63,866 nucleotides of DNA from Patescibacteria group bacterium (GTDB taxonomy: Bacteria > Patescibacteriota > Patescibacteriia > Patescibacteriales > JBAZCA01): contig JBAZUL010000010.1 in NCBI GenBank assembly GCA_041661405.1, positions 1-63,866 of the forward strand, read 5' to 3'. The position numbers were made by a program, and so were the translations under genes. Under the pieces are notes generated by a model. The model had not been told where the DNA came from. It did not search any database and saw only the letters and a program-made list of their open reading frames with translations. Within the stretch, counting starts at the first letter, position 1. Every line of letters starts with the position of its first letter. This document shows, piece by piece, positions 1 to 63,866 of the stretch.

Positions 1-2112
1 ATCCTCCAGTTCGGCGGCTTTTATGACTACTTTTAAATGGCTGTTTGCCGGCAGGCAATAAATTGCCTCTCCGCAGGCGTTTACACCGCATTGGTTATTA
101 GAAACGAATTCCACGGTATTATATTGATTGGAAACGGCAAATTTGCCTTCAAGATAATCATTATCGCCCCGGCAAGCGCACGCTCCGCTTTCGGCGCAAC
201 CGGCGTCAGTCGCCGCCTTATCGTCAATTCTGCATTTAAAAGATAAACAATCGGCGTCAGACGAACATTGTCCGTCTTTAGCGACGGCCGCGGGATTTCC
301 GTCGGCATCGGTTTTAGCGTTGACTACTCTAATATAATTTTTCACGTTCTTGGCTTCTCCCGAAACCGTCATCGGATTTATGGCTTCGTTAAAATTTATC
401 TGAATTACGGCGTTCCGCGCTTTATCAAGCTTGTCTTTTTTAATGGCCGCAACTTCCCGATCCCGGCCGCCTTGCATTATTCCGATTTGAATATTCTCCG
501 GGTTGCTTGTTGCCAGTTCAATATTGTTGCCGCCGATCCCAGCGTTTTTCGCCGCTAATTCTACTACCGTGTCAGCCTCCGATTTTATCCCTGCCGCTAC
601 TTCCTGATGGCCGGCTAGCGCGGCGGCAATATTAGCGGCGGTTTGGGTTTTGGTACCCGCCTGTATCCTGTTTTCGCCGCCGGCTCCGCTTACGAAAACA
701 TATTCCAGGGAACCGACTTTTAAAGTATCAGCCTGTTTTTCCGCGATAACGCTTAATTTCCATTTATTCCCGGCGCTGAAATCTTCGCTTACGGGCGTAA
801 AGCTCAGACCGCAACCGATGGCGATGTTCCCGTCTTTGGCGCTGTCGCCCGATACCAGCCCTTTAACTGTCTGGCTTGATACGCTCACGGTTAAGTCGCT
901 GTCGCTATTTATGGTAACCGAAATATCGCCGTCGTTAAGGCAGCCATAAGTACCGCTTACCGAAACATCCGGCCAATTTCCTTCCAAAGGATCCTTAACC
1001 GGCGGCTTCACAACATCTGAATCCGCATAAACCTGAGGCTTTTTATTTACCTTTATACTGCCAGTCGCCCTGGCGCCGGCTGTTACCGAAGACCCGTCCC
1101 GCTCGTTGTCCGGCGTCGGGAAAACCCCGTTATCATTCACTTGCGGCGGAGTAAGATCAATTTTAGTGGAAACCTCAAAACTCCAGCAATAACCAGAGCT
1201 TTTATCTAAATCGCACTTATATCCTCTTCCGAAAGCGTCTTTGCCATCGGCTTTTTTCAGGTCTTCCGCCAGCTTAACCGTGTGATAAATTTCGGCTGAC
1301 GGCGACCCTAAAGGATCTGTTGGCTGAAAAATAAAAGTTTCGTTATCATTGGTAAAAACCTTAACGTCAGCAATATTCTGATCACAGTTTTCGTCCGCGC
1401 AAGCGTCGCCCCGGTCAGTTTCAAAAATTCTGATGTTTTCGCTTTTTATTTTTTCCCCTTTGCACCTTTTATAACAACCGGCGTTTGCCGTATCGCATTT
1501 TTCGCCCGCGTCATCCAGCAAGGCCGGCTCATCGCAAATCGTCGCCGGATCCATTTTCTCCCGGAAGGTGACAATTACGCTCGTATTCCGCACCACATCT
1601 TTTTGTCCCGGCGCCGGATAAACGCTTTTTAGAATCCCGTCGCCGAGCGCTTCAATACCGGGTCCGTTATCGTCGTCGTCATCGTCATCATCGCCGCCGA
1701 CGAACGATCCGGTAAGCGCGTTTAAAATAAAAGAAACAATGGCAAAAGCCGAAAAAATAATTACCAGGCCGATAACCGCGTTTTTTAAAATCTTCTTCGC
1801 CTGTTCCACCTTTTCCGCGTTGCCTTCCGAACTCATCATCGTCCAGCCGGCGTACATGACCAGGACAACCGCTACTAGAGCCAAAAATCCTAAAACCACC
1901 TGGATTACCCGCACAATAATCACCCTCGGATCCGAGGAACCGAGACCGATTCGCGCGGCTTCATTAAGTCCGAGATCGGTCTGGGCCAGAGCCGGGACAA
2001 CAGCGATTGCCATAAAAATGGACAGCAAAAAAAATCCGGACAGCAAAAAATTCAAGCCGACCAAAAATGACTTTCTTCTTAAAAACTTCCTTTGTTTTTT
2101 TCCGACAAGCAT
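1..2112 (-). CDS. Large surface protein: N-terminal TrbC/VirB2-like pilin TM hairpin followed by Ig-like (Big_5-type) Cys-containing domains; runs off the left edge (partial)
   Basis: Hand-translated, absent from the ORF track. ATG at 2112 gives MLVGKKQRKFLRRKSFLVGLNFLL...ALAQTDLGL...RVIQVVLGFLALVAVVLVMYAGWTMMSSEGNAEKVEQAKKILKNAVIGLVIIFSAFAIVSFIL...SVYPAPGQKDVVRNTSVIVTFREKMDPATI...WSFEVSTKIDLTPPQV. The frame was open in every stretch checked (2112 to about 1080). Confidence 0.8.
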   Translation of the reverse strand, partial: MLVGKKQRKFLRRKSFLVGLNFLLSGFFLLSIFMAIAVVPALAQTDLGLNEAARIGLGSSDPRVIIVRVIQVVLGFLALVAVVLVMYAGWTMMSSEGNAEKVEQAKKILKNAVIGLVIIFSAFAIVSFILNALTGSFVGGDDDDDDDDNGPGIEALGDGILKSVYPAPGQKDVVRNTSVIVTFREKMDPATICDEPALLDDAGEKCDTANAGCYKRCKGEKIKSENIRIFETDRGDACADENCDQNIADVKVFTNDNETFIFQPTDPLGSPSAEIYHTVKLAEDLKKADGKDAFGRGYKCDLDKSSGYCWSFEVSTKIDLTPPQVNDNGVFPTPDNERDGSSVTAGARATGSIKVNKKPQVYADSDVVKPPVKDPLEGNWPDVSVSGTYGCLNDGDISVTINSDSDLTVSVSSQTVKGLVSGDSAKDGNIAIGCGLSFTPVSEDFSAGNKWKLSVIAEKQADTLKVGSLEYVFVSGAGGENRIQAGTKTQTAANIAAALAGHQEVAAGIKSEADTVVELAAKNAGIGGNNIELATSNPENIQIGIMQGGRDREVAAIKKDKLDKARNAVIQINFNEAINPMTVSGEAKNVKNYIRVVNAKTDADGNPAAVAKDGQCSSDADCLSFKCRIDDKAATDAGCAESGACACRGDNDYLEGKFAVSNQYNTVEFVSNNQCGVNACGEAIYCLPANSHLKVVIKAAELED

Positions 2113-2184
2113 GAAAAATGAATCTTCAATTTTCAATTACGAATTCTCGCGGCTAAAGTTAATTCGTAATTGAAAATTGGAAAA

Positions 2185-3060
2185 TTATGTTTCCGCTCTT
2201 CCGACGGGGTAACGTCCGGCTGAACCGAAAATTTTTACTTTTTCCGCGACCACTTTTTCCACGGCGGCGATCGTCGGCGCCAGGAGTACCCTTGGGTCGG
2301 TTTCATTTTTATTTTTAGCGCAGGTTTCAATCAAAGTTTTTGAAAAAGCGATTTTTAAATCACTGCCGATATTGACTATATTTACCCCCAGCCGCACCGC
2401 CTCGCGCATATCTTCTTCTTTTACGCCCGAACCGCCATGGAGAACGAAAGGAATCTTTATCCTCTCTTTTATGGCTCTTAAAGCCTCAATGTCAACTCTT
2501 TCGTTTTCATAAACCCCGTGGGCCGTTCCGATCGGAGCGGCAACGGTATCTATTTTCGTCGCTTTAACGAATTCCGCGACCTTATCCGGATCGGCGATTG
2601 TAACGCCACTGATAGTTTTACCTTTATTGCCGTGGCCGCCGATCATTTCTCCGAGCTCACCCTGAACCCAGACGCCTTTAGGCCGCGCGATTTCAACTAC
2701 ATGCCGGGTAAGGCTTACGTTTTCGTCGTAAGGGAGACTAGAAGCGTCAATGTGAACTGAAGTAAAACCGGAACTGATACATTCAAAAACCGCGTCAAAA
2801 CTTTTTCCGTGGTCAAGATGCAGGGCGACCGGAACATTGACGGCGATATTTTTCGCGACGGTGGAAACAAGGTGGGTAATCGGTTTCACTCCCATGTATT
2901 CAATGACATTCTGGGAAACCTGGATAATGACCGGCGAACCGGAATTTTGCGCCGCGCGCGCCACTCCGAGCGCCATCTCTATGTTTAAAATGTTAAACGC
3001 GCCAAGAGCATAACCGCCTTTTTCCGCCTCTTTAACCAATTCTTTGATGTGAACCAGCAT
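2185..3060 (-). CDS. fba: Class II fructose-bisphosphate aldolase
   Basis: Motifs GAFNI, LHLDHG, SVHIDAS, QGELG, IGTAHG, LHGGSG. Confidence 0.95.
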   Translation of the reverse strand: MLVHIKELVKEAEKGGYALGAFNILNIEMALGVARAAQNSGSPVIIQVSQNVIEYMGVKPITHLVSTVAKNIAVNVPVALHLDHGKSFDAVFECISSGFTSVHIDASSLPYDENVSLTRHVVEIARPKGVWVQGELGEMIGGHGNKGKTISGVTIADPDKVAEFVKATKIDTVAAPIGTAHGVYENERVDIEALRAIKERIKIPFVLHGGSGVKEEDMREAVRLGVNIVNIGSDLKIAFSKTLIETCAKNKNETDPRVLLAPTIAAVEKVVAEKVKIFGSAGRYPVGRAET

Positions 3061-3119
3061 ATTTAATTCTCAATTACGAATTATCAATTATCAATTTAAT
3101 AACAAGTAATTCGTAATTT

Positions 3120-3884
3120 TTAATTGATAATTAATTCCGCCACCTTATAAAATTCATCCGCGTCAAGACTCGCGCCGCCGACAAGGAAACCGTCAAGATG
3201 CGCGAGGCCTTTGAACTCGGTGACATTTTTCGGCGAAACGCTTCCGCCGTAAATAATCCGGAAAACTCTAGCGGAAATTTTCGCGCCGAAAAGCTCGTTT
3301 AAAGTAAGGCGGATTATCTTATGGGCGTAATCGCACTCCGACGGCTCAATCGCGGTTCCCGAACCGATCGCCCAAATCGGCTCGTAAGCCACGACGATTT
3401 TCTGATCCTCCGTAAGGTTAAGCCCGCCAAAAGCCTGATTAACCTGGTCAATCAGAATAAAATCGCGCTTGTCGGTTTTGCGCTCGTCCTTTTCTTCGCC
3501 GACACAGACGATTGGCATTAGATTTTCTACTTCCAGCACGGCTTTAAGCTTCTTATGGATCATCTCATAATTTTCCAGCATATATCGCCTGCGCTCCGAA
3601 TGGCCGATAATAACCATATCGCAACCGGCCTCGCTAAGGTTCAGCGCCGAAATTTCGCCGGTATAAGCGCCTTTCTCTTCCCAAAAAACATCCTGCGCTC
3701 CGAGTCTCAGGGGACTGCCGGCCAATATTTTTTTCACTTCGCTTAAAGCGATGAAATTCGGGCAAATTCCCGCCTCGCCGTCTTCAAATCCTTTAAATTT
3801 TTCTTTCATTTTTTTCGCCAAATCAAGGGACTCTTTGAGCCCGAGCTTCATTTTCCAGTTGGCAATGACTATTCGGTTGGACAT
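3120..3884 (-). CDS. tpiA: Triosephosphate isomerase
   Basis: Motifs ANWKM, GHSERR, AYEPIWAIG, YGGSV, LVGGAS. Confidence 0.97.
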   Translation of the reverse strand: MSNRIVIANWKMKLGLKESLDLAKKMKEKFKGFEDGEAGICPNFIALSEVKKILAGSPLRLGAQDVFWEEKGAYTGEISALNLSEAGCDMVIIGHSERRRYMLENYEMIHKKLKAVLEVENLMPIVCVGEEKDERKTDKRDFILIDQVNQAFGGLNLTEDQKIVVAYEPIWAIGSGTAIEPSECDYAHKIIRLTLNELFGAKISARVFRIIYGGSVSPKNVTEFKGLAHLDGFLVGGASLDADEFYKVAELIIN

Positions 3885-3942
3885 AGAAATATAAAATGTA
3901 AAATATTTTTTTATTTTTTAATTTTCATTTAACCACATTATA

Positions 3943-4956
3943 TCACCTTCCCTCCTCATCGGCAACACCGTCTTCCCATTTAAAACTATCAAATATCCAC
4001 TTAACAAGACCGCCTGTTTCGGAGAACCTTGCTTCAACCGTGGGCGCTCCCAAAACAACGGTGATAAGCTCATGCCCGTCTTTCTTAAACTGGCCGACAA
4101 AGCAGTAACCGGCTTCTTCGGTAAACCCGGTTTTTCCTCCGGCAATCTCAAGACCATCTTCCATTTTTTCCCTTAAAAGCTGGTCGGTGGATAATATTAT
4201 TTTCTCTTTTCCCTGCGATGTCTTAAACCGGTACTCTCCGGTTAGGGTCGCCTGACGGATATCTTCGTTGCGTAAGGCGATCGCCGCGAACTTGGCGATT
4301 TCCTCGGCCGTGGATTCGTTTCCCGCGAGGCCGGTCGCGTCAATAAATTTTGTATTTGACATCCCGAGAATTGCCGCCCGCTCATTCATTTTTTCAACGA
4401 ATTCTTCCTCATTCATGCCGGTAGAATGCACGAGCGCCGCGGTAGCGGTATTGTCGGAAGCGACGAGGCTCACGTAAAAAATATCTTTTACTTTCATCTT
4501 TTCGCCGTAATAAAGATAAATTTTTCCCCCTTCCCTCCGGTCTTCTCTTTTCATCTCGTAAACCGTTTCCCAGCCGGGATTAAAATCAAGAAAAACCAAA
4601 GCGGTCATCAGCTTGGTAATGCTCGCTATCGGCCATTTTTCCCGGGCTGATTGCTCAAAAATCACATCATTGGTCTCGCAGTCAACGGCCACGGCGCTTC
4701 TGGCCGCGACTTTTATTCCTGATACTTTCGGCCTTGGCTTGGGAGGCGCGGGCTTGTTTTTATTTTCCGGCAGTTTGTTAAAGCCCAAAAGCCCGAGAGT
4801 GTTGTCTTTAATACCGCCCACTATTCCGGCGATCCGGTTCCTTTCATCCGCCGTCAAACCGAAAAACTCCGGCTTAATTAAGCCGGAAGCTAAAACAGAA
4901 TTAAGCAAAATTGTATAGCAGATGAACGCGGACGTTAAGACGGGCGCGAGAAACAT
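3943..4956 (-). CDS. D-alanyl-D-alanine carboxypeptidase/endopeptidase (peptidase S11)
   Basis: N-terminal signal/TM; SxxK (ASITK), SDN and KTG motifs. Confidence 0.9.
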   Translation of the reverse strand: MFLAPVLTSAFICYTILLNSVLASGLIKPEFFGLTADERNRIAGIVGGIKDNTLGLLGFNKLPENKNKPAPPKPRPKVSGIKVAARSAVAVDCETNDVIFEQSAREKWPIASITKLMTALVFLDFNPGWETVYEMKREDRREGGKIYLYYGEKMKVKDIFYVSLVASDNTATAALVHSTGMNEEEFVEKMNERAAILGMSNTKFIDATGLAGNESTAEEIAKFAAIALRNEDIRQATLTGEYRFKTSQGKEKIILSTDQLLREKMEDGLEIAGGKTGFTEEAGYCFVGQFKKDGHELITVVLGAPTVEARFSETGGLVKWIFDSFKWEDGVADEEGR

Positions 4957-4964
4957 AGTTTAGA

Positions 4965-5501
4965 TCAATTATCGCTAAGCATCCTCTCTAGTGTCTCCTC
5001 CTTATTTAGCCTCTCGTAATCAGGCAATTCGCTTATCTCGTTTAGTCCTAGATGGCGGACGAAATCAAGCGTAACGGTATAGTAAGTTTCCCTTTTTACT
5101 TTGTCTTCACGCGCCTCAATCAGCCCCCGGATAAGGAGGTTCCTTAAAATCATACCGCAATTGATTCCGCGTATCCGGTCAAGGTCAATTTTCGCGACAG
5201 GCCCCCGGTAGGAGATGATGGTAAGCGCTTCCAGGCTCGGTCGAGAAAGCTCGCCGGCAACCTCTTCTTTAACGAAGTCTTTTACCAGTCCGGCGTTATC
5301 CGGAGAACTGACCATCTGGTATTGACTGCCCTGCTTTACGATCTCCACGCCCCGGCCGCTTTCCTTATATTCCCGCGACAGTTCGTCGCAGGCTTTTTCC
5401 GCTTCTTTCGGAGTTATCTTAATAATGTCAGCCAGTTGTTTTACGGTTATGGCTTTGGCCGAGATAAATAATAATGATTCAATTTGTGATTTTAAATTCA
5501 T
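4965..5501 (-). CDS. scpB: Segregation and condensation protein B
   Basis: IESLLF...LSRPSLEALTIISYRGPV...RGIN...LLIRGLI...YTVTLDFVRHLGL; adjacent to scpA. Confidence 0.93.
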   Translation of the reverse strand: MNLKSQIESLLFISAKAITVKQLADIIKITPKEAEKACDELSREYKESGRGVEIVKQGSQYQMVSSPDNAGLVKDFVKEEVAGELSRPSLEALTIISYRGPVAKIDLDRIRGINCGMILRNLLIRGLIEAREDKVKRETYYTVTLDFVRHLGLNEISELPDYERLNKEETLERMLSDN

Positions 5502-5536
5502 AATTTAAAAAAACGGCTGACGGAAAAAATCTGATG

Positions 5537-6274
5537 CTATTCACTGCTCACCCGGATTGACTCTTCGTCATATTTAGCAATTTCTATTTCGCCGAACAGC
5601 TCGCTTTGTTCAATAACGATATCCCGCTGTTTTGCCAGCTCCAGCATGGCAAGGAATGAAACAATAATCTCGGTTTTTGATTCGGCTTTTGAAAAAAGCT
5701 TTTTGAAACTGAATTTGATTTTATCAAGAAGCATTTCCCGGATAAGCGCGATCCGGTCTTCAATGCGGACAACCGTTTCCAGACTCCTTTCCTCAAGTTC
5801 TTCCGGAGCCGGTTTTATCCGCTCAATTATTTCTTTCATGGTATCCGCGAGAGAACCGAAAGAAATATTCTTCGGCGGAGAAAATTTATAAACGGCTTCA
5901 ACTATCGCTTTGCGGTTCCACTCCCGTCCAAACATAAATTTTTTCCCTTTGAGTATCTTTTCAATTTTTTCCGCCGCCAAAAGATATTCTTTATACATCC
6001 GGAGCTGTTTTTCCAGATCATCAGCGCCCTCCTCTTCAGGAAGTTCTATGTACGGGAATAAGGCTTTTGATTTGATATACAAAAGCCGGGCCGCCATCAC
6101 TAAAAAATCAGCTATCTCGCCCGGCCCGATTGCCGGAGAATTTTCCACTAATTCAATATACTCATCAGCGATTTTCGCCAGGTTGATTTCGGTGATATCC
6201 AGCTCTTCTTTTTCTATGAGCTTCAAAAGAAGATTCAAAGGCCCTTCAAATTTATCTATTTTTATTGAATACAC
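5537..6274 (-). CDS. scpA: Segregation and condensation protein A
   Basis: FEGPLNLLLKLIEKEELDI...FLVMAARLLYIKSKAL...IVSFLAMLEL. Confidence 0.93.
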   Translation of the reverse strand: MYSIKIDKFEGPLNLLLKLIEKEELDITEINLAKIADEYIELVENSPAIGPGEIADFLVMAARLLYIKSKALFPYIELPEEEGADDLEKQLRMYKEYLLAAEKIEKILKGKKFMFGREWNRKAIVEAVYKFSPPKNISFGSLADTMKEIIERIKPAPEELEERSLETVVRIEDRIALIREMLLDKIKFSFKKLFSKAESKTEIIVSFLAMLELAKQRDIVIEQSELFGEIEIAKYDEESIRVSSE

Positions 6275-6280
6275 TTAATT

Positions 6281-6856
6281 TTAATTTTTGTAATTTTTAA
6301 TTTTCCTTTTAATTCCGAACTTCCCCAATACCGCATTTTCCAATTTAAGAAAATCTTTCAGTTTCATTTCCACCGAATGGTTAAAGCCGCCGGAAGAAAA
6401 AATCACCTTTCTGGCCTTTTCAAGATTTTTTTCCGCTATCACCGGCAGCTGGTGGAGTCCGCCGAAAGCGGTCATGGCCATGTTTTTCGCCTTCAATACC
6501 TCGGTCATAACTTTTTCCGCCGGAATTTTAACGGCTTTGACGTCCTTGCCCCCGGCCTTGGAAATAATTTTTTTAAGTTTTTCCATGTCCAGGTTCTGGT
6601 CGGCTGGAAGGATAACCGCGTAATAATCCTTGTCGGCTTTAACCAAGAGCGATTTGGCCATTTCCGAAAGTTTTCTTTTCATGGTCGCGGCCGCGTCATA
6701 GGCCGTGTAAACGGTTTTATGGGAGAGAAGATTATGGCTCACCCCGGCCTTTTCAAGATAGGCAATAACTTTGGCAACTTTCGGCGGCAATTTCACTTCT
6801 TTTTTTGGCAGGCTTTTTTTGCCTCCGGTTTTAGTCGTGGTTTTTTTCTTTGCCAT
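6281..6856 (-). CDS. YbaK/EbsC-family aminoacyl-tRNA deacylase-like protein
   Basis: H(K)TVYTAYDAA...MAKSLLVK...VIFSSGGFNHSVEM pattern. Confidence 0.75.
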   Translation of the reverse strand: MAKKKTTTKTGGKKSLPKKEVKLPPKVAKVIAYLEKAGVSHNLLSHKTVYTAYDAAATMKRKLSEMAKSLLVKADKDYYAVILPADQNLDMEKLKKIISKAGGKDVKAVKIPAEKVMTEVLKAKNMAMTAFGGLHQLPVIAEKNLEKARKVIFSSGGFNHSVEMKLKDFLKLENAVLGKFGIKRKIKNYKN

Positions 6857-6858
6857 AT

Positions 6859-7896
6859 TTATTTCACTTCAATCGGCTTAATCGGCGACCCTTGGGCGTC
6901 CAACAGCTCGGCTTTTTTAGTAAAACATTGGAAGCCGGCGTCATGCGCCCAGCGCTCCTCAAGAAAAGGATCAATGATTTCCGCGTCATCTTTATTGGAA
7001 TCCTTGTTGCTTAAATTAAAAGTCGCGCAAATTTCATAGCTATCCGCGGTTATTTTCTTATAATCAAAAACTTTGCCGGTCGCCGGATCTTTAGTAGCTT
7101 CTTCGGTGATAAAAATCTGCCGGGACGAGTCTTTTAACAAATCCTCCAGTTTTTCCGGAACCGCTTTTTCCTTATTGTAATACACGTTCACCGCGTCATC
7201 AATCTGGCTTAGATTCGTTAAAATCTGCCGGTCGTGGTTTCTTGCCCGAACTTTGGCCGGCGACTCAATGAAGAAAAAGCTGGCGATGAGGGAAACGATA
7301 ACCAGCGCCAGCGCGCCGTAAAAATAAGCCTGAAGAATAATATCCTTGCCAACGGCTTCTTTGCGGCGGATGTCGTAGAAATAAAAACTGAAAATTATTC
7401 CGGAAATAATTATTGAGGTCGCGGCCTTTAGGATAAACTTTACGGTCAATTCGCCGTTTAAAAAATTATTCAGAGTGGCGATCAGCCAGCCGATCATGAC
7501 GACAGTTGAAACAAAGAGGATAAAATAAGTAAGCCACTTCCGCACTTCGGAATCTTTTCCTAAGAGGCCGGACGCCATGCTCTTAAAAATCTGCCGCATG
7601 GTGACAAAATAAATCGGCGCGGCAATTACGAGCGCCGATATGGCGAAGCGCAGAGCGCCGGAAGAAAACCGGCCCTGGAATAAATTCAGCGGATCGGCGA
7701 ATGATTTGTTAATGATCTGGAACGCGATCATGCCGATTGAGATGGAGCTGAAAATCAAGGCCACGAGCGAAAGCATGTAGAAAAACGCGTACTTGGCCGA
7801 ATTTTGGTTTGAGTCCATAGATTTTGAAGCTGAAAATAAGATGAAAAAAAAGGCGAAAACAACAATAATTAGGATGGGGAAAATCGCAATCATCAT
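6859..7896 (-). CDS. DUF5671-type multi-TM membrane protein with a pseudopilin-like C-terminal domain
   Basis: About 6 TM helices, RKWLTYFILFVS motif; C-terminal RDxQxLxNL..I..AV..YY..P..L..L...DPATG..F.Y. Confidence 0.6.
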   Translation of the reverse strand: MMIAIFPILIIVVFAFFFILFSASKSMDSNQNSAKYAFFYMLSLVALIFSSISIGMIAFQIINKSFADPLNLFQGRFSSGALRFAISALVIAAPIYFVTMRQIFKSMASGLLGKDSEVRKWLTYFILFVSTVVMIGWLIATLNNFLNGELTVKFILKAATSIIISGIIFSFYFYDIRRKEAVGKDIILQAYFYGALALVIVSLIASFFFIESPAKVRARNHDRQILTNLSQIDDAVNVYYNKEKAVPEKLEDLLKDSSRQIFITEEATKDPATGKVFDYKKITADSYEICATFNLSNKDSNKDDAEIIDPFLEERWAHDAGFQCFTKKAELLDAQGSPIKPIEVK

Positions 7897-7924
7897 AATT
7901 TCAGCTTAAATTAAGTTATACGGA

Positions 7925-7957
7925 TATTATAGCACTATTTTGCCTAAAGCAAAATAG
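7925..7957 (-). promoter_or_regulatory. Extended -10 promoter (TGCTATAAT) of the DUF5671 gene with an overlapping 9-5-9 inverted repeat
   Basis: CTATTTTGC (7935-7943), CTAAA, GCAAAATAG (7949-7957); TATAAT on the minus strand at 7925-7930. Confidence 0.5.
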
Positions 7958-8097
7958 CGCGCAATCCTTTTATCGCCCCTGATTAAGACGAAGGGGCTGT
8001 AAAAAACTTGCCGTTTAAACGTCTCTAATTTTACTAAATACACAAATATTATAATTAACATTACTTATATATTACATAGAGAGGAGGTGACATACTT

Positions 8098-8808
8098 ATG
8101 AAAACAATAAAAAAAGGCAGAAAATCAATACTAAGCCTGGCGGTCGCGGCTCTTTTCTTATTAGTAACAATCTATCCGGCCAGCGCCGATTCAGGCGATA
8201 AGGATATGAATTCCAGGGCGGGAAATATGATGCTTAAACACATGTCCGCCATGCCGGATGAAGAATCCATGGATATGGAAGAAATGCATAAAATGATGGG
8301 CGATATGGTTATCCTTAAAGCCAAACTAACAGGCGGAAAAGAGGTTCCAGGAAATGATTCTCCCGCGCGGGGAGCCGGAGTTTTCGCGCTTGACCGGGTT
8401 AATAATACCCTTCTTTTCTGGATTAATTATAATGGATTAGAAGGGGCGAGAACCGGCGCCCATATCCACGGACCGGCCATGGCGGGACAAAACGCGCCGG
8501 TGATGATTAGCCTGCCGGCCGGAAAACCGATTACCGGCTCAGCCTACGTAACTGACGCCCAGGAAACGGCTTTAATGTCCGGCCTGACCTACGTTAATAT
8601 CCATACTGATGAATACCCGAACGGCGAAATCCGCGGCCAGCTTAAAGTCAAGGATATGGCAAAACACATGGAAATGATGAAGAAGATGATGGAGATGATG
8701 GGCAACGGAAACGGCATGCCTGGAATTATAACAAAAGATATGATGGAAAAGGCGTTGGACGCGAGGAAAAACATGATAAGCATGATGATGGATCAGATGA
8801 TGAAATGA
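8098..8808 (+). CDS. Secreted CHRD-domain protein with Met-rich flanks
   Basis: RBS AGGAGGT; signal peptide; CHRD motifs LTGGKEVP, AHIHGP, TYVNIHTDEYPNGEIRGQL; about 32 Met in 236 aa. Confidence 0.85.
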   Translation: MKTIKKGRKSILSLAVAALFLLVTIYPASADSGDKDMNSRAGNMMLKHMSAMPDEESMDMEEMHKMMGDMVILKAKLTGGKEVPGNDSPARGAGVFALDRVNNTLLFWINYNGLEGARTGAHIHGPAMAGQNAPVMISLPAGKPITGSAYVTDAQETALMSGLTYVNIHTDEYPNGEIRGQLKVKDMAKHMEMMKKMMEMMGNGNGMPGIITKDMMEKALDARKNMISMMMDQMMK

Positions 8809-8837
8809 CGAAAATCAGGAAACAACCGTTTCAAATA

Positions 8838-8868
8838 AAAACCGCCCCGTTTAAATCGGGGTGGTTTT
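8838..8868. terminator. Bidirectional intrinsic terminator between convergent CHRD and yqeY genes
   Basis: AAAACCGCCCCG-tttaaat-CGGGGTGGTTTT. Confidence 0.75.
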
Positions 8869-8928
8869 GATTTTTATCGCGCCACTCAGCCAGTCCTCGC
8901 GAACCGCGGATTTTTTCCAGCCCCGGGA

Positions 8929-9384
8929 CTATTTATTTTCCATCGCCTTCTTCACCGCGGCGCTTACCCGGTTGCCGTCGGCTTTGCCTTTTACTCTACC
9001 CATAACTTTTCCCATTATCGCGCCGAAATTAGCGCCCGACCCGGCTTCAACAACAGTATTTTTCACAATTTGCTCTAATTCTTCATCGGACATTTGTTCC
9101 GGTAAATACACCTCAAGAATTTTAATTTCTTCTTTTTCTTTTTCCGCGAGGTCAGCTCTCCCGCCGTCTTCATAAGCGATAACCGAATCTTTCCGCTTTT
9201 TAACCTCAGCCGCGATTACTTCTAAAACCTGTTCATCGCTTAAAACAACATCTTCGCCCTTTCGGAGAGCGATTTCTTTTGTCTGGATAGCGGTCGCAAG
9301 CATCCTAAGCACGGACAATTTTTCCGCTTCTTTAGCTTTCATGGCCGCCACTAAATCAGCTTTTAGTTTTTCTTTCAGGGTCAT
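8929..9384 (-). CDS. GatB/YqeY domain protein
   Basis: LKADLVAAMKAK...KKRKDS...GGRADLAEKEKEE...YLPEQMS...GKADG. Confidence 0.93.
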   Translation of the reverse strand: MTLKEKLKADLVAAMKAKEAEKLSVLRMLATAIQTKEIALRKGEDVVLSDEQVLEVIAAEVKKRKDSVIAYEDGGRADLAEKEKEEIKILEVYLPEQMSDEELEQIVKNTVVEAGSGANFGAIMGKVMGRVKGKADGNRVSAAVKKAMENK

Positions 9385-9396
9385 ATGGATTGAGCT

Positions 9397-10203
9397 TTAT
9401 TTATTATTTAAAACGTTGATCAAATGCTTATGCAAATACTTATTAGCCGCTACGAACCCGGAATCACCAGGCTTCCATTTATTGCCTTCCAGGTTTATTA
9501 CCCTGCAACCGGCTTCGGTTAAAACATGAACGGCCGGAATATTGTCCCACGGATGAATATCAAAAGAAAGCCACCAATCTTTGGAGCCGCGCGCCAGAGC
9601 GTAAGCGCTCTTGGAGCTACTTCCAAAAATATTGACAAAAACATTATTCTTTTTCGCCAGCCTTAAAATTGCGCTCCAGTAAAAAATTTCTTTGGCTTTA
9701 ATAATCGGGTTAAGCAGTCCGACGCTATTATCCAGGTTTTTCTTATCCGAACATCTTACTTTCACTCCGTTTATTTTAACGCCTCTGCCCTTCTGCGCCA
9801 GAAGCATTTCCCTGCTCACCGGGTCATAAATGGCCGTGATTGCGGGAGTCATCTTCCGCGTGAGCGTTACCACGACGTTAAAAATGGCAAGGCCGCCGAA
9901 AAAATTATGAGTGCCGTCCAAAGGGTCAATGATCCAAACGTATTCCGCGCCTTTATTTTCATCCTCCATCTCTTCGGAAATAATTCCGTGCTCCGGAAAT
10001 TTCTCTTTAATTTTTTTTACCAAAAATTCATTGGCTTTGAAATCCGCTTCGGTGACAATATCCAGGCTGGTTCCCTCCTTATAGCTTGCCCGGATATTTT
10101 TCCTGAAATAGCTTAACACAATCTCCCCGGCTTCCCGCGTTATTTTTTCAATGAAAGTTTGCGTCTTATCCATATCTTCTTCGTTTGAGCTTAAAATACT
10201 CAT
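9397..10203 (-). CDS. Inositol monophosphatase family protein
   Basis: DIVTEAD, SEE, WIIDPLDGTHNF, WD motif; 4-nt overlap with the upstream stop codon. Confidence 0.9.
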   Translation of the reverse strand: MSILSSNEEDMDKTQTFIEKITREAGEIVLSYFRKNIRASYKEGTSLDIVTEADFKANEFLVKKIKEKFPEHGIISEEMEDENKGAEYVWIIDPLDGTHNFFGGLAIFNVVVTLTRKMTPAITAIYDPVSREMLLAQKGRGVKINGVKVRCSDKKNLDNSVGLLNPIIKAKEIFYWSAILRLAKKNNVFVNIFGSSSKSAYALARGSKDWWLSFDIHPWDNIPAVHVLTEAGCRVINLEGNKWKPGDSGFVAANKYLHKHLINVLNNK

Positions 10204-11072
10204 AAAAATGCTTCCTTTGCCTCACTTATGGTTTTCGGGTATAACTTTTTAAACTCTTCTCTTGGAGGAATATAAATACCAGCTCTTTCACTCTCTATTA
10301 TCCTGTTGATAATCTGTTCCCATTTTGTCTCCCCTTCAGGGTCGTCTTCCAGCAAACTAAGTATTTTATTTCTGTATTTTTTTATGCCCCGGTCATTCTT
10401 ATCAGCGGCTATTGCAAGGCTAAAAAATTGAGCCAAATACCAGAACTTTTTTATTTCTGAGCTCTTTATAATTCTTATAATCCTCTCTTCACTTACAGGA
10501 ACTATGCTCAGATGAAGCTTGGCTTCCTGCTCATCCGTTTTTTCCTGGTTGAAACCGTATTCCAGATTTTTCAAATCTTTAACGGACAACAAATAAAATT
10601 CCATAAGATCTCTCATTTCCCTTTTCTTTTCATATTGATTCTTGCCTTCTCTATTAGTTAAATAACAATCCATTTCCAGCCGAGCCTGATATAATTCCTT
10701 ACGCGAAGCCGAAGAAAATATATGACCGCGTTCCTGTTCATGTTTTTTAAATTGCCCGTCAACATCAATAAAAATCCAAACATCCATGTCGCTTTCCCTG
10801 TTCGCGTAGCCTTTTGAGTAAGAGCTGTCAAGAGTCGCCCCGATAATCTCATCTCTCCCTTTCTTATAGCCGCCAAAGGCTCTTTTTAAAGCCGTCAAAT
10901 TCCTCCTTAAATCTGGGTCGGCGGGAAAAATAAATCTCTTCTCGGATAACAGCCCCTTCTCTCCCATTAACCATCTTCTCTCAAACTTTTCAAGGCCGTC
11001 AAGATCCGGCAGTTGGCCAGTGGGAATTCTCCTGTCCATAAAATAAATCGGGCTAGTCCGGATCCCTTCCAA
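10200..11072 (-). CDS. Hypothetical protein with a Pol-beta-type nucleotidyltransferase-like motif
   Basis: IIGATLDSSYSKGYANRESDMDVWIFID resembles hG[GS]x(9-13)DhDh; visibly AT-richer than aspS. Confidence 0.55.
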   Translation of the reverse strand: MEGIRTSPIYFMDRRIPTGQLPDLDGLEKFERRWLMGEKGLLSEKRFIFPADPDLRRNLTALKRAFGGYKKGRDEIIGATLDSSYSKGYANRESDMDVWIFIDVDGQFKKHEQERGHIFSSASRKELYQARLEMDCYLTNREGKNQYEKKREMRDLMEFYLLSVKDLKNLEYGFNQEKTDEQEAKLHLSIVPVSEERIIRIIKSSEIKKFWYLAQFFSLAIAADKNDRGIKKYRNKILSLLEDDPEGETKWEQIINRIIESERAGIYIPPREEFKKLYPKTISEAKEAFL

Positions 11073-11100
11073 GGACTCGGATTTAGTTTAGATACAAGTC

Positions 11101-12939
11101 TTAATCCAACTTCACCCTCACATGCAGTTCCCGGAGTTGCTTCTCATCCACTTCCGAGGGTGAGTCCATTAAGAGGTCTTTGCCTTTGCCATCTTTTGGA
11201 AAAGCGTAGATATCGCGGATGGAATCAAGATCGTTTAGGGCCATAAAAATCCGGTCCACTCCCGGAGCGTTGCCGCCGTGCGGAGGCGCGCCAAAAGAAA
11301 AAGCCCGAAGCATGGCGCCGAATTTCGCGTCAACTTGCTCCTTTGTATAGCCGGCGATTTCAAAAGCTTTATACATGATTTCCGGCTCATGGTTTCTTAT
11401 GGCGCCGGAAGAAACTTCAAAGCCGTTTAGTATGAGATCATATTGATTAGCTAAAATTTCCAGCGGAGGCTTGGAATTAAGCGCTTCCATTCCGCCTTGA
11501 GGCATAGAAAAAGGATTATGGCCGAAGTCAATTTTTCCGGCTTCAATTTCCGAATAATCATACATGGGAAAATCAACGATCCAGCACCAGGCGGCTTTTT
11601 TCTTGTCTTTTAATTTCAGCTTGTCGGCGCAGGCGATCCGAACGGCGCCCAGAGCGTCGCAGACCGTCCGCCATTTATCGGCACCGAAAAAAATGATGTC
11701 CCCAACTTTAGCTTCCACTTCTTTGATAATTTTTTGTGCCAATTCATCCCCTAAAAACTTAACAATCGGAGATTGCAATTCTGGCGCTTGCGTTGCAGGT
11801 GCGGACTCACCAACTCCAAGCGATGGCTGAGCCCCCTCTCTTAAAACGATATAAGCCAAACCTTTCGCCCCCTTACTCTTTGCTGTTTCGGTTAATTCAT
11901 CAATCTGCGAGCGGGTGAACTTTGCGCCGCCGTCAACTTTCAGGGCGTGCACTACGCCGCCGGATTCCACGGCGCCGGCGAATACGCCGAATCCGCACCC
12001 GCGCGCCAGCTCGGTCACCGGTTTTATTTCAAGATCATAACGCAAATCCGGCTTATCAATCCCGTATTTTGTCAGGGCTTCGCGCCAGGGAATTTTTTTT
12101 AACCGGCCGTCAGCTTCCAAGCCGATAACTTTTTTCCTGGAAAATTTCTTGGTAATTTCCAGAGCCCAGGGCTCCATGATTTTAAAAATATCTTCCTGCT
12201 CAACAAAACTCATCTCCATGTCCAGCTGATAAAATTCGCCGTAATGGCGATCCATCCGCGGGTCTTCGTCGCGGAAGCAAGGGGCGATCTGGAAATAGCG
12301 GTCAAAACCGGAGACCATCAAAAGCTGTTTAAACTGCTGAGGCGCCTGCGGCAGGGCGTAAAATTTTCCCGGATAAAGCCGCGACGGGATTAAAAAATCG
12401 CGCGCGCCTTCAGGCGAAGAATTGGCAAGAATCGGAGTCTGGACTTCTATAAACCCGAGCTTTTCAAAATACTTTCTCGTAAATTGGAAAAACTTATCTT
12501 TTTTCGCTAAAAGTTTTTGCGGTTCCGCGCGCCTTAAGTCTATGAAGCGGTATTTCAGCCTCAGCGCCTCATTAGACGCGTCAGCTTTTTCCTCGTCAAT
12601 TTCAAAAGGCGGGGTTTTTGACTCGCTCATTATTTCCAGCTTTTCAATCCCGATTTCAATTTCGCCGGTTTTCAATTTCTTGTTAACCATGTCTTCGGGC
12701 CGTAAAAGCACTTTGCCGGACGCTTTTATCACCCATTCGCTCCTAAGGCTGTCCGCTTTTTTCCAGGCCGCTTCATTTATATCCGGATCAAATTTGATCT
12801 GCGTCAGACCGTAACGGTCGCGAAGGTCAATAAAAATAATTCCGCCGTGATCCCGCCGGCGGTGCACCCAGCCGCAGAGCTCCACGCTTTCTCCGGCGTT
12901 AGATTTATTCAGTTCTCCGTTAGTATGAGTTCTAAGCAT
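11101..12939 (-). CDS. aspS: Aspartyl-tRNA synthetase (bacterial type with GAD insert; GAPPHGG suggests non-discriminating)
   Basis: RDHGGIIFIDLRDRYG, PEGARDFL, FQIAPCFRDED, GAPPHGG. Confidence 0.97.
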   Translation of the reverse strand: MLRTHTNGELNKSNAGESVELCGWVHRRRDHGGIIFIDLRDRYGLTQIKFDPDINEAAWKKADSLRSEWVIKASGKVLLRPEDMVNKKLKTGEIEIGIEKLEIMSESKTPPFEIDEEKADASNEALRLKYRFIDLRRAEPQKLLAKKDKFFQFTRKYFEKLGFIEVQTPILANSSPEGARDFLIPSRLYPGKFYALPQAPQQFKQLLMVSGFDRYFQIAPCFRDEDPRMDRHYGEFYQLDMEMSFVEQEDIFKIMEPWALEITKKFSRKKVIGLEADGRLKKIPWREALTKYGIDKPDLRYDLEIKPVTELARGCGFGVFAGAVESGGVVHALKVDGGAKFTRSQIDELTETAKSKGAKGLAYIVLREGAQPSLGVGESAPATQAPELQSPIVKFLGDELAQKIIKEVEAKVGDIIFFGADKWRTVCDALGAVRIACADKLKLKDKKKAAWCWIVDFPMYDYSEIEAGKIDFGHNPFSMPQGGMEALNSKPPLEILANQYDLILNGFEVSSGAIRNHEPEIMYKAFEIAGYTKEQVDAKFGAMLRAFSFGAPPHGGNAPGVDRIFMALNDLDSIRDIYAFPKDGKGKDLLMDSPSEVDEKQLRELHVRVKLD

Positions 12940-13018
12940 AAGTGTGTTGCAGGCAAAAAAATAAACAATTATAAATAAGGCCGAATATTACAATTTTTTC
13001 GCCTCTACAATTAAAAAA

Positions 13019-13047
13019 ATTATACTTTATTTTCCGCCAAAAATCAA
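13019..13047 (-). promoter_or_regulatory. Sigma70 promoter of aspS
   Basis: TTGATT-17-TATAAT on the minus strand. Confidence 0.65.
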
Positions 13048-13067
13048 CCTCTGCGAAAACCCCAGGC

Positions 13068-13292
13068 TTAATCCAGTTGGTCCGCCCGTTTGATTCTTGC
13101 ACCGCGTCTTTCCTGTTTCAGCCGCTCGGAAATTTTCGTCAAAACTCCAATATCCGCCGGTAAATCGCCTGAGGCTACTGATTTTGCCAGCGACTTCCTG
13201 AGTCTTCCTTCTCTATCCTGTTTTTCTGGTTTTTTCTCCAGCCACCCGTCTTGTTCCATTCTCATATATTTTTTTTTAAACACAATATTCAC
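13068..13292 (-). CDS. Small hypothetical protein (start possibly 13259)
   Basis: Open frame directly downstream of recO on the same strand; no recognised motif. Confidence 0.4.
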   Translation of the reverse strand: MNIVFKKKYMRMEQDGWLEKKPEKQDREGRLRKSLAKSVASGDLPADIGVLTKISERLKQERRGARIKRADQLD

Positions 13293-13986
13293 AAAAAGAC
13301 TTCATGGCATTTTTCATTTCTTCCTTATGGTCATTTAAATTCATTTTCTCCAGTTCGCCCCAGCCTTCTCCTCCAGCCAGCCGGAAAATTTTAACGCAGG
13401 AATCGGAAATTTTTACTTCCAATCCTTTAGCAACTAAGCCGTGTTTTCCGCAGGTAATCCCGCCGCGCGCGGGGCTGAAAATATTATTGCCGGGCATTAT
13501 TTTTTCGCCGCAGACAACGCAACTTTTCAATTCCGGCCGATACCCCAGAATGGAGAGCAGTTTGAAAGAAAAAATGTGAAGCAATGCCCAGCCGTTATCT
13601 TTCCGGCTGTCATTAATGATATTCAAAAATTCCAAAAGCAGACCAAAAACTTTTTCGTCGCGTTCTTCTTTCTTTATATGCCTGTTAAAGGCATGGATTG
13701 CTTCGCCCGCGACCCCGGATTTTTCCAGGTTGCCCTTCACGCCGGAAAAGCATCTTTCGCTCGCAACGCCGCCGATGTAATCATAGGTTTTTCCCCTGAT
13801 GGCCATAATGCTGGCGAGCGTTATCGGTTCAAGATGCCCGGCCATTTTTGACCGAATTTTTTTCGCGCCCCGGGCGATGAGTTCCAGCTTTCCCCTTTCC
13901 CGGCTGTATAAGGTTATCTTAGCGTCATGTTCCCGGAAAGGTTCGCGCTTTAAAATTATGGCTTCAAGGTTATAGGTTTCGTTCAT
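13276..13986 (-). CDS. recO: DNA repair protein RecO
   Basis: AIILKREPFREHDAKITLYSRERGK...ARGAKK; Zn finger CVVC...C. Confidence 0.93.
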   Translation of the reverse strand: MNETYNLEAIILKREPFREHDAKITLYSRERGKLELIARGAKKIRSKMAGHLEPITLASIMAIRGKTYDYIGGVASERCFSGVKGNLEKSGVAGEAIHAFNRHIKKEERDEKVFGLLLEFLNIINDSRKDNGWALLHIFSFKLLSILGYRPELKSCVVCGEKIMPGNNIFSPARGGITCGKHGLVAKGLEVKISDSCVKIFRLAGGEGWGELEKMNLNDHKEEMKNAMKSFCEYCV

Positions 13987-13989
13987 GTG

Positions 13990-14073
13990 ATTAGACGTCA
14001 GACGGCGGATAACAGACGACAGGCCATTAGGAAGAGTACCGTTATCTGTTATCTGTTATCTGTTATCTGATTA
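13990..14073. repeat. 7-nt-period inverted-repeat element (TTATCTG family)
   Basis: (TTATCTG)x4 at 14042-14069 facing CAGACGG/GATAACAG units; encodes the last codons of ruvX. Confidence 0.7.
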
Positions 14074-14441
14074 CTGTCCAAATAACTTTGCAATATTAAC
14101 ATAGCGGACACCGCGTCTTTGTCGGCCTTAACTTTTTTTCCGCCGCTAAGCGATTTAGCGAGACGGGTGGTGAGTCGCTCGTCAATAGTTTCTATCGGCA
14201 AGCTGGTTTTCTTTTTTAATTCGCCGATAAACTCATCAACTTTCTTTTTATTTCCGCCTTCTTCATTCCTTAAAGTAACGGGCGAGCCGATGATTATTTT
14301 TTCCACTTCTTCTTCTTTAATCGCTTTTACGACATCTTTAATGGTTTTGACCACGCGAAAAGGAATAGCCAGACCCGTTTCCGAGTCAGCCATGGCAAGT
14401 CCAATACGATCAGTTCCCCAGTCGATGCCCAGGTATCTCAT
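14049..14441 (-). CDS. ruvX: Holliday junction resolvase RuvX/YqgF
   Basis: MRYLGIDWGTDRIGLA, DERLTT, DAVSAMLILQSYL; start moved to MRYLG. Confidence 0.93.
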   Translation of the reverse strand: MRYLGIDWGTDRIGLAMADSETGLAIPFRVVKTIKDVVKAIKEEEVEKIIIGSPVTLRNEEGGNKKKVDEFIGELKKKTSLPIETIDERLTTRLAKSLSGGKKVKADKDAVSAMLILQSYLDSNQITDNR

Positions 14442-14454
14442 AAATTTTTTTAAC

Positions 14455-14547
14455 GTCACTAAGCGTAGCGAAGAATCCCGTGTTATAATATTATGCGGCG
14501 AGATTCTTCGTCCCGCATTTATGGGGCTCAGAATGACAATGGAATTA
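14455..14547. repeat. REP/MITE-like palindromic element with a nested hairpin
   Basis: GTCACTAAGCGTAGCGAAGAATC...GATTCTTCG[TCCCGCATTTATGGGG]CTCAGAATGAC. Confidence 0.65.
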
Positions 14548-14549
14548 AT

Positions 14550-15419
14550 TCATTCTAAAGTGAGAATTTCATGCCCTCTCTCCGTCACCGCCACAGTGTG
14601 TTCAAAATGCGCCGAAAGCGATCCGTCGCTCGTCACAATCGTAAACCCGTCCGCGTCGGACTCTATGTCATGCTCCCCGGCGTTCACCATAGGTTCAATG
14701 GCGATCACCATGCCCGGCCTTAAAACAATATCTTTGAAATCTTTTTCTTTTGGAAAATAATTAGGAACCTGAGGATCTTCATGCACCTCGTAACCGACCC
14801 CGTGGCCAACCAAGGCCCGGACAACGGAAAAGCCGTTTTTTCTGACATAATCGTCAATCGCCCGGCCAATGTCGGACAGTTTTTTTCCGGGTTTTACTTC
14901 AGCAATACCGAGTTCCAGAGCTTTTTTTGTAACTTCCAATAGCTTTCTCCGTTCCTCGCCGATTTCTCCGGCTCCGGCCGTCAAAGCCATGTCCGTGATA
15001 AAACCGCCGGAAGCCGAATATTTGTTTTTCGGAAAATTTTTTACAGCCCCGGTTATAGCGTGTTTATCCGGCGCGGTCTTGCCGCTCGCGAGCGGCGGAA
15101 GATATTCCATGCCAATATCAATGCCGATCAGATCGCCTTCTTCTAAAACCCGCGAAGGCAGGGCCGGAGCGTGGACAACTTCATGATTAATGGACGCGCA
15201 AATCACGGTCGGAAATCCCCGGGCGCCAGCTGACGATTTATAACCTTTAAAAGCCGGCTTGCCGCCGGCTTCTGTCATCAGCTTATAGGCGAGGTCTTCC
15301 AGACGGCCGGTCGTAACGCCGGGTTTTACATCTTCTGCCAGAGCATGGAGGATTCTCGCGAGTATTTTCCCGCCTTCCCGCATGGCGGCGATTTCCTCTT
15401 TGGTCTTTATGTAAACCAT
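14550..15419 (-). CDS. map: Methionine aminopeptidase type I, with a 31-aa insertion
   Basis: VICASINHEVVH, DIG, TDMA, GHGVG..HEDP, IEPM, SAHFEHT. Confidence 0.95.
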   Translation of the reverse strand: MVYIKTKEEIAAMREGGKILARILHALAEDVKPGVTTGRLEDLAYKLMTEAGGKPAFKGYKSSAGARGFPTVICASINHEVVHAPALPSRVLEEGDLIGIDIGMEYLPPLASGKTAPDKHAITGAVKNFPKNKYSASGGFITDMALTAGAGEIGEERRKLLEVTKKALELGIAEVKPGKKLSDIGRAIDDYVRKNGFSVVRALVGHGVGYEVHEDPQVPNYFPKEKDFKDIVLRPGMVIAIEPMVNAGEHDIESDADGFTIVTSDGSLSAHFEHTVAVTERGHEILTLE

Positions 15420-15421
15420 AA

Positions 15422-16069
15422 TTAAATCAATTTTTTATCTATCTCATCCGCCACACTGTCAATACTCTGTTCCCCATTTATCAAAAACAGTTTACCGCCC
15501 GTCCTCCAATAATCAATAACCGGATCCACGTTCAGATGGTAAACCTTAAGTCTTTCTTTTATTACGCCCGGAGAATCATCCGGGCGGACAACAAGTTTAG
15601 CGCCGCAGACATCGCAAGTCTCATCTTGCTTCGGCGGGTTATAAATCATATGATAAGTCGCTCCGCAAACGCACGACCGTCTTCCGGAGAGCCGCCTCAC
15701 CACCTCATCATCCGAAACATCAACGAGCAATGGAATAATTTTTGCCTCCGAAATTTCTTTTAAAATATTTAAGAGAAAATCCTGCTGGTTTAGGGTCCGC
15801 GGGTAGCCGTCAAGTATCGCGCCATTTTCCGCGTCCTTTTCCTTTAACCGCGTCTCAATCATTTTTGCCACGATCTCATCGGACACCAGATTTCCTCCGG
15901 CGATAATTTCCTCCACTTCCTTTCCCAGTTCTGTCTTATCTTTTATTTCTTTGCGCAATAAAACGCCGGTGGAAATTGTCGGCAAATTTAATTTCTTCCC
16001 CAAAATTTCCGCCTGCGTTCCTTTGCCTGATCCCGGCGGCCCGAACATGATAAAATATTTTTTTGCCAT
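15422..16069 (-). CDS. adk: Adenylate kinase
   Basis: GPPGSGKGTQA, LDGYPR, Zn-type LID (C-C...C..C), RPDD. Confidence 0.97.
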   Translation of the reverse strand: MAKKYFIMFGPPGSGKGTQAEILGKKLNLPTISTGVLLRKEIKDKTELGKEVEEIIAGGNLVSDEIVAKMIETRLKEKDAENGAILDGYPRTLNQQDFLLNILKEISEAKIIPLLVDVSDDEVVRRLSGRRSCVCGATYHMIYNPPKQDETCDVCGAKLVVRPDDSPGVIKERLKVYHLNVDPVIDYWRTGGKLFLINGEQSIDSVADEIDKKLI

Positions 16070-16078
16070 AAAATATCT

Positions 16079-16744
16079 TTATATAACCGGCTTTAACCTG
16101 CCCGACCCAAGAGATTTTCCCTGGTTTGCCGAAGCGACGCCTCCCTTTTTCCCTAAAGAATACGGAGAAGATGAGGTTCCGCCTGCTTTTTTAGCGTACC
16201 CGCCGGTTTCCCGGTTTAAATAAACCATGCTCCCGCTCATTTTCTGCGAGCTGGTATCTCCCGCCCCGCCTCCGGCAAATCCTCTTTGGCTCGGACTGTA
16301 ACCAACCCGTCCGGCGGCGGCCATGGCTTCCGGGTCATAAGCCCTTGCGCCCCGGAGAACCGGAGGTTTTTCTTCTTTCTTCTTGCTTCCCAATATTCCC
16401 CAAAACGAACCGGAGGTTTTAGGTTTCCCTTGGATCGCCGCTAATTTTTCCTTTTTTTCCGCTCTTTGCGTTGCTGTTGAATACGGGGTTAATAGTTTCT
16501 TAAAACTGTCAACATCCGAATATGAGGCTTTATTCAATCCTTTAAACTTTCTTATGGCGCCTTTTATATCCTGGTCAGTAAGATATCCATACCGAATTTT
16601 TCTCTCCAGTCCTTTCATCGCGCCGGCCATGGCGCTTTTATTGTCTTTTAAATGAACGGGCAGTGAAGAAGAAATTTTTTTAATGAATTTATCCGCCGAA
16701 AAACCGCTCCCTCTGTCCAGAATTCTTTTTTCTAAATTAGCCAT
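16079..16744 (-). CDS. Hypothetical basic protein with a Gly/Ser-rich C-terminal half
   Basis: 221-aa ORF tightly packed between the TerC-like gene and adk. Confidence 0.6.
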   Translation of the reverse strand: MANLEKRILDRGSGFSADKFIKKISSSLPVHLKDNKSAMAGAMKGLERKIRYGYLTDQDIKGAIRKFKGLNKASYSDVDSFKKLLTPYSTATQRAEKKEKLAAIQGKPKTSGSFWGILGSKKKEEKPPVLRGARAYDPEAMAAAGRVGYSPSQRGFAGGGAGDTSSQKMSGSMVYLNRETGGYAKKAGGTSSSPYSLGKKGGVASANQGKSLGSGRLKPVI

Positions 16745-16767
16745 ACGATTAATTTATTTTTTAATTT

Positions 16768-17700
16768 TCATGAAGCCGGCTGATTATCAGCCATCGCTAT
16801 TTTTGACTTCCAAAAGAAATAAGCAACTACGCCGAAAGTTACGACCGGAGAAAGCCAGGCCGGGATATGGAAGCCGAAACTGTCTAAAACCATGATAAGC
16901 CCCAAAAAGAAAATTGAATACATGGCTCCGTTTTTTAAAAACATATATTTCTTTATCCGGTCAATATTGCCGACGGTTAATTGCCGGACGACGAAAGCGC
17001 CAATGCCGTTGCCGAATAAAATTATCGGCACCGAAAGGGTAAAAGCGAAAGCGCCTAAAACCCCGTCAATGGAAAAAGTCGTGTCAATCACTTCCAGATA
17101 CAATATCTTACTGATGTCCGAAAGGCCGCTGCCTTTATTTAAAAGCTGTTTCTCCGCCTGCTCGGCGTTCTGTTTAAAGCCGTGGGTAATAAAAAACGCG
17201 GTTGAGCCGACGACCGCGCCAAAAGCCATTAAAGGATTTTCATGCAAAGCCGCCCAAACGACAACAGCCAAAATTATAGACACGACAGCGTAAAACCAGA
17301 CTCCCTGCGAATGCAGAAATTTTTCGCCCGGCAGGCCGTAGTGTTTTTCCTCAATAAAAAGCCAATGGAAAAAAAGAAAGATAAGGAAAATTCCGCCGCC
17401 GACTAAGAGTATCGGGGCGGATGATTCAATTGCCTCTATGACTTTCGGATCCGAGGAAAACGTGGCGGTAAGCGCCCCAAAAAACCCCAGTTCCGGCGCC
17501 GTCGCCCAGACGATCGCCCAAGGCAAAAGCCCGCGGACAACAAAAACGGCGAATAATATCCCCCAAACTAAAAACCAGCGCCGGTATTTCGGCTGCATGG
17601 TTGACAAAACCTCGGCGTTGATTATGGCGTTGTCAATACTGGAGACGATTTCAAAAAGCGTAAGACCGGCGGTTGTTATTAGGATGGATAACAGGTTCAT
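16768..17700 (-). CDS. DUF475/TerC-like integral membrane protein
   Basis: EIVSSIDNAIINA, LEVIDTTFSIDGVLGAFA, LKNGAMYSI. Confidence 0.85.
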   Translation of the reverse strand: MNLLSILITTAGLTLFEIVSSIDNAIINAEVLSTMQPKYRRWFLVWGILFAVFVVRGLLPWAIVWATAPELGFFGALTATFSSDPKVIEAIESSAPILLVGGGIFLIFLFFHWLFIEEKHYGLPGEKFLHSQGVWFYAVVSIILAVVVWAALHENPLMAFGAVVGSTAFFITHGFKQNAEQAEKQLLNKGSGLSDISKILYLEVIDTTFSIDGVLGAFAFTLSVPIILFGNGIGAFVVRQLTVGNIDRIKKYMFLKNGAMYSIFFLGLIMVLDSFGFHIPAWLSPVVTFGVVAYFFWKSKIAMADNQPAS

Positions 17701-17844
17701 AGATAAATAAATGACAAATTATTTTTAATTTTTACATTTTCTTACATTAATCATATTATACCACATCCCCCAAACAAAAAACCAGCTCCTTAAAGCCGGC
17801 CTATCCGAAATCAATCCCGAGCACTCGGGACAAAAATCAAAAAT

Positions 17845-19116
17845 TTAATACCCCTCATACTCCCGCATGGTGAGTTGGGATTCTATCTGCTTCATGGTTT
17901 CAATAACGACCGAAACGACGATTAAGAGGCTGGTTCCGCCGACCGATAAGGCCTGGATGCCGGTAAAATAGCGCATAATAAGCGGCAGAACGGCGATAAC
18001 GCCGAGGAACAAAGCGCCGACAAAAATAATCCGGTGCGTCGTGGCGGCCAGATACTCGGAAGTTTGCGTTCCCGGCCGGATGCCCGGAATGAATCCGCCC
18101 TGCTTTTGCAAATTTTCGGCGATTTTATCGGGATGGAAAATAACTTCAGTATAAAAATAAGTGAAGGCGAAAACCAGGATAAAATAAGCGATGCCGTAGA
18201 AGAGCTGGTTCTGGAAAAGATTTATGACAGAATGCGCGCCGTTAGCGAGCCACTCACTTTTTGCCTGGGTAAAAAACTGCGCTATCATAGACGGGAATAA
18301 AATAATGGAAATCGCGAAGATAATCGGGATAACGCCGGCCATATTAACCCGGAGCGGAAGATGGGTTGAAGTCCCGCCGTAAACCCGGCTGCCGCGGATC
18401 TGCCGCGCGTACTGAACCGGAACATTCCGCTGGCCTTCGGTTATAATAACCACGCCGACAATCGTAACGAGGGCGACGGCGATGAATCCGATAATGGTAA
18501 ATAGCTGCGACGGATCGTAAGTGGCGGCCACTTGCTGGATCGTCTGCGGCAGGCTGGAAACGATGCCAGCAAAAATCAAAAGTGAAATCCCGTTGCCGAC
18601 TTTTTTCTCGTTTATGAGCTCGCCGAGCCACATCAAAAATACCGTGCCGGCGGTTATGGTTATAATCATGCTTAATAGCTGAAGGCTGCTAATATTTCCC
18701 AGTATCTGAAAAGATGAGCGCCGCAAAAGGGTGATCATTGAATAGGACTGAAGCATGGCGAGCGGCACGGTCGCCCACCGGGTCCACATCTGGATTTTCT
18801 GGCGCCCCGACTCTTCCTTGTTCATTTCTTCCATCTGCGGGATAATCATAGCGAGGAGCTGAAAGACGATGGACGAAGTGATGTAAGGGCCGACGCCCAT
18901 CATGACTATGGAAAAATTTTCCATACTGCCGCCGGAAAATATGTTTAAAAGCCCAAGAATCTGATTGGACTGGAAAAATCCCCTTAAAGCCGAAACGTCA
19001 ACTCCGGGAATCGGGATATGGGCGGCCAGCCGGAAAATCGCCAGCATGCCCAAAACAAAAAGGATGTTATTCCTTAAATCCCTGGCTTTCCAAATTTGAG
19101 TGATCTTCTGAACCAT
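17845..19116 (-). CDS. secY: Preprotein translocase subunit SecY
   Basis: SIVMMGVGPYITSSIV, GNGISLLIF, GGFIPGIRPG, GGTSLLIVVSV. Confidence 0.98.
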   Translation of the reverse strand: MVQKITQIWKARDLRNNILFVLGMLAIFRLAAHIPIPGVDVSALRGFFQSNQILGLLNIFSGGSMENFSIVMMGVGPYITSSIVFQLLAMIIPQMEEMNKEESGRQKIQMWTRWATVPLAMLQSYSMITLLRRSSFQILGNISSLQLLSMIITITAGTVFLMWLGELINEKKVGNGISLLIFAGIVSSLPQTIQQVAATYDPSQLFTIIGFIAVALVTIVGVVIITEGQRNVPVQYARQIRGSRVYGGTSTHLPLRVNMAGVIPIIFAISIILFPSMIAQFFTQAKSEWLANGAHSVINLFQNQLFYGIAYFILVFAFTYFYTEVIFHPDKIAENLQKQGGFIPGIRPGTQTSEYLAATTHRIIFVGALFLGVIAVLPLIMRYFTGIQALSVGGTSLLIVVSVVIETMKQIESQLTMREYEGY

Positions 19117-19146
19117 AACTTTACGGGGCGGCTGCCCGGATAACGG

Positions 19147-19572
19147 TTACTTTTTCTCTCCGATAAGCTCATTAGCTCGTCCGCTCATTTTTACGTCCGC
19201 GAAAGACGCGCTTTTTAATTTCAGCCTTTCGTCGCCTAAAATCTTCACCGGTAAAGCGGCGCTTGAGATTAGCCCGGCCCTGAAAAGAGCGCGCGGAGTT
19301 ATTTTAACGCCATCTTTAAAAACCCGATTTATTACCGAAATATTTACAACCTGATTTTCCGGTTTGAACGATTTAAAACCCCGTGATTTAGGCGTGGCAA
19401 GAAGCATCTGTCTCAGCCCGAGCCTTTTTAATCCGCTCGCGCCGCTTCTTGATTTCTGCCCTTTGATCCCCCGGCAGGAGTAAGTACCGTGGCCCGAAGC
19501 GTTTCCCCGACCGACTCTTTTCCGGTTTTTTACGGCTTTGCTCTTATTAATTGTGTTTAAAGATAACGGCAT
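19147..19572 (-). CDS. rplO: 50S ribosomal protein uL15
   Basis: RVGRGNASGHGTYSCRGIKGQKSR. Confidence 0.95.
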   Translation of the reverse strand: MPLSLNTINKSKAVKNRKRVGRGNASGHGTYSCRGIKGQKSRSGASGLKRLGLRQMLLATPKSRGFKSFKPENQVVNISVINRVFKDGVKITPRALFRAGLISSAALPVKILGDERLKLKSASFADVKMSGRANELIGEKK

Positions 19573-19573
19573 A

Positions 19574-20293
19574 TTAGGTCTGTTTTATTTCCTTGGCTCC
19601 GGCTTTTTCCCGCGGGGCGTGGAGCGAATTCAAAGCTTCAATCGTACATTTTACGTTATTGACTTTATTATTGGTGCCTAAAATTTTACTGACAATATTT
19701 TTTATTCCGGCGAGCTCAATAACTGCCCGAACCGCTCCGCCGGCGATTACTCCCCGCCCTTCGGGAGCCGGTTTGAATAAAAGTTTAGCGGCTCCGAATT
19801 TATGACGGACTTCATGCGGTATGGTATCATTAACGATACGCACTTTGATCAAATTCTTCTTGGCTTTATTTACCGCCTTGGTAACGGCGCCGGAAACGTC
19901 GGCGCCTTTAGCGATGCCGACTCCGACTTTGCCTTTTTTATCGCCAATAGCCACGCAGGCCCGAAAACGCATTCTCTTTCCTCCGGCCATAACTCTCGTT
20001 ACTCGGGCGATATCAATAATTTTCTGGTCAAACTCATCTCTTGACTCTTCCCCCCGCCCGCCTTTGCGTCCGCCCGGACGTCCGCCGGTTCTTCCGCCTC
20101 TTTTATCGCGAAAACGGTCGCCGCCTCTTCCGGCGGGTCTGGCTGGAGCGGATGCCATCCCGGCAAAAGCCGCTACTGATTCAGCTTTTTTAACAGGCAT
20201 CGGAACGGCCGCGTCCTGAACCGGAGCCGCGGCTTTAATATCGGCTTGCCCGGCTTTTTCTTCTATTGGATTGTCTTTCTTTTCGTTTTCCAT
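19574..20293 (-). CDS. rpsE: 30S ribosomal protein uS5 with a long N-terminal extension
   Basis: IARVTRVMAGGKRMRF, GRGVIAGGAVRAV; no rpmD between rpsE and rplO. Confidence 0.96.
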   Translation of the reverse strand: MENEKKDNPIEEKAGQADIKAAAPVQDAAVPMPVKKAESVAAFAGMASAPARPAGRGGDRFRDKRGGRTGGRPGGRKGGRGEESRDEFDQKIIDIARVTRVMAGGKRMRFRACVAIGDKKGKVGVGIAKGADVSGAVTKAVNKAKKNLIKVRIVNDTIPHEVRHKFGAAKLLFKPAPEGRGVIAGGAVRAVIELAGIKNIVSKILGTNNKVNNVKCTIEALNSLHAPREKAGAKEIKQT

Positions 20294-20337
20294 AAAGTAT
20301 AAATCAAAAATCGCAAATCAATCCCGAGTACTCGGGA

Positions 20338-20718
20338 CTAAAATATTAATCCGCCTTCTTTGGCTCCGTCGGCCGCCGCTTTTACCCGGCCGTGAAATTT
20401 ATAGCCGCCCCGATCAAAAACGATTCCCTTAATCCCTTTTTCCGCGGCTTTTTCCGCGAGTATTTTTCCCAGCTCAAAACTGATTAAGGATTTCTTGCCT
20501 TTAGCGTCTTTTAATTCTCCGGTTCTGGCGCTCGCGAGAGTCTTTCCGGAAATATCGTCAATCAATTGTAAATACATTCCCTTATTGGACTTAAAAACCG
20601 AAAGTCTCGGGCGCATGGCAGTACCGCTCAATTTAGCCCGGATTTTTTTTCGTCTTCGGTCTCTTTTTAATAGTTTGGAATTATTATTACTCATAATTTT
20701 ATTCTTCGTCGCGTCCAT
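20338..20718 (-). CDS. rplR: 50S ribosomal protein uL18 (start possibly 20694)
   Basis: [25 protein letters not shown]. Confidence 0.96.
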
Positions 20719-20750
20719 GCCGCGTTTCTCGGCATTTTAAATTCTAGATT

Positions 20751-21290
20751 CTATTTCGCCGCGGTTTTGCCGGCTTTTCTCCTCACTGTTTCATCCGAAT
20801 ATTTAATACCTTTGCCTTTGTAGGGTTCAGGCGGCCTCACTTTTCTTATCCGGGCCGCGACCTCTCCGACCAGGTATTTACTAATTCCGTTTAATGTTAT
20901 GACGTTGCCTTCAACTTTGGCCGTTATTCCTTCGGGAAGCTGGAAGTTAACCGGATGGGAATAGCCGGCGTTTAGAACCAATTTATTGCTGGAAACCGTA
21001 GCGCGGTAGCCGACGCCGGAAATTTCTAGTTTTTTCTCAAAGCCCTTATTTACTCCGACCACCATATTATTCAAAATACCGCGAAACATCCCCCAAAGAG
21101 AACGCTCGGTTTTATCCTCCGGATTTTTGACACTCACTTTTATTTCTTTTTCGCCCAATTCCAGGAAAATCCGGTCAATGGTTTTTTCCTTCAGCTCTCC
21201 TTTGGGTCCTTTAACCATAATTAAGCCGCCCTCAATTTTAATTTGGGTTCCCGCCGGTATTTCAATTGGCAATTTTCCTAATCTGGACAT
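20751..21290 (-). CDS. rplF: 50S ribosomal protein uL6
   Basis: MSRLGKLP, RPPEPYKGKGI. Confidence 0.97.
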   Translation of the reverse strand: MSRLGKLPIEIPAGTQIKIEGGLIMVKGPKGELKEKTIDRIFLELGEKEIKVSVKNPEDKTERSLWGMFRGILNNMVVGVNKGFEKKLEISGVGYRATVSSNKLVLNAGYSHPVNFQLPEGITAKVEGNVITLNGISKYLVGEVAARIRKVRPPEPYKGKGIKYSDETVRRKAGKTAAK

Positions 21291-21423
21291 AATTATGATT
21301 ATTATACTTTCATTGAATTAAAATTCAATGGCCGTAGAGCTTTGCTCGCTATTGAATTTTAATTTAATACATTATATTTTTTGAAAGCCTTGAAAACTTT
21401 TTCTGAAAAAGTTTTCAAAATAT

Positions 21424-21831
21424 TTAATATATTTCGCAAATCACTTCTCCGCCAAGGCCCTTCTTTTTCGCTTCTAAGTTAGTCATAAGGCCGTCAGGGG
21501 TGGAAATAATCGCTATCCCAAGATTATTTAAAACTCTCGGTAATTCGCTTTTCTTGACGTAAATCCGAAGTCCTGGCCGGGAAATTCTCTTAATGGAACT
21601 AATGGTCGGTTTTCCGTCTTTATATTTTAGCAAAATCCTTAGTTCCTTGAATTTTGATTTTTCTTTTCCAGTCCGGTTTTCCACTTCTTCAGCCTTTTCA
21701 ATCCATCCGTCGCCCTCAAGGATTTTAGCAATCTTCAATTTCATTTTGCTCATAGGCAAAATCACCTCAACCTTGCGGACGGCTTGCGCGTTCCTTATCC
21801 TGGTAAGCATGTCGGCGATTGGATCTGTCAT
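21424..21831 (-). CDS. rpsH: 30S ribosomal protein uS8
   Basis: [32 protein letters not shown]. Confidence 0.97.
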
Positions 21832-21877
21832 AATTTACTAATTACTTATTCTTAAATGTATTTTTTGTTTTTAAAAA

Positions 21878-22063
21878 TTACCATGACGACTTTCTCACTC
21901 CGGGAATACTGCCTTGAGTCGCTAATTCCCTAAAACAAATCCGGCAAAGATTGAAATCCCTCATATATCCCCGGTTTCTCCCGCAACGCCAACAACGGTT
22001 CACTTTGCGGGTGGTGAATTTCGGATTCTTTTTTGATTTTGCGATCATCGCGGTTCTTGCCAT
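21878..22063 (-). CDS. rpsN: 30S ribosomal protein uS14, Zn-binding (type Z)
   Basis: RCWRCGR...LCRICFRE. Confidence 0.96.
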
Positions 22064-22130
22064 ATATAGCGTTTAGCGTATAACGTTTAACAAATAGACA
22101 CAGTTTATAATTTTAACTATATCCTAAACC

Positions 22131-22670
22131 CTACACGCTCTTAAAGGGAAACCCCATTAATTTTAACAATTCTAAACCTTCTTCCCTGGTCTTGGCGGTC
22201 GTGGCTACGCACACTTCCAGCCCGTGGATATTATCAGCTTCGTCAGTGCGGATCTCCGGGAAAACTACGTGTTCGCGGAAGCCGACGGAAAGATTTCCCG
22301 TCCGGTCAACCTGGCTTTGGCTTATCCCTCTGAAATCCCGGACGCGGGGAAAAGATATGTTAACCAGCTTTTCCAAAAAATCATACATCCGCCGACCGCG
22401 AAGAGTAGTCATCACCCCCACAATCATCCCCTGCCTGACTTTAAAAGTTGCAATGGATTTTTTGGCTTTGGTCTCTACCGGTTTCTGTCCGGCGATTTTC
22501 GCCACGCTCTTTATCACTTCGTCAATATAGGCCTTTTCTTTGGCGTTTCTTCCCACGCCGACGTTAATCGTCACCTTCGTAACCCGGGGCGTTTGCATTT
22601 CATTCTTATAGCCGAACTTCGCTTTCATCTTCGGTAATATTTCTTTTTTGTATTTTTCTTGTAATCTCAT
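22131..22670 (-). CDS. rplE: 50S ribosomal protein uL5
   Basis: MRLQEKY, TLRG, LVNISFPRVRDFRG; start moved to MRLQ. Confidence 0.96.
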   Translation of the reverse strand: MRLQEKYKKEILPKMKAKFGYKNEMQTPRVTKVTINVGVGRNAKEKAYIDEVIKSVAKIAGQKPVETKAKKSIATFKVRQGMIVGVMTTLRGRRMYDFLEKLVNISFPRVRDFRGISQSQVDRTGNLSVGFREHVVFPEIRTDEADNIHGLEVCVATTAKTREEGLELLKLMGFPFKSV

Positions 22671-22748
22671 AATATATTCAATTTCCAATTATCAATTATC
22701 AATTTATTTTTTCGGGTCAATTCGTAATTCGTAATTGATAATTGAAAA

Positions 22749-23072
22749 TTAGTCTATCACTGCTTGGCATTTTTTGCATATCCTGAATTTATTTTTTTTA
22801 CCGTCCGGCAATACGGATATTTTATGGCCGGTCCGGGCCGGTTTGCCGCATTTAGGGCAGACGACCATCAGATTGGAAACGTTGAGCGGAGCCGGGAATT
22901 CAATTCTTTGGCCGGTTTCTCCCTGCTTCCTCGGGCGTAAATGTTTAATAAGCAGGTTAACGCCTTCCACGCTCGCGCGTTCCCGAACCGGAAAAACCTG
23001 CAAAACCTTTCCGGTCTTGCCTTTGTCTTTTCCCGCTAATATTTTAACTTTGTCGCCTTTCTTAATATTCAT
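22749..23072 (-). CDS. rplX: 50S ribosomal protein uL24
   Basis: IKKGDKVKILAGKDKGKTG; also carries CPKC and CKKC. Confidence 0.96.
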   Translation of the reverse strand: MNIKKGDKVKILAGKDKGKTGKVLQVFPVRERASVEGVNLLIKHLRPRKQGETGQRIEFPAPLNVSNLMVVCPKCGKPARTGHKISVLPDGKKNKFRICKKCQAVID

Positions 23073-23086
23073 AATAATACTTCAAA

Positions 23087-23458
23087 TTACAAAACCTCAG
23101 GAGCCAAACTCGCGATCTTAACGTATCCGGCTTTTCTTATTTCTCTCGCTACCGGGCCGAAAACGCGGGTGCCTTTAGGCTCTTTTTTCGCTTTGTCAAT
23201 TACAACGCAGGCATTCTCGCCGAACCGGAGGTAGCTTCCGTCTTTTCTCCGGATCTCCTTTTTCGTCCGGACAATAACGCAGTGGACAACATCCCCTTTC
23301 TTTATCGGGGCGTGCGGAGCGGCTTCCTTTACGGCGGCGGTAATCATATCGCCGACTCCGGCGTAGCGCCGTTTATAACCGGCGAGCACGCGGATACACA
23401 TAACGGTTTTCGCTCCCGTATTATCCGCTACTTTAATTTTTGACTGCACTTGTATCAT
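23087..23458 (-). CDS. rplN: 50S ribosomal protein uL14
   Basis: [26 protein letters not shown]. Confidence 0.97.
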
Positions 23459-23564
23459 AGCTTATTCAATCTTCAATCTTCAATTATCAATTTTCAATCA
23501 ATTTTTTTCATTAATTTATCCTATGTATTAAAAAATTGTAGATTGAAAATTGTAGATTGAAAAT

Positions 23565-23819
23565 TTAATAAATCACTTTCCATCTCTTGTCTTTTGACAA
23601 CGGCCGACATTCAATAAAATTAACCCGGTCGCCTTCTTTGAACTGGTTTTTCGCGTCATGAACCTTATACCTTTCGGATACGACGTATCTTTTCTTATAG
23701 CGCGGGTGGACGCGGGTCCGGTCAATCCTGACGACAATGGTCTTATCCATCTTGTCGGACACGACTACTCCGCTGAATTTTCTGATCTTTCTTTCTTTTT
23801 TTAAACTATCGTTATTCAT
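23565..23819 (-). CDS. rpsQ: 30S ribosomal protein uS17
   Basis: [25 protein letters not shown]. Confidence 0.96.
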
Positions 23820-23827
23820 ACAAATAA

Positions 23828-24013
23828 TTATTTATTACTGTTCAAAACTGTCATTATTCTCGCGATATCCTGACGGAGCGTCCTAATATCCCGGACGTTC
23901 TTCAATTGTTTTGAAGCGTCCCTGAACCTTAAATCCCTTAGTTTATCGCGAAAATCACCAAGCAGTTTATTAAGTTCGCTTTGGCTTTTAGTTTTTAATT
24001 CTTTCATTTCCAT
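23828..24013 (-). CDS. rpmC: 50S ribosomal protein uL29
   Basis: MEMKELK...LRDLRF...QLKN...[11 protein letters not shown]; start moved to 24013. Confidence 0.93.
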
Positions 24014-24057
24014 AAACGTATTTTCATTCACCGCCCGCGATCGGGCAAATTTGTATC

Positions 24058-24462
24058 TTACTTCGTTACGAACTTGCATTTAACCGGCAACTTATACGCG
24101 GCCATTTCCAGGGCTTCCTGAGCCTGGCTTCCTGTTACGCCTTCCATTTCAAACATAACCATGCCGGGCTTTATTACGGCGACGTAATGGTCAACTCCGC
24201 CTTTGCCTTTGCCCATAGGCATTTCCCCGCCTTTGGCCGTAACTGGCTTATCGGGAAAAATCCGGATCCATATTTTTCCGCCTTTTTTCGTATAACGGGT
24301 AATTACTCTCCGGGCGGCTTCAATCTGTTTTGAGGAAACCCAGCAGTTTTCCAGACTTTTCAAACCGTAGCTTCCATAACTAACATTAGTAAGCCTCGTA
24401 GCAATGCCTCCCCGCTTGCCTTTCATCATTTTCCTGAATTTTGTTCTTTTTGGCATTAACAT
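24058..24462 (-). CDS. rplP: 50S ribosomal protein uL16
   Basis: [26 protein letters not shown]. Confidence 0.97.
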
Positions 24463-24463
24463 A

Positions 24464-25153
24464 TTATTTTCTTCTCCCTACTACTTCCCCTTTTTCACTG
24501 CTTCCTTTGGCGAAAACTTCGCCCCTGTAAATCCAAACTTTAATTCCGATCGCCCCATAGGTGGTGAAAGCGGTGCCTCTGGAGTAATTGATGTCGGCCC
24601 GAAGCGTGTGGAGCGGAATACTGCCCGAGGACAATTTTTCCTCACGGGCGATTTCGGCTCCATTAAGCCTCCCTTTAACCAATATTTTAACCCCAAGGCT
24701 TCCGGCTCTTTCCACCCGCTGCATAGCCTGCTTCATCACTCTCCGAAAAAGGACTCTCTTTTCAAGATCAGCCGCGATCTGCTGGACTATAATATTGGCG
24801 GACAGACTCGGGCGATCAGCTTCAAAAACATTTATATTTATATCGCCCGGGCGGTAATGGCATAAAAATTCCTTATGGACCCGCTTTTTCAAATCTTCAA
24901 CTCCTTTTCCGCTTCGGCCGATTAAAATTCCCGGTTTGGCGGTATAGATATTAATAACAACTTTATTGGCGCTCCTTTCAATCTCCACCTTATCAATTCC
25001 CGCCTCCCGGAACTCCCAGTTTAAAAATTTCCTCGTTTTCACGTCTTCTTCAAGATTCCTGATAAATTGTTTTTTGTCATCGCTAAACCATCGGGATGGC
25101 CAACCCTTGATTACTCCTACTCTCATCGCGTTTGGATTTACTTTCTGTCCCAT
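24464..25153 (-). CDS. rpsC: 30S ribosomal protein uS3
   Basis: [26 protein letters not shown]; start moved to MGQK. Confidence 0.97.
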
Positions 25154-25239
25154 GTTATTAGTATAAAGTAATATAGTTATAAAGTTAAAAGTGATCAAAT
25201 TTACTTTTTACTTTATGAACTTTCAACTTTCAACTTAAT

Positions 25240-25848
25240 TTATCCGCTTTTTCTTCTGAACACTTTTCCGATAAAGCCTTTTTCCGAAGCGCCTTCAATC
25301 TTTACGTGCTTGCCCTTTCCTTCGCCTCTCGGGTCAACAATTTTTTTTCCTTTGTCTTCGGGTAATTTGCCGGCGGCCGGAATCTTCTGGTCTTCCTTTT
25401 TCTTCTTTATTTTAATGCCCTCGTCTTCTTTGGGCAAGGTTCCTGATTTTGAGATATCGCCGAGCTTTATCGGCGCTTCCACTGCTTTCTTTTTCGGCGT
25501 CTTCTTTCCGCTTTCAACAATTTCGGCCAACACTAAGGTTATATGACTGGTTCTTTTCCGGATCGGCGTGGCCCGGCCGTGGGCTTTGGGCATCCAGCGC
25601 TTTAAAACCGCCCCTCCGTCAACGGTCGCTTTTTTTATAAATAAATTATTTTTGTCCAAGTCAAAATTATGGACCGAATTGGCAATAGCTGAACTAATAA
25701 GCTTCACCACCGGCTTCCGAGCTTCCTTGTTTATGAATTGAAGCTGGTTTAGGGCTTTATTCACTTCCATTCCGCGCACAACGTCAATTACCAGACGGAC
25801 TTTCCTCGGCGATATTTTTAAATTGTTCAAATTGGCTTTTACTTCCAT
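25240..25848 (-). CDS. rplV: 50S ribosomal protein uL22 with a long Lys-rich C-terminal extension
   Basis: ISPRKVRLV, RWMPKAHGRA, SHITLVL, then about 90 extra residues. Confidence 0.95.
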   Translation of the reverse strand: MEVKANLNNLKISPRKVRLVIDVVRGMEVNKALNQLQFINKEARKPVVKLISSAIANSVHNFDLDKNNLFIKKATVDGGAVLKRWMPKAHGRATPIRKRTSHITLVLAEIVESGKKTPKKKAVEAPIKLGDISKSGTLPKEDEGIKIKKKKEDQKIPAAGKLPEDKGKKIVDPRGEGKGKHVKIEGASEKGFIGKVFRRKSG

Positions 25849-25917
25849 GTATTTATTATAAAGTTGAAAGTTATAAAGTTAAAAGTGTTCTTAACTTTCC
25901 GCTTTATAACTTTCAAC

Positions 25918-26211
25918 TTATTTCGGGGCGGCCGCTTTAGCCTGATCTTTGGCGATTTTTCCTCCGTGGCTCACGAACTTTCTTGTCGGGGAAAACTCGC
26001 CCAGCCGGTGTCCGACCATGTTTTCGGTAATAAAAACGGGCACATGCTGTTTTCCATTATGCACCCCGATAGTAAATCCTACCATCTCAGGCGTAATAAC
26101 GCAACCCCTGTCCCATACCTTAATGACGGTCTTGTCGCCGGGTTTCAGGTTCATGACCTTCTTCAGTATTCTTGGGTTTACGTAGGGTCCTTTTTTTAAA
26201 CTTCTTGACAT
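25918..26211 (-). CDS. rpsS: 30S ribosomal protein uS19
   Basis: [22 protein letters not shown]. Confidence 0.97.
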
Positions 26212-26305
26212 ATTTGCGAGTTTATAAAGTTTTTAAGCTAAAAGTTATTAAGTATTTTTATTCTACTCCGTAAACTTTATAACTTTCTGCTTTTAACTTT
26301 TTTTA

Positions 26306-27145
26306 TTATCTCTTTTTCCCTCTTCTTTTTATAATCAGTCTGCTTGAAGATTTTTTCTTATTTCTCGTCCTAACGCCAAGCGCCGGTTTACCCCAAGGGG
26401 TTTTCGGGTGCCGGAGGCCGATCGGCTGGTTGCCTTCTCCTCCTCCGTGCGGATGGTCAACCGGATTCATGGCCGTTCCCCGGACAGTCGGGCGGAATCC
26501 CAAATATCTTTTTCTTCCGGCTTTTCCGTAATTAATATTGTTATGCTCGGGATTAGAAACCTGGCCTACGGTTGAAAGGCATTCTTTTTTTACGAGCCGG
26601 ACTTCTTTTGACGGCAGGCGGAGCTGGGCGTATTTACCGAGGATTCCCATAATGGAAATGGCATTTCCCGCTCCCCGGGCCAATTTCGCGCCCTGTCCCG
26701 GCTGCAATTCAACGTTATGGACAAAAATTCCGGCCGGCATGTGTTCCAGAGGCATGGTATTGCCCGGCTTGATCGGGAGCTCTTTTTTTGAGCTCATTAC
26801 GGACGCTCCGACTTCCAGTCCGATGGGAGCGATAATATATCTTTTTTCCCCGTCAGCGTAATGGAGTAGAGCCAGCCGCGCTCCGCGGCTGGGATCGTAT
26901 TCAATCGCCGCCACCTTGGCCGGTATGTCAAACTTATTCCGCTTAAAATCAACAATCCGGATATAGCGCCGCGCTCCGCCTCCCCGATGGCGGACGGTGA
27001 TTTTTCCCTGTGAGTTGCGGCCGCTTTTCTGTTTCCTGAAAATAACGAGCCTTTTTTCCGGCTGGGTTTTGGTAATATCGGAAAAATCGTCATAAGTCAT
27101 CTGACGGCGTCCCGGGGTAGTTGGTTTTACTTTTTTTACTGCCAT
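26306..27145 (-). CDS. rplB: 50S ribosomal protein uL2
   Basis: [18 protein letters not shown]. Confidence 0.98.
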
Positions 27146-27239
27146 ATTTATTCAATTTCTCAATTACGAATTATCAATTACGAATTTTTTACCGTCAAAC
27201 TTTCAATTGGTAATTCGTAATTGCAAATTGACAATTGAT

Positions 27240-27731
27240 CTAAACTCCTTCGTAAACATTAATGCTCTTTCCGGCCGGCAGGGTAACAACGGCTTTTTTC
27301 CAGTCTTTTCTCACCCCTTTAATTTTGCCGTAACGGACTTTCTTACCTTTATTGTTAATAATGTTAACTTTTACCGGCTTAATTCCGTAAACCTCAAAAA
27401 TTGCTTTAGCGACTTCAATCCGGTTAGCGCCCAAGGAAACGGAAAAATTATACTTATTTAATGAACTCAATACCGAAGCTTTTTCCGTTACCAGCGGTTT
27501 TATTAAAACCTTGTAAGCGCTGCCGTAAACCTTCTTTTCTCCGGCTCCGGCTGAACCGGTTCCTTTAGTCTTTTTCGCGGCAGTCGGTTTAGCGGCGGTT
27601 CCGGAATACAAATCTTTCATGCTTTTCTTTTCATCCTGAACAGCTTTTTCTCCAGCCTTAACTCCGGCTGTTTTAGGAACAGCTTTTTTCGTCTCAACGC
27701 TTTCATCTTTTTTTCCGAATAATGCGGACAT
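27240..27731 (-). CDS. rplW: 50S ribosomal protein uL23 with a long N-terminal extension
   Basis: LIKPLVTEKA...KDWKKAVVTL; about 70-aa extension. Confidence 0.93.
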   Translation of the reverse strand: MSALFGKKDESVETKKAVPKTAGVKAGEKAVQDEKKSMKDLYSGTAAKPTAAKKTKGTGSAGAGEKKVYGSAYKVLIKPLVTEKASVLSSLNKYNFSVSLGANRIEVAKAIFEVYGIKPVKVNIINNKGKKVRYGKIKGVRKDWKKAVVTLPAGKSINVYEGV

Positions 27732-27764
27732 AAAACCTGAGTACTAAATTTATAATGTCTTATT

Positions 27765-28475
27765 TTATTTTTTGTCTTTTTTGTATCTTTCTTCCAGCCT
27801 TTCCGCCGCTCCGACCGTGAGCACCAGTTCCCGGTATTTTAACAAATCCATCAGATTAATGTTATCCAGGTTGATTATTTCCACGCCGGAAAGGTTTTTT
27901 CCCGAGCGGACGATTTTTTCGTCGCCTTTTTCCAGAATCATTAGAACGCTTCTTTTCTTGCCGACCAAGCCGACATTCGCGTCTTTATTTTCTTTCGCGG
28001 ATTTTTTTTCCGTTTTCTTGCCGGATTTCGTAATCTTATTTAAAATTTCTTCAAACTTTTTAGTTTTATATTCATCAATTTTTACGTTGTCCAATAAAAC
28101 CAGGCTGTCATTTTTTAACCGGTCGGAAATCGCTATCAAAATCGCCTTTTGGTTCATCTTCTTATTGATCTTTACTTTAAAATTCCTTTCCTTAAGCGGA
28201 CCAAAAACAACGCCGCCGCCAATCCATAAAGGCGAACGGATGGTTCCGGCGCGGGCTCTTCCCGTGCCTTTTTGTTTCCATGGCTTTCTGCCTCCGCCCC
28301 GGACGTTCGCGCGGGTTTTTGTATGGGCGAGAACTTTCCGCTTATTGGCCATGAGAGAAACAACTACCTGCCGGATTAATTCGTCGTTAGCAGGCACGGC
28401 GAAAATATGGTCATTTAAACTTTTTTCACCCACTGTTTCGCCCTGCTGATTGTATATTTTTACCTTGATTGGCAT
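27765..28475 (-). CDS. rplD: 50S ribosomal protein uL4
   Basis: HTKTRANVRGGGRKPWKQKGTGRARAG. Confidence 0.97.
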   Translation of the reverse strand: MPIKVKIYNQQGETVGEKSLNDHIFAVPANDELIRQVVVSLMANKRKVLAHTKTRANVRGGGRKPWKQKGTGRARAGTIRSPLWIGGGVVFGPLKERNFKVKINKKMNQKAILIAISDRLKNDSLVLLDNVKIDEYKTKKFEEILNKITKSGKKTEKKSAKENKDANVGLVGKKRSVLMILEKGDEKIVRSGKNLSGVEIINLDNINLMDLLKYRELVLTVGAAERLEERYKKDKK

Positions 28476-28476
28476 A

Positions 28477-38316: not shown

Positions 38317-38478
38317 GGAGAATTTAACTCACAAATATACAAATCACCTCACAAACGCGCGCGTACTTCCGGATTTGTGAATAGATTTGTTGATTTGTGA
38401 AAATGTCAATTTTTTAAGCAACCAATACTTTACATCCATTCTAAACCCCCGAAATTAAGATGGCAAGCTGAAGCGCGC

Positions 38479-39000
38479 TTAATCCCGCATTTTAACTAAA
38501 AGCCAAAGCCCTTTCCCTTTTTCCCGCCTGAATCTTGTTAAGGCAAAACCGCCTTTTAATTTCCGACCCTTTAAGTTCACGGCCAGATGCCCTTTCTTTA
38601 AGGACGTTTCCATGGACGCGGGAAGCAAATTCGCGTAAGTCCCCTTGTCCCAGATTTCTACGGTTCCGGCGCCGTATTCTCCCTCAGGAATCACACCTTT
38701 AAAATTCAGGTATTCAACCGGATGGTCTTCAACTTTTACGGCCAGCCGTTTTACGCTCGGGTCAAGCGATGGCTCTTTTGGAACGGCCCAGGACGCGAGC
38801 GCGCCGCCGATCTCCAGCCGGAAATCATAATGCAGATGGGAAGCGTCATGTTTTTGGATGACAAAACGATTTTTTCCGGCCTCACTTTTTTTCGCAATCT
38901 CCTTTGGCTTTTCAACGGCTTTTTTGCCAACGACAACTTTCCCACCCTTTGGTTCCGGAGTTTTACTAAAATCTCTTTTTTTTAAATATTTTTCCAGCAT
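38479..39000 (-). CDS. Stand-alone LigD-type 3'-phosphoesterase domain protein
   Basis: [55 protein letters not shown]. Confidence 0.92.
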
Positions 39001-39018
39001 TTCCTTTTAAGAATAAAG

Positions 39019-40116
39019 TTATTGGTTATGGGATTTAAGCATCCCGCAGGCCGCCCAAATCGCGCCGCCAAATTCCTTCCGGATGGTCACGGTGATGTTG
39101 TTTTTTTCAAGGATTTCTTTAAACGCCTGTACCCGTTCCCGGGAGCTCGGGGCGAGCTTCAGTTTTTTATCCAAAGTAATGGCCTTGTTGTAAATTATCA
39201 GGTTGACATAACAAAGCCTCCTGCTTTTTAAAAGTTCGGCTAGTTCGCGCGCCTGCTCAGGAAAATCATTGATTTTTTCCAGCATAATATATTCAACCAT
39301 CACCCGCCGGTTAGTTTTTTCAATATAATCGTCAACAGCGGAAAGGATCTTTTTAACCGGATATTTTTTATTGACCGGGCAAAGCTCGTCCCGCAGTTTG
39401 TCGTTCGGGGCGTGGAGCGACAAAGCCAGGTTCACCTGCAAATTTTCTTTGGCGAATTTCCGAATGCCCTCGGTTATGCCGATGGTAGAAATGGAAATCC
39501 GGCGCGCGCCTAAATTAAATCCGTCTTTGTCGTTGAATATTTTTACGGCCGCGAGAACATTATCATAATTAAGCATAGGCTCGCCCATGCCCATGAAGAC
39601 TATGTTGGTAATTTTATCGCTCTCATAATTTTCCGCCCCGCCGGCCTTTTCAGTAAGCGCCCGGCCATCTTTATCGCGCGTCCCGCAATCCATGTTTTTT
39701 AGCATCCGGGCGAAATATACTACCTGCTCCGCGATCTCATGAGCTAGAAGGTTCCTTTTAAACCCACCCTGTCCGGTCGCGCAAAAAAGACAGCCCAAAG
39801 GACAGCCGACCTGCGAGGAAACGCAAACAGTATTCCGGCCGTCAGCGTGCCTGATTAAGACGCTCTCGATTTTCCGTTCGTCGTCCGTATTAAAAAGCGC
39901 TTTAACAATATCCTCCCCGCCCTTTACCGCTTTGGCGGGAGAGAGGCTGTCCCAAGCGATTTCTTTAGCAAGCTTATGCCGCAAATCTTTCGGGAGTACC
40001 GTCACCTCGTCCCATGATCCGGCCAGTTCATTATAATAGGCGCGCCGAACCTGCTTTTCCCGGAAAGCCGGCAGTTTTATTTCCGCGATTGTTTTTTGCA
40101 GTTTATGAAAATCCAT
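39019..40116 (-). CDS. rlmN: 23S rRNA (A2503)/tRNA C2-methyltransferase (radical SAM)
   Basis: CVSSQVGCPLGCLFC, MGMGEP, AACG. Confidence 0.93.
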   Translation of the reverse strand: MDFHKLQKTIAEIKLPAFREKQVRRAYYNELAGSWDEVTVLPKDLRHKLAKEIAWDSLSPAKAVKGGEDIVKALFNTDDERKIESVLIRHADGRNTVCVSSQVGCPLGCLFCATGQGGFKRNLLAHEIAEQVVYFARMLKNMDCGTRDKDGRALTEKAGGAENYESDKITNIVFMGMGEPMLNYDNVLAAVKIFNDKDGFNLGARRISISTIGITEGIRKFAKENLQVNLALSLHAPNDKLRDELCPVNKKYPVKKILSAVDDYIEKTNRRVMVEYIMLEKINDFPEQARELAELLKSRRLCYVNLIIYNKAITLDKKLKLAPSSRERVQAFKEILEKNNITVTIRKEFGGAIWAACGMLKSHNQ

Positions 40117-40121
40117 AGCAG

Positions 40122-41234
40122 TTAATTATTTTTTATTTTTACATTACTATCTAAACGCCCGAATCCGGCAACCACCAAAAACATTATCATTGCAAGAACA
40201 GCCAATGCGACAATCTTCCCCCGGCTCTGCAAAAATAGCGCCGAGAGTCCGAAAGCGGCCGAGAGAAAATAATAAATTAAAACCGTTTTCCGCTGTCCAA
40301 AGCCGAGATCTAAAATCCGGTGGTGAAGGTGTTCCCGGTCGGAGAATTTAAAAGGATTTTTTCCGGCCCGCGTACGCCTGATAATCGCCCAGACCACATC
40401 CATAATCGGGATGCCCAGTATTAGCAAGGCGATGGCGATTTTACCGCCGGAAATTATGGCGAGCGTCCCGAGCGCGTAGCCTAAAAAAAGCGACCCGCCT
40501 TCGCCTAAAAATATTTTCGCCGGATGCCAGTTAAAGACGAGGAAGCCGAGGCAGGCGGCTGACAAAATCAGGGCGGCTAAGCCGACGTCCGGCTGATAAT
40601 ACTTTGTTGTCATGGTAAAAAGAAAAATTATAAAACTGCCGATGGCCGTTACGCCGGTAACGAGCCCGTCCAGGCCGTCCAAAATCTTAGTCGTATACAT
40701 CATGCCCATGAGCCAAAAAAATACGAACAAGTCGGAAACCAAAACAAAATAATGAGTTATGCCTTCGTAAGCAAAGACCGGAATTTTAAAGGCGTCAAGG
40801 AGGATTAGTCCGCCGAAGGGATTGGTAATTTTTTCTATTCCCACTCCGCCGGCAATAACCGCTAACGCGGCGAGCGCCGGAAAAATAATCTGCTTTCCCG
40901 GTTTGAGGTCATACTTATCGTCAAGAAATCCGCCGATCATTAATATAAGAGCGCCGGAAAAAAATCCCATGAAATGCCCGGGTTCAAGATTGCCGGAAAG
41001 CAGCCTGTCTTTCATAATCCAGAGCCCGGAAAAAAACGCGAAAAAAATCGCGATTCCGCCGAGCAGAGGAATGGAATTTTCATGAATTTTTCTTACTGAG
41101 ACCGGCCGGTCAACAATATTCAGGGCAACGGCAATCCGCCTTGCCAGCCAAGTAAAAATAACCGCTGTAAAAAAAATAGCCGCAAATACGACTAAACTAT
41201 GATAGCGCGCGAACAAATCCGCGGAAAATGACAT
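40122..41234 (-). CDS. Glycosyltransferase family 4 (WecA/TagO-like undecaprenyl-phosphate GlcNAc-1-P transferase)
   Basis: GFLDD, LDGLDGL, FNWHPAKIFLGEGG, DREHLHH. Confidence 0.9.
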   Translation of the reverse strand: MSFSADLFARYHSLVVFAAIFFTAVIFTWLARRIAVALNIVDRPVSVRKIHENSIPLLGGIAIFFAFFSGLWIMKDRLLSGNLEPGHFMGFFSGALILMIGGFLDDKYDLKPGKQIIFPALAALAVIAGGVGIEKITNPFGGLILLDAFKIPVFAYEGITHYFVLVSDLFVFFWLMGMMYTTKILDGLDGLVTGVTAIGSFIIFLFTMTTKYYQPDVGLAALILSAACLGFLVFNWHPAKIFLGEGGSLFLGYALGTLAIISGGKIAIALLILGIPIMDVVWAIIRRTRAGKNPFKFSDREHLHHRILDLGFGQRKTVLIYYFLSAAFGLSALFLQSRGKIVALAVLAMIMFLVVAGFGRLDSNVKIKNN

Positions 41235-41252
41235 AAAGTAATTATTTATATT

Positions 41253-44051
41253 TTACAGCTTCCTGCCTTTTACGACTTCCAGCCCAGCCTGATCGTTTAT
41301 TATAATCATATCCCGCCGTTTCAATTCCCCGGCCAAAATTTTATTGGCAATAATATTTTCAATTTTATCCTGCAAAAGGCGGCGGAGCGGCCGGGCGCCG
41401 AATTTCGGGTCAAAGCCTTCATGGGCAAGAATTCCAATTCCCGCTTCGCTGGCTTCAAGGCTAATGCCTTTTTCTAAAAGCCTCTTGCCGAGATTGTTAA
41501 CCATAAGCCGGGTTATGTCAATGACATCCTGCTCGCTTAACGGCTTAAATACGATGAGGCCGTCAAAGCGGTTTATCAGTTCCGGCCGCATAACTTTGTT
41601 CAGATGTTCATTGATCAAAGTTTCTTTAATCGCTTCATAATCCGCGGCGCCCCCGTCTTTTAAAGCGTCCTGAATAAACAAAGCTCCGGCGTTAGAGGTG
41701 GCGATAATTATGGAATTGGTAAAATCAACAGTCCGGCCGGCGCCGTCGGTAAGCCGACCGTCGTCCATGACCTGCAAAAATAAATTCAGGATATTTTTGT
41801 CGGCCTTTTCAAACTCATCAAGAAGAATGAGAGAAAAAGGCGCTTTATGAACCGCTTCGGTAAGGTAGCCGGGCGCGCCTTCCGCGCCGATCAGGTTTTT
41901 TATGCTGTCCGGATGCTGGTATTCGCTCATGTCCAGCCGGATCATGCATTTTTCGTCCCCAAAATAAACCCGGCTGATAGACTTTGCCAATTCGGTTTTT
42001 CCCACGCCGGTCGGCCCGAGAAAAAGGAAACTCGCGATCGGCCGCTTTCCTTCAGTCATCTGCGCCCGCGCCCGCCTGAGGCTCGCCGAAACCATATTAA
42101 CCGCTTCAACCTGATCAACCATGTATTTATGGATTTCTTCTTCCAGCCGCAAAAGTTTCCGGCTTTCGTCGCCCGAGGCTTCGGCGACCGGAATATGAGT
42201 CAGTTCGCTTACCACGCTGAAAATGTCCTGCTTGGTTACCCGCCGATCTTTTTCTTCCCTTTTTCCCGCCCGCCCGGCCGCCAGCTCAAGAACTTTTATG
42301 GCTTTGGCCGGGAGATAGCTGTCATGCATGTATTTTCCGGTAACCGCGATTGCCTGCTCCAGCGCCGCGTAGGAAAAAAATACCCCGTAACGGCCTTCAA
42401 GGTGGCCGATTTTACTGGAAATAATCCGAATCGCCCTGTCACCTTGCGGCTCGTTCACTTCCACCTTAACCATAGCGCTCCCGAGCGATTTTCCTTCTAA
42501 ATATTTCGCGTAATTCTCCGGGGTGGCGGTGGCGATGCAGATGACGAATTTCCGGTCAATCGCGTTCGCCAGCACTTCGGAAAGTTCAAGGCTTTGTTCT
42601 CCGCCGGCCGAGATGCCGGTGATATTTTCAATATCCCGCATGGCTAAAATTATGTTTCCTGACAGGTTGGCTTCGGTTATAAGCTCGTTTAACCGCTCTT
42701 CGGCCTGGGCGGCCGTCGCGCCAGCCACTAACCGCGAAGCGTCAATTTCTATGAGCCTTTTGTCGCGGAAAATTTTCGGCACGTTCTCTTCAGCCATCAA
42801 TTCGGCGATTCCCTGAATCATGGTTTTCTTCCCCGCGCCGGCGGGGCCGACCAAAATCACCCCTAGCTGGCCCGAATCAACGGCGCTGAAAATTTCAGCG
42901 GTTTCCTTTTCCCTTTCCACGCAATAATCCAGTTTTCCCCACTTCGCCGCTATAGTTAAATCATAGCCGAAATTATCTAAAAGCGGCGTGGCGACCGCCG
43001 TATAGGCGCGATTCATGTTAGTCGCGGGCTTAAAGCGGGACTGGCTCCGGAATCTCCGGTAGCGCCGGATCATTTCTTCGTTTACCTTTAGCCAGCTGAC
43101 GGCGTTTGCGATTTTTGTCCGATCAATTTCCATCTCATAAAAAAGGTCTTCAATATAACGGTCCCGGGTTATGATTGGCAGGATAAAATTCATCGGCTCC
43201 ACCGCGGTTTGCCCGATCTCCCGGGCGGAGAGATAAGCCGCGATCATGGCCTTTTTAAAATCATTATCCTCGCTGGCGCGAAAGCTGAAAACGGCCGGAT
43301 TTTTCTCCAGCTCCGAAAGCCGGCTTTCAATTTTCGCCCTTAAAACCGCTAAATTCGCGTCCAGCCGGATGAGCATGGCGAGCGTTTTTTCATCGTTTAA
43401 TAGGCTTAAGAATAAATGCCTGACCCCGACGGTTTCATGCCCGAGAGTCCGGGCGAGAAGATGGGCGTCTTCAATGATTTTTTCCGCCGGCAGGCTGAAA
43501 TATTTTGAAACTTCAATTTTAACCGAACTCTGTTCTTTAAACTTTTTTGTCAGTGAAAAAAGTTTTCTTTTTTCCTTTCCCGGGCCGCCCGGCAAAGGGT
43601 CATCCCGCTCAATTTTTCTTTCCCCGTATTTCCGGCTTTCCTCGCTTAAACGGTAAACGGCAAACATGTCAAAAAATACCGAAAGCCAAAACCAAAGCAA
43701 GAAGATATTTTTTTTCTGCCAGATAAAAAAATCGCGCGCCGAAGCGTGGCCGGAAGAATAATTTTGAAAAGCCCAGAATCCCAAAGCTAAAACGCCGCTA
43801 ACGCCGGCGAGGTAGGCGAAAATATTTAAAAAGACATAAACACTTCTTCTCAGGCGGATGATCCGGATAGTTAAGAGCGAGAGTTTTTTTCCCCAATAAA
43901 ATATCCGGCCGTCCGCGGCGGCTCCGAGGCCGGCGCCTTTGCAATGGCCGCAGGGCATGCCGAGCTTCATCTCGCCCGATCCGTTGCATTCAGGGCAGAC
44001 GGAAAAGACGGGTTCGCTTATTGTATTATTTTTTGCCATCTTAAAAATCAC
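41253..44051 (-). CDS. Membrane-anchored ClpA/B-like AAA+ ATPase with an N-terminal Zn finger
   Basis: CPECNGSG/CGHCKGAG, two TM helices, two Clp-N repeats, degenerate NBD1, intact NBD2 (GPTGVGKT, LLDEFEK, GARPLRR). Confidence 0.9.
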   Translation of the reverse strand: MIFKMAKNNTISEPVFSVCPECNGSGEMKLGMPCGHCKGAGLGAAADGRIFYWGKKLSLLTIRIIRLRRSVYVFLNIFAYLAGVSGVLALGFWAFQNYSSGHASARDFFIWQKKNIFLLWFWLSVFFDMFAVYRLSEESRKYGERKIERDDPLPGGPGKEKRKLFSLTKKFKEQSSVKIEVSKYFSLPAEKIIEDAHLLARTLGHETVGVRHLFLSLLNDEKTLAMLIRLDANLAVLRAKIESRLSELEKNPAVFSFRASEDNDFKKAMIAAYLSAREIGQTAVEPMNFILPIITRDRYIEDLFYEMEIDRTKIANAVSWLKVNEEMIRRYRRFRSQSRFKPATNMNRAYTAVATPLLDNFGYDLTIAAKWGKLDYCVEREKETAEIFSAVDSGQLGVILVGPAGAGKKTMIQGIAELMAEENVPKIFRDKRLIEIDASRLVAGATAAQAEERLNELITEANLSGNIILAMRDIENITGISAGGEQSLELSEVLANAIDRKFVICIATATPENYAKYLEGKSLGSAMVKVEVNEPQGDRAIRIISSKIGHLEGRYGVFFSYAALEQAIAVTGKYMHDSYLPAKAIKVLELAAGRAGKREEKDRRVTKQDIFSVVSELTHIPVAEASGDESRKLLRLEEEIHKYMVDQVEAVNMVSASLRRARAQMTEGKRPIASFLFLGPTGVGKTELAKSISRVYFGDEKCMIRLDMSEYQHPDSIKNLIGAEGAPGYLTEAVHKAPFSLILLDEFEKADKNILNLFLQVMDDGRLTDGAGRTVDFTNSIIIATSNAGALFIQDALKDGGAADYEAIKETLINEHLNKVMRPELINRFDGLIVFKPLSEQDVIDITRLMVNNLGKRLLEKGISLEASEAGIGILAHEGFDPKFGARPLRRLLQDKIENIIANKILAGELKRRDMIIINDQAGLEVVKGRKL

Positions 44052-44091
44052 TTATCAAACTCACTTGTTTAAAAACAATAATAAAACTAGC

Positions 44092-44682
44092 TCATACCTT
44101 AAAAAATAAATACAAAATATAAACAGCGCTTTCCCGCACGTAACATTTGGCGGCAGCGCGCCAATTATTATCTATCGGTCCATTTTTTACCGGCGAGTAA
44201 AAATATTCTAATCCAATATCTTTAGCCATTTTTCCAAGCCGCATTATATGAAAACCATCGCTTACGAGAATAACTGAATTTAAATTTTTCTCCTTTAATA
44301 TTTTTTCAGCTTCGTTCAGGCTTTGTAGTGTTGTTCTTCCTTTTTCCTCCATAAAAATACTGGCGCCGTCAATTCCTTTTTTAATCAGATAATTTTTTCC
44401 GGCTACGGCTTCGGAAGTTTCTTCGCCCTCTCCTACACCCCCGGTTAAAATTATTTTACCCGACAGACCTTCGCGGTAAAGATTAACGGCCTGATCCAGC
44501 CGGGCTCTGAAAACCGGACTGGGTTCGCCATTCCATTGGCTGGCGCCTAAAACAATAATAGCATCGGCTCTCTGCCGATTATCAATATTGGAAAAATAAT
44601 ATATTCTGGCAAGAATAAAAAACCAAACTGATAAAACTGCCAATAACGAAAATAAAAAGATTTTTTTTAATCTTTTTTCCAT
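44092..44682 (-). CDS. YdcF/SanA (DUF218) family protein
   Basis: ADAIIVLG, RARLDQA, IILTGG, SEA, LVSDGFHIMR; AT-richer than its neighbours. Confidence 0.9.
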   Translation of the reverse strand: MEKRLKKIFLFSLLAVLSVWFFILARIYYFSNIDNRQRADAIIVLGASQWNGEPSPVFRARLDQAVNLYREGLSGKIILTGGVGEGEETSEAVAGKNYLIKKGIDGASIFMEEKGRTTLQSLNEAEKILKEKNLNSVILVSDGFHIMRLGKMAKDIGLEYFYSPVKNGPIDNNWRAAAKCYVRESAVYILYLFFKV

Positions 44683-44695
44683 ATATAATTATCAC

Positions 44696-45073
44696 TCAAT
44701 TCAACTGATAAAAAACCTGCCCGATCGCGATTAGGGGCAGGCTAAGCCATAAAATGAAAAGCGCTAAAGCAATGGCAATCCATATTAATAGCGCGATAGA
44801 GCGGACGATAATCTGAAAAAAACGGACAAGAAAACTTATTAAATACCCGTCCCAGCCGCGCACTCCGTACATGGGCCGGAAAATATTTTTTATCCAAACC
44901 ATAAGCGCGAGCGATTTTTCCTCGCCCGCGATCATCTTCCCGAGCCGCGCTAAAACCATCATTGCCCCGCGCGTATACCACCAAACCGGAAAATAAAGGA
45001 TGTCAAAAACGAATCCCAGCCCCAGCCGGGTAAAATAGAAAAGAAAATTATTTTTCACGATGTCCGCGACCAT
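44696..45073 (-). CDS. Conserved small membrane protein (probable partner of the Clp ATPase)
   Basis: YFPVWWYTRG...WIKNIFRPMYG...ISFLVR with a C-terminal TM; start moved to MVAD. Confidence 0.7.
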   Translation of the reverse strand: MVADIVKNNFLFYFTRLGLGFVFDILYFPVWWYTRGAMMVLARLGKMIAGEEKSLALMVWIKNIFRPMYGVRGWDGYLISFLVRFFQIIVRSIALLIWIAIALALFILWLSLPLIAIGQVFYQLN

Positions 45074-45218
45074 AATCCTCAAACAAGCAAAAAAGATAAA
45101 CCCTCCCGGCTTCCAGAATGCTTGCATGTTCGGGAAGCCGGGTTTGATTCGTTTGTCAGACCGCGCAGAAGGCGGTCTCCTTGTATTTTATCATTATAAC
45201 GGTTCAGACGCAATTAAA

Positions 45219-45247
45219 TTGACACTAGGGTTAAATTATCCTAATAT
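45219..45247 (+). promoter_or_regulatory. Promoter of tRNA-Gln
   Basis: TTGACA-17-TAATAT. Confidence 0.6.
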
Positions 45248-45348
45248 TTAAATAGAAAAATCCCGAAGCCTCGGGATTGTTTTAGATAATTCCAGACCCG
45301 TCCGCCCAGTTGCGCAAGCAACTCGCCCGGCAAGATTACTGATATATT

Positions 45349-45422
45349 TCGGGGATCGTCCAACGGCAAGACAGCGGCCTTTGAAGCCGTTTATCCTGGT
45401 TCGAATCCAGGTCCCCGAGCCA
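45349..45422 (+). tRNA. tRNA-Gln(TTG)
   Basis: Acceptor TCGGGGA/TCCCCGA, anticodon arm GCGGC-CT-TTG-AA-GCCGT, T-loop GGTTCGAATCC, encoded CCA. Confidence 0.95.
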
Positions 45423-45503
45423 GTCAAAAAAATAACGCCTGTTTTAGCGTTATTTTTTATTTTATCGCTTTCCATTCAAACTAAAAAATGGTAAAATAGA
45501 TTC

Positions 45504-46239
45504 ATGAAAAAGCTAAAAAATGAAATCATTATTTATCAATCCTCAAAAGGTGCCATAGAACTCCGCGGGGATATTGATAAGCAAACAATCTGGGCGACTC
45601 AGGCGCAAATGGCCGATGTTTTTGGCGTGAATTCACAGGCAATTACTAAGCATCTAAAAAATATTTATAAAGAAGGCGAATTAGAAGAGCATCCAACTTG
45701 TTCCAAAATGGAACAAGTTCAAAAAGAGGGCGGACGAATAATTACTCGTTCGGTAAACTTCTATAATTTAGATGCCTTTATTTCCGTTGGCTACAGGATA
45801 AGCTCAAAAACAGGCACAAAATTTCGTAAATGGGCAACAAAGGTTTTGCGCGAGCATATTACCAAAGGCTATACTATCAACCCATCGCGGATTAAGAAAA
45901 ATTACGATGAATTCCTGTCGGCGGTGGAAAAAGTAAAATCTCTTTTACCGGCCGGAATGAAGCCGGATACTGAAAGCATCTTGGAATTGATAAAGGCTTT
46001 TGCCGATACCTGGCTTTCGCTTGACGCTTACGACAAAGGAATTTTTGAGAAAGGAAAAACCGCCAAAAAGAAAATTACTTTGACCGCGCATGACTTGACT
46101 GATGCTATTGCTGAATTGAAATCCGGCTCGCTTAACCCCGGCGGCGCTAACCGCGCTTACTCTTTTAATCGCGGAAAGCAACCCTAAGGAAAAAGATAAG
46201 ATGGTTGGGCTGGTGATTATGCTTTTAAGGAAAGGTTAG
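45504..46239 (+). pseudogene. RhuM-Fic fusion gene with the Fic domain deleted and a frameshift
   Basis: RhuM-like N-terminus (WATQAQMADVF, YNLDAFISVGYR, FRKWAT) to ...IAELK. A second frame gives NPARLTPAALTALTLLIAESNPKEKDKMVGLVIMLLRKG, stop at 46239. No HPFxDGNKR motif. Confidence 0.7.
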
Positions 46240-46336
46240 GATAAGCCGAAAATGATCATACTATCCTTATGAATTTTTGCCGGATCGGTTTTTAATATTT
46301 TGGATGCCGTAAAATATTTTATAATAACTTAAAAAT

Positions 46337-46687
46337 ATGAAGAAGAACATTATTATCGGCCTGGCATTGGTTTTTATTTTAAGCGGCTGCCAATTTAAAA
46401 ACACGGGCAACGTTCCGGACAAAGCGTCCAACGAAAGCGCGAACGCTGAAGTAAGCGGCGACAGCGTCTTGGAGAATGAAACGCCCGATGAAAACCAGGG
46501 CGCCAATGAAGATTTAAATTCAGAAAACAGCGCCGAAGGACAGTTTAAAGCTGACCCCGATGGCCGCGGCGAGATGCCCATGGTCGGAAACGACCGCGAC
46601 GAACATGGTTGCATACCTTCGGCCGGCTATAGCTGGTGCGAAGCCAAGAAAAAATGTTTACGAATTTGGGAAGAAAGGTGCGAATAG
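46337..46687 (+). CDS. Lipoprotein with a C-terminal Cys-rich DEHGC...GYSWC motif
   Basis: Lipobox LSGC; NDRDEHGCIPSAGYSWCEAKKKCLRIWEERC. Confidence 0.8.
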   Translation: MKKNIIIGLALVFILSGCQFKNTGNVPDKASNESANAEVSGDSVLENETPDENQGANEDLNSENSAEGQFKADPDGRGEMPMVGNDRDEHGCIPSAGYSWCEAKKKCLRIWEERCE

Positions 46688-46723
46688 TCTAATGGCGTAA
46701 TCAAAAAATCTCTAAAAAGAAAA

Positions 46724-46760
46724 GAGCCGGTCGCGCGAAGGGGGGTGCGGACCGGCTTTT
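46724..46760. terminator. Probable bidirectional terminator
   Basis: AGCCGGTCGC...GCGACCGGCT followed by a T run. Confidence 0.6.
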
Positions 46761-46818
46761 GTGTTTGGCGGGGTTTTTGAAAAGAGCGGGGGGTGGGGGT
46801 GGTGAGAGTGTGGAGTGC

Positions 46819-47289
46819 CTAGGCGGCTTCGGGAGGCGGAGATGAGAGCGCATCCTCGCACTCGTCGGGCATGAGCACCCGAGCAAGCGCGACAATTCCG
46901 GCGTTCGCTGGATCTTCCATAAATCCTTTCAGTTCATACCAGCGATCGCTGGAGATGCGGCTCGGACTCCGCAATAATACAGAAAGAGCCGCCTCTTGAG
47001 AAACGCTATCTCCGAAGAGTAAGCTATTAAAGAGAACCTGTTCGGCCTCTTTCTGTACTTCGGGCGAACACGGATCGCTGAAAGCTTGTCCGAGAACTTT
47101 CAGCACGCCACACCGATTCATTTTAGCCGGCTGTTTGGAACAGCCAGCTTCCAGTGCACACCCTTCGGTGTAGAGTGCACACTGCCCAATGTCGGACTTA
47201 TTGACATCGAGAGACCTAATGAAACTTTTTACTTCTTCCATGTTCAACTCTAACACCTTCTTTTCTCCTTTTTTCTTTGTAATCCACAA
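46819..47289 (-). CDS. Orphan hypothetical protein, Cys-rich N-terminal half (start possibly about 47241)
   Basis: 156-aa ORF with codon style unlike the host genes. Confidence 0.55.
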   Translation of the reverse strand: MWITKKKGEKKVLELNMEEVKSFIRSLDVNKSDIGQCALYTEGCALEAGCSKQPAKMNRCGVLKVLGQAFSDPCSPEVQKEAEQVLFNSLLFGDSVSQEAALSVLLRSPSRISSDRWYELKGFMEDPANAGIVALARVLMPDECEDALSSPPPEAA

Positions 47290-47368
47290 TTTTCGGTTGC
47301 CTGCACCTTAATATGAAATCCTGATTTTGTCAAAAACTGTACTTTTTTTAAACAACATTTTTTTTATT

Positions 47369-47396
47369 TTGAAATGTTTCTTTAATTTGCTATAAT
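47369..47396 (+). promoter_or_regulatory. Promoter of the zeta-like remnant
   Basis: TTGAAA-16-TATAAT with extended TG; GTG start 6 nt after the -10 box. Confidence 0.6.
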
Positions 47397-47402
47397 TAAA
47401 GT

Positions 47403-47570
47403 GTGACAAATATAAATATCTCAGAAGAAGCTATAAAATTCGTTAAAGCAAATAAAAAATCCATTTTAGACAGATTTGCTCCAAGCGAAATTTATAAACC
47501 ATCCGCGAATCCGGTTTCATTTTTTATGGCCGGCTCTCCGGGAGCCGGCAAAACGGAAATTTCAAAATAA
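47403..47570 (+). pseudogene. Truncated zeta-toxin-like P-loop kinase
   Basis: Hand-translated, below the ORF-track cut-off: VTNINISEEAIKFVKANKKSILDRFAPSEIYKPSANPVSFFMAGSPGAGKTEISK, stop just after Walker A. Confidence 0.65.
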
Positions 47571-47599
47571 TTTAACGAAATAAAATAAAGGTGAAATAT

Positions 47600-47767
47600 A
47601 TGAACTTTTCAACAATTTTCAGTAAAAAAAGCAAAACAACGAGTTTTAACGATCTGTCTTCAAGAGAAAAGAAAAAAATTATGAGAGGGGCTATAGAAAA
47701 GGCGAACAAGGAGCAATATGACATGGTTAAAGCTTACAGAGAAACAAAGTGCCACGCCCAAAATTAA
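47600..47767 (+). CDS. Small basic protein following the zeta-like remnant (putative antitoxin)
   Basis: RBS AAAGGTGA; MNFSTIFSKKSKTTSFNDLSSREKKKIMRGAIEKANKEQYDMVKAYRETKCHAQN. Confidence 0.55.
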   Translation: MNFSTIFSKKSKTTSFNDLSSREKKKIMRGAIEKANKEQYDMVKAYRETKCHAQN

Positions 47768-47832
47768 TTTTATCATAGATAAATTTTAAACGATATTTTA
47801 CCGCTTAAAATAAATAAAATTGTGCGTGCCAT

Positions 47833-47870
47833 AAAAAAACCGGCTAAATAAATCATAGGCCGGTTTTTTT
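47833..47870. terminator. Bidirectional terminator between the small ORF and ftsX
   Basis: AAAAAAACCGGCT...GGCCGGTTTTTTT. Confidence 0.65.
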
Positions 47871-47881
47871 ATGAAAAAATT

Positions 47882-48793
47882 TTACACCTTTGAATACTTG
47901 CTTACCGCGATAAGGCTGGCGACGGCGTTGACGGCGGCCAGGGCGAGAAACTGCAAACCAAAAATCCGCAGAAAATTATCGGAAAAATATGAAATGATAT
48001 CAATGTTATAATCTATAAAAAAGGCTTCAAGGTACGGCTGTAAAAGACCGAGGAACGGAAAAAATATTACTATCACTACGAGGAGGCCGACAAACGTGTA
48101 GATGACGCTGGAAAAAAGGTATGGCATTTTAATGAATGAGCTTGAGGCGCCGACCAGGCGCATAATACCGATTTCCCGGCGGTGGATGTAAATCGCCACC
48201 CGGATGGAATTGTAAACGAGAAGCGCGGTGATGAGGACGAAAATCAGGCTGATGATCGCTCCGGCCTCGGAAACTTTTTTCGTTATAGCGTCAATTTTTT
48301 TTAAGATCATTTTATGGTCGTTAAAATTTCGCGATTCAATCGCCGGACTGTCAATTTCGTTTATTTTTGATATGAGCGCCCCGTACTGGTCAATGTCTTT
48401 GGCCTGGATAACGAGAGTCGGAGTAAGGGGGTTATCGTTTAATTCTTTCAAGGCTTCCAGAATTTCCGGATCGCCCTTGTGCTTTTCGTTGAATTTTTCC
48501 ATAGCTTCCTCTTTGGAAATATAGCGGACCGCCTTTACTTCTTCCAAATTGGACACTTTTGACTGAACCGCGAGGATTTCCTCTTTCTTGGAATCGGATT
48601 TAAGGTAAAGATTGATGTCAATTTTTTCTTTTACCGAATCAATGGCCGCCCGGCTGATAACTTCAACCGTTAAAAGCATGTTGACGGAAAAAAGCGCGAG
48701 GATGAGGATTGTAATCGTAACAATGCTTAGCCAGATATTGCGGTAAATATCCTGCAGGCTGAATTTTATTACGCGGATTAAGGATAAAAACAT
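47882..48793 (-). CDS. ftsX: Cell division ABC transporter permease FtsX
   Basis: Four TM helices; YNSIRVAIY..RREIGIMRLVGAS..FIKMP. Confidence 0.93.
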   Translation of the reverse strand: MFLSLIRVIKFSLQDIYRNIWLSIVTITILILALFSVNMLLTVEVISRAAIDSVKEKIDINLYLKSDSKKEEILAVQSKVSNLEEVKAVRYISKEEAMEKFNEKHKGDPEILEALKELNDNPLTPTLVIQAKDIDQYGALISKINEIDSPAIESRNFNDHKMILKKIDAITKKVSEAGAIISLIFVLITALLVYNSIRVAIYIHRREIGIMRLVGASSSFIKMPYLFSSVIYTFVGLLVVIVIFFPFLGLLQPYLEAFFIDYNIDIISYFSDNFLRIFGLQFLALAAVNAVASLIAVSKYSKV

Positions 48794-48835
48794 AAGAGTA
48801 AACTACAAAATACGAAATTTAGTATTTAGCAGAGT

Positions 48836-49516
48836 TTATAATATATATTTCCCGCACTCCTGATCGCTTACGACGCAGCCGCAATCAAGGGTAACGACCC
48901 GTCGCTTCAAGCGGTTTACCACCTCGCGGTTATGGGTGACTAAGACTACGGTCGTGCCGAATTTATTTATTTTCAAAAGCAAATCAATAATCTCTTTCGT
49001 ATTGATTGAATCAAGATTGCCGGTCGGCTCGTCGGCTAAAAGTATTTTCGGCCGGTGGACGAGCGCCCGGGCGATGACGGCGCGCTGCTGTTCTCCGCCG
49101 GAAACTTCATTCGGGTAGCGGCGCATCTTATCTTCCAGCCCGACGATTTTCATGACGTGCGGGACGATGGTCTTTATCTTTTTCGGCGCCTGGCCGCAGA
49201 CTTGCAAAGCGAACGCGACGTTTTCCTCCAATGTTTTTTTCGGCAATAATTTAAAATCCTGAAAAATCACTCCAATCTGACGGCGAAGAAAAGGGACGTC
49301 GGCGGACCGCAACCGGGTAATATCCCAGCCGCCAATAATAACTTTTCCCGCGTCAACCCGCTCTTCGCCTATCAATGATTTTATGACCGTGGTTTTTCCG
49401 GTTCCCGACTGTCCGACTATGGAAACAAACTCACCCGGCTTAATATGCAAAGTTACCTGGTTTAAAGCCTTAATGTCCGGCTGGTAAATTTTTGAAACAT
49501 TTAAAAGTTTTATCAC
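48836..49516 (-). CDS. ftsE: Cell division ATP-binding protein FtsE
   Basis: GQSGTGKTT, IGVIFQDFKLL, SGGEQQR, ADEPTGNLD. Confidence 0.95.
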   Translation of the reverse strand: MIKLLNVSKIYQPDIKALNQVTLHIKPGEFVSIVGQSGTGKTTVIKSLIGEERVDAGKVIIGGWDITRLRSADVPFLRRQIGVIFQDFKLLPKKTLEENVAFALQVCGQAPKKIKTIVPHVMKIVGLEDKMRRYPNEVSGGEQQRAVIARALVHRPKILLADEPTGNLDSINTKEIIDLLLKINKFGTTVVLVTHNREVVNRLKRRVVTLDCGCVVSDQECGKYIL

Positions 49517-49551
49517 AAATTTTTATTATGGGACAATAAATAAAAATAATT

Positions 49552-51210
49552 TTACCCGCCGTAAGCCAGATTTTTATTGGCTTCATTTTTCTCAACCGCC
49601 AAAAGCCCCCAGCGGATTAGATCTTCAGTTTTAGAAAAACTTTCCGCCCGGGTTTTCGCGCCCATAGTTACGACAATCAGGTTGTCGCCGTTCCCGGCTT
49701 TTACCCGCGACATGAGGCAATAAAGCGCTTCGTTTAAGTAGCCGGTTTTTGATCCGGTAAATTCATACTTTCCTTCGCGAACCAGCAGGTTCGTATTGTT
49801 TATGGAATGGCTTATTTCTTTTCCGTCCGGCTTAACGGTTGTGAATTTATATACCGCCGTTACGCTCGCGGCCTTAATAACCGGATCATCCAAAACCTCT
49901 CCCGCTATTATAGCATAATCTCCGGCCGAACTCACGTTTTCCGGAGCGAGGCCGGTCGGCTCAATAAAGCGCGTGTTCAGAGCGCCGTAAGATTTAACAA
50001 GCTCGTTCATCCTTTTTATGAATTCCTCGCGGGTCAGGCCCGAAACCCGAACCAGTGTTTCTACCGTGTTATTAGTTGAGCCGACCAAGCTTGAATAAAC
50101 GAGATCTTTTATAGTCAAAGTTTCACCTTCTTCCAGGCTGAGCTTCCCCGACTCCCAGGGCTTGCAGTAAAGATAATTATACTCCGCGTCTTTAACGCTG
50201 TAAGCGGCGGTCTCCGAAAGATCGGGATGAACTTCCAAAAAAACTTTTACGGCGACGATTTTCGTCAGGCTGGCGAGAGGAAAAGTTGATGAGGCGTTTT
50301 GCGAATGGATAATTTCTCCGGTATCTTCATTCATGACAATCGCCGCGCGAAAAACGCTATCCGGCGAAACAGGCGCTCCCCGATCATACTGGGCGAGTTT
50401 TATTTTCAGGTCGCCGGTTATCGCCAGCGGTTCAACATAAATGCCGGCGGTACCGTCTGAGACTGAAGCGATTTTAGCGAAAGCTTCCTTAGTCAAATCC
50501 ACTACCCGGTCAGGATGGACTTTTCGGTCGGGTCCAAAGTCATTAATAGTAACGTCAACATACTTATCCGAATTTACGGCATGCACCCGGAGCCTTGAAC
50601 CGGACGGAAAATCCGGCGACGCGGCATACAGGCCTTTTTTATAGCTATACCAGCTCGCCCGGCCGCTCGTTAAAATATTCGGATTGGAAAAAACCGCGAT
50701 CCGGGCGTAAGGAAGATGGATTAATGACCGGACAAAATTCTCTTGCGGGTTATCCCAAGTAGGAAGCGCGCGCCAGGCGGCTACGGTTTTATCGTAAAAG
50801 AAGACCTGCTTCATTCCCGCGTCTTCCTTGTCGTAACTGAATTGGATGTAAAAAGGCTTATGGTTGTCGTAAGCGGCCTTATTTTTAAATTCAAACTGCA
50901 TGACCGGGCTGATTCTTTCCAGTTCCCAAGGGTAAGAAAAAGGCTCATCCAGTTTCAGGATTTCCACCGGCGTATCTTCGCTTAGGATCCCCGGCACGAG
51001 CGAAAGCTTTAGGCTGTTATCCGGATAAGCGACGGTATAGCCTTTGGCGATTGTCGCCTTGTCAAGAGTTATACGATAAGGCTCCCCGGATTCAGCGCCT
51101 TTTACGCTTCCCGATACCGCAAAAACTCCGAACGACAAGACAAAAAGATAGGCGAAAATTGAATTTTTTATTTTCATGGTCTGCATTTTGTTATTAATTA
51201 ATTTTGACAT
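49552..51210 (-). CDS. Exported fusion of an N-terminal beta domain, an RlpA-like double-psi beta-barrel and peptidase S11
   Basis: RBS AGGAGG; ASWY...AAS..FP.GS.LRV...INDFGP...VDLT..AF (RlpA); ASLTK, STN, KTG (S11). Confidence 0.85.
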   Translation of the reverse strand: MSKLINNKMQTMKIKNSIFAYLFVLSFGVFAVSGSVKGAESGEPYRITLDKATIAKGYTVAYPDNSLKLSLVPGILSEDTPVEILKLDEPFSYPWELERISPVMQFEFKNKAAYDNHKPFYIQFSYDKEDAGMKQVFFYDKTVAAWRALPTWDNPQENFVRSLIHLPYARIAVFSNPNILTSGRASWYSYKKGLYAASPDFPSGSRLRVHAVNSDKYVDVTINDFGPDRKVHPDRVVDLTKEAFAKIASVSDGTAGIYVEPLAITGDLKIKLAQYDRGAPVSPDSVFRAAIVMNEDTGEIIHSQNASSTFPLASLTKIVAVKVFLEVHPDLSETAAYSVKDAEYNYLYCKPWESGKLSLEEGETLTIKDLVYSSLVGSTNNTVETLVRVSGLTREEFIKRMNELVKSYGALNTRFIEPTGLAPENVSSAGDYAIIAGEVLDDPVIKAASVTAVYKFTTVKPDGKEISHSINNTNLLVREGKYEFTGSKTGYLNEALYCLMSRVKAGNGDNLIVVTMGAKTRAESFSKTEDLIRWGLLAVEKNEANKNLAYGG

Positions 51211-51238
51211 TTACTCCTCCTTTCATTATCATGATCAG

Positions 51239-51416
51239 TGAGATAGTTACAAAATTACTTTTAAGTGAGATTTAGAACTTTTTGGCTAAGACGAGGAAAG
51301 CCAGCGAAAGGATTTGAGGCGTAGCAGAGCTACGGTGAAAATCATTTCGCGCCAGCTTGACGAAGTATTAGCCAAAAAGGACAAATCGTAGCAAAAGGAA
51401 TTTTGCAACTATCTCA
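51239..51416. mobile_element. 178-bp MITE-like quasi-palindromic element
   Basis: 18-bp TIRs TGAGATAGTTACAAAATT / AATTTTGCAACTATCTCA (one mismatch); inner IR CTTTTTGGCTAA/TTAGCCAAAAAG; central CGTAGC-AGA-GCTACG. Confidence 0.65.
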
Positions 51417-51465
51417 TTATAACAGATATGTTTCGGATGGCCAAACTCTTCTTTGAAACAGTTTC

Positions 51466-51537
51466 GCGGGTGTCGTATAGTGGCTATTATGCAAGCTTCC
51501 CAAGCTTGAGAGGGCGGTTCGATTCCGCTCACCCGCT
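51466..51537 (+). tRNA. tRNA-Gly(CCC)
   Basis: Acceptor GCGGGTG/CACCCGC, anticodon arm CAAGC-TT-CCC-AA-GCTTG, T-loop GGTTCGATTCC. Confidence 0.95.
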
Positions 51538-51566
51538 CCCAGGATATTGCAACTGGCAATTTCAAT

Positions 51567-51639
51567 GCCGCCTTAGCTCAGCCGGTAGAGCAACGCACTC
51601 GTAACGCGTAGGTCCCGAGTTCGAATCTCGGAGGCGGCT
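51567..51639 (+). tRNA. tRNA-Thr(CGT)
   Basis: Acceptor GCCGCCT/AGGCGGC, D-arm AGCTCAGCCGGTAGAGC, anticodon CGT, T-loop AGTTCGAATCT. Confidence 0.95.
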
Positions 51640-51664
51640 CCGATAGAATCGTAAAGCAAGAGTT

Positions 51665-51730
51665 TGATCCCGCCCTTCGTAAAGGGCGGGATCATCCCGT
51701 CCCGCAGTATTGCGGGATAAGGCATGCGGG
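51665..51730. repeat. Cluster of nested TCCCG...CGGGA hairpins
   Basis: TGATCCCGCCCTTCGTAAAGGGCGGGATCA; TCCCGCAGTATTGCGGGA; AAGGCATGCGGG shared with the 51-nt repeat. Confidence 0.7.
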
Positions 51731-51756
51731 GCGAATCCCACTTTTGGCTCAAATTT

Positions 51757-53304
51757 TCAATCCCGCGCCAGCTTAAAAACTCTTAGGCCCGCCTTCTTCT
51801 CCGCGAGATACTCATCCAAGGTTTTTGCTTTGACAAAAACATAATCAACCTGATCGGATTTTTTTTCATCAATTCCGCTAAATTTCAAAATATAATAACC
51901 GTCTTTAGCGTAAATAACCGGGCTGATTTCTTCAGGCTTGGTAATTCCGCTAAACCCATCAGACTGAAGCCCTAAATCGGCGAGCTGAGCCGTCCCGGAC
52001 TTATCGGCGTATTTAGCGGCTCCGCTGTAAAAACCTTCTTCAGAAATGAGTTCATGAATTTTTTTTATTCGCGCGATTGGCACTTTATTTATCTCCTCAT
52101 CCTTAATAATTAATCTCCCGAGCGTCTCTTTCTGGCCTTCCCCTCCGGTCAGCGGCGCCCTTAAAGCGTAGCGCCAATAAAGCCGGTCTAAGGCGATTTT
52201 CTCAATAAAATAATCGTCCATTTCTTCCGCCGCGAGCCCGCTTTCCTTCATCGCGTCGGCATAGGTAAAATAGCCGACCACCCACTCTTTCGTAAACAGG
52301 GCCGGAACCGGCGGAAAAAATTCTCCCGCCCGCCTCATGTTTGGGTTATCAATTTGAAATACAAGTAGAGCCGCGGAAAAAACAATATACAAAATAAAAT
52401 AAACCGCGAAAAGCCCTAAAACCGGCAACCGGGAATATTTAACAAAAGCAAACGTTCCGTCTTTAAGACCCTTTCCAAACCGCTTTATCCCGTCCGCGAT
52501 TTTCACTACCGATTCTTTCATTCTTTTCTTTCTTTCTTCGCGCTTTATTTTTTTCCGCGCCTTTTTCCGTTTCTTCTCTTTTTCTTTCTCTTCCTTGTCT
52601 TTCTTTTTTTTCTCCTCCAACAGCTTCCGGCTTAACTCTGATTTTTTCTTTTCCTCTTCTTCCCGCCGCTTCTTCTCCGCTTCTCTTCTTTCTTCTTCCG
52701 CAATCTTTAAAAGTATCGCTTTTTGTTTCTCTTCCTCTTCTTTCATCCGCCAGGCTTCTCTCTCCTTAAGACTTCTTTCTTTTTCCTCTTCTTCCCGTCT
52801 TTTCCTGTCCGCCTCCTTTATCCGCCTCACCTCTTCGGATCTTTTATTTTCCGCTTCCCGCTTCAGGTCTTCCTGTTTTAACCTGGTTTCTTCTTCTTCG
52901 CTCCGCTCTTCTTCTTGCCGGACTTTTTCTTCTTCCTCTTTCTTTTCCCTTAGCAGTTTATTTATTTTTTCCTTATCCCCGGCATATTCTTCTTTTTTTA
53001 AATCTCCGGCCAGAGGTAAATTGCGGCCATCTCCGCTTGCCCTGCTTCTGGTTTTTGTTATACCGTCAAATCCCGACGGTCTTTTAGAGCGTCCGAATAA
53101 AGCAGACTTCATTACTAATTGAGCATTCTTATCTGGCGACTGGCGCGCTGGCGGGGTATTCTCCGGGTCTTTTTCACCGATAGTCTTAAGTACCAGCCTC
53201 CTTGATCTTTCCCGATTAAAATGATCTACCTCCCTTTGCTCCGCCGAACGCGGAACTCGGGAGGAATCATTAAGTTTTCTTATGCCATCAAGACTTTTTC
53301 CCAT
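51757..53304 (-). CDS. Membrane protein with a long E/K/R-rich helix and a degenerate SurA/PrsA-like exported domain
   Basis: About 150-aa charged tract, one TM (LPVLGLFAVYFILYIVFSAALLVF), C-terminal AAKYAD...DLG...EISPVI..KDGYYILK. Confidence 0.6.
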   Translation of the reverse strand: MGKSLDGIRKLNDSSRVPRSAEQREVDHFNRERSRRLVLKTIGEKDPENTPPARQSPDKNAQLVMKSALFGRSKRPSGFDGITKTRSRASGDGRNLPLAGDLKKEEYAGDKEKINKLLREKKEEEEKVRQEEERSEEEETRLKQEDLKREAENKRSEEVRRIKEADRKRREEEEKERSLKEREAWRMKEEEEKQKAILLKIAEEERREAEKKRREEEEKKKSELSRKLLEEKKKKDKEEKEKEKKRKKARKKIKREERKKRMKESVVKIADGIKRFGKGLKDGTFAFVKYSRLPVLGLFAVYFILYIVFSAALLVFQIDNPNMRRAGEFFPPVPALFTKEWVVGYFTYADAMKESGLAAEEMDDYFIEKIALDRLYWRYALRAPLTGGEGQKETLGRLIIKDEEINKVPIARIKKIHELISEEGFYSGAAKYADKSGTAQLADLGLQSDGFSGITKPEEISPVIYAKDGYYILKFSGIDEKKSDQVDYVFVKAKTLDEYLAEKKAGLRVFKLARD

Positions 53305-53310
53305 ATCGGC

Positions 53311-53745
53311 CTATTTCTTAAAAAAATATTTAAACCATTTTTCCGGATTAGTCTTCGGTTTTTCCGGCGGCAGATTATTAAGCCCCGGCATGTTATAAAC
53401 CGAGCCGGGCTCTTTTTCCTTTTCCGTTTCAGGAACCGAACTTTTAATACCGATGACTTCCTCGCCGTTTTTTTTCAACGAAAGTTTCAGCCGGGCCTCG
53501 CCCTCTATAAACTGATCCGATTCAAGATAGCTTGCCAGTTCCTTTAAACCGCTGTTTTTCTCTTCAATTCGGCTGATTTCTTCCCGCATTTTCTCCACCT
53601 CTTCGTCTATTCTATGCCTTTGGCTTAAATTTTTCGCCAAAGGAAAACTAAGCAACGTTAAAATTGAGACCCCTAAAACCGTAAGAAATATCCGCGAGGA
53701 AAAAAAACGGCCGGCTAAATTTTTTCTGTTTCTTTCCTGGTTCAT
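53311..53745 (-). CDS. Septum formation initiator (DivIC/FtsB family)
   Basis: TM, coiled coil, then FIEGEARLKLSLKKNGEEVI. Confidence 0.8.
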   Translation of the reverse strand: MNQERNRKNLAGRFFSSRIFLTVLGVSILTLLSFPLAKNLSQRHRIDEEVEKMREEISRIEEKNSGLKELASYLESDQFIEGEARLKLSLKKNGEEVIGIKSSVPETEKEKEPGSVYNMPGLNNLPPEKPKTNPEKWFKYFFKK

Positions 53746-56489
53746 GTTTTTTTGGATACCGCCAGATTATTTCTGGCATCGTCTCCTGATTTTCTGAAGT
53801 AATACTTTACCAATTCAATCAGCAGGATATTCAATGCCCCGACCGAAATTATAAGCGGCCAGACGTTAAGCTCCAGGTCAACGGTAGAGAGAAGAACCTG
53901 AAACGGGGCGAAATAAATGGCCGAGACCAGCAGGGCGAGACTGGCGGATACGGCGGCCAAAAGGCGGGGATTACCGAGCGGATTCATCCGCCAAACCGGA
54001 ATTTCAAAGCTCCTTAAACTGAAAATATATAAAAGCGAATCAAACCCGGCGCAGGCGAATATGACAGTCCGTATGTAATCAATATTATAATACTCTTTCA
54101 GTAAATAGTAAAAAATTCCGAAGACAAAAATATCGCTTATCACTCCGGCGGCGATGACGATGGTTTTCATCTCCCGGTTAAAAATCGGTTCATTTTTCGG
54201 CCGGGGCTTTCTTTCCATTACTCCGGCTTCGCCTTTTTCAAAGGAAAGGGCAAAGCTCGGCAGACTGTCGTTTACTATATTGATCCAGAGAATCTGCGCC
54301 GGAAGGATGGCGAGCGGCAGGCGGAATAAAAGACAGCCGGCGATTAAAATCATCTCGGAAAAACTGTCGGACAAAAGATAAATCATCACCTTTCGGATGT
54401 TGGAAAAAATAACCCGTCCCTGCCGGACGGCCGAAACAATGGTGGAAAAATTATCGTTTAAAAGGACAATGTCGGCGGCTTCCTTTACCGCGTCGGTTCC
54501 CGACCCGAGGGCTATTCCTATGTCTGATGATTTTATGGCCGGCGCGTCGTTAACGCCGTCTCCGGCCATGGCGACCACCTCCCCCCGCTCTTTTAAAGCC
54601 TTGATGATGCGCAGTTTGTGGTGCGGGCTTACCCGGGCGTAAAGGTTCACGCCGGAACATTTTTCCAGAAGCTCCCGGTCATCCATTAAATCAAGCTCCG
54701 GACCGGTAAGAATGCATTTTTCGCTAATTTTCAATCCGGCCTCGCGGGCGATTGAAGCGGCGGTGAGTTTGTAATCCCCGGTAATAATCACCGGCCGGAT
54801 ACCGGCTTTACCGCACATTTCTATGGTTTGGCGCGCTTCAGCCCGAAGCGGGTCTTTTAAAACCATCAGTCCGGCAAAAACCAATTTTTCGCAAAGCTTA
54901 TTCGGATCATTTTCTTTTTCCCCTTCCGGAACGGCGCGGTAAGCGAGAGCGAGAACCCGGAGGCCTTCGGAGGCCAGTTTCTTAAACTCAAAAATTATAT
55001 CCTCGCGCTGTTTTTTCGCCATGATCCTAACTTTGGTTCCCTCTAAAAAATAGCGCGAACAGTTTAAAATCACTTCCGGCGCGCCCTTGGCGAAGAGGAC
55101 TCTTCCGGCGGTTATGAACTTATTTTTCTTTTTCACGGCGTGCAAAGTGGCCATGAATTTTTTTTCCGAATCAAAAGGAATTTCATCCAGGCGCGGGTAT
55201 TCTTCTTTTTCCTGAAAATAGTTAAACCCCGCCTGGATAGGGGCGAGCATGGCGGCCGAATCAGTCGGCGAGCCGATAATTTTTGAAATGTTGGCGTCTT
55301 TGGCCGTCCCGTCAGTGATCTCGCCCTCGGGAAAAGCGTCGTTGGCATGCAGGCCGATGCGGAGAGCATGAAAAACAAGCTCCGGATCTTCGTGCTTAAA
55401 TTCCCCTTTTACGAGGTCAATTTTCTGGTCCGGAAAAATCAGGTTTACCACCTGCATTTTTCCTTCGGTCAGGGTGCCGGTTTTGTCGGCGCAAATTACG
55501 GTAACAGAACCCAAAGTTTCGGTTGCCGAGAGTTTGCGGACCAGGGCTTTTTCGCGGACAAGAGCCTGCGTGCCGATGGTTAAAATCACGGTAATGGCGA
55601 TCGGCAATCCTTCGGGTATGGAAGAAACCGCTATGGCTACGCTCGCGAGAAAAATCTGGAAAAGATCATATCCGGCGGCGGCTCCGGCGAAGAATATTAA
55701 AGCGCAGAGGAAGAGGATTAGGAGGCCGACCTGATTGGAAAACTTTTTTAACCGCTCCTGCAAAGGGGTGGCTTCTTCCTCAACCGACTCGGCAAGCCGG
55801 ACGATTTTCCCGATTTCGGTATTAAGGCCGGTCGCGGCGACAACTGCTTTGGCGTTTCCTTTTATGGCAACGGTTCCCATGTAAGCCATTCCGGTCCGGT
55901 CGCCTAAAGCGCTCCCGACTCCGTTCTTTTCCGCTGACTTTTTTACCGGAATCGCCTCGCCGGTAAGGATCGCCTCGTTTATTTCCAATTCCTCACATTC
56001 AAAAATCCGGCAATCAGCCGGGACGCTTAACCCGCCTAATAAGTAAACAACATCGCCCGGCGCGAGCTCGGCGGCCGGAATTTTTTTGTTCTCCCCGTCC
56101 CGCAAAACCAGAGCGGTCGGAACCATAAGGCTGGCGATTTTTTTAAGCGACTCATTGGCTTTATCTTCCTGTAAAAATCCGATAACCGCGTTTACTATGA
56201 GCGCCGCGAAAATAACTCCGGCGTCAATGAAATGGCCGAAGCCGAGGGAAACCGCCCCGGCAACGATAAGAATATAAATCAGCGGACTTTTAAACTGGGA
56301 AAAAAAGAGTCCTAGCCTGCCGGATTTTTCTCTTTCCGGAAGCGAATTTTTTCCAAAGGCGGCGAGCTTCTTTGCCGCTTCAGCGGAAGTTAATCCCGAC
56401 GCTCCCGACGAAAGCGCCGAAAAAACCGCCTTAATGCCCATGGCATGCCAATTCGCTTCCTTTGTTAATAATTCTTTCGAGTTTTCCAT
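53742..56489 (-). CDS. P2-type cation-transporting ATPase (Ca2+-like)
   Basis: TGE, PEGLP, DKTGT, KGAPE, GDGVND; start MENS (56507 possible). Confidence 0.93.
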   Translation of the reverse strand: MENSKELLTKEANWHAMGIKAVFSALSSGASGLTSAEAAKKLAAFGKNSLPEREKSGRLGLFFSQFKSPLIYILIVAGAVSLGFGHFIDAGVIFAALIVNAVIGFLQEDKANESLKKIASLMVPTALVLRDGENKKIPAAELAPGDVVYLLGGLSVPADCRIFECEELEINEAILTGEAIPVKKSAEKNGVGSALGDRTGMAYMGTVAIKGNAKAVVAATGLNTEIGKIVRLAESVEEEATPLQERLKKFSNQVGLLILFLCALIFFAGAAAGYDLFQIFLASVAIAVSSIPEGLPIAITVILTIGTQALVREKALVRKLSATETLGSVTVICADKTGTLTEGKMQVVNLIFPDQKIDLVKGEFKHEDPELVFHALRIGLHANDAFPEGEITDGTAKDANISKIIGSPTDSAAMLAPIQAGFNYFQEKEEYPRLDEIPFDSEKKFMATLHAVKKKNKFITAGRVLFAKGAPEVILNCSRYFLEGTKVRIMAKKQREDIIFEFKKLASEGLRVLALAYRAVPEGEKENDPNKLCEKLVFAGLMVLKDPLRAEARQTIEMCGKAGIRPVIITGDYKLTAASIAREAGLKISEKCILTGPELDLMDDRELLEKCSGVNLYARVSPHHKLRIIKALKERGEVVAMAGDGVNDAPAIKSSDIGIALGSGTDAVKEAADIVLLNDNFSTIVSAVRQGRVIFSNIRKVMIYLLSDSFSEMILIAGCLLFRLPLAILPAQILWINIVNDSLPSFALSFEKGEAGVMERKPRPKNEPIFNREMKTIVIAAGVISDIFVFGIFYYLLKEYYNIDYIRTVIFACAGFDSLLYIFSLRSFEIPVWRMNPLGNPRLLAAVSASLALLVSAIYFAPFQVLLSTVDLELNVWPLIISVGALNILLIELVKYYFRKSGDDARNNLAVSKKT

Positions 56490-56579
56490 GATGTGAAAAT
56501 TATTCAATAAAAATCGCTCCGCTAAAATACCGCAACTATATTATTATAACACATTTTTGCTAATGGCTGAAACAACAAA

Positions 56580-56616
56580 AAACGCCCCTTTCTCTATAAA
56601 ACAGGGAAAGGGGCGC
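56580..56616 (-). terminator. Terminator after the malic enzyme gene
   Basis: CGCCCCTTTC...GAAAGGGGCG with a flanking A run. Confidence 0.65.
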
Positions 56617-56631
56617 GAGCAATGAAAAAAC

Positions 56632-57762
56632 TTATCTTATCGCCTTGGCAATTATTTTTACTACCTTTTTTTCGGTTACCAGCGGCAAAATTTTATCTTT
56701 TTTCGGTCTAAGCGAATAAGCAAGAGCTTCAGCGGCCTTCAGTTTCATTTTTGTTGTTACCATTTTAACGCGCCCGTCAAAAAGCCCGCGGAAAATGCCG
56801 GGAAAGACCAAGGCGTTATTAATCTGGTTCGGAAAGTCCGAGCGTCCGGTGCCGACGATTGAAGCTCCGGCGGAGTAAGCGTCGGGAGGCATAATTTCCG
56901 GAGTCGGATTGGCGAGGGCGAAAATTATCGGCCCGGAGCGCATGCTTTTTACCATTTCCCGGCTGACGAGATTTCCTTTGGAAAGCCCGATAAAAACGTC
57001 GGCGCCGATCATCGCTTCCTTCAAACCTCCGGCGATTTTTTCTTTATTAGTCTTTTTCGCGATCACTTCTTTGAACTTGTTTAAATTTTTCCGTCCTTCG
57101 TAGATTGTTCCCAGGCTGTCAAGAAGAAGGACGTCTTTTACTCCCTCTTCCATTAAGAGGCGGCTTACGGCAATGCCGGCCGCTCCGGCGCCGTTTACGA
57201 CGACTTTCAATTCCCCTAAAACTTTTCCCGTCACCCGGCAGGCGTTGATCAAAGCGGCTAAAACGACGATGGCGGTTCCGTCCTGATCGTCATGAAATAC
57301 CGGAATGGACAGTTCTTTTTCCAGCCGCTCAAGAATCTCAAAACATCTCGGCGCGGAAATGTCTTCCAGATTTATTCCGCCGAAGCTCGGCTGGATATTT
57401 TTACAGAATTTTATTATTTCCTCGGTGTCGGTCGTTCCAATGCAAAGCGGCGCCGCGTCCACGTTGGCGAAAACTTTAAAAATGGCGGCCTTGCCTTCCA
57501 TAACCGGCATTCCGGCTTCGGGCCCGATATCGCCTAAGCCCAAAATCGCCGTCCCGTCAGTAACGATGGCAACCGTATTGGCGCGGTTGGTGAGCTCCCA
57601 GGTCTTTTTCGGGCTTTCTTTTATCGCGAGGCAAACCGCGGCCACGCCCGGAGTATAAGCGAGCGCCAGGTCAATTTTATTTTTCAGGGGCACTTTAACC
57701 AGGGTGCCAATCTTTCCCCGGCGTTTCTCATGCAGGCTGATTGATTTTTTTGAATAGTCCAT
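56632..57762 (-). CDS. NAD(P)-dependent malic enzyme (short form, no PTA domain)
   Basis: AYTPGVA, VTDGTAILGLGDIG, PVMEGK, INLEDI, GAGAAG, ALANP; start moved to MDYS. Confidence 0.93.
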   Translation of the reverse strand: MDYSKKSISLHEKRRGKIGTLVKVPLKNKIDLALAYTPGVAAVCLAIKESPKKTWELTNRANTVAIVTDGTAILGLGDIGPEAGMPVMEGKAAIFKVFANVDAAPLCIGTTDTEEIIKFCKNIQPSFGGINLEDISAPRCFEILERLEKELSIPVFHDDQDGTAIVVLAALINACRVTGKVLGELKVVVNGAGAAGIAVSRLLMEEGVKDVLLLDSLGTIYEGRKNLNKFKEVIAKKTNKEKIAGGLKEAMIGADVFIGLSKGNLVSREMVKSMRSGPIIFALANPTPEIMPPDAYSAGASIVGTGRSDFPNQINNALVFPGIFRGLFDGRVKMVTTKMKLKAAEALAYSLRPKKDKILPLVTEKKVVKIIAKAIR

Positions 57763-57884
57763 AATTGAATTAATTCCAAATGTCAAATCAAATCCAAAAA
57801 CCAAAGTTTTTAAATTTTGAAATTGATTTGAAATTTGACATTTGAGCTTTGAAATTTTTGGTTTCCCTAATTTTAGTCTTTATT

Positions 57885-57951
57885 ATCTTACCATGCTTCC
57901 TTTGTCCTTGACAAGATTAGCCGTCCGGCATACTATACCCCAAGGGGGTAT
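57885..57951. promoter_or_regulatory. Back-to-back promoters with a CsoR-type operator
   Basis: Plus strand TTGACA(57908)-17-TACTAT(57931); minus strand TTGTCA-18-TAAGAT; operator ATACCCC-AAG-GGGGTAT (57935-57951). Confidence 0.75.
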
Positions 57952-58025
57952 GATGGAATAAAACAGCCCGAGTTAATTTATTCTTAATCTTCCGGAGCTA
58001 GCATCCTAAAGAAGAGCCAATTCTT

Positions 58026-58331
58026 ATGAAACAACTGATACTGGATAAGAAAAAAAGCCGAAAAAACAGCGCTATAAAGCAATCCGGGCGGGCTAAGGAT
58101 GAGTCCCGAAAAATTTTTCACCGCATCGCGAGGATTGAAGGCCAGCTCGGGGGCATCCGGCGCATGGTTTTGGAAAAAAAAGAATGCATGGACATAATTT
58201 CCCAGATCTCGGCTATCCGGGAAGCGGCCACCATGCTCGGCATTGAGCTCCTAAAAGACGATTTGATCTGCCGGAAGAAAACCGGTAATATTAATGAGAG
58301 GTATTTAAAAACATTATTTAAACTTAACTAA
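58026..58331 (+). CDS. CsoR/RcnR/CstR-family repressor
   Basis: RIARIEGQLGGIRRMV...ECMDIISQISAI...LLKDDLIC. Confidence 0.9.
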   Translation: MKQLILDKKKSRKNSAIKQSGRAKDESRKIFHRIARIEGQLGGIRRMVLEKKECMDIISQISAIREAATMLGIELLKDDLICRKKTGNINERYLKTLFKLN

Positions 58332-58419
58332 TCGTCCGCATAACGCGCGATCCGTAACGTAACGAAAAAATTTTCTTCAGAGCCGTTACGCGTTCCATGT
58401 TACGCGTTCTACGAAATTT

Positions 58420-58752
58420 ATGTCGCAAGCGATTGAATTAACAAAGGAAAATTTCCAAAGCGAAGTAATAAAATCCGATATTCCGGTTCTCGTTGATTTT
58501 TGGGCGCCCTGGTGCGGGCCGTGCCGGATGATGGCTCCGGTCTTAGACGAGCTTTCCGGCCGGATGGCAGGTAAGGTAAAAATCGCCAAATTGAACGTTG
58601 AAGATCCCGGCCATCAGGATCTGGCCATGGAATATTCCATCCAGAGCATCCCGAACATGAAGCTTTTTAAAGGCGGCAAAGTCATAAAAGATTTTGTCGG
58701 CTTCCGCCCGATGGAAGTTTTAGAGCCGGAACTGGAAGAAGCAATCAAATAA
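58420..58752 (+). CDS. trxA: Thioredoxin
   Basis: LVDFWAPWCGPC, IP. Confidence 0.96.
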   Translation: MSQAIELTKENFQSEVIKSDIPVLVDFWAPWCGPCRMMAPVLDELSGRMAGKVKIAKLNVEDPGHQDLAMEYSIQSIPNMKLFKGGKVIKDFVGFRPMEVLEPELEEAIK

Positions 58753-58755
58753 ATT

Positions 58756-59994
58756 ATGCCCAATGCTTTTGAAAACGCCATGAAGCAGTTAAAGGAGGTT
58801 TCGGAAATTATCAAACTGGACGAAGATATCCGCGAACTTTTAAAAGCGCCACAAAAATTTCTTGAAGTTTCCATACCAATAAGAATGGATAACGGCCGGC
58901 AAAAAATTTTTACCGGCTTCCGTTCGCAGTATAATAACGCCCGCGGGCCTTATAAAGGCGGCATCCGCTTCCATCCGCTCGTTACCCCCGAAGAAGTCCG
59001 GGCGCTTTCGGCTTGGATGACCTGGAAAACCGCGGTGATGGATTTGCCTTTAGGTGGCGGAAAGGGCGGCATAGTCGTTGACCCGCGCGAATTGTCCGAA
59101 GGCGAACTCCAAAGGCTGTCGCGGGGATATATCCGGGCGATTTATAAACTTATCGGACCGGATCTTGATATTCCGGCGCCGGACGTTTATACCAACCCGA
59201 AAATCATGGGCTGGATGCTGGACGAATACGAAAAACAGGTTGGCCGCCACTCCCCCGGGGTAATCACCGGAAAACCGCTTTCCATCGGCGGTTCGCGGGT
59301 TCGGGAATATTCAACCGCCATGGGAGCGGTCTACATTTTAAATCAGGCCGCGAAAAAAATCGGCCTGGAAAAAAACGCGACCGTGGGAATCCAGGGGTTT
59401 GGCAACGCCGGATCTTTCATGGCCAAACTTTTGCATAAAGAAGGCTACCGCATCGCGGTTGTAAGCGATTCAAGAGGAACAATCTGCAATTACATGGGTC
59501 TTGATCCGGAGGCTGTCGCGAGCCATAAAGTAAAAACCGGGAGCGTGGCGAATTTTCCCGGCGCGAGCGTCAAAGAGCCGGGCATGCATTGCTTTGAGCA
59601 TGAAATGGACATCCTTATCCCGGCCGCTCTGGAAAACGCCGTAACCGCCGCGAACGTCGGCGCCTTGAGCGCCCAGCTTATCGTTGAACTGGCTAACGGA
59701 CCCATAACGCCCGAAGCCGACGAAATTTTAAAAAAGAAAAACATCCTTGTCGTCCCGGATATTCTGGCCAACGCCGGAGGGGTGGCAGTGAGCTATTTTG
59801 AACAGGTGCAAAACGCCTACGGCAACTACTGGACTCGCGAAAAAATCCTTGGTAAGCTTGAGGAAACCATGACCACGGCCTTTGACTCAGCCTGGGAGGA
59901 AAAAGAAAAATATTTAACGACTTTCCGCATGGGCGCTTACGCCCTGGCGGTAAAACGGGTAGCTCAGGCGATGAAAGACAGAGGATGGGTGTAA
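58756..59994 (+). CDS. gdhA: Glu/Leu/Phe/Val dehydrogenase (glutamate dehydrogenase type)
   Basis: [41 protein letters not shown]. Confidence 0.92.
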
Positions 59995-60019
59995 GTTTTT
60001 TGATTATTAATTTTTACTT

Positions 60020-60928
60020 ATGTACGATGTCGCGATAATCGGCGCTGGTCCGGCCGGCTTAAACGCCTCGGTTTACGCTTCCCGCTACGGCCTCTCTAAT
60101 ATCGTTTTCGGACGATCCGGCGGACTGATTGCCGAAACCCATGAAATCGGCAACTGGCTCGGGACAAAGCTCATGAACGGGGCTGATTTTTCCCGCCAAT
60201 GTGAAGATCAGGTTAAAAGCCTTGGCGCGGAAATTGTTCCGTCTTTTATTAAATCTCTTAAAAATGAGGATGGTTTAATCCGGCTGGAAGACACGCAAGG
60301 CAAAAAATACGAAGCCAAAACTCTAATTTTAGCCATGGGAACCGCCCATCGGCGGCTTGAGATAAAAGGCGAAAAAGAATTCCACGGCCAAGGCGTTTCT
60401 TACTGCGCCACCTGCGACGGATTTTTTTTCCGGAAAAAAACCGTGGCCGTCATCGGCGGCGGGGACGCGGCGGCCGAAGGCGCGATGTTTTTAGCCGACT
60501 TAGCGGAAAAAGTTTACTTAATCCACCGCCGCGACGAACTCCGAGCCGAAGAATACTGGATTAAATCCCTAAAAGCCAATCCGAAAATAGAAATCATTTA
60601 CAGCACTAACGTAAAAGAAATAAAAGGCGATAAAAAAGTTGAAGCCATAATTCTTGATAATCCGCGCGACGGCTCGGACGAACTTAAGCTGGACGGCGTG
60701 TTTATTGAAATCGGCGCCGCCCCGAGCGTTGAACTTATAAACGCCTGCCGGGTCGGTTGCGATGCCGGAGGCTACGTAAAAGTTGACCAAAGCGGAAAAA
60801 CCTCGGTTGAGCGGATCTGGGCGGCCGGAGACATAACCACCGGCTCGGACAAGTTCAGGCAGATTATAACCGCCGCCGCTGAAGGCGCGATTGCCGCCCA
60901 TAGCATTAAGCAGTATTTGAAAAAATAA
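60020..60928 (+). CDS. trxB: Thioredoxin reductase
   Basis: IGAGPAG, GVSYCATCDG, VIGGGD, AAGD. Confidence 0.92.
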   Translation: MYDVAIIGAGPAGLNASVYASRYGLSNIVFGRSGGLIAETHEIGNWLGTKLMNGADFSRQCEDQVKSLGAEIVPSFIKSLKNEDGLIRLEDTQGKKYEAKTLILAMGTAHRRLEIKGEKEFHGQGVSYCATCDGFFFRKKTVAVIGGGDAAAEGAMFLADLAEKVYLIHRRDELRAEEYWIKSLKANPKIEIIYSTNVKEIKGDKKVEAIILDNPRDGSDELKLDGVFIEIGAAPSVELINACRVGCDAGGYVKVDQSGKTSVERIWAAGDITTGSDKFRQIITAAAEGAIAAHSIKQYLKK

Positions 60929-60987
60929 CTTTTTAAATAATTGCTTCATTACTAGCGCGGGTTAGCGCTAATAAGGGGCCAAAATTT

Positions 60988-62313
60988 ATGACCAGGGAAA
61001 AAATCCTTGAAAAGGTAAAAAAGGAGGGGGTGGAATTTATCAATCTCCAGTTTACGGACATCCTCGGCGTGGTCAAAGCCGTAACCATTCCGGCTTCAAA
61101 ATTGGAAGAAGCCATAGACAACAATGTCTGGTTTGACGGATCGTCCATTGAAGGGTTTACGCGGATTTTTGAGTCGGACATGTTTTTAAAACTGGATCTC
61201 CCGACTTTTGCCATTCTGCCCTGGCAGAAAAATACCGCCCGGATTATCTCGGACGTTTATCTTCCGGACGGCTCGCCTTTTCCGGGCGACCCGCGGCAGG
61301 CTTTAAAAAAACAGCTCGCCATCGCGGCTGAAATGGGTTTTACCTATAATGTCGGGCCGGAGCTGGAATTCTTTATTTTTAAAAAAGACGAACATGGCCG
61401 GATCGCGCCCCTGCCCCATGACACGGCCGGCTATTTTGACCTTTCCACTGATCTCGCGCAGGAAATAAGGCAGGAAATGACTTTAACGCTAAAAGCTTTA
61501 GATATTGACGTTGAGGCTTTGCATCATGAAGTCGCGGTCGGCCAACACGAAATTGATTTTAAATACGCTGAAGCCTTAACGACCGCCGACCGGGCCGTTA
61601 CTTTCCGCTACGCCCTGAAAGCCATTGCCCAAAAACACGGCCTGCACGTAACTTTTATGCCAAAGCCGATTGAAGGCATTAACGGCACAGGCATGCACGT
61701 CCACCAAAGTTTCTTTGACCCGAAAGGCGAAAAAAATCTTTTCTATGACTCGAGCGGCCGCTATCATCTTTCGGAAATCGCCGAACATTTTATCGCCGGC
61801 CAGCTCTATCACGCCCGCGGTTTCGCCGCCATAACCAACCCGCTCGTCAATTCTTACAAGAGGCTGGTGCCGGGCTACGAAGCGCCGGTTTACGTCGCCT
61901 GGGGCCAGACCAACCGGAGCGCGCTTATCAGGATTCCAAGATACACGGAAGGCCGGGAAAAGGCCGTCCGTTGCGAGTTAAGATGCCCTGATCCGTCAAC
62001 CAACCCGTATCTCGCTTTCGCGGTCATGCTCGCCTCAGGCCTCGACGGGATTAAAAACAAAAAAAATCCGCCCGAGCCGATTGAAGAAAACATTTTTAAA
62101 TTTTCCGACGAAGACGCGAAGAAAAAAGGCGTCGGCAACATGCCCGAAAACCTCCGTTACGCGATAAAGGCTTTGCAGGATGATGACGTTGTAAAGTCGG
62201 CTCTGGGATCGCACATCTACGAGCAATACTTAGCCGCCAAAAAAAGCGAGTGGGACAGCTATAAAACTTTTGTCTCAAAATGGGAACACGACCGGTATCT
62301 TGAAATTTACTAA
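60988..62313 (+). CDS. glnA: Glutamine synthetase type I
   Basis: FDGSSIEGF, HHEVAVGQHEI, MPKP..GINGTGMHVHQS, YKRLVPGYEAP, NRSALIRIP. Confidence 0.96.
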   Translation: MTREKILEKVKKEGVEFINLQFTDILGVVKAVTIPASKLEEAIDNNVWFDGSSIEGFTRIFESDMFLKLDLPTFAILPWQKNTARIISDVYLPDGSPFPGDPRQALKKQLAIAAEMGFTYNVGPELEFFIFKKDEHGRIAPLPHDTAGYFDLSTDLAQEIRQEMTLTLKALDIDVEALHHEVAVGQHEIDFKYAEALTTADRAVTFRYALKAIAQKHGLHVTFMPKPIEGINGTGMHVHQSFFDPKGEKNLFYDSSGRYHLSEIAEHFIAGQLYHARGFAAITNPLVNSYKRLVPGYEAPVYVAWGQTNRSALIRIPRYTEGREKAVRCELRCPDPSTNPYLAFAVMLASGLDGIKNKKNPPEPIEENIFKFSDEDAKKKGVGNMPENLRYAIKALQDDDVVKSALGSHIYEQYLAAKKSEWDSYKTFVSKWEHDRYLEIY

Positions 62314-62324
62314 TAAAACAACAG

Positions 62325-62371
62325 AAAATAAAAGTAGAGACGAGGCAATGCCTCGTCTCTACTTTTATTTT
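62325..62371. repeat. GTAG-type REP palindrome, likely also a bidirectional terminator
   Basis: 22-bp perfect stem AAAATAAAAGTAGAGACGAGGC-AAT-GCCTCGTCTCTACTTTTATTTT. Confidence 0.8.
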
Positions 62372-62733
62372 CCCACTTTCCTCGCCCCTTCTTCGTCCGA
62401 GCCGAAATGATGGGCGATTTCGTGCCGGACCACGCTTTTTATCTTATTTTTCACTTCCCTTTCCGTTGTGAAGCTTTCCAGAATCGGCCGCCGGAAAATC
62501 GTAATCCGGTCGGGCAAAACCGGGCCGATATTTATTTTTTTGGACTGGATATATCCCTCGTAAAGCCCGAACAGGCTATGCTTATTATTAAGCCGCGCTT
62601 TTTTTAACTGCTCTTCGCTCGGATAGTCTTCAACGAAAAAAGCCACGTTGTTGGTTTTTCGGAGTATCTCGTCCGGCAACTCATCAATCGCTTCCGCCAC
62701 CCATAAGTCAAATTGTTCGTTTGGGATGTTCAT
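62365..62733 (-). CDS. Minimal zincin-like metallopeptidase (DUF1025 type)
   Basis: LFGLYEG...PDRITIFRRPI...VVRHEIAHHFG. Confidence 0.88.
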   Translation of the reverse strand: MNIPNEQFDLWVAEAIDELPDEILRKTNNVAFFVEDYPSEEQLKKARLNNKHSLFGLYEGYIQSKKINIGPVLPDRITIFRRPILESFTTEREVKNKIKSVVRHEIAHHFGSDEEGARKVGK

Positions 62734-62802
62734 TTTTTACTGCGGGGAGAGGCGTAATTGTAACTCATTTTACCCCCCCATCTTTAAATTAGGTTGTACT
62801 TT

Positions 62803-63866
62803 TTACTTCGCGCACCTGAACCCGACTCCGGCCATAACTTCGCTCGGCGCGCGGCTTAAATCCAGGCTGTAAATCCCGTTTTCTCCCCGGACATACCCGC
62901 GGACATTGGCGGTTGACTCGCCGGTAATAATTTTTCCAATGCCGTTATCCGCGTCGCTCATATAGTAAGGCGGCCTGATCGCGCCGAGCGATCTGTAAGA
63001 GGAAACTTCCGAGTATTCGGACCAATCATAGCTCCCGACTAACGGCAAATCGCTCTGATTAGCAATGCCTTTAGTCCACTGCCCCGCTCCGGATAACCCA
63101 TAAATGACATTGCCATTAGTAAGCGCGTACTCCTCACCCTCTCCGGACTCGGGGAGGGTCGTCCCGTCTCTCTCAAGAGGCGGGACGGGGTGGGGTAATT
63201 GCAGACCTTCTTTTACCGGGTCAGCGTCATTTCCGGCTGACCGGGTAATATTTTCCGCTATGGTCATCCATTCGGCATCGCTCATCAAATGATAGCCTTT
63301 TCCAAGGCTCTGGCACCTCAAATCCGCTTCACCCTGCGATATATTAGTCCATAAGCTCCCCTCGCCCATGACGCTAGGAATGGGAGAGGGGTCGGGGGTG
63401 AGGGCCGCCATGCGAGCCATAACGCAGAATCCCGGGAGCGTTCCGTATTCAGCCGAACCCGGAACCCATTCAAATCCTTCTTCGCAATAGCCTTCGTAAG
63501 CTCCGGCCACGACTTTGCCTTCCACTCCGAGGTCGCCCATGGTGTCGTCAACTTTCGCGTCTAGTCTGCTGTTGCAGGCCCCGGAGGAGCAAACCAGTAT
63601 CCGGCCGTCCACTTCCATTTCCCCGACAATTACGACTTTGCCGGCGGATGAAACATTCATGATGGAAACATCCCCGGATTTAAAGTCAGCAATATCGCCC
63701 GATCCGGACTGATTAACAACAAAGGCGGTTTGAGTAGTAGTACTCGCGGTCTCAATATCCATAACGGCGACAGAAGTTGAGGCTTCGGCAATGTCGGTGA
63801 TAATACTCACTATCGGGCCGCCTTGTCCGCCGACAGTGATGTTAGCCGGAGCGGTTGAGGAGGCGG
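62803..63866 (-). CDS. C-terminal part of a large surface protein ending in an FGE-sulfatase/C-type-lectin-like domain; partial at the right edge
   Basis: Frame stays open to the window end; VNQSGSGDIADF, FCVM, WTNISQ..A...C.SLG.GYHL....EWMTIA, LTNGNVIY, terminal GFRCAK. Confidence 0.75.
   Translation of the reverse strand, partial: ASSTAPANITVGGQGGPIVSIITDIAEASTSVAVMDIETASTTTQTAFVVNQSGSGDIADFKSGDVSIMNVSSAGKVVIVGEMEVDGRILVCSSGACNSRLDAKVDDTMGDLGVEGKVVAGAYEGYCEEGFEWVPGSAEYGTLPGFCVMARMAALTPDPSPIPSVMGEGSLWTNISQGEADLRCQSLGKGYHLMSDAEWMTIAENITRSAGNDADPVKEGLQLPHPVPPLERDGTTLPESGEGEEYALTNGNVIYGLSGAGQWTKGIANQSDLPLVGSYDWSEYSEVSSYRSLGAIRPPYYMSDADNGIGKIITGESTANVRGYVRGENGIYSLDLSRAPSEVMAGVGFRCAK
63131..63196 (-). 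repeat. REP-like element with a nested hairpin, in frame within the CDS
   Basis: Minus strand ACCCCACCCC[GTCCCGCCTCTTGAGAGAGACGGGAC]GACCCTCCCCGAGTCCGGAGAGGG; encodes PHPVPPLERDGTTLPESGEG. Confidence 0.75.
63356..63404 (-). repeat. REP-like element, in frame within the CDS
   Basis: Minus strand CCCTCACCCCCGACCCCTCTCCCA-TTCCTAGCGTCA-TGGGCGAGGGGAG; encodes LTPDPSPIPSVMGEG. Confidence 0.8.

Follow-up and report, generated by a model that had tools for sequence, protein, structure and literature searches.

STRR heptamers were reportedly described in cyanobacteria by Mazel and colleagues in 1990, and the pairing of REP/REPIN sequences with a REP-associated tyrosine transposase (RAYT) is said to go back to Bertels and Rainey in 2011. 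REP/REPIN sequences are dispersed extragenic palindromes that often lie inside operons and show no target duplication, and their gene-bearing form is flanked by inverted repeat copies.

The intervening sequence (IVS) in helix 45 of the Coxiella burnetii 23S rRNA possesses a 28-bp stem, tandem heptamers and an S23p ORF, and is cleaved by RNase III (Warrier et al. 2016, PMC4990558). Its heptamers, two to three copies of GACAGAT beside the ORF, vary in copy number by strain (PMC4990558). In Xanthomonas and Nostoc, intergenic tandem heptamers of the GGGAATC / GGGGA(C/T)T type, one G-rich unit per genome, have been studied as G-quadruplex formers. They have no tie to known transposable elements, species differ in repeat length but retain the repeat type, and 70-75 cases in Xanthomonas are convergent inverted pairs capable of forming a stem-loop (Rehm et al. 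2015, PMC4692102). TAACTGA intergenic direct repeats, patchily distributed among Beggiatoaceae, Cyanobacteria and Bacteroidetes, lie just 5' of start codons, including those of ribosomal-protein operons, in spacers without a canonical ribosome-binding site, and were found as 169 direct sets versus one indirect set (MacGregor 2015, PMC4679880).

Here we analysed a 63,866-nt stretch of DNA from an ultra-small Patescibacteria group bacterium (the window), together with the rest of the genome under study (G000), a sister genome (G002), an outgroup (G001) and further relatives. The relatives carry the labels Falkowbacteria, Parcubacteria or Patescibacteria group. Like a 23S rRNA IVS, the elements of the window combine a long terminal-inverted-repeat stem with tandem heptamers and sit in a junction from which they would fold out; the S23p family (PF05635) is the same family that forms the cargo inside the arms of relatives. 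Unlike an IVS, they carry no ORF, number dozens per genome and use many units. Assignment to the 23S rRNA intervening sequences was rejected because all elements lie between protein genes; the G000 assembly yielded no 23S gene.

Compared with the Xanthomonas and Nostoc heptamers, those of the window comprise many AT-rich units, turn over much faster and are linked to the cargo cassettes of relatives. As with TAACTGA repeats, heptamer arrays occur directly before start codons, ribosomal-protein operons included, in spacers with no canonical ribosome-binding site, and are patchy in their phylogenetic distribution, but here the units are diverse, and about half of the periodic junctions hold inverted pairs. 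The STRR parallel drawn in the original prediction stands as a resemblance, tandem heptanucleotide arrays in intergenic DNA being the shared trait; membership was rejected, as the units are AT-rich and different and the host is one of the Patescibacteria, not a (heterocystous) cyanobacterium. The elements also resemble REP/REPIN sequences in being dispersed extragenic palindromes, often in operons and inserted without target duplication. They differ in lacking a single consensus, in having arms of tandem short units and in the four-helix-bundle or PD-(D/E)XK-fold cargo of relatives. A REPIN-RAYT identity was rejected on the basis of no near-identical whole copies and of 0 matches to the Y1 transposase (Y1_Tnp, PF01797, RAYT) in G000, G001 and G002, in searches whose controls responded. 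Likewise, a MITE was rejected on the 0-2 nt of microhomology at 33 clean indels, with no transposase found, and behaviour as a contingency (phase-variable) repeat was not seen, with 0 changes in a small sample of five hairpins in two strains.

Heptamer arrays and hairpins of the window

The genome-wide period-7 scan proposed in the original prediction detected 62 strong lag-7 tracts versus 0 in local shuffles; lag 14 gave 20, and other lags 0-7. Autocorrelation peaks at lags 7, 14 and 21 were confined to spacers. Genome-wide, 129 of 1040 gene junctions (12.4%) are periodic, compared with 0.8% in coding windows and 0.6% in shuffles, and periodic hairpins number 63. A chance origin of the heptamer repeats is excluded. 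In the window the repeats lie where they had been placed, but the description of them as filling most spacers was an overstatement (16 of 73 junctions are periodic).

Typically, each arm consists of about 3-5 tandem units of 7 nt, sometimes 8 nt, and the two arms are inverted relative to each other. The hairpins occupy short gaps, usually starting 0-9 nt from a stop codon and ending 4-13 nt before the next start codon. When each of the 19 listed intervals was folded against 200 dinucleotide shuffles, 12 proved to be strong hairpins (z -3.6 to -8.2) and two moderate (z about -2.7), and five held no significant hairpin (Table 1). Among the latter, the intervals from 33312, 35430 and 37398 contain direct arrays only, and the one from 24010 has neither periodicity nor a heptamer hairpin (z -1.1). 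The predicted 19-bp perfect stem at 2127-2179 was exact. Arms that encode protein termini were likewise confirmed: the right arm at 3062-3135 encodes the TpiA C-terminus ...LIIN, and the last six residues of RuvX, QITDNR, which extend beyond the family model, correspond to three GTTATCT units.

Table 1. Hairpins and direct arrays of the window, with z-scores against shuffles, period-7 arrays located by TRF and the state of the same junction in the sister genome (G002) and the outgroup (G001)
Coordinates	Strand	Feature	Location	z	TRF	Same junction in G002 and G001
2113-2193	-	Strong hairpin, AATTTTC/AATTACG units; perfect core 2127-2145/2161-2179	Downstream of class II fructose-bisphosphate aldolase gene (2185-3060)	-6.5		G002 hairpin with different unit
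3062-3135	-	Strong hairpin, AATTATC/AATTACG units	Between TpiA (3120-3884) and aldolase gene	-3.6	3065	Kept in G002, with one more AATTCGT unit in one arm; G001 empty (12 nt)
13987-14074	-	Strong hairpin, (GTTATCT)x4 arm facing degenerate complement; perfect arm 14041-14069	Between RuvX (14049-14459) and RecO	-3.9	14041 (100% matches, 4.1 copies)	
22066-22141	-	Strong hairpin, TAGCGTT/TAGGGT units	Directly downstream of L5 (22131-22688)	-5.3	22067	G002 17-nt spacer
22676-22752	-	Strong hairpin, AATTATC/AATTACG units; contains TACGAATTACGAAT	Between L24 and L5	-5.5	22678-22750	G002 and G001 empty
23462-23570	-	Strong hairpin, TTCAATC/CAATCTA units	Between S17 and L14	-5.1	23465, 23532	G002 AGTCAAA-type hairpin; G001 empty at 26 nt
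25165-25240	-	Moderate hairpin or array, AAAGTTA/AAAGTTG units	Between L22 and S3	-2.6	25200-25236	G002 AAAGTCC-type units
25855-25922	-	Strong hairpin, AAAGTTG/AAAGTTA units	Between S19 and L22; stem foot overlaps S19 stop codon	-8.2	25856	G002 non-periodic hairpin; G001 17-nt spacer
26216-26305	-	Moderate, imperfect 90-nt hairpin, AAAGTTA-type units	Between L2 and S19	-2.75		G002 4-nt spacer; G001 13-nt spacer
27148-27242	-	Strong hairpin, 14-nt super-unit TCAATTACGAATTA	Between L23 and L2	-5.4	27160	
30075-30153	-	Strong G-rich hairpin, TAGGGTG/TAGGGAT units, -36 kcal/mol	Between EF-Tu and S10; ends 4 nt before S10 start codon	-4.3	30085	G002 ATCTCAT units; G001 none
33316-33349	.	Short direct run, TTATCTG-like units; no hairpin, fold 0 kcal/mol				
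35432-35490	.	Direct array, TACAAAT units; no hairpin	Between S7 and EF-G	+0.6	35437	
36457-36530	-	Strong hairpin, TATAGGG units	Upstream of S12 (36020-36445)	-4.7	36459	
37400-37436	.	Direct array (CGTTATG)x4.4, no inverted partner		0.0	37403	
38325-38405	-	Strong hairpin, CACAAAT units, GC-rich loop	Downstream of LigD phosphoesterase-domain gene	-5.4		Absent from G002
57770-57862	-	Strong hairpin, TCAAAT(N) units	Malic-enzyme gene 5' end, divergent junction	-3.7	57826	
58332-58413	+	Weak imperfect palindrome, GTTACGC units	Exactly between stop codon of CsoR/RcnR-like gene and AAATTT-ATG of thioredoxin	-0.55		

Turnover of hairpins and sharing of arms

Comparison of the spacers with the sister genome revealed turnover, as had been anticipated. 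Among 181 orthologous junctions, 30 are periodic in G000, 39 in G002 and 15 in both, a co-occupancy with an odds ratio of 5.3 (p 1e-4). For 17 strong hairpins, about four are conserved in G002, about nine are replaced by another unit at the same site and three to four sites are empty. Hairpins built from other units also occupy the same junctions in order-level relatives, in agreement with the proposal that architecture rather than sequence is conserved. The hairpins of the two genomes are equally well paired (0.931 in G000 versus 0.935 in G002). At strain level, two contigs with identities of 99.68% and 99.94% across 5294 nt have unchanged spacers, with no indels and no substitutions in 492 spacer nt covering five hairpins, a small sample. 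The hairpins are thus stable between strains and almost completely turned over between species of one genus.

Filled and empty sites include 26216-26305 (90 versus 0 nt in G002) and 58332-58413 (82 versus 0 nt), both with 0 nt of microhomology. Since the outgroup is empty at L2|S19 and L24|L5, the hairpins at these junctions are gains in the G000 lineage. In the 33 clean junction indels, microhomology was 0 nt in 22, 1 nt in eight and 2 nt in three. Insertions are blunt, leave no target-site duplication and are gained or lost as whole units. The empty site holds a unit-like word in three of five filled/empty pairs, as could also be expected from local growth or from a deletion that left a scar.

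Stretches of 24-32 nt within arms recur at loci on other contigs, with variant units in the same order; one arm of 27148-27242, for example, is identical over 29/29 nt to C11:40058-40086. The claim that neighbouring spacers share a unit held, but spread is not only local. Only arm-length matches (19-32 nt) were found elsewhere for any window hairpin, with no full-length donor, and no second copy of 26216-26305 turned up in the genome or among metagenome contigs, nor any match to its loop elsewhere. Arms are shared between loci, loops never. The arm units form a limited vocabulary common across loci and across the order, and unit sharing shows a modest excess (24 versus 13.9 expected), part of which reflects low-complexity A-rich units. 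At C6:11514 one arm homogenises alone. The copying of arms without loops suggests a mechanism of gene conversion or copying at the level of the arm, with fold-back synthesis and occasional slippage. The elements behave as DNA-level insertions rather than RNA-level elements.

Cargo-gene cassettes in relatives

In relatives, arms of the same kind, including arms with the AATTACG unit of the window, enclose either a four-helix-bundle gene (PF05635/TIGR02436, the family of 23S rRNA intervening-sequence proteins) or a GxxExxY gene (PF13366, PD-(D/E)XK fold, PDDEXK_3 nuclease-fold). The suggestion to look for co-occurrence with these two families was thus the key lead. The L23|L2 hairpin of one relative (G022) contains an ORF matching TIGR02436 (E 1.4e-20). 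At four-helix-bundle loci the flanks are inverted copies at z > 5 in 18 of 26 evaluable cases, and inverted periodic arms surround five of six GxxExxY loci. The sequence TACGAATTACGAAT occurs in the window (22720), in an arm of the four-helix-bundle cassette L057 and in both arms of the GxxExxY cassettes L175 and L177; homology between window and cassette arms was traced for this AATTACG/TACGAATTACGAAT unit family only. The G002 cassette L055 carries AATTACG/AATTAAA units. The more similar two cargo proteins are, the more similar their arms tend to be (Mantel rho 0.27, p 0.0005), and three whole G002 cassettes, arms included, are missing at the orthologous G000 sites. Across 30 relatives, the number of four-helix-bundle genes correlates with hairpin load when kinship is ignored (rho 0.44, p 0.016).

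Searches with TIGR02436 gave 0 matches in G000 and G001 even at E <= 5, searches with TIGR04256 gave 0 matches in G000, G001 and G002, and G000 showed no inverted arrays enclosing an ORF; the G000 negatives come from an 18-contig assembly, in whose gaps a cargo gene could hide. The G000 lineage nevertheless gained hairpins after its split from the sister genome. Because hairpins were gained in a genome with neither a cargo gene nor RAYT, they need no resident cargo gene.

Origin of the hairpins

The hairpins of the window are probably gene-less members of a palindromic DNA insertion family with heptamer arms, kin of the IVS-type cassettes. They appear to be fast-turnover gene-less relatives of a hairpin-bounded cassette and not conserved RNA regulators. 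With the gene-less form of a heptamer-armed cassette class they have in common: 1) inverted tandem arms; 2) blunt gain and loss as whole elements; and 3) arm homology to cargo-flanking arms in the one unit family traced; a resident cargo gene as a possible master copy was not found. Such hairpins would be co-transcribed with their host operons and may be tolerated because the long stem would fold the insert aside, rejoining stop and start codons. By analogy with IVS stems, the stem may be an RNase III cleavage site. The hairpins would be selfish or neutral elements, not selected regulators.

Conceivably, though we consider it unlikely, the hairpin itself comes first. Palindromes with a 7-nt period would be written into junctions by a process that is host-encoded or driven by structure, e.g. 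copying of arms and subsequent snap-back synthesis at breaks or stalled forks, and the four-helix-bundle and GxxExxY nuclease genes would occupy the loops only later, as secondary settlers. This would explain the gain of well-paired hairpins in a lineage without either gene, two unrelated cargo families on AATTACG arms, the sharing of arms but never loops, and blunt insertions. If true, 23S rRNA intervening sequences would be one landing place of a general process.

A role as selected RNA punctuation in polycistronic mRNA, with structure selected and sequence free, has an equally small chance of being correct. It could involve RNase III processing, 3'-end stabilising or stop-start apposition that allows re-initiation where, as in this lineage, Shine-Dalgarno sequences are little used. 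Consistent with such a role, stems begin at the stop codon and end a few nt short of the start codon, RNase III is encoded in G000, junctions are co-occupied in G000 and G002, and those at 23429 and 30043 are filled differently in these two genomes while G001 is empty. Relatives that have hairpins carry them in most of the four L23-S3 spacers, and the ribosomal-protein cluster is enriched (10/34 junctions versus 119/1006 elsewhere, p 0.006), albeit only 3-fold. This non-random occupancy is compatible with function or with hot spots of insertion. By contrast, G:U-type mismatches are not in excess on the sense strand of the stems (26 versus 35 A:C, with 83 others; low counts). Occupancy is similar at co-directional (12.3%), divergent (15.1%) and convergent (10.3%) junctions, spacers of 0-17 nt suffice at the same junctions in sister genomes, arms drift and homogenise independently, and hairpins are wanting in many relatives. 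Processing or stabilising of ribosomal mRNA, the role originally proposed, thus gains no support from the sequence, given the lack of a G:U excess and of an orientation preference and the turnover within the genus.

Local host-driven growth without a mobile element, in which slippage amplifies a spacer word, a template switch or snap-back inverts the copy and cargo settles later, seems rather less credible. Single-arm arrays (33316, 35432, 37400), the one-unit copy-number difference between G000 and G002 at 3063, unit-like words at empty sites, locus-specific loops and hairpin gain in a lineage without cargo genes are all compatible with it. However, blunt palindromes of 82-90 nt occur at seedless sites, such as AATT at L2|S19, arms on different contigs match perfectly over 24-32 nt and keep the order of variant units, units are common to distant genomes and cassette arms, whole cassettes are present or absent together with their arms, and no slippage variants were seen between strains in the five hairpins.

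Finally, intrinsic transcription terminators or attenuators are a very improbable identity and were rejected: although the elements form stem-loops in non-coding DNA, a few of them at gene 3' ends, their stems are AT-rich without a U-tract and lie between co-transcribed genes within the S10/spc ribosomal operon, the genome has classical terminators (A-run, GC stem, T-run) as a class of their own, and convergent junctions are enriched for non-periodic hairpins but not for periodic ones. A period-8 family, TTAGTTGA/TTAATTGG, is also present in the genome, so that period 7 is not exclusive.

Extent and form of the periodic hairpins

TRF recovered nearly all of the period-7 arrays named in the original prediction, and spacers, unlike genes, showed peaks of identity at lags 7, 14 and 21. 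Across the whole genome (18 contigs, 1.17 Mb in total, with the window as contig C10), 62 strong lag-7 tracts were detected against none in composition-preserving local shuffles, while other lags from 4 to 13 gave 0-7 tracts and lag 14 gave 20. A windowed detector requiring at least 15 matches in 21 positions scored 129 of 1040 junctions as periodic genome-wide, compared with 0.8% of coding windows and 0.6% of shuffled junctions. The statement that such repeats fill most spacers was too strong: the window has 73 junctions, of which just 16 are periodic. Besides the ribosomal-protein operons (see table), elements in the window are flanked by TpiA, class II aldolase, RuvX, RecO, thioredoxin and malic enzyme.

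We then have the question of folding, for which each of the 19 listed intervals was compared as RNA with 200 dinucleotide shuffles. Strong hairpins were obtained for 12 of them (z from -3.6 to -8.2) and moderate ones for 2. The other five form no hairpin: three are direct arrays, one is a weak palindrome at 58332, and that at 24010 holds no heptamer element. Besides period 7, a period-8 family is present. The genome's 56 strongest inverted repeats include classical terminators (A-run, GC stem, T-run), from which the periodic class is distinct. The idea that some arms encode protein termini was borne out: the C-terminal LIIN of TpiA falls inside a hairpin arm, and the RuvX tail QITDNR consists of three GTTATCT units past the end of the family model.

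Turnover between genomes and pairing of the arms

Hairpin occupancy was compared with 374 kb of a sister genome (L2 protein 96% identical) and 80 kb of a same-genus outgroup (82%). Among 181 orthologous junctions, 30 were periodic in the genome under study, 39 in the sister genome and 15 in both, against 6.5 expected (odds ratio 5.3, p 1e-4). Co-occupancy is thus modestly above chance, and a stricter detector revealed no association whatever. An impression of strong site conservation, with 13 of 17 sites seemingly filled in the sister genome, was cut by this systematic count to the odds ratio of 5.3. When the 17 strong hairpins with a counterpart interval were inspected, about 4 were the same element (one of them with exactly one more unit in one arm), about 9 faced a hairpin of another unit and 3-4 faced an empty site. 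The proposal that architecture rather than sequence is conserved was right.

Individual junctions illustrate this turnover. The L2-S19 spacer is 90 nt here, AATT in the sister genome and 13 nt in the outgroup; the L24-L5 hairpin is present in this genome only; and the 82-nt palindrome at 58332 is placed exactly between TAA and AAATTT-ATG. At S17-L14 and EF-Tu-S10, unrelated hairpins occupy this genome and its sister, and the outgroup is empty. Of 33 clean one-gap junction indels, 22 have no microhomology, 8 have 1 nt and 3 have 2 nt; they thus involve neither a duplicated target site nor a slipped deletion across direct repeats. Two contigs that come from other samples show 99.68% and 99.94% identity across 5294 nt (17 and 3 substitutions) and have no indels, and no substitutions in the 492 spacer nt that carry five hairpins. 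This strain-level stability indicates that the elements are not contingency repeats.

Stem mismatches were examined in 81 periodic hairpins between co-directional genes of this genome and its sister. They comprised 26 G:U pairs on sense RNA, 35 on antisense only and 83 others, giving no sign of selection for RNA pairing. One arm of a conserved element at C6:11514 now consists of four identical units through homogenisation, the other arm still being heterogeneous, indicating that arms evolve separately by slippage. Periodic elements occur at 12.3% of co-directional, 15.1% of divergent and 10.3% of convergent junctions; specificity for 5' leaders was rejected, since the convergent depletion was not significant (p 0.17) and was gone with a more sensitive detector. 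A possible role in processing or stabilising mRNA is unsupported by the sequence evidence. A purely neutral picture is countered by the co-occupancy of the two genomes and by the ribosomal cluster, where 10 of 34 junctions are periodic versus 119 of 1006 elsewhere (3-fold enriched, p 0.006).

Relation to cargo-bearing cassettes

The relatives of this genome are labelled Falkowbacteria, Parcubacteria or Patescibacteria group. In an order-level relative, the L23-L2 spacer is 508 nt long and holds a heptamer hairpin whose loop ORF matches TIGR02436 (E 1.4e-20). This four-helix-bundle family (PF05635, '23S rRNA-intervening sequence protein') is found in 0-15 copies per genome among 40 relatives. 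Co-occurrence of heptamer hairpins with four-helix-bundle or GxxExxY genes had been suggested, and both associations were found. Taking one locus per genome and comparing upstream with downstream flanks, we found the immediate flanks to be mutually inverted in 18 of 26 evaluable four-helix-bundle loci (z > 5 versus shuffles), with heptamer arrays visible; most of the remaining 8 have shorter arms. GxxExxY (TIGR04256 = PF13366, PD-(D/E)XK fold) is present in 16 of the 41 genomes, and inverted periodic arms, spaced 375-433 nt, enclose 5 of the 6 loci examined.

The arms also have units in common with the window. TACGAATTACGAAT is found at window 22720, in an arm of the four-helix-bundle cassette L057 and in both arms of the GxxExxY cassettes L175 and L177; the commonest unit of the window is common to both cassette types. 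The more alike two four-helix-bundle proteins are, the more alike their arms tend to be (Mantel rho 0.27, p 0.0005), with pairs in differing genomic contexts included. Cassettes L055 and L057 (60% identical) have AATTACG/AATTAAA arms in common in different contexts, as L058 and L062 (47% identical) have GATTTGC arms. Canonical units common to this genome and order-level relatives number 24 versus 13.9 expected (p 0.0005), several of them being of low complexity. Four-helix-bundle copy number correlates with periodic L23-S3 spacers (rho 0.44, p 0.016, uncorrected for phylogeny), and arrays of period 7 or 8 around L2 were seen in 7 of the 21 CPR-labelled genomes but in just 1 of 44 genomes of other phyla. 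The window hairpins are best explained as gene-less, fast-turnover members of a heptamer-armed hairpin cassette family.

The informative point is that this lineage keeps and gains hairpins without either cargo gene. No four-helix-bundle gene was found in this genome or the outgroup, even at E <= 5, and no GxxExxY gene across the genus. The sister genome carries four four-helix-bundle cassettes, 9-34% identical to one another. Of three sites orthologous to theirs, one is here a spacer of 8 nt, one a spacer of 9 nt separating two tRNA genes, and one a lone direct arm, indicating that cassettes are gained and lost whole, together with their arms. This genome nevertheless has 63 periodic hairpins (54/Mb, versus 110/Mb in the sister genome), and at least two window hairpins arose in its lineage since the split. 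Arm complementarity is 0.931 versus 0.935 in the sister genome, with perfect arms in 20 hairpins here; this equality speaks against a fossil reading, by which hairpins decay once the four-helix-bundle gene is missing. Gain and equal pairing in the absence of a cargo gene indicate that hairpins are independent of a resident cargo protein. A REPIN-RAYT-like model of trans-mobilisation is weakened accordingly, subject to assembly gaps and possible import of alleles by recombination. RAYT/IS200 as driver was ruled out, no Y1/RAYT transposase being found across the genus. ORFs inside long-range inverted arrays of this genome gave four candidates, all ordinary host genes (atpF, for example) sitting between two neighbouring hairpins with one unit family.

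Rich in heptamer-armed hairpins but lacking both cargo families and RAYT, this genome serves as a natural control. Its content speaks against the simple idea that gene-less copies are mobilised in trans by the cargo protein, and makes the arms themselves, or some host process, the place to look. To our knowledge, heptamers are the sole over-represented class of bacterial simple repeats without an accepted explanation, and we know of none, for 30 years, for 23S rRNA intervening sequences with their four-helix-bundle ORF. In the Coxiella IVS, tandem heptamers whose copy number varies accompany an S23p ORF, and RNase III cuts the equivalent stem (PMC4990558). The combination of heptamers, stem and ORF is thus in print for that IVS. 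The genome under study encodes RNase III. A search for an IVS in its own 23S rRNA found no 23S motif in the assembly. Intergenic paired inverted heptamer arrays (GGGAATC) are described in Xanthomonas (PMC4692102), and direct TAACTGA arrays ahead of start codons in Beggiatoaceae, Cyanobacteria and Bacteroidetes (PMC4679880). Our literature search turned up no account of heptamer hairpins in CPR/Patescibacteria, no link between four-helix-bundle genes and heptamer arms outside rRNA, and no connection of PF05635 or GxxExxY cassettes with intergenic hairpins that lack a gene.

Origin, tolerance and neighbouring elements

No full-length copy of any window hairpin was found elsewhere in the genome. 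What matches other loci is never more than a single arm, over 19-32 nt at up to 100% identity and with the order of variant units kept; C10:27164-27192 and C11:40058-40086, for instance, are identical at 29 of 29 nt. In metagenome contigs, the loop of the newly gained L2-S19 hairpin was found only at the same locus in the same species. One unit-like word, possibly a seed and possibly a scar, stands at the empty site of 3 out of 5 filled/empty pairs. We propose that arm-length segments may be copied or converted from locus to locus, that fold-back copying would produce the second arm, and that slippage would then tune the unit number. Such inserts may be tolerated because stems span from 0-9 nt after the stop codon to 4-13 nt before the next start, so that folding would bring the two cistrons back close together. 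Intergenic stretches in Patescibacteria operons are made longer and scrambled by these elements, which can also append residues to protein termini (RuvX, TpiA), a complication for gene calling and for searches for conserved regulatory RNAs in these genomes.

Positions of genes and additional elements (window coordinates unless a contig is named)
Feature	Position	Strand	Remarks
str/S10/spc ribosomal-protein operons	13-36.5 kb	minus	S12, S7, EF-G, EF-Tu, S10, L3, L4, L23, L2, S19, L22, S3, L16, L29, S17, L14, L24, L5, S8, L6, further genes after
L22	25240-25848		~95-residue C-terminal extension vs family model
L23	27240-27731		~70-residue N-terminal extension vs family model
S10	29692-30072		~25 additional N-terminal residues vs family model; sister genome keeps start codon as ATG/GTG
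LigD 3'-phosphoesterase-domain protein, lone	38479-39000		TIGR02777, 210 bits; adjoined by RlmN, WecA/MraY-like transferase, ClpA/B-like ATPase; no ligase or Ku beside
RNase III gene	C1:188366-189028		
16S rRNA gene, last 190 nt	C7:1-192		At contig start; no 23S behind
Group I intron	C7:5483-5722		83 bits; amid four tRNA genes, 5 kb past 16S end
8-nt-unit hairpins TTAGTTGA/TTAATTGG	C4:59298-59361, C11:6412-6485, C11:7637-7708, C12:31072-31125, C12:49901-49971, C2:24534-24573		Units also occupy L2-S19 in several order-level relatives (L004, L008, L017, L022)
Small GC-rich hairpin GCCCGCGATCGGGC	24035-24050		At L16/L29 overlap, within coding sequence; no heptamer element
GC-richer structured element GCGAAGAATCCCGTG...GCGAGATTCTTCG...CTCAGAATGAC	14450-14549		Family forms clean 110-143-nt insertions at several sister-genome junctions, once adjoining TACGAAT units
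~100-nt palindromic element GGAGAGTATTCCCGAATATACGAAT...ATTCGTATATTCGGGATTACTCC	Sister genome C5:42032-42292, C5:11951-12073		Orthologous to window 40118, 58757; once inside a CAATTAT heptamer-hairpin loop, once next to a single arm
182-nt long-stem element GTGAGATAGTTACAAAATT...AATTTTGCAACTATCTCA	51233-51414		Beside tRNA-Gly/Thr genes; sister site 3 nt
~1.1-kb insertion	7852-8939		Not in sister genome (147 nt there); signal-peptide protein 8098-8808
~1.1-kb insertion	32216-33342		Not in sister genome (128 nt there); small ORFs 32238-32729, 32733-33065
Perfect 24-bp palindrome GAAAATAAAAGTAGAGACGAGGCA/TGCCTCG...	62324-62372		1-nt loop; non-periodic, terminator-like; sister sequence unrelated

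Other elements occupy the same kinds of sites. The GC-richer structured element looks like a different MITE-like element in the same niche, and the presence of the ~100-nt palindromic element in a heptamer-hairpin loop indicates that hairpin loops also take in other small elements.

What the first reader, a model, noticed from the sequence alone, without database searches (positions are those of the whole stretch)
41253..45073. Membrane-anchored, Zn-finger, half-dead Clp ATPase with a small membrane partner gene
Seen: the domain order is CxxCxGxG x2 (DnaJ-type Zn motif), two TM helices, two Clp-N repeats, NBD1, NBD2. NBD1 is degenerate: Walker A GPAGAGKKT, Walker B AMRDIE instead of hhhhDE, and LGSAMVK where the Arg fingers (LERRF) should be. 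There is no middle domain. NBD2 is intact. No IGF/L ClpP-docking loop follows IIATSN. A hydrophobic gene of about 125 aa (YFPVWWYTRG...) lies upstream, with an AT-richer DUF218 gene between them. Knowledge: ClpA/B/C are soluble, and ClpP-independent Clp motors such as ClpV remodel secretion machines. Inference: a CPR membrane remodelling, extraction or secretion-linked machine. From recall this gene pair recurs in CPR, but its function is uncharacterised. This is the best protein-level candidate for an undescribed system here.
Basis: partly seen in the sequence, partly recalled or inferred. Interest (0 to 1): 0.7.

Follow-up and report, generated by a model that had tools for sequence, protein, structure and literature searches.

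The report
Membrane-anchored one-motor Clp ATPase pair
A group of tiny uncultured groundwater bacteria carries a membrane-anchored relative of the Clp/Hsp100 protein-remodelling ATPases with a permanently inactive first ring, always encoded next to (and in one lineage fused to) a small unknown membrane protein; this points to an undescribed membrane machine.

Summary
ORF 41253-44051(-) encodes a 932-aa class-I Clp/Hsp100 protein. Its parts, in order: two CxxCxGxG motifs, two TM helices, a Clp_N-like domain, a catalytically degenerate D1, no M domain, an intact D2, no ClpP-docking loop.

It is not a decaying copy:
- About 500 cluster representatives share the N-terminal architecture.
- D1 Walker B is lost in 85 of 86 aligned members.
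- D1 has the lowest dN/dS of the gene (0.035).

The small membrane gene (44696-45127) lies directly upstream in 41 of 49 Clp-positive genomes. A large ORF follows it in 69 of 70 loci found from the small gene; 64 show the D2 P-loop.

In a CPR3 lineage the two are fused into one protein, which argues for physical association. The DUF218 gene between them is a recent insertion.

New here: the canonical D2 pore loop is shortened in most members.

The genome has ClpP, a ClpB-like protein with a TIGF loop, and no ClpX.

Most likely this is a ClpP-independent, D2-driven membrane remodelling or extraction machine with an obligate small subunit. The client is unknown. I found no publication on it. I rate it a new variant of a known kind.

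The parts
44696..45127 (-). Small membrane partner gene. The ORF is 143 aa from the first ATG; databases aa from ATG 45073. Predicted to be a two-TM helical hairpin with a basic cytoplasmic stalk and an invariant tip loop (NIFRPMYG).
   Evidence: ORF. 45 homologues, all hypothetical proteins of Patescibacteria, with no Pfam family. Invariant P, WW, G, N, PM, R, Q, R positions. AF2 pLDDT 90.6, helices 10-55 and 74-124. No PDB fold match. Adjacent to the Clp gene in 41 of 49 genomes. In 69 of 70 loci found from the small gene, a large ORF lies directly downstream.
44092..44682 (-). DUF218 (SanA/ElyC-like) gene inserted between the pair. It is not part of the conserved module.
   Evidence: Pfam DUF218 at 2.3e-28. 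Weak SanA/ElyC matches. GC 0.37. Absent from the closest relative, where the small gene is followed directly by the Clp gene (L013), and absent.
41253..44051 (-). Membrane-anchored two-ring Clp/Hsp100 ATPase, 932 aa. GTG start; the alternative ATG gives the 928-aa form held in databases.
43926..43997 (-). Zinc-binding motif pair: CPECNGSG ... CGHCKGAG (residues 19-41).
   Evidence: Read from the sequence. Sub-threshold Anti-TRAP/RtpA hits. At least two CxxC motifs in 67 of 86 family members.
43650..43841 (-). TM hairpin: TM1 residues 71-95, short outside loop, TM2 residues 116-133, then the conserved RLSEE motif.
   Evidence: Hydropathy peaks of 1.9 and 1.6. Six basic residues precede TM1, which by the positive-inside rule puts the N-terminus in the cytoplasm. 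Invariant W111, W122, F130.
43017..43496 (-). Clp_N-like N-domain (residues ~186-345), followed by the family-specific, nearly invariant motif NMNRAYTAVATP.
   Evidence: Pfam Clp_N 196-245. The ClpA model aligns residues 189-918 in one stretch. Invariant columns.
42252..43004 (-). D1 pseudo-ATPase module. Walker A GPAGAGKKT (42822-42848), pore loop without Tyr (42696-42728), Walker B ILAMRDIE (42624-42653), LGSAM in place of the Arg fingers (42465-42488).
   Evidence: dN/dS 0.035.
41256..42242 (-). D2 active ATPase module plus D2-small domain. Walker A GPTGVGKTE (41991-42017), shortened pore loop LIGAEGAPGYLTE (41856-41894), Walker B LLDEFEKA (41802-41831), sensor 1 TSN, no ClpP loop (41622-41690), Arg finger NRFD, sensor 2 GARP.
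40122..41234 (-). WecA-like polyprenyl-phosphate sugar-phosphate transferase (GT4), a lineage-specific downstream neighbour 18 bp after the Clp stop.
   Evidence: Pfam Glycos_transf_4. TIGR02380 WecA scores 121 bits, below its cut-off. There is a second GT4 gene elsewhere in the genome (C12). Adjacent to the Clp gene in 15 of 21 genomes of the window's class (own included) and in none of about 20 genomes of other classes. Found in 50 of 80 loci.

Best explanation
This is one member of a large, conserved Patescibacteria (CPR) family of membrane-anchored class-I Clp/Hsp100 ATPases. They work with an obligate small membrane subunit.

Shown:
- The protein has a cytoplasm-facing Zn-binding motif, a TM hairpin, a Clp_N-like domain, a D1 module, and a D2 module.
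- D1 has lost Walker B, the Arg fingers and the pore-loop Tyr across the family, yet it is under strong purifying selection.
- D2 keeps all its ATPase motifs.
- There is no M domain and no ClpP-docking loop.
- A ~120-aa two-TM hairpin protein is encoded immediately upstream almost without exception. In one lineage it is fused to the N-terminus, where it replaces the Zn finger and TM1.

Inferred:
- The protein forms a hexamer at the membrane.
- D1 acts as a structural or assembly ring, and D2 is the only motor.
- The small protein's TM helices pack against the Clp TM hairpin. Its basic cytoplasmic stalk, with its invariant tip, contacts the N-domain or Zn finger as a co-anchor or adaptor.
- The machine works without ClpP. 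It uses ATP to pull on, extract or remodel membrane-embedded or membrane-proximal client proteins, with the Zn finger and N-domain as client-binding elements.

The client is unknown. In the window's class the conserved operon partner is a WecA-like glycan-initiating transferase, which hints at the cell envelope.
For: Architecture and motifs.

Family size: 519 representatives at E<=1e-3, and 169 at E<=1e-10, match the N-terminal 370 residues. Most are ~900 aa.

Motif statistics over 86 aligned members:
- D2 Walker A 86/86; D2 Walker B DE 84/86.
- D1 Walker B DE 1/86; D1 RR fingers 7/86; D1 pore aromatic 4/86.
- ClpP loop 0/86.

Purifying selection against an orthologue: dN/dS 0.087 overall, D1 0.035, D2 0.076.

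Pairing with the small gene:
- Same strand and directly upstream in 41 of 49 Clp-positive genomes. The 8 exceptions are among the weaker Clp hits, E 1e-6 to 1e-9, plus one broken contig.
- Reverse direction: in 69 of 70 loci found from the small gene, a large ORF lies directly downstream; 64 show the D2 P-loop and the rest are cut by the contig end.
- Also seen in relatives at 53, 36 and 28% identity.

Fusion:
- G011/CPR3 879 aa and G001 846 aa, plus 4 further fused homologues.
- The fusion keeps the TM2-RLSE junction. This fixes the small protein's C-terminus outside the cell and its stalk inside.

Small-protein model: pLDDT 90.6, two ~50-residue helices. Nine basic against three acidic residues in the stalk (sequence).

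ClpP independence is plausible. There is no hG[FL] loop in any member. The genome's ClpP has another candidate partner, a ClpB-like protein carrying a TIGF loop.
Against: - There is no experimental or expression data. The only sequencing runs are DNA from groundwater metagenomes.
- The canonical pore-loop tyrosines are missing from D1 in nearly all members. The D2 loop is shortened to 7-9 residues in 61 of 85, with an aromatic in the loop core in only 15 of 86. That is unusual for a threading extractase and favours a non-threading mode.
- The AF2 model of the natural fusion gave a low-confidence small domain, pLDDT 34-54, so no interface could be read.
- The WecA-like linkage is restricted to one class and may be inherited gene order.
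- Hexamer formation and topology are inferred, not shown.
Confidence: 0.55

Rival explanations
1. Non-threading conformational machine. The pore loops of both rings are degenerate. So the D2 ATP cycle would not translocate polypeptide. Instead it would move the N-domains, the TM hairpins and the small subunit's stalk. That motion would gate, assemble or regulate a membrane complex, for example undecaprenyl-phosphate-linked glycan synthesis by the neighbouring WecA-like enzyme. This would resemble Torsin with its membrane cofactors.
For: - The D1 pore aromatic is present in 4 of 86 members. The D2 canonical G[YFW] is present in 9 of 86, and the loop is shortened by 4 or more residues in 63 of 86.
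- Even the fused CPR3 homologues replace the D2 Tyr by Q or H.
- There are conserved residues inside the TM helices of both proteins.
- The WecA-like gene lies downstream in 15 of 21 genomes of the window's class (own included) and in 50 of 80 loci.
- A DUF218 (ElyC/SanA-like envelope factor) gene has inserted into the same operon.
Against: - A Tyr sits just before LTE in 39 of 85 members and could serve as a pore residue on a shorter loop.
- 14 of 85 keep a full-length loop, and a few keep GY.
- The GT4 linkage is absent outside one class.
- All other D2 translocase motifs are intact.
Confidence: 0.22
2. Membrane-tethered general disaggregase or holdase. On this reading it is a ClpB-like chaperone that is simply localised to the membrane, and the small protein only stabilises the anchor.
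For: - Best whole-protein family scores are to ClpB, ClpA and ClpG/K disaggregases.
- A DnaJ-like Zn motif is a known unfolded-protein binding element (established knowledge).
- ClpP independence.
Against: - There is no M domain, which ClpB needs for DnaK coupling.
- D1 is dead and the pore loops are degenerate.
- A ClpB-like protein, 1220 bits against the 1232-bit cut-off, already exists in the genome.
- The strict pairing and fusion with a specific, highly conserved membrane protein argue for a dedicated complex.
Confidence: 0.1
3. Membrane-bound protease partner: an FtsH-like role, delivering membrane proteins to ClpP through a non-canonical docking surface.
For: The genome has ClpP but no ClpX. 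Membrane anchoring parallels FtsH.
Against: - No hG[FL] loop in any of 86 members, and the loop region is 4-6 residues shorter than in ClpC.
- The genome's ClpB-like protein carries a TIGF loop and can serve ClpP.
- ClpP is not linked to the locus.
Confidence: 0.05
4. A decaying, functionless paralogue of ClpC/ClpB.
For: Degenerate D1 motifs in the window's copy.
Against: - The degeneracy is family-wide and ancient.
- ORFs are intact in all genomes (no internal stops).
- dN/dS is 0.087 overall and lowest in D1.
- Single copy, present in 20 of 24 sampled genomes of the class.
Confidence: 0.02

Closest known systems
ClpC / ClpA / ClpB (class-I Clp/Hsp100 unfoldases and disaggregases)
   Same: - Clp_N-type N-domain, two AAA+ modules, AAA_lid_9 and D2-small domain.
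- D2 aligns to the D2 of S. aureus ClpC over ~310 residues at 269 bits, one of four local stretches (whole-protein E 4.5e-113).
- Like ClpA it has no M domain, and the ClpA model aligns in one stretch.
   Different: - Membrane-anchored by a TM hairpin.
- N-terminal CxxCxGxG pair.
- D1 lacks Walker B, the Arg fingers and the pore Tyr.
- No ClpP loop (unlike ClpA/C) and no M domain (unlike ClpB/C).
- Shortened D2 pore loop.
- Obligate small membrane partner.
- Scores far below every NCBIfam cut-off: ClpB 468 against 1232, ClpA 429 against 993.
ClpV/TssH (type VI secretion ATPase)
   Same: A ClpP-independent Clp/Hsp100 dedicated to one machine through its N-domain.
   Different: ClpV is soluble, has an M-domain-like insertion and two active rings. 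The model score is 356 against a cut-off of 885.
FtsH
   Same: An AAA+ hexamer held at the membrane by two N-terminal TM helices per subunit, often with small membrane regulators (established knowledge).
   Different: FtsH has one AAA module and a fused M41 protease. Here there are two Clp-type modules and no protease domain.
Pex1/Pex6-Pex15(PEX26) and Cdc48/p97 with VIMP/Ubx2 (eukaryotic double-ring AAA+ extractases)
   Same: Double ring in which D1 is catalytically inactive or weak and D2 is the motor. These are recruited to a membrane by a small helical membrane protein that binds the N-domain, and they extract proteins from membranes (established knowledge; reviewed in PMC9265785).
   Different: A different AAA+ clade. 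Those ATPases are soluble and keep aromatic D2 pore loops. Here the ATPase itself is membrane-integral and the D2 loop is mostly shortened.
Torsin-LAP1/LULL1
   Same: A Clp-D2-like AAA+ that lacks aromatic pore loops, is membrane-associated, and depends on a membrane-protein partner (established knowledge).
   Different: Torsin has a single module, lacks its own Arg finger, and lies in the ER lumen. Here D2 keeps its Arg finger (NRFD), and a dead D1 ring is present.
Plasmodium PTEX (HSP101-EXP2)
   Same: A ClpB-type Hsp100 without ClpP coupling that works with a membrane protein. PDB 6e10/6e11 are among the hits.
   Different: In PTEX the D2 exit face docks onto the pore. Here the anchor is N-terminal, so the D1/N-domain face points at the membrane. 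This geometry fits extraction, not export.

Membership tests
Class-I Clp/Hsp100 (two-ring AAA+) | Clp_N domain, two AAA+ modules (AAA + AAA_lid_9; AAA_2 + ClpB_D2-small) | tested here: met
   All five Pfam domains score above their gathering cut-offs. PDB hits to ClpC, ClpB and ClpA reach E down to 4.5e-113.
Class-I Clp/Hsp100 (two-ring AAA+) | Both rings catalytically competent (Walker A GK[ST], Walker B hhhhDE, Arg fingers) | tested here: not met
   D1 reads GAGKKT, ILAMRD and LGSAM. Across the family, DE is present in 1 of 86 and RR in 7 of 86. D2 is competent.
ClpB | Long coiled-coil M domain between D1 and D2; equivalog model score at or above 1232 bits | tested here: not met
   The M domain is absent: query 598-604 spans ClpC 405-470. 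TIGR03346 scores 468 bits.
ClpA / ClpC / ClpE (ClpP partners) | hG[FL] ClpP-docking loop after sensor 1 in D2 | tested here: not met
   The region reads 'AGALFIQDALKDGGAADYE' and carries no motif. None of 86 family members has one. ClpA model: 429 bits against 993.
ClpE | N-terminal ClpX-type C4 zinc ribbon plus M domain plus ClpP loop, soluble | tested here: not met
   The Zn motif is CxxCxGxG x2 followed by TM helices, with no M domain and no ClpP loop.
ClpV/TssH | Equivalog score at or above 885 bits; T6SS sheath genes present in the genome | tested here: not met
   TIGR03345 scores 356 bits.
DnaJ-type zinc finger (CxxCxGxG) | Pfam DnaJ_CXXCXGXG or a related model above cut-off; four motifs forming two Zn centres | tested here: inconclusive
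   Only two motifs are present. There is no DnaJ_CXXCXGXG hit at E<=0.01. Anti-TRAP scores 20.4 bits against a cut-off of 32. This is the one-centre arrangement seen in Anti-TRAP.
FtsH | Single AAA module plus Peptidase_M41 | tested here: not met
   No M41 domain, and two Clp-type modules.
This family (membrane-anchored Clp with small partner; unnamed) | N-terminal TM segment(s), Clp_N-like domain with the NMNRAYTAVATP motif, D1 without Walker B DE, intact D2, no ClpP loop, small YFPxWWY / FRPMYG gene directly upstream or fused | tested here: met

The most novel reading that the evidence does not exclude
The pair is an Hsp100-derived membrane machine that no longer threads polypeptides. One live ATPase ring, mounted on a dead scaffold ring, would do conformational work on a ring of about 18 TM helices (12 from the Clp, 6 from the partner) and on the partner's stalks. 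That work would control a cell-envelope process, for example the supply, flipping or quality control of undecaprenyl-phosphate-linked glycan synthesis by the co-operonic WecA-like enzyme. This would be a bacterial counterpart of Torsin-type, cofactor-dependent, non-threading AAA+ action.
Probability: 0.2. Interest if true: 0.85.

Novelty: new variant of a known kind. Interest (0 to 1): 0.66.

Why it matters
Clp/Hsp100 proteins are textbook soluble unfoldases. This family is the exception on four counts:
- It is integral to the membrane.
- It has a conserved dead first ring and mostly non-canonical pore loops.
- It does not couple to ClpP.
- It has an obligate small membrane subunit.

It is widespread in Patescibacteria. 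The small gene was found in at least 571 species-level genomes, and the Clp in about 83% of sampled genomes of the window's class. These organisms have very small genomes, so a 3.3-kb module kept under strong selection must do something important.

The family also gives a natural system for two questions. How does a double-ring AAA+ work with one motor? What does a Clp ring do when the canonical pore tyrosines are gone? It may also expose an unknown step of envelope or membrane-protein homeostasis in CPR bacteria. Public databases currently label it 'AAA family ATPase', 'ClpC' or 'hypothetical protein'.

Tried and rejected
- **Decaying copy.** Rejected by the family-wide motif statistics and dN/dS.
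- **ClpP partner.** Rejected as unlikely. There is no docking loop in 86 of 86 members, and another ClpP-loop-bearing Clp exists in the genome.
- **DUF218 as part of the module.** Rejected. It is absent in the closest relative and in distant relatives, and it has low GC.
- **WecA-like GT4 as a universal partner.** Rejected. It is adjacent only within the window's class.
- **Fold search of the small-protein model against the PDB.** No match with E<1. The model is only a generic helical hairpin.
- **AF2 of the natural fusion protein, to read the interface between the small domain and the Clp.** The small-domain part had pLDDT 34-54, so it was not usable.
- **Pfam on 47 small-protein homologues at E<=1.** Only noise, DUF4873 in 7 of 47 with a best E of 0.0015.
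- **Five literature searches and a read of the CPR protein-family paper.** Nothing on this family.
- **RNA evidence for co-transcription.** Only DNA runs from groundwater metagenomes hold the sequence.
- **Promoter and terminator scan.** Nothing informative.

Full report
**1. Observation**

The minus strand between 38.4 and 45.1 kb carries a tight gene string with gaps of 5-40 bp:

| Gene | Coordinates |
|---|---|
| Small hydrophobic gene | 44696-45127 |
| DUF218 | 44092-44682 |
| 932-aa Clp ORF | 41253-44051 |
| GT4 transferase | 40122-41234 |
| RlmN | 39019-40116 |
| LigD phosphoesterase domain | 38479-39000 |

Pfam finds Clp_N, AAA, AAA_lid_9, AAA_2 and ClpB_D2-small in the large ORF, and DUF218 in the middle gene. 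It finds nothing in the small gene.

| Feature | Query | ClpC |
|---|---|---|
| D1 P-loop | GPAGAGKKT | GEPGVGKTA |
| D1 Walker B | ILAMRDIE | ILFIDELH |
| Arg fingers | LGSAM | LERRF |
| D1 pore loop | AGATAAQAEE | AGTKYRGEFE |

- The M domain is missing: query 598-604 bridges ClpC 405-470.
- 'ALKDGGAAD' stands where ClpC has its 'AGF' ClpP loop.
- D2 keeps Walker A and B, sensor 1, the Arg finger and sensor 2.
- The two CxxCxGxG motifs are at residues 19-26 and 34-41. The two hydropathy peaks are at 71-95 and 116-133.
- The DUF218 region has GC 0.37-0.42, against 0.46-0.55 in the Clp gene.

One addition: the canonical D2 pore loop (GAPPGYVGYEEGG) is six residues shorter here (LIGAEGAPGYLTE).

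**2. It is a family, not a decaying copy**

*Family size.* A word-indexed search with residues 1-350 found eight homologues at 22-80% identity with the same layout. An exhaustive phmmer search with residues 1-370 against 1.84 billion cluster representatives found 519 proteins at E<=1e-3 and 169 at E<=1e-10. Most are ~900 aa.

*Motif conservation.* I aligned 85 full-length members plus the query, with the genome's own ClpB-like protein as a canonical ruler.

| Feature | Members with it |
|---|---|
| D2 Walker A | 86/86 |
| D2 Walker B DE | 84/86 |
| D1 Walker B DE | 1/86 |
| D1 GK[ST] | 31/86 |
| D1 RR fingers | 7/86 |
| D1 pore aromatic | 4/86 |
| ClpP-type hG[FL] loop | 0/86 |
| At least two CxxC in the first 90 residues | 67/86 |
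| D2 pore loop 7-9 residues (canonical 13) | 61/85 |
| Aromatic inside the D2 loop core | 15/86 |

*Selection.* Against an orthologue (L013; small protein 83% identical), dN/dS is 0.087 for the gene. It is 0.035 in D1, the lowest of all segments, and 0.076 in D2.

D1 is therefore a conserved pseudo-ATPase ring, not debris.

**3. The small gene is an obligate partner**

*Relatives.* In relatives at 53, 36 and 28% identity, a 123-149-aa gene lies immediately upstream of the Clp gene. It is homologous to the window's small gene, with invariant P47, W49, W50, Y51, G54 ... R102, Q105, R109.

*From the Clp side.*
- The Clp N-terminus matched 49 of 401 sampled genomes of the phylum. Within the window's class it matched 20 of 24. 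It is single-copy with no internal stops.
- A profile of the small protein found its gene in 41 of those 49. It was always on the same contig and strand, directly upstream.
- The eight without it have weaker Clp matches (E 1e-6 to 1e-9) or, in one case, a broken contig.

*From the small-gene side.*
- Of the 70 best loci with at least 1.5 kb downstream, 69 have a large ORF directly downstream.
- 64 of those show the D2 P-loop. The rest are cut by the contig end.

*DUF218 is an insertion.* In the closest relative the small gene is followed by the Clp gene after 19 bp, with no DUF218. The AT-rich DUF218 gene in the window is therefore a recent insertion into the pair.

**4. Rosetta-stone fusions**

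Two genomes that the Clp N-terminal query had missed gave small-protein matches inside ORFs of 879 and 846 aa.

- These are Clp ATPases whose N-terminus is the small protein (FPWWWY ... FFRPYRRDY ...). A further TM helix and the family's RLSE junction follow.
- The 879-aa form is OQX50932.1 of 'candidate division CPR3 bacterium 4484_211', annotated as hypothetical.
- It has four further fused homologues. The fusion is therefore a stable lineage trait.
- The fused forms have no separate small gene. The small domain replaces the Zn finger and TM1.

The ATPase must be cytoplasmic. The fusion therefore fixes the topology: the small protein's C-terminus is outside and its middle part is inside.

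The fused forms still have D1 GKT and DE. They lack the D1 Arg fingers and the D1 pore Tyr. Their D2 pore residue varies (Y, Q, Q, H, or deleted). D1 activity and the pore loops were therefore lost stepwise within the wider family.

A third variant (G004) has a separate small gene upstream of an 868-aa Clp that has TM helices but no Zn finger.

**5. The small protein**

- AF2 with 47 sequences gives pLDDT 90.6. There are two ~50-residue helices (10-55 and 74-124), joined by the invariant loop NIFRPMYGxxxW.
- The outer halves of the helices (10-33 and 93-124) are hydrophobic.
- The inner halves and the loop carry nine basic and three acidic residues. By the positive-inside rule this part is a cytoplasmic stalk, which agrees with the fusion topology.
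- Foldseek against the PDB finds nothing with E<1. Pfam finds nothing significant in 47 homologues.
- AF2 of the natural fusion modelled the AAA+ body well. The small domain came out at pLDDT 34-54, so no interface could be read.

**6. Genome context**

The 1.17-Mb genome is 98% complete and comes from groundwater metagenomes.

- It has one ClpP, unlinked and next to uvrB.
- It has no ClpX. The best hit is 23 bits, in a 627-aa ORF.
- It has one other Clp ATPase. This protein has intact motifs and a long M domain. It scores 1220 bits on the ClpB equivalog, just under the 1232 cut-off. It also carries a ClpC-like 'YTIGF' loop.

ClpP therefore has a candidate partner other than the protein studied here.

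The downstream GT4 is WecA-like (TIGR02380, 121 bits, below cut-off). It is distinct from the genome's other GT4 gene on C12. It follows the Clp gene in 15 of 21 genomes of the window's class (own included) and in 50 of 80 loci. It does so in none of about 20 genomes of other classes. This is a lineage-level operon partner, not a universal one.

From my own knowledge, E. coli ElyC (a DUF218 protein) and WecA both act in undecaprenyl-phosphate-linked envelope glycan pathways. The inserted DUF218 gene fits an envelope theme, but this is only a hint.

**7. Mechanism**

*Shown:*
- the architecture;
- family-wide D1 inactivation under strong constraint;
- intact D2 ATPase motifs;
- no M domain and no ClpP loop;
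- an obligate linkage, and occasional fusion, with a two-TM hairpin protein.

*Inferred:*
- a membrane-anchored hexamer;
- a dead D1 ring that scaffolds assembly, as D1 does in Pex1/Pex6 and D2 does in NSF;
- D2 as the sole motor;
- an N-domain and Zn-finger face that points to the membrane;
- partner TM helices that pack against the Clp TM hairpin, with the partner's stalk reaching the N-domain.

The most likely action is ClpP-independent extraction or remodelling of membrane or membrane-proximal proteins (confidence 0.55).

The main rival (0.22) is a non-threading conformational machine, because the canonical pore tyrosines are mostly gone in both rings.

The remaining rivals are less likely:

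| Rival | Confidence |
|---|---|
| Tethered general disaggregase | 0.10 |
| Non-canonical ClpP partner | 0.05 |
| Decaying copy | 0.02 |

**8. Comparison and novelty**

By sequence the family belongs to the class-I Clp/Hsp100 superfamily. It fails the defining tests for ClpB (M domain, model score), ClpA/C/E (ClpP loop) and ClpV (model score).

In its working logic it resembles the double-ring eukaryotic extractases that have a dead D1 and a small membrane receptor (Pex1/6-Pex15, p97-VIMP). It also resembles FtsH in its anchoring. If it does not thread, it resembles Torsin with its membrane cofactors.

Five full-text literature searches and the CPR protein-family paper gave nothing on this family. 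Databases call it 'AAA family ATPase', 'ClpC' or 'hypothetical'.

Earlier notes of this scan describe the same family in other genomes and reached a similar reading. I treated them as leads and re-derived the pairing and the motif statistics independently. The gene fusions, the topology argument, the dN/dS profile, the DUF218-insertion result and the limited reach of the GT4 linkage do not appear in the excerpts of those notes shown.

**Verdict:** a real, conserved, undescribed variant of a known kind of machine. Its function is still to be found.

Noticed in passing
own genome C4:66983-69622 (-), outside the window (L002): The genome's only other Clp ATPase is ClpB-like: a long M domain and 1220 bits on TIGR03346, just under the 1232 cut-off. 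It also carries a ClpC-type 'YTIGF' ClpP-docking loop after TSN. The genome has ClpP but no ClpX. This may be a natural ClpB-ClpP hybrid, like the engineered 'BAP' variant.
   Followed up: partly
window 44092-44682 (-): An AT-rich (GC 0.37) DUF218 / SanA-ElyC-like gene has recently inserted between the small gene and the Clp gene. It is absent from the closest relative (L013). It lies in the same operon as a WecA-like transferase.
   Followed up: yes
L010 1714-4353 (-) (G011, CPR3 bacterium 4484_211, OQX50932.1) and L011 1652-4192 (-) (G001): Natural fusions of the small membrane protein to the N-terminus of the Clp ATPase. D1 Walker A and B are still intact in these forms. UniRef labels the CPR3 protein 'UBA domain-containing', which looks like a mis-annotation.
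   Followed up: yes
window 38479-39000 (-): A stand-alone LigD 3'-phosphoesterase domain gene (TIGR02777, 210 bits) lies at the end of the same gene string. It is also present downstream in relative L004.
   Followed up: no
window 45349-45422 (+) and 45504-46187 (+): A tRNA-Gln(ttg) lies just upstream of the module on the other strand. It is followed by a 227-aa ORF of unknown type, MKKLKNEIIIYQSSKG..., which I did not analyse.
   Followed up: no
loci L015, L027, L028, L040, L044 and others: Many contigs that carry the CPR-type pair come from records titled 'uncultured Gammaproteobacteria bacterium isolate binchicken...' or 'SRP...'. These organism labels are probably placeholders or errors.
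   Followed up: no
window residues ~340-360 of the Clp (about 42970-43030): A nearly invariant, family-specific motif, F[KR]P..NMNRAYTAVATP.L, lies between the N-domain and D1 (R348, T351, A352, T355, P356 invariant). It is longer than the canonical TPxLD linker, and its role is unknown.
   Followed up: no

Follow-up and report, generated by a model that had tools for sequence, protein, structure and literature searches.

The window analysed here is the whole of contig C10 (63,866 bases), which derives from groundwater metagenomes and belongs to a 98% complete genome of 1.17 Mb in 18 contigs (G000). The proteins encoded on it have homologues labelled as Patescibacteria/Parcubacteria. Near one end of the contig, the minus strand carries a frame with its stop codon at 62803-62805 that remains open to the contig end at 63864, and the features found within it are collected in Table 1. 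The homologues of this gene in relatives are the C-termini of open frames of up to 5660 aa, some of which also encode, farther upstream, a domain of the Peptidase_S74 (tail-fibre chaperone) type. Contig C5 ends in a paralogue, whose first ~127 nt are identical to those of the C10 copy, which is probably why both contigs break there. Comparison of the C10 gene with its nearest orthologue gave a dN/dS of 0.13 at a dS of 0.66, indicating that the gene is functional and under purifying selection.

Table 1. Features of the lectin-domain gene and of the two repeat elements E1 and E2 in the window
Feature	Position	Strand	Basis or remark
C-terminal 353 codons and stop of a giant surface-protein gene	62803..63864	-	ORF list; 5' part beyond contig end
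C-type-lectin/FGE-sulfatase-like domain, 259 aa, ends GFRCAK	62806..63582	-	AF2 model, Foldseek, weak PF03781 in homologues
E2, composite TM-type element, loop L2	63131..63200	-	Composite copy on C4; folding z
E2 Y block ACCCTCTCC	63136-63144	+ strand reading	
E2 loop	63145-63150	+ strand reading	
E2 R block GGGGAGGGT	63151-63159	+ strand reading	
Nested CGTC-tagged REP hairpin CGTCCCGTCTCT-CTCA-AGAGGCGGGACG in E2	63160..63187	.	GTCCCGY..RCGGGAC family
E2 third block GGGGTGGGG	63187-63195	+ strand reading	
E1, BoxC/PIT/TM-type triplex-motif repeat, loop L1	63355..63404	-	nhmmer E 2.4e-12; block architecture
E1 Y block CCCCTCGCCC	63358-63367	+ strand reading	
E1 loop ATGACGCTAGGAAT	63368-63381	+ strand reading	
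E1 R block GGGAGAGGGG	63382-63391	+ strand reading	Followed by linker TCG
E1 third block GGGGTGAGGG	63395-63404	+ strand reading	

A Pfam search of the query protein gave no match, and the fold of the domain was therefore taken from homologues, AlphaFold2 and Foldseek. The AlphaFold2 model of the last 259 residues (pLDDT 73.7, pTM 0.75) had its best PDB matches in the DGR variable proteins TaqVP and Mtd, followed by FGE and C-type lectins, and PF03781 (FGE-sulfatase) was weakly matched by 10 of the 39 homologues. The lectin-like domain proposed in an earlier note on this DNA is thus a C-type-lectin/FGE fold, and it is likely to have a binding role at the tip of the giant surface protein.

The same note had placed two GC-rich elements in frame within the coding sequence. 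Both are present on the minus strand, and the ORF contains ALTPDPSPIPSVMGEGSLW and QLPHPVPPLERDGTTLPESGEGEEYAL exactly as quoted; read-through of the region 63131-63404 would give peptides such as LTPDPSPIPSVMGEGSLWTNISQGEADLR. In the sense direction, E1 (63404..63355) reads CCCTCACCCCCGACCCCTCTCCC-ATTCCTAGCGTCAT-GGGCGAGGGGAGC and its in-frame peptide is LTPDPSPIPSVMGEGS, which is rich in Pro and Gly (LTPDPSP...GEGS). E2 (63200..63131) reads ACCCCACCCC-[GTCCCGCCTCTTGAGAGAGACGGGAC]-GACCCTCCCC-GAGTCC-GGAGAGGGT, and its in-frame peptide PHPVPPLERDGTTLPESGEGEE is likewise Pro/Gly-rich (PHPVPP...GEGEE). In the domain model, E1 corresponds to residues 61-76 (pLDDT below 50 at 63-74) and E2 to residues 130-151 (pLDDT below 50 at 134-138 and 143-148), with no secondary structure at either; the N-terminal 24 residues also fall below 50, and most of the rest of the model is confident. 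The prediction agrees with the earlier suggestion that both peptides occupy surface loops, here modelled as unstructured and designated L1 (E1) and L2 (E2).

When the gene DNA was compared with its own 1.17-Mb genome, the only matches besides the gene itself and the one paralogue were at E1 and E2. E1 matched C9:46743-46796, C1:54712-54778 and C6:45353-45402 (E 3e-8 to 9e-8), and E2 matched C4:86634-86671 and C4:75370-75397 (E 0.007). An nhmmer search of G000 with an element profile built from copies in relatives returned five strong copies (E 2e-12 to 9e-7), namely E1 and those at C6:45353, C9:46799, C1:54779 and C11:10252. Three of the five (C1, C9 and C11) are intergenic, and the C6 copy sits mid-gene and in frame in enolase. 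The intergenic copies that the earlier note had proposed looking for therefore exist for both motifs, on C1, C9 and C11 for E1 and on C4 for E2. The contig sequence was assembled identically and independently in two groundwater runs, and an independent metagenome contig has E1 at the orthologous site, making misassembly unlikely.

The blocks of the elements correspond to a known repeat. Holder et al. (2015) described a G/C-rich intrastrand triplex motif in Escherichia coli, TM_ECO, known earlier as BoxC or PIT, which has the form CCCTC(T/G)CCC - loop - GGGAGAGGG - two or three bases - GGGGTGAGGG and frequently carries a mid-stem mismatch (PMC4666352). According to that study, E. coli K-12 contains 23 copies, 'always located intergenically'; the motif occurs in more than 260 genomes, with no link to mobile elements found; the triplex is stable in vitro, though not demonstrably in vivo; and the motif is associated with local sequence instability (PMC4666352). 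All three blocks, Y (CCCTCKCCC), R (GGGAGAGGG) and the G-rich third block (GGGGTGAGGG), are found in both E1 and E2, and the mid-stem mismatch of E1 is the same as that of the E. coli 'mm' types. The two sets differ in three respects. The hairpin loops of the E. coli repeats are 3-5 nt long (1-6 nt in the ITxF definition), whereas those observed here are 10-14 nt, with a linker of ~28 nt in E2; the E. coli repeats are always intergenic, whereas two of the five copies in G000 are intragenic and in frame; and one copy here, unlike the E. coli TM repeats, carries a REP hairpin nested in its linker. The word 'triplex' is accordingly used here for a likeness of sequence.

Like TM_ECO, the element is multi-copy and occurs in many taxa. 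A strict pattern (CACCCC-N1-5-CCCTYYCCC-N6-36-GGGNGAGGG) was present in 17 of the 61 genomes of the order, and the reversed-pattern control gave none. A scan of one genome per species yielded at least 120 loci in many phyla, including Acidobacteriota, Planctomycetota, Chloroflexota, Pseudomonadota, Cyanobacteria, Verrucomicrobiota, Armatimonadota and others, and several of these loci form inverted doublets, which are also found among the E. coli repeats. Nucleotide-level conservation of the motif extends over different families of the order, and its variants are genome-specific. The BoxC/TM repeat is among the most widely spread short DNA motifs of bacteria. The earlier view of a widespread REP-type motif is hence right as to the spread but too broad as to the type: the elements are BoxC/PIT/TM triplex repeats, and E2 in addition has a CGTC-tagged REP hairpin nested within it. 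The core stem of the element hardly varies, and a mismatch usually occupies its middle pair. The only Rfam match, to Antizyme_FSE, was at chance level (E 0.76).

E2 has the same blocks as E1, with a 26-28-nt hairpin of the form CGTCCCGY...RCGGGACG set between the pairing block and the outer block. The GTCCCGY..RCGGGAC family has 12 genomic loci, where shuffled sequences would lead one to expect 0.4; its copies are mostly intergenic and mostly CGTC-tagged, and the one in E2 is the only copy in the middle of an ORF. The tag belongs to the nested hairpin, and the TM part of E2 has neither a CGTC nor a GTAG tag. E2 folds much more stably than its shuffles (z -4.26). The intergenic stretch C4:86610-86671 has the same composite architecture, and it therefore seems that this composite was copied as a unit.

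Copies matching the pattern were then placed in reading frames in four genomes (G000, G022, G045 and G048). The result showed that 20 of the ~33 copies lie well inside long ORFs, in 16 genes; most copies in G022 and G045, as well as the two in G000, are intragenic and in frame. The genes concerned encode enolase (in G000 and G022, at the same site), UvrA, a valyl-tRNA-synthetase-like protein, QueA, MurC, a UvrD-like helicase, three glycosyltransferases, RarA, Ddl and a P-type ATPase, together with lectin-tipped giant proteins, of which the one in G022 alone has four copies. The C-rich strand is the sense strand in 14 of the 16 genes (P 0.004), and 12 of these have a left arm that translates as (L/P)TPxPSP (P 8e-5 against an expectation of one in three). 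Since the conserved arms contain no stops in the other frames either, the frame bias needs an explanation at the level of the peptide or of the mechanism.

The enolase loop that follows FMxIP was aligned in 28 genomes. Its basal state is 4-5 residues, and in at least 10 of the 28 genomes the loop holds inserts that come from different repeats, among them TM-type copies that run in either orientation and are read in other frames. This repeated use of one loop indicates that recurrent insertion at a permissive site is a general habit of these repeats.

The nearest orthologue of the C10 gene, P0152/L039, comes from a JGI metagenome and shares 82% identity with it. It carries E1 at the corresponding site with a single base change, and where E2 would stand it shows a tandem repeat of GACAGAC, 33 nt long. 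One of the two runs that contain C10 additionally yielded, at lower depth, an E2-free contig of the orthologue type. E1 would thus be older than the split from the nearest known relative, and E2 younger. Neither element occurs in same-genus genomes or in the paralogue, the loops of which are unrelated in sequence and measure 18-26 aa at L1 (21 in the C10 gene) and 6-25 aa at L2 (22 in the C10 gene). Relative to the paralogue and the nearest relatives, E1 takes the position of a loop about as long, and E2 that of a shorter one, for a net gain of 11 aa. Because relatives have other loops at these positions, the elements are not clean indels in the C10 gene, contrary to what might have been expected of inserted repeats; a clean indel is found in a relative, where the whole difference at L2 between the G022 protein and its sister sequence is one 48-nt element, with flanks that are ~85% identical.

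Across 69 family members, L1 (5-32 aa) and L2 (0-44 aa) are the most length-variable parts, and many of these loops hold peptides typical of TM or other repeat families, although the TM type itself is present in only ~6 of the 69. In a family tree built with both loops removed, TM-type elements require at least four gains or losses in L1 and at least four in L2, and every sequence with an element is paired, on a well-supported branch, with a sister that has none. The L1 and L2 copies of G022 are similar to one another and to further copies in that genome, and the same is true of G048, pointing to acquisition within each lineage.

Pro/Gly-rich loops are common, and neither element is a clean indel in the C10 gene; such loops could have arisen in place and be merely repeat-like. 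However, E1 agrees with intergenic copies at 22 of 23 nt and, further on, at 14 of 14, and shares their spacing and their mismatch, the composite architecture of E2 recurs in an intergenic copy, the indel in the G022 protein is clean, and element variants are genome-specific. Convergence of native loops is accordingly disfavoured as very improbable.

The fold raises a different explanation, in which a DGR drives variation in the lectin domain. The domain resembles the DGR proteins Mtd and TaqVP in its fold, in its C-terminal position and in its ending (...GFRCA(K/R)). However, a search of the 98%-complete genome for reverse transcriptase (RVT_1) gave no match, and comparison of the gene DNA with its own genome revealed no template-repeat-like second copy of any gene part, indicating that a DGR is not at work in G000. 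DGR variable regions normally lie in the C-terminal segment, and in the present domain this segment is conserved; the variation is found in two internal loops and comes about by indels and repeat insertion, unlike the C-terminal adenine mutagenesis of DGRs. We regard a DGR as hardly credible here.

The reading that we prefer, at a probability of about 0.75, is that two non-autonomous GC-rich repeats became coding sequence, E1 being of the BoxC/PIT/TM type and E2 of the same type with a nested REP hairpin. The elements belong to this family, lie in frame, and are variously present and absent among close relatives; from the reading frame, they would be translated into the loop peptides, and the inserts appear to be neutral or nearly so. 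Copies may land or be pasted at many genomic places, and to survive, a copy would have to preserve the frame, encode a flexible, hydrophilic peptide and fall in a permissive loop. Such a survival filter would explain why the same loops, in the lectin domain and in enolase, are re-hit across lineages. Several findings speak against this reading: in the comparison with relatives, E1 of the C10 gene faces unrelated loops of similar length, which simple insertion does not predict; the intragenic copies are strongly biased in strand and frame; and the one RAYT-like gene inspected is bracketed by a palindrome other than this element.

The conservation of E1 is a further complication. Only 1 of its 50 nt differs from the orthologue, compared with 15.5% in the flanking coding sequence (P 0.002), and every other 50-nt window of the gene has at least two differences. 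Over its 12 synonymous sites there are no synonymous changes, at a pS of 0.44 (P about 0.001). This is unexpected for a purely neutral passenger; a constraint on DNA or RNA, homogenisation or, with only one comparison, chance may account for it.

A constraint of this kind would be expected if the elements acted in the gene as nucleic acid: a hairpin or triplex in DNA or mRNA might then influence recombination, replication, transcription or pausing during translation, and the peptide would be a by-product. The frozen synonymous sites of E1, in a gene whose orthologues differ at 44% of such sites elsewhere, are in line with this, as are the nucleotide-level conservation of the motif across the families of the order and across phyla, the strand bias of the intragenic copies, and the triplex of the E. 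coli version demonstrated in vitro (PMC4666352). However, the E1 hairpin, although it forms, is weak in the C10 copy (folding z -1.1 against shuffles), whereas an intergenic copy of the element folds strongly (z -4.3), and the hairpin loops and the E2 linker exceed the published triplex loops of 1-6 nt. In the E. coli study, moreover, a stable triplex was not seen in vivo, and previous work cited there had detected no promoter or terminator activity (PMC4666352); one orthologue pair is also a small sample. A role of this kind is, on balance, unlikely.

The earlier note had gone further and suggested that the repeats are a possible route to adhesin diversification. In that case they would have been kept for remodelling ligand-facing loops, amounting to DGR-independent diversification by adaptive domestication. 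Both loops were hit independently and repeatedly, they are the most length-variable parts of the family, E1 is unusually conserved, the fold is that of DGR receptor-binding proteins, and TM repeats are tied to local sequence instability in E. coli (PMC4666352). Yet the same elements occur in enolase, Ddl, MurC, UvrA and other proteins for which no benefit from diversification is expected, the enolase loop has the same recurrent insertions, few family members carry the TM type, and the host-binding role of the domain and its loops is putative. The conservation of E1 and the recurrence at the loops are compatible with domestication and also with a simple permissive-loop filter. Since relatives and housekeeping enzymes carry the same kind of insert, what is seen is a general habit of 'selfish DNA inside genes' and not a proven adhesin device, and we consider adaptive domestication doubtful.

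A more speculative extension, to which we likewise give little weight, is that BoxC/TM repeats and allied palindromes serve in CPR as in-place loop cassettes, which reuse sites, prefer one strand and one frame, and are then frozen at the nucleotide level. A Y1/HUH enzyme or structure-induced repair could paste them into or over the same permissive loops. If this were true, the loops of lectin tips and of core enzymes would be continually rewritten, giving binding-loop diversity independent of DGRs.

In the preferred reading, in which mobile repeats became coding sequence, the closest parallels are repeats known from the genes of other bacteria. Rickettsia palindromic elements (RPE), reportedly described by Ogata and colleagues in 2000, are in-frame palindromic repeats in Rickettsia genes. 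The elements studied here behave in an analogous way, with in-frame copies in functional genes and a clean 48-nt indel in a relative, and this upholds the parallel drawn by the earlier note; RPE membership is not claimed, because the motif is clearly of the TM type. According to Di Nocera et al. (2013), intragenic GTAG/CGTC REPs occur in several phyla and are often found in uvrA and other repair genes; the CGTC tag that marks the nested hairpin of E2 is the one defined there (PMC3733652). RPE, intragenic REPs and the present elements have in common that repeats lie in frame in functional genes, including uvrA and a tRNA synthetase gene, and yield peptides of ~15-30 aa. They differ in sequence family and in host phylum, the hosts here being CPR/Patescibacteria; in place of the 4-nt tag of intragenic REPs, the TM type carries a 5' block that is long, conserved and unpaired; and independent re-insertion at the same loop and a strong frame bias are not known from the RPE and intragenic-REP descriptions.

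A literature search for in-frame palindromes or repeats of this kind in CPR found no report. What appears to be new is the presence of a triplex-type BoxC family inside genes, the CPR host phylum, the strand and frame bias, and the reuse of two lectin-tip loops. In an order of ultra-small CPR bacteria, the repeat is found largely inside genes, on one strand, in one frame and at loop positions that are hit again, which provides a natural data set on how repeats move, what constrains them and how streamlined genomes gain loop sequence. On the practical side, such inserts break Pfam matches, fragment assemblies and inflate the apparent divergence of CPR proteins, and annotators and structure predictors should expect them.

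As to how the repeats were copied, GC-rich hairpin repeats are also a feature of the REP/REPIN-RAYT systems (E. coli TnpA-REP and Pseudomonas REPINs), and copying was probably carried out by a Y1/HUH (RAYT-like) transposase since lost by the genus. The search for RAYT (Y1_Tnp, PF01797) gave no match in G000, and the genus is also without Y1_Tnp. In the order as a whole, Y1_Tnp genes were found in 16 of the 17 pattern-bearing genomes, the exception being G000, and in 25 of the 44 others (P 0.006). Repeat-bearing genomes of the order thus nearly always have Y1_Tnp, but G000 itself lacks a RAYT and no cognate pair is established; the copies in G000 are probably relics. Neither a target-site duplication nor a flank consensus was seen by eye, except for a frequent GGGGAGCT end. 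At six further RAYT loci of relatives, no TM element lies beside the gene. The RAYT-like gene G022:C34 is bracketed by a different palindrome, and the only TM copy there is in frame within the gene next to it.

The results showed that the three-block motif of about 40 nt that defines the TM-type repeat (BoxC/PIT/TM intrastrand-triplex repeat) is the same across at least eight phyla (loci L052-L131), where the copies frequently form inverted doublets with a spacing of 30-120 nt. For one short sequence, it is strikingly uniform from phylum to phylum. In the intragenic TM copies, the core stem, formed by the Y and R blocks, was mostly mismatched at its central pair (T-C or C-A), and none of those examined had C-G at this position. 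The E. coli version of the repeat shows the same 'mm' mid-stem mismatch as the intragenic copies here, and the mismatch appears to be conserved as a trait of the TM family.

The TM-type repeat in the enolase gene of the window's own genome is placed directly after the conserved FMxIP. Alignment showed that this site carries differing repeat-derived inserts in at least 10 of 28 relatives, and both orientations were seen. In the relative's genome G022, the domain holding the two additional TM copies looks like Peptidase_S74 (tail-fibre chaperone). The gene upstream of the RAYT-like HUH gene of G022 also has an in-frame TM copy (..SPPAPLLIRRGEQ..).

Features detected in the window, elsewhere in its genome and in relatives
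Feature	Location	Sequence	Remark
Paralogue of the lectin-tipped protein	C5:79288-80372		66% identity; at end of contig C5
Enolase gene	C6:44770-46137, outside the window	..IPLMSGSSAATPLTPDPFPAHASRARGAEIK..	in-frame TM-type repeat
CGTC-tagged hairpin family, second copy	window 36628-36653	GTCCCGTAGCCGAAGGCATGCGGGAC	
21-nt palindrome	L039 (JGI 3300027373 contig), opposite window 63023/63024	CCTGCCTAGCCGGCAGGCAGG	read LPSRQAG; extra in nearest orthologue
RAYT-like HUH gene	L044 (G022:C34:1-2061)	..YGYVIMPNHLHCLI..	palindrome of different type, CCAGAGTCTCCTGAAAGGGACTCTGG, on each side
Two additional in-frame TM copies	L025 (G022:C44:6436-6700)		upstream of lectin domain, same giant protein

The CGTC-tagged hairpin family was found at 12 loci in the genome. 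Its second copy in the window apparently sits outside long ORFs, and several of the loci look like terminators, with A and T runs on their flanks. The palindrome of the nearest orthologue is a clean in-frame indel located in a third loop. In the window's genome, a similar CTGCC..GGCAG hairpin adjoins a CGTC hairpin at C4:75400-75430.

Comparison of window 63740-63866 with the C5 paralogue showed that the two are identical over approximately the first 127 nt of each copy, and therefore the ends of C5 and of the window contig are probably breaks within a repeated stretch of two giant genes. The N-terminal portions of both proteins are absent from the two contigs.

AT-richer repeat families were likewise in frame at L024, L026, L029 and L034 (G022 and G045) and in loop L2 on contig C5. 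For example, HENTKTQKHENTKTRKH is shared by a ValRS-like protein, MurC and the enolase tail. A glycosyltransferase carries YELRITNKDY, and TNNNESRI lies in a loop of the C5 paralogue.
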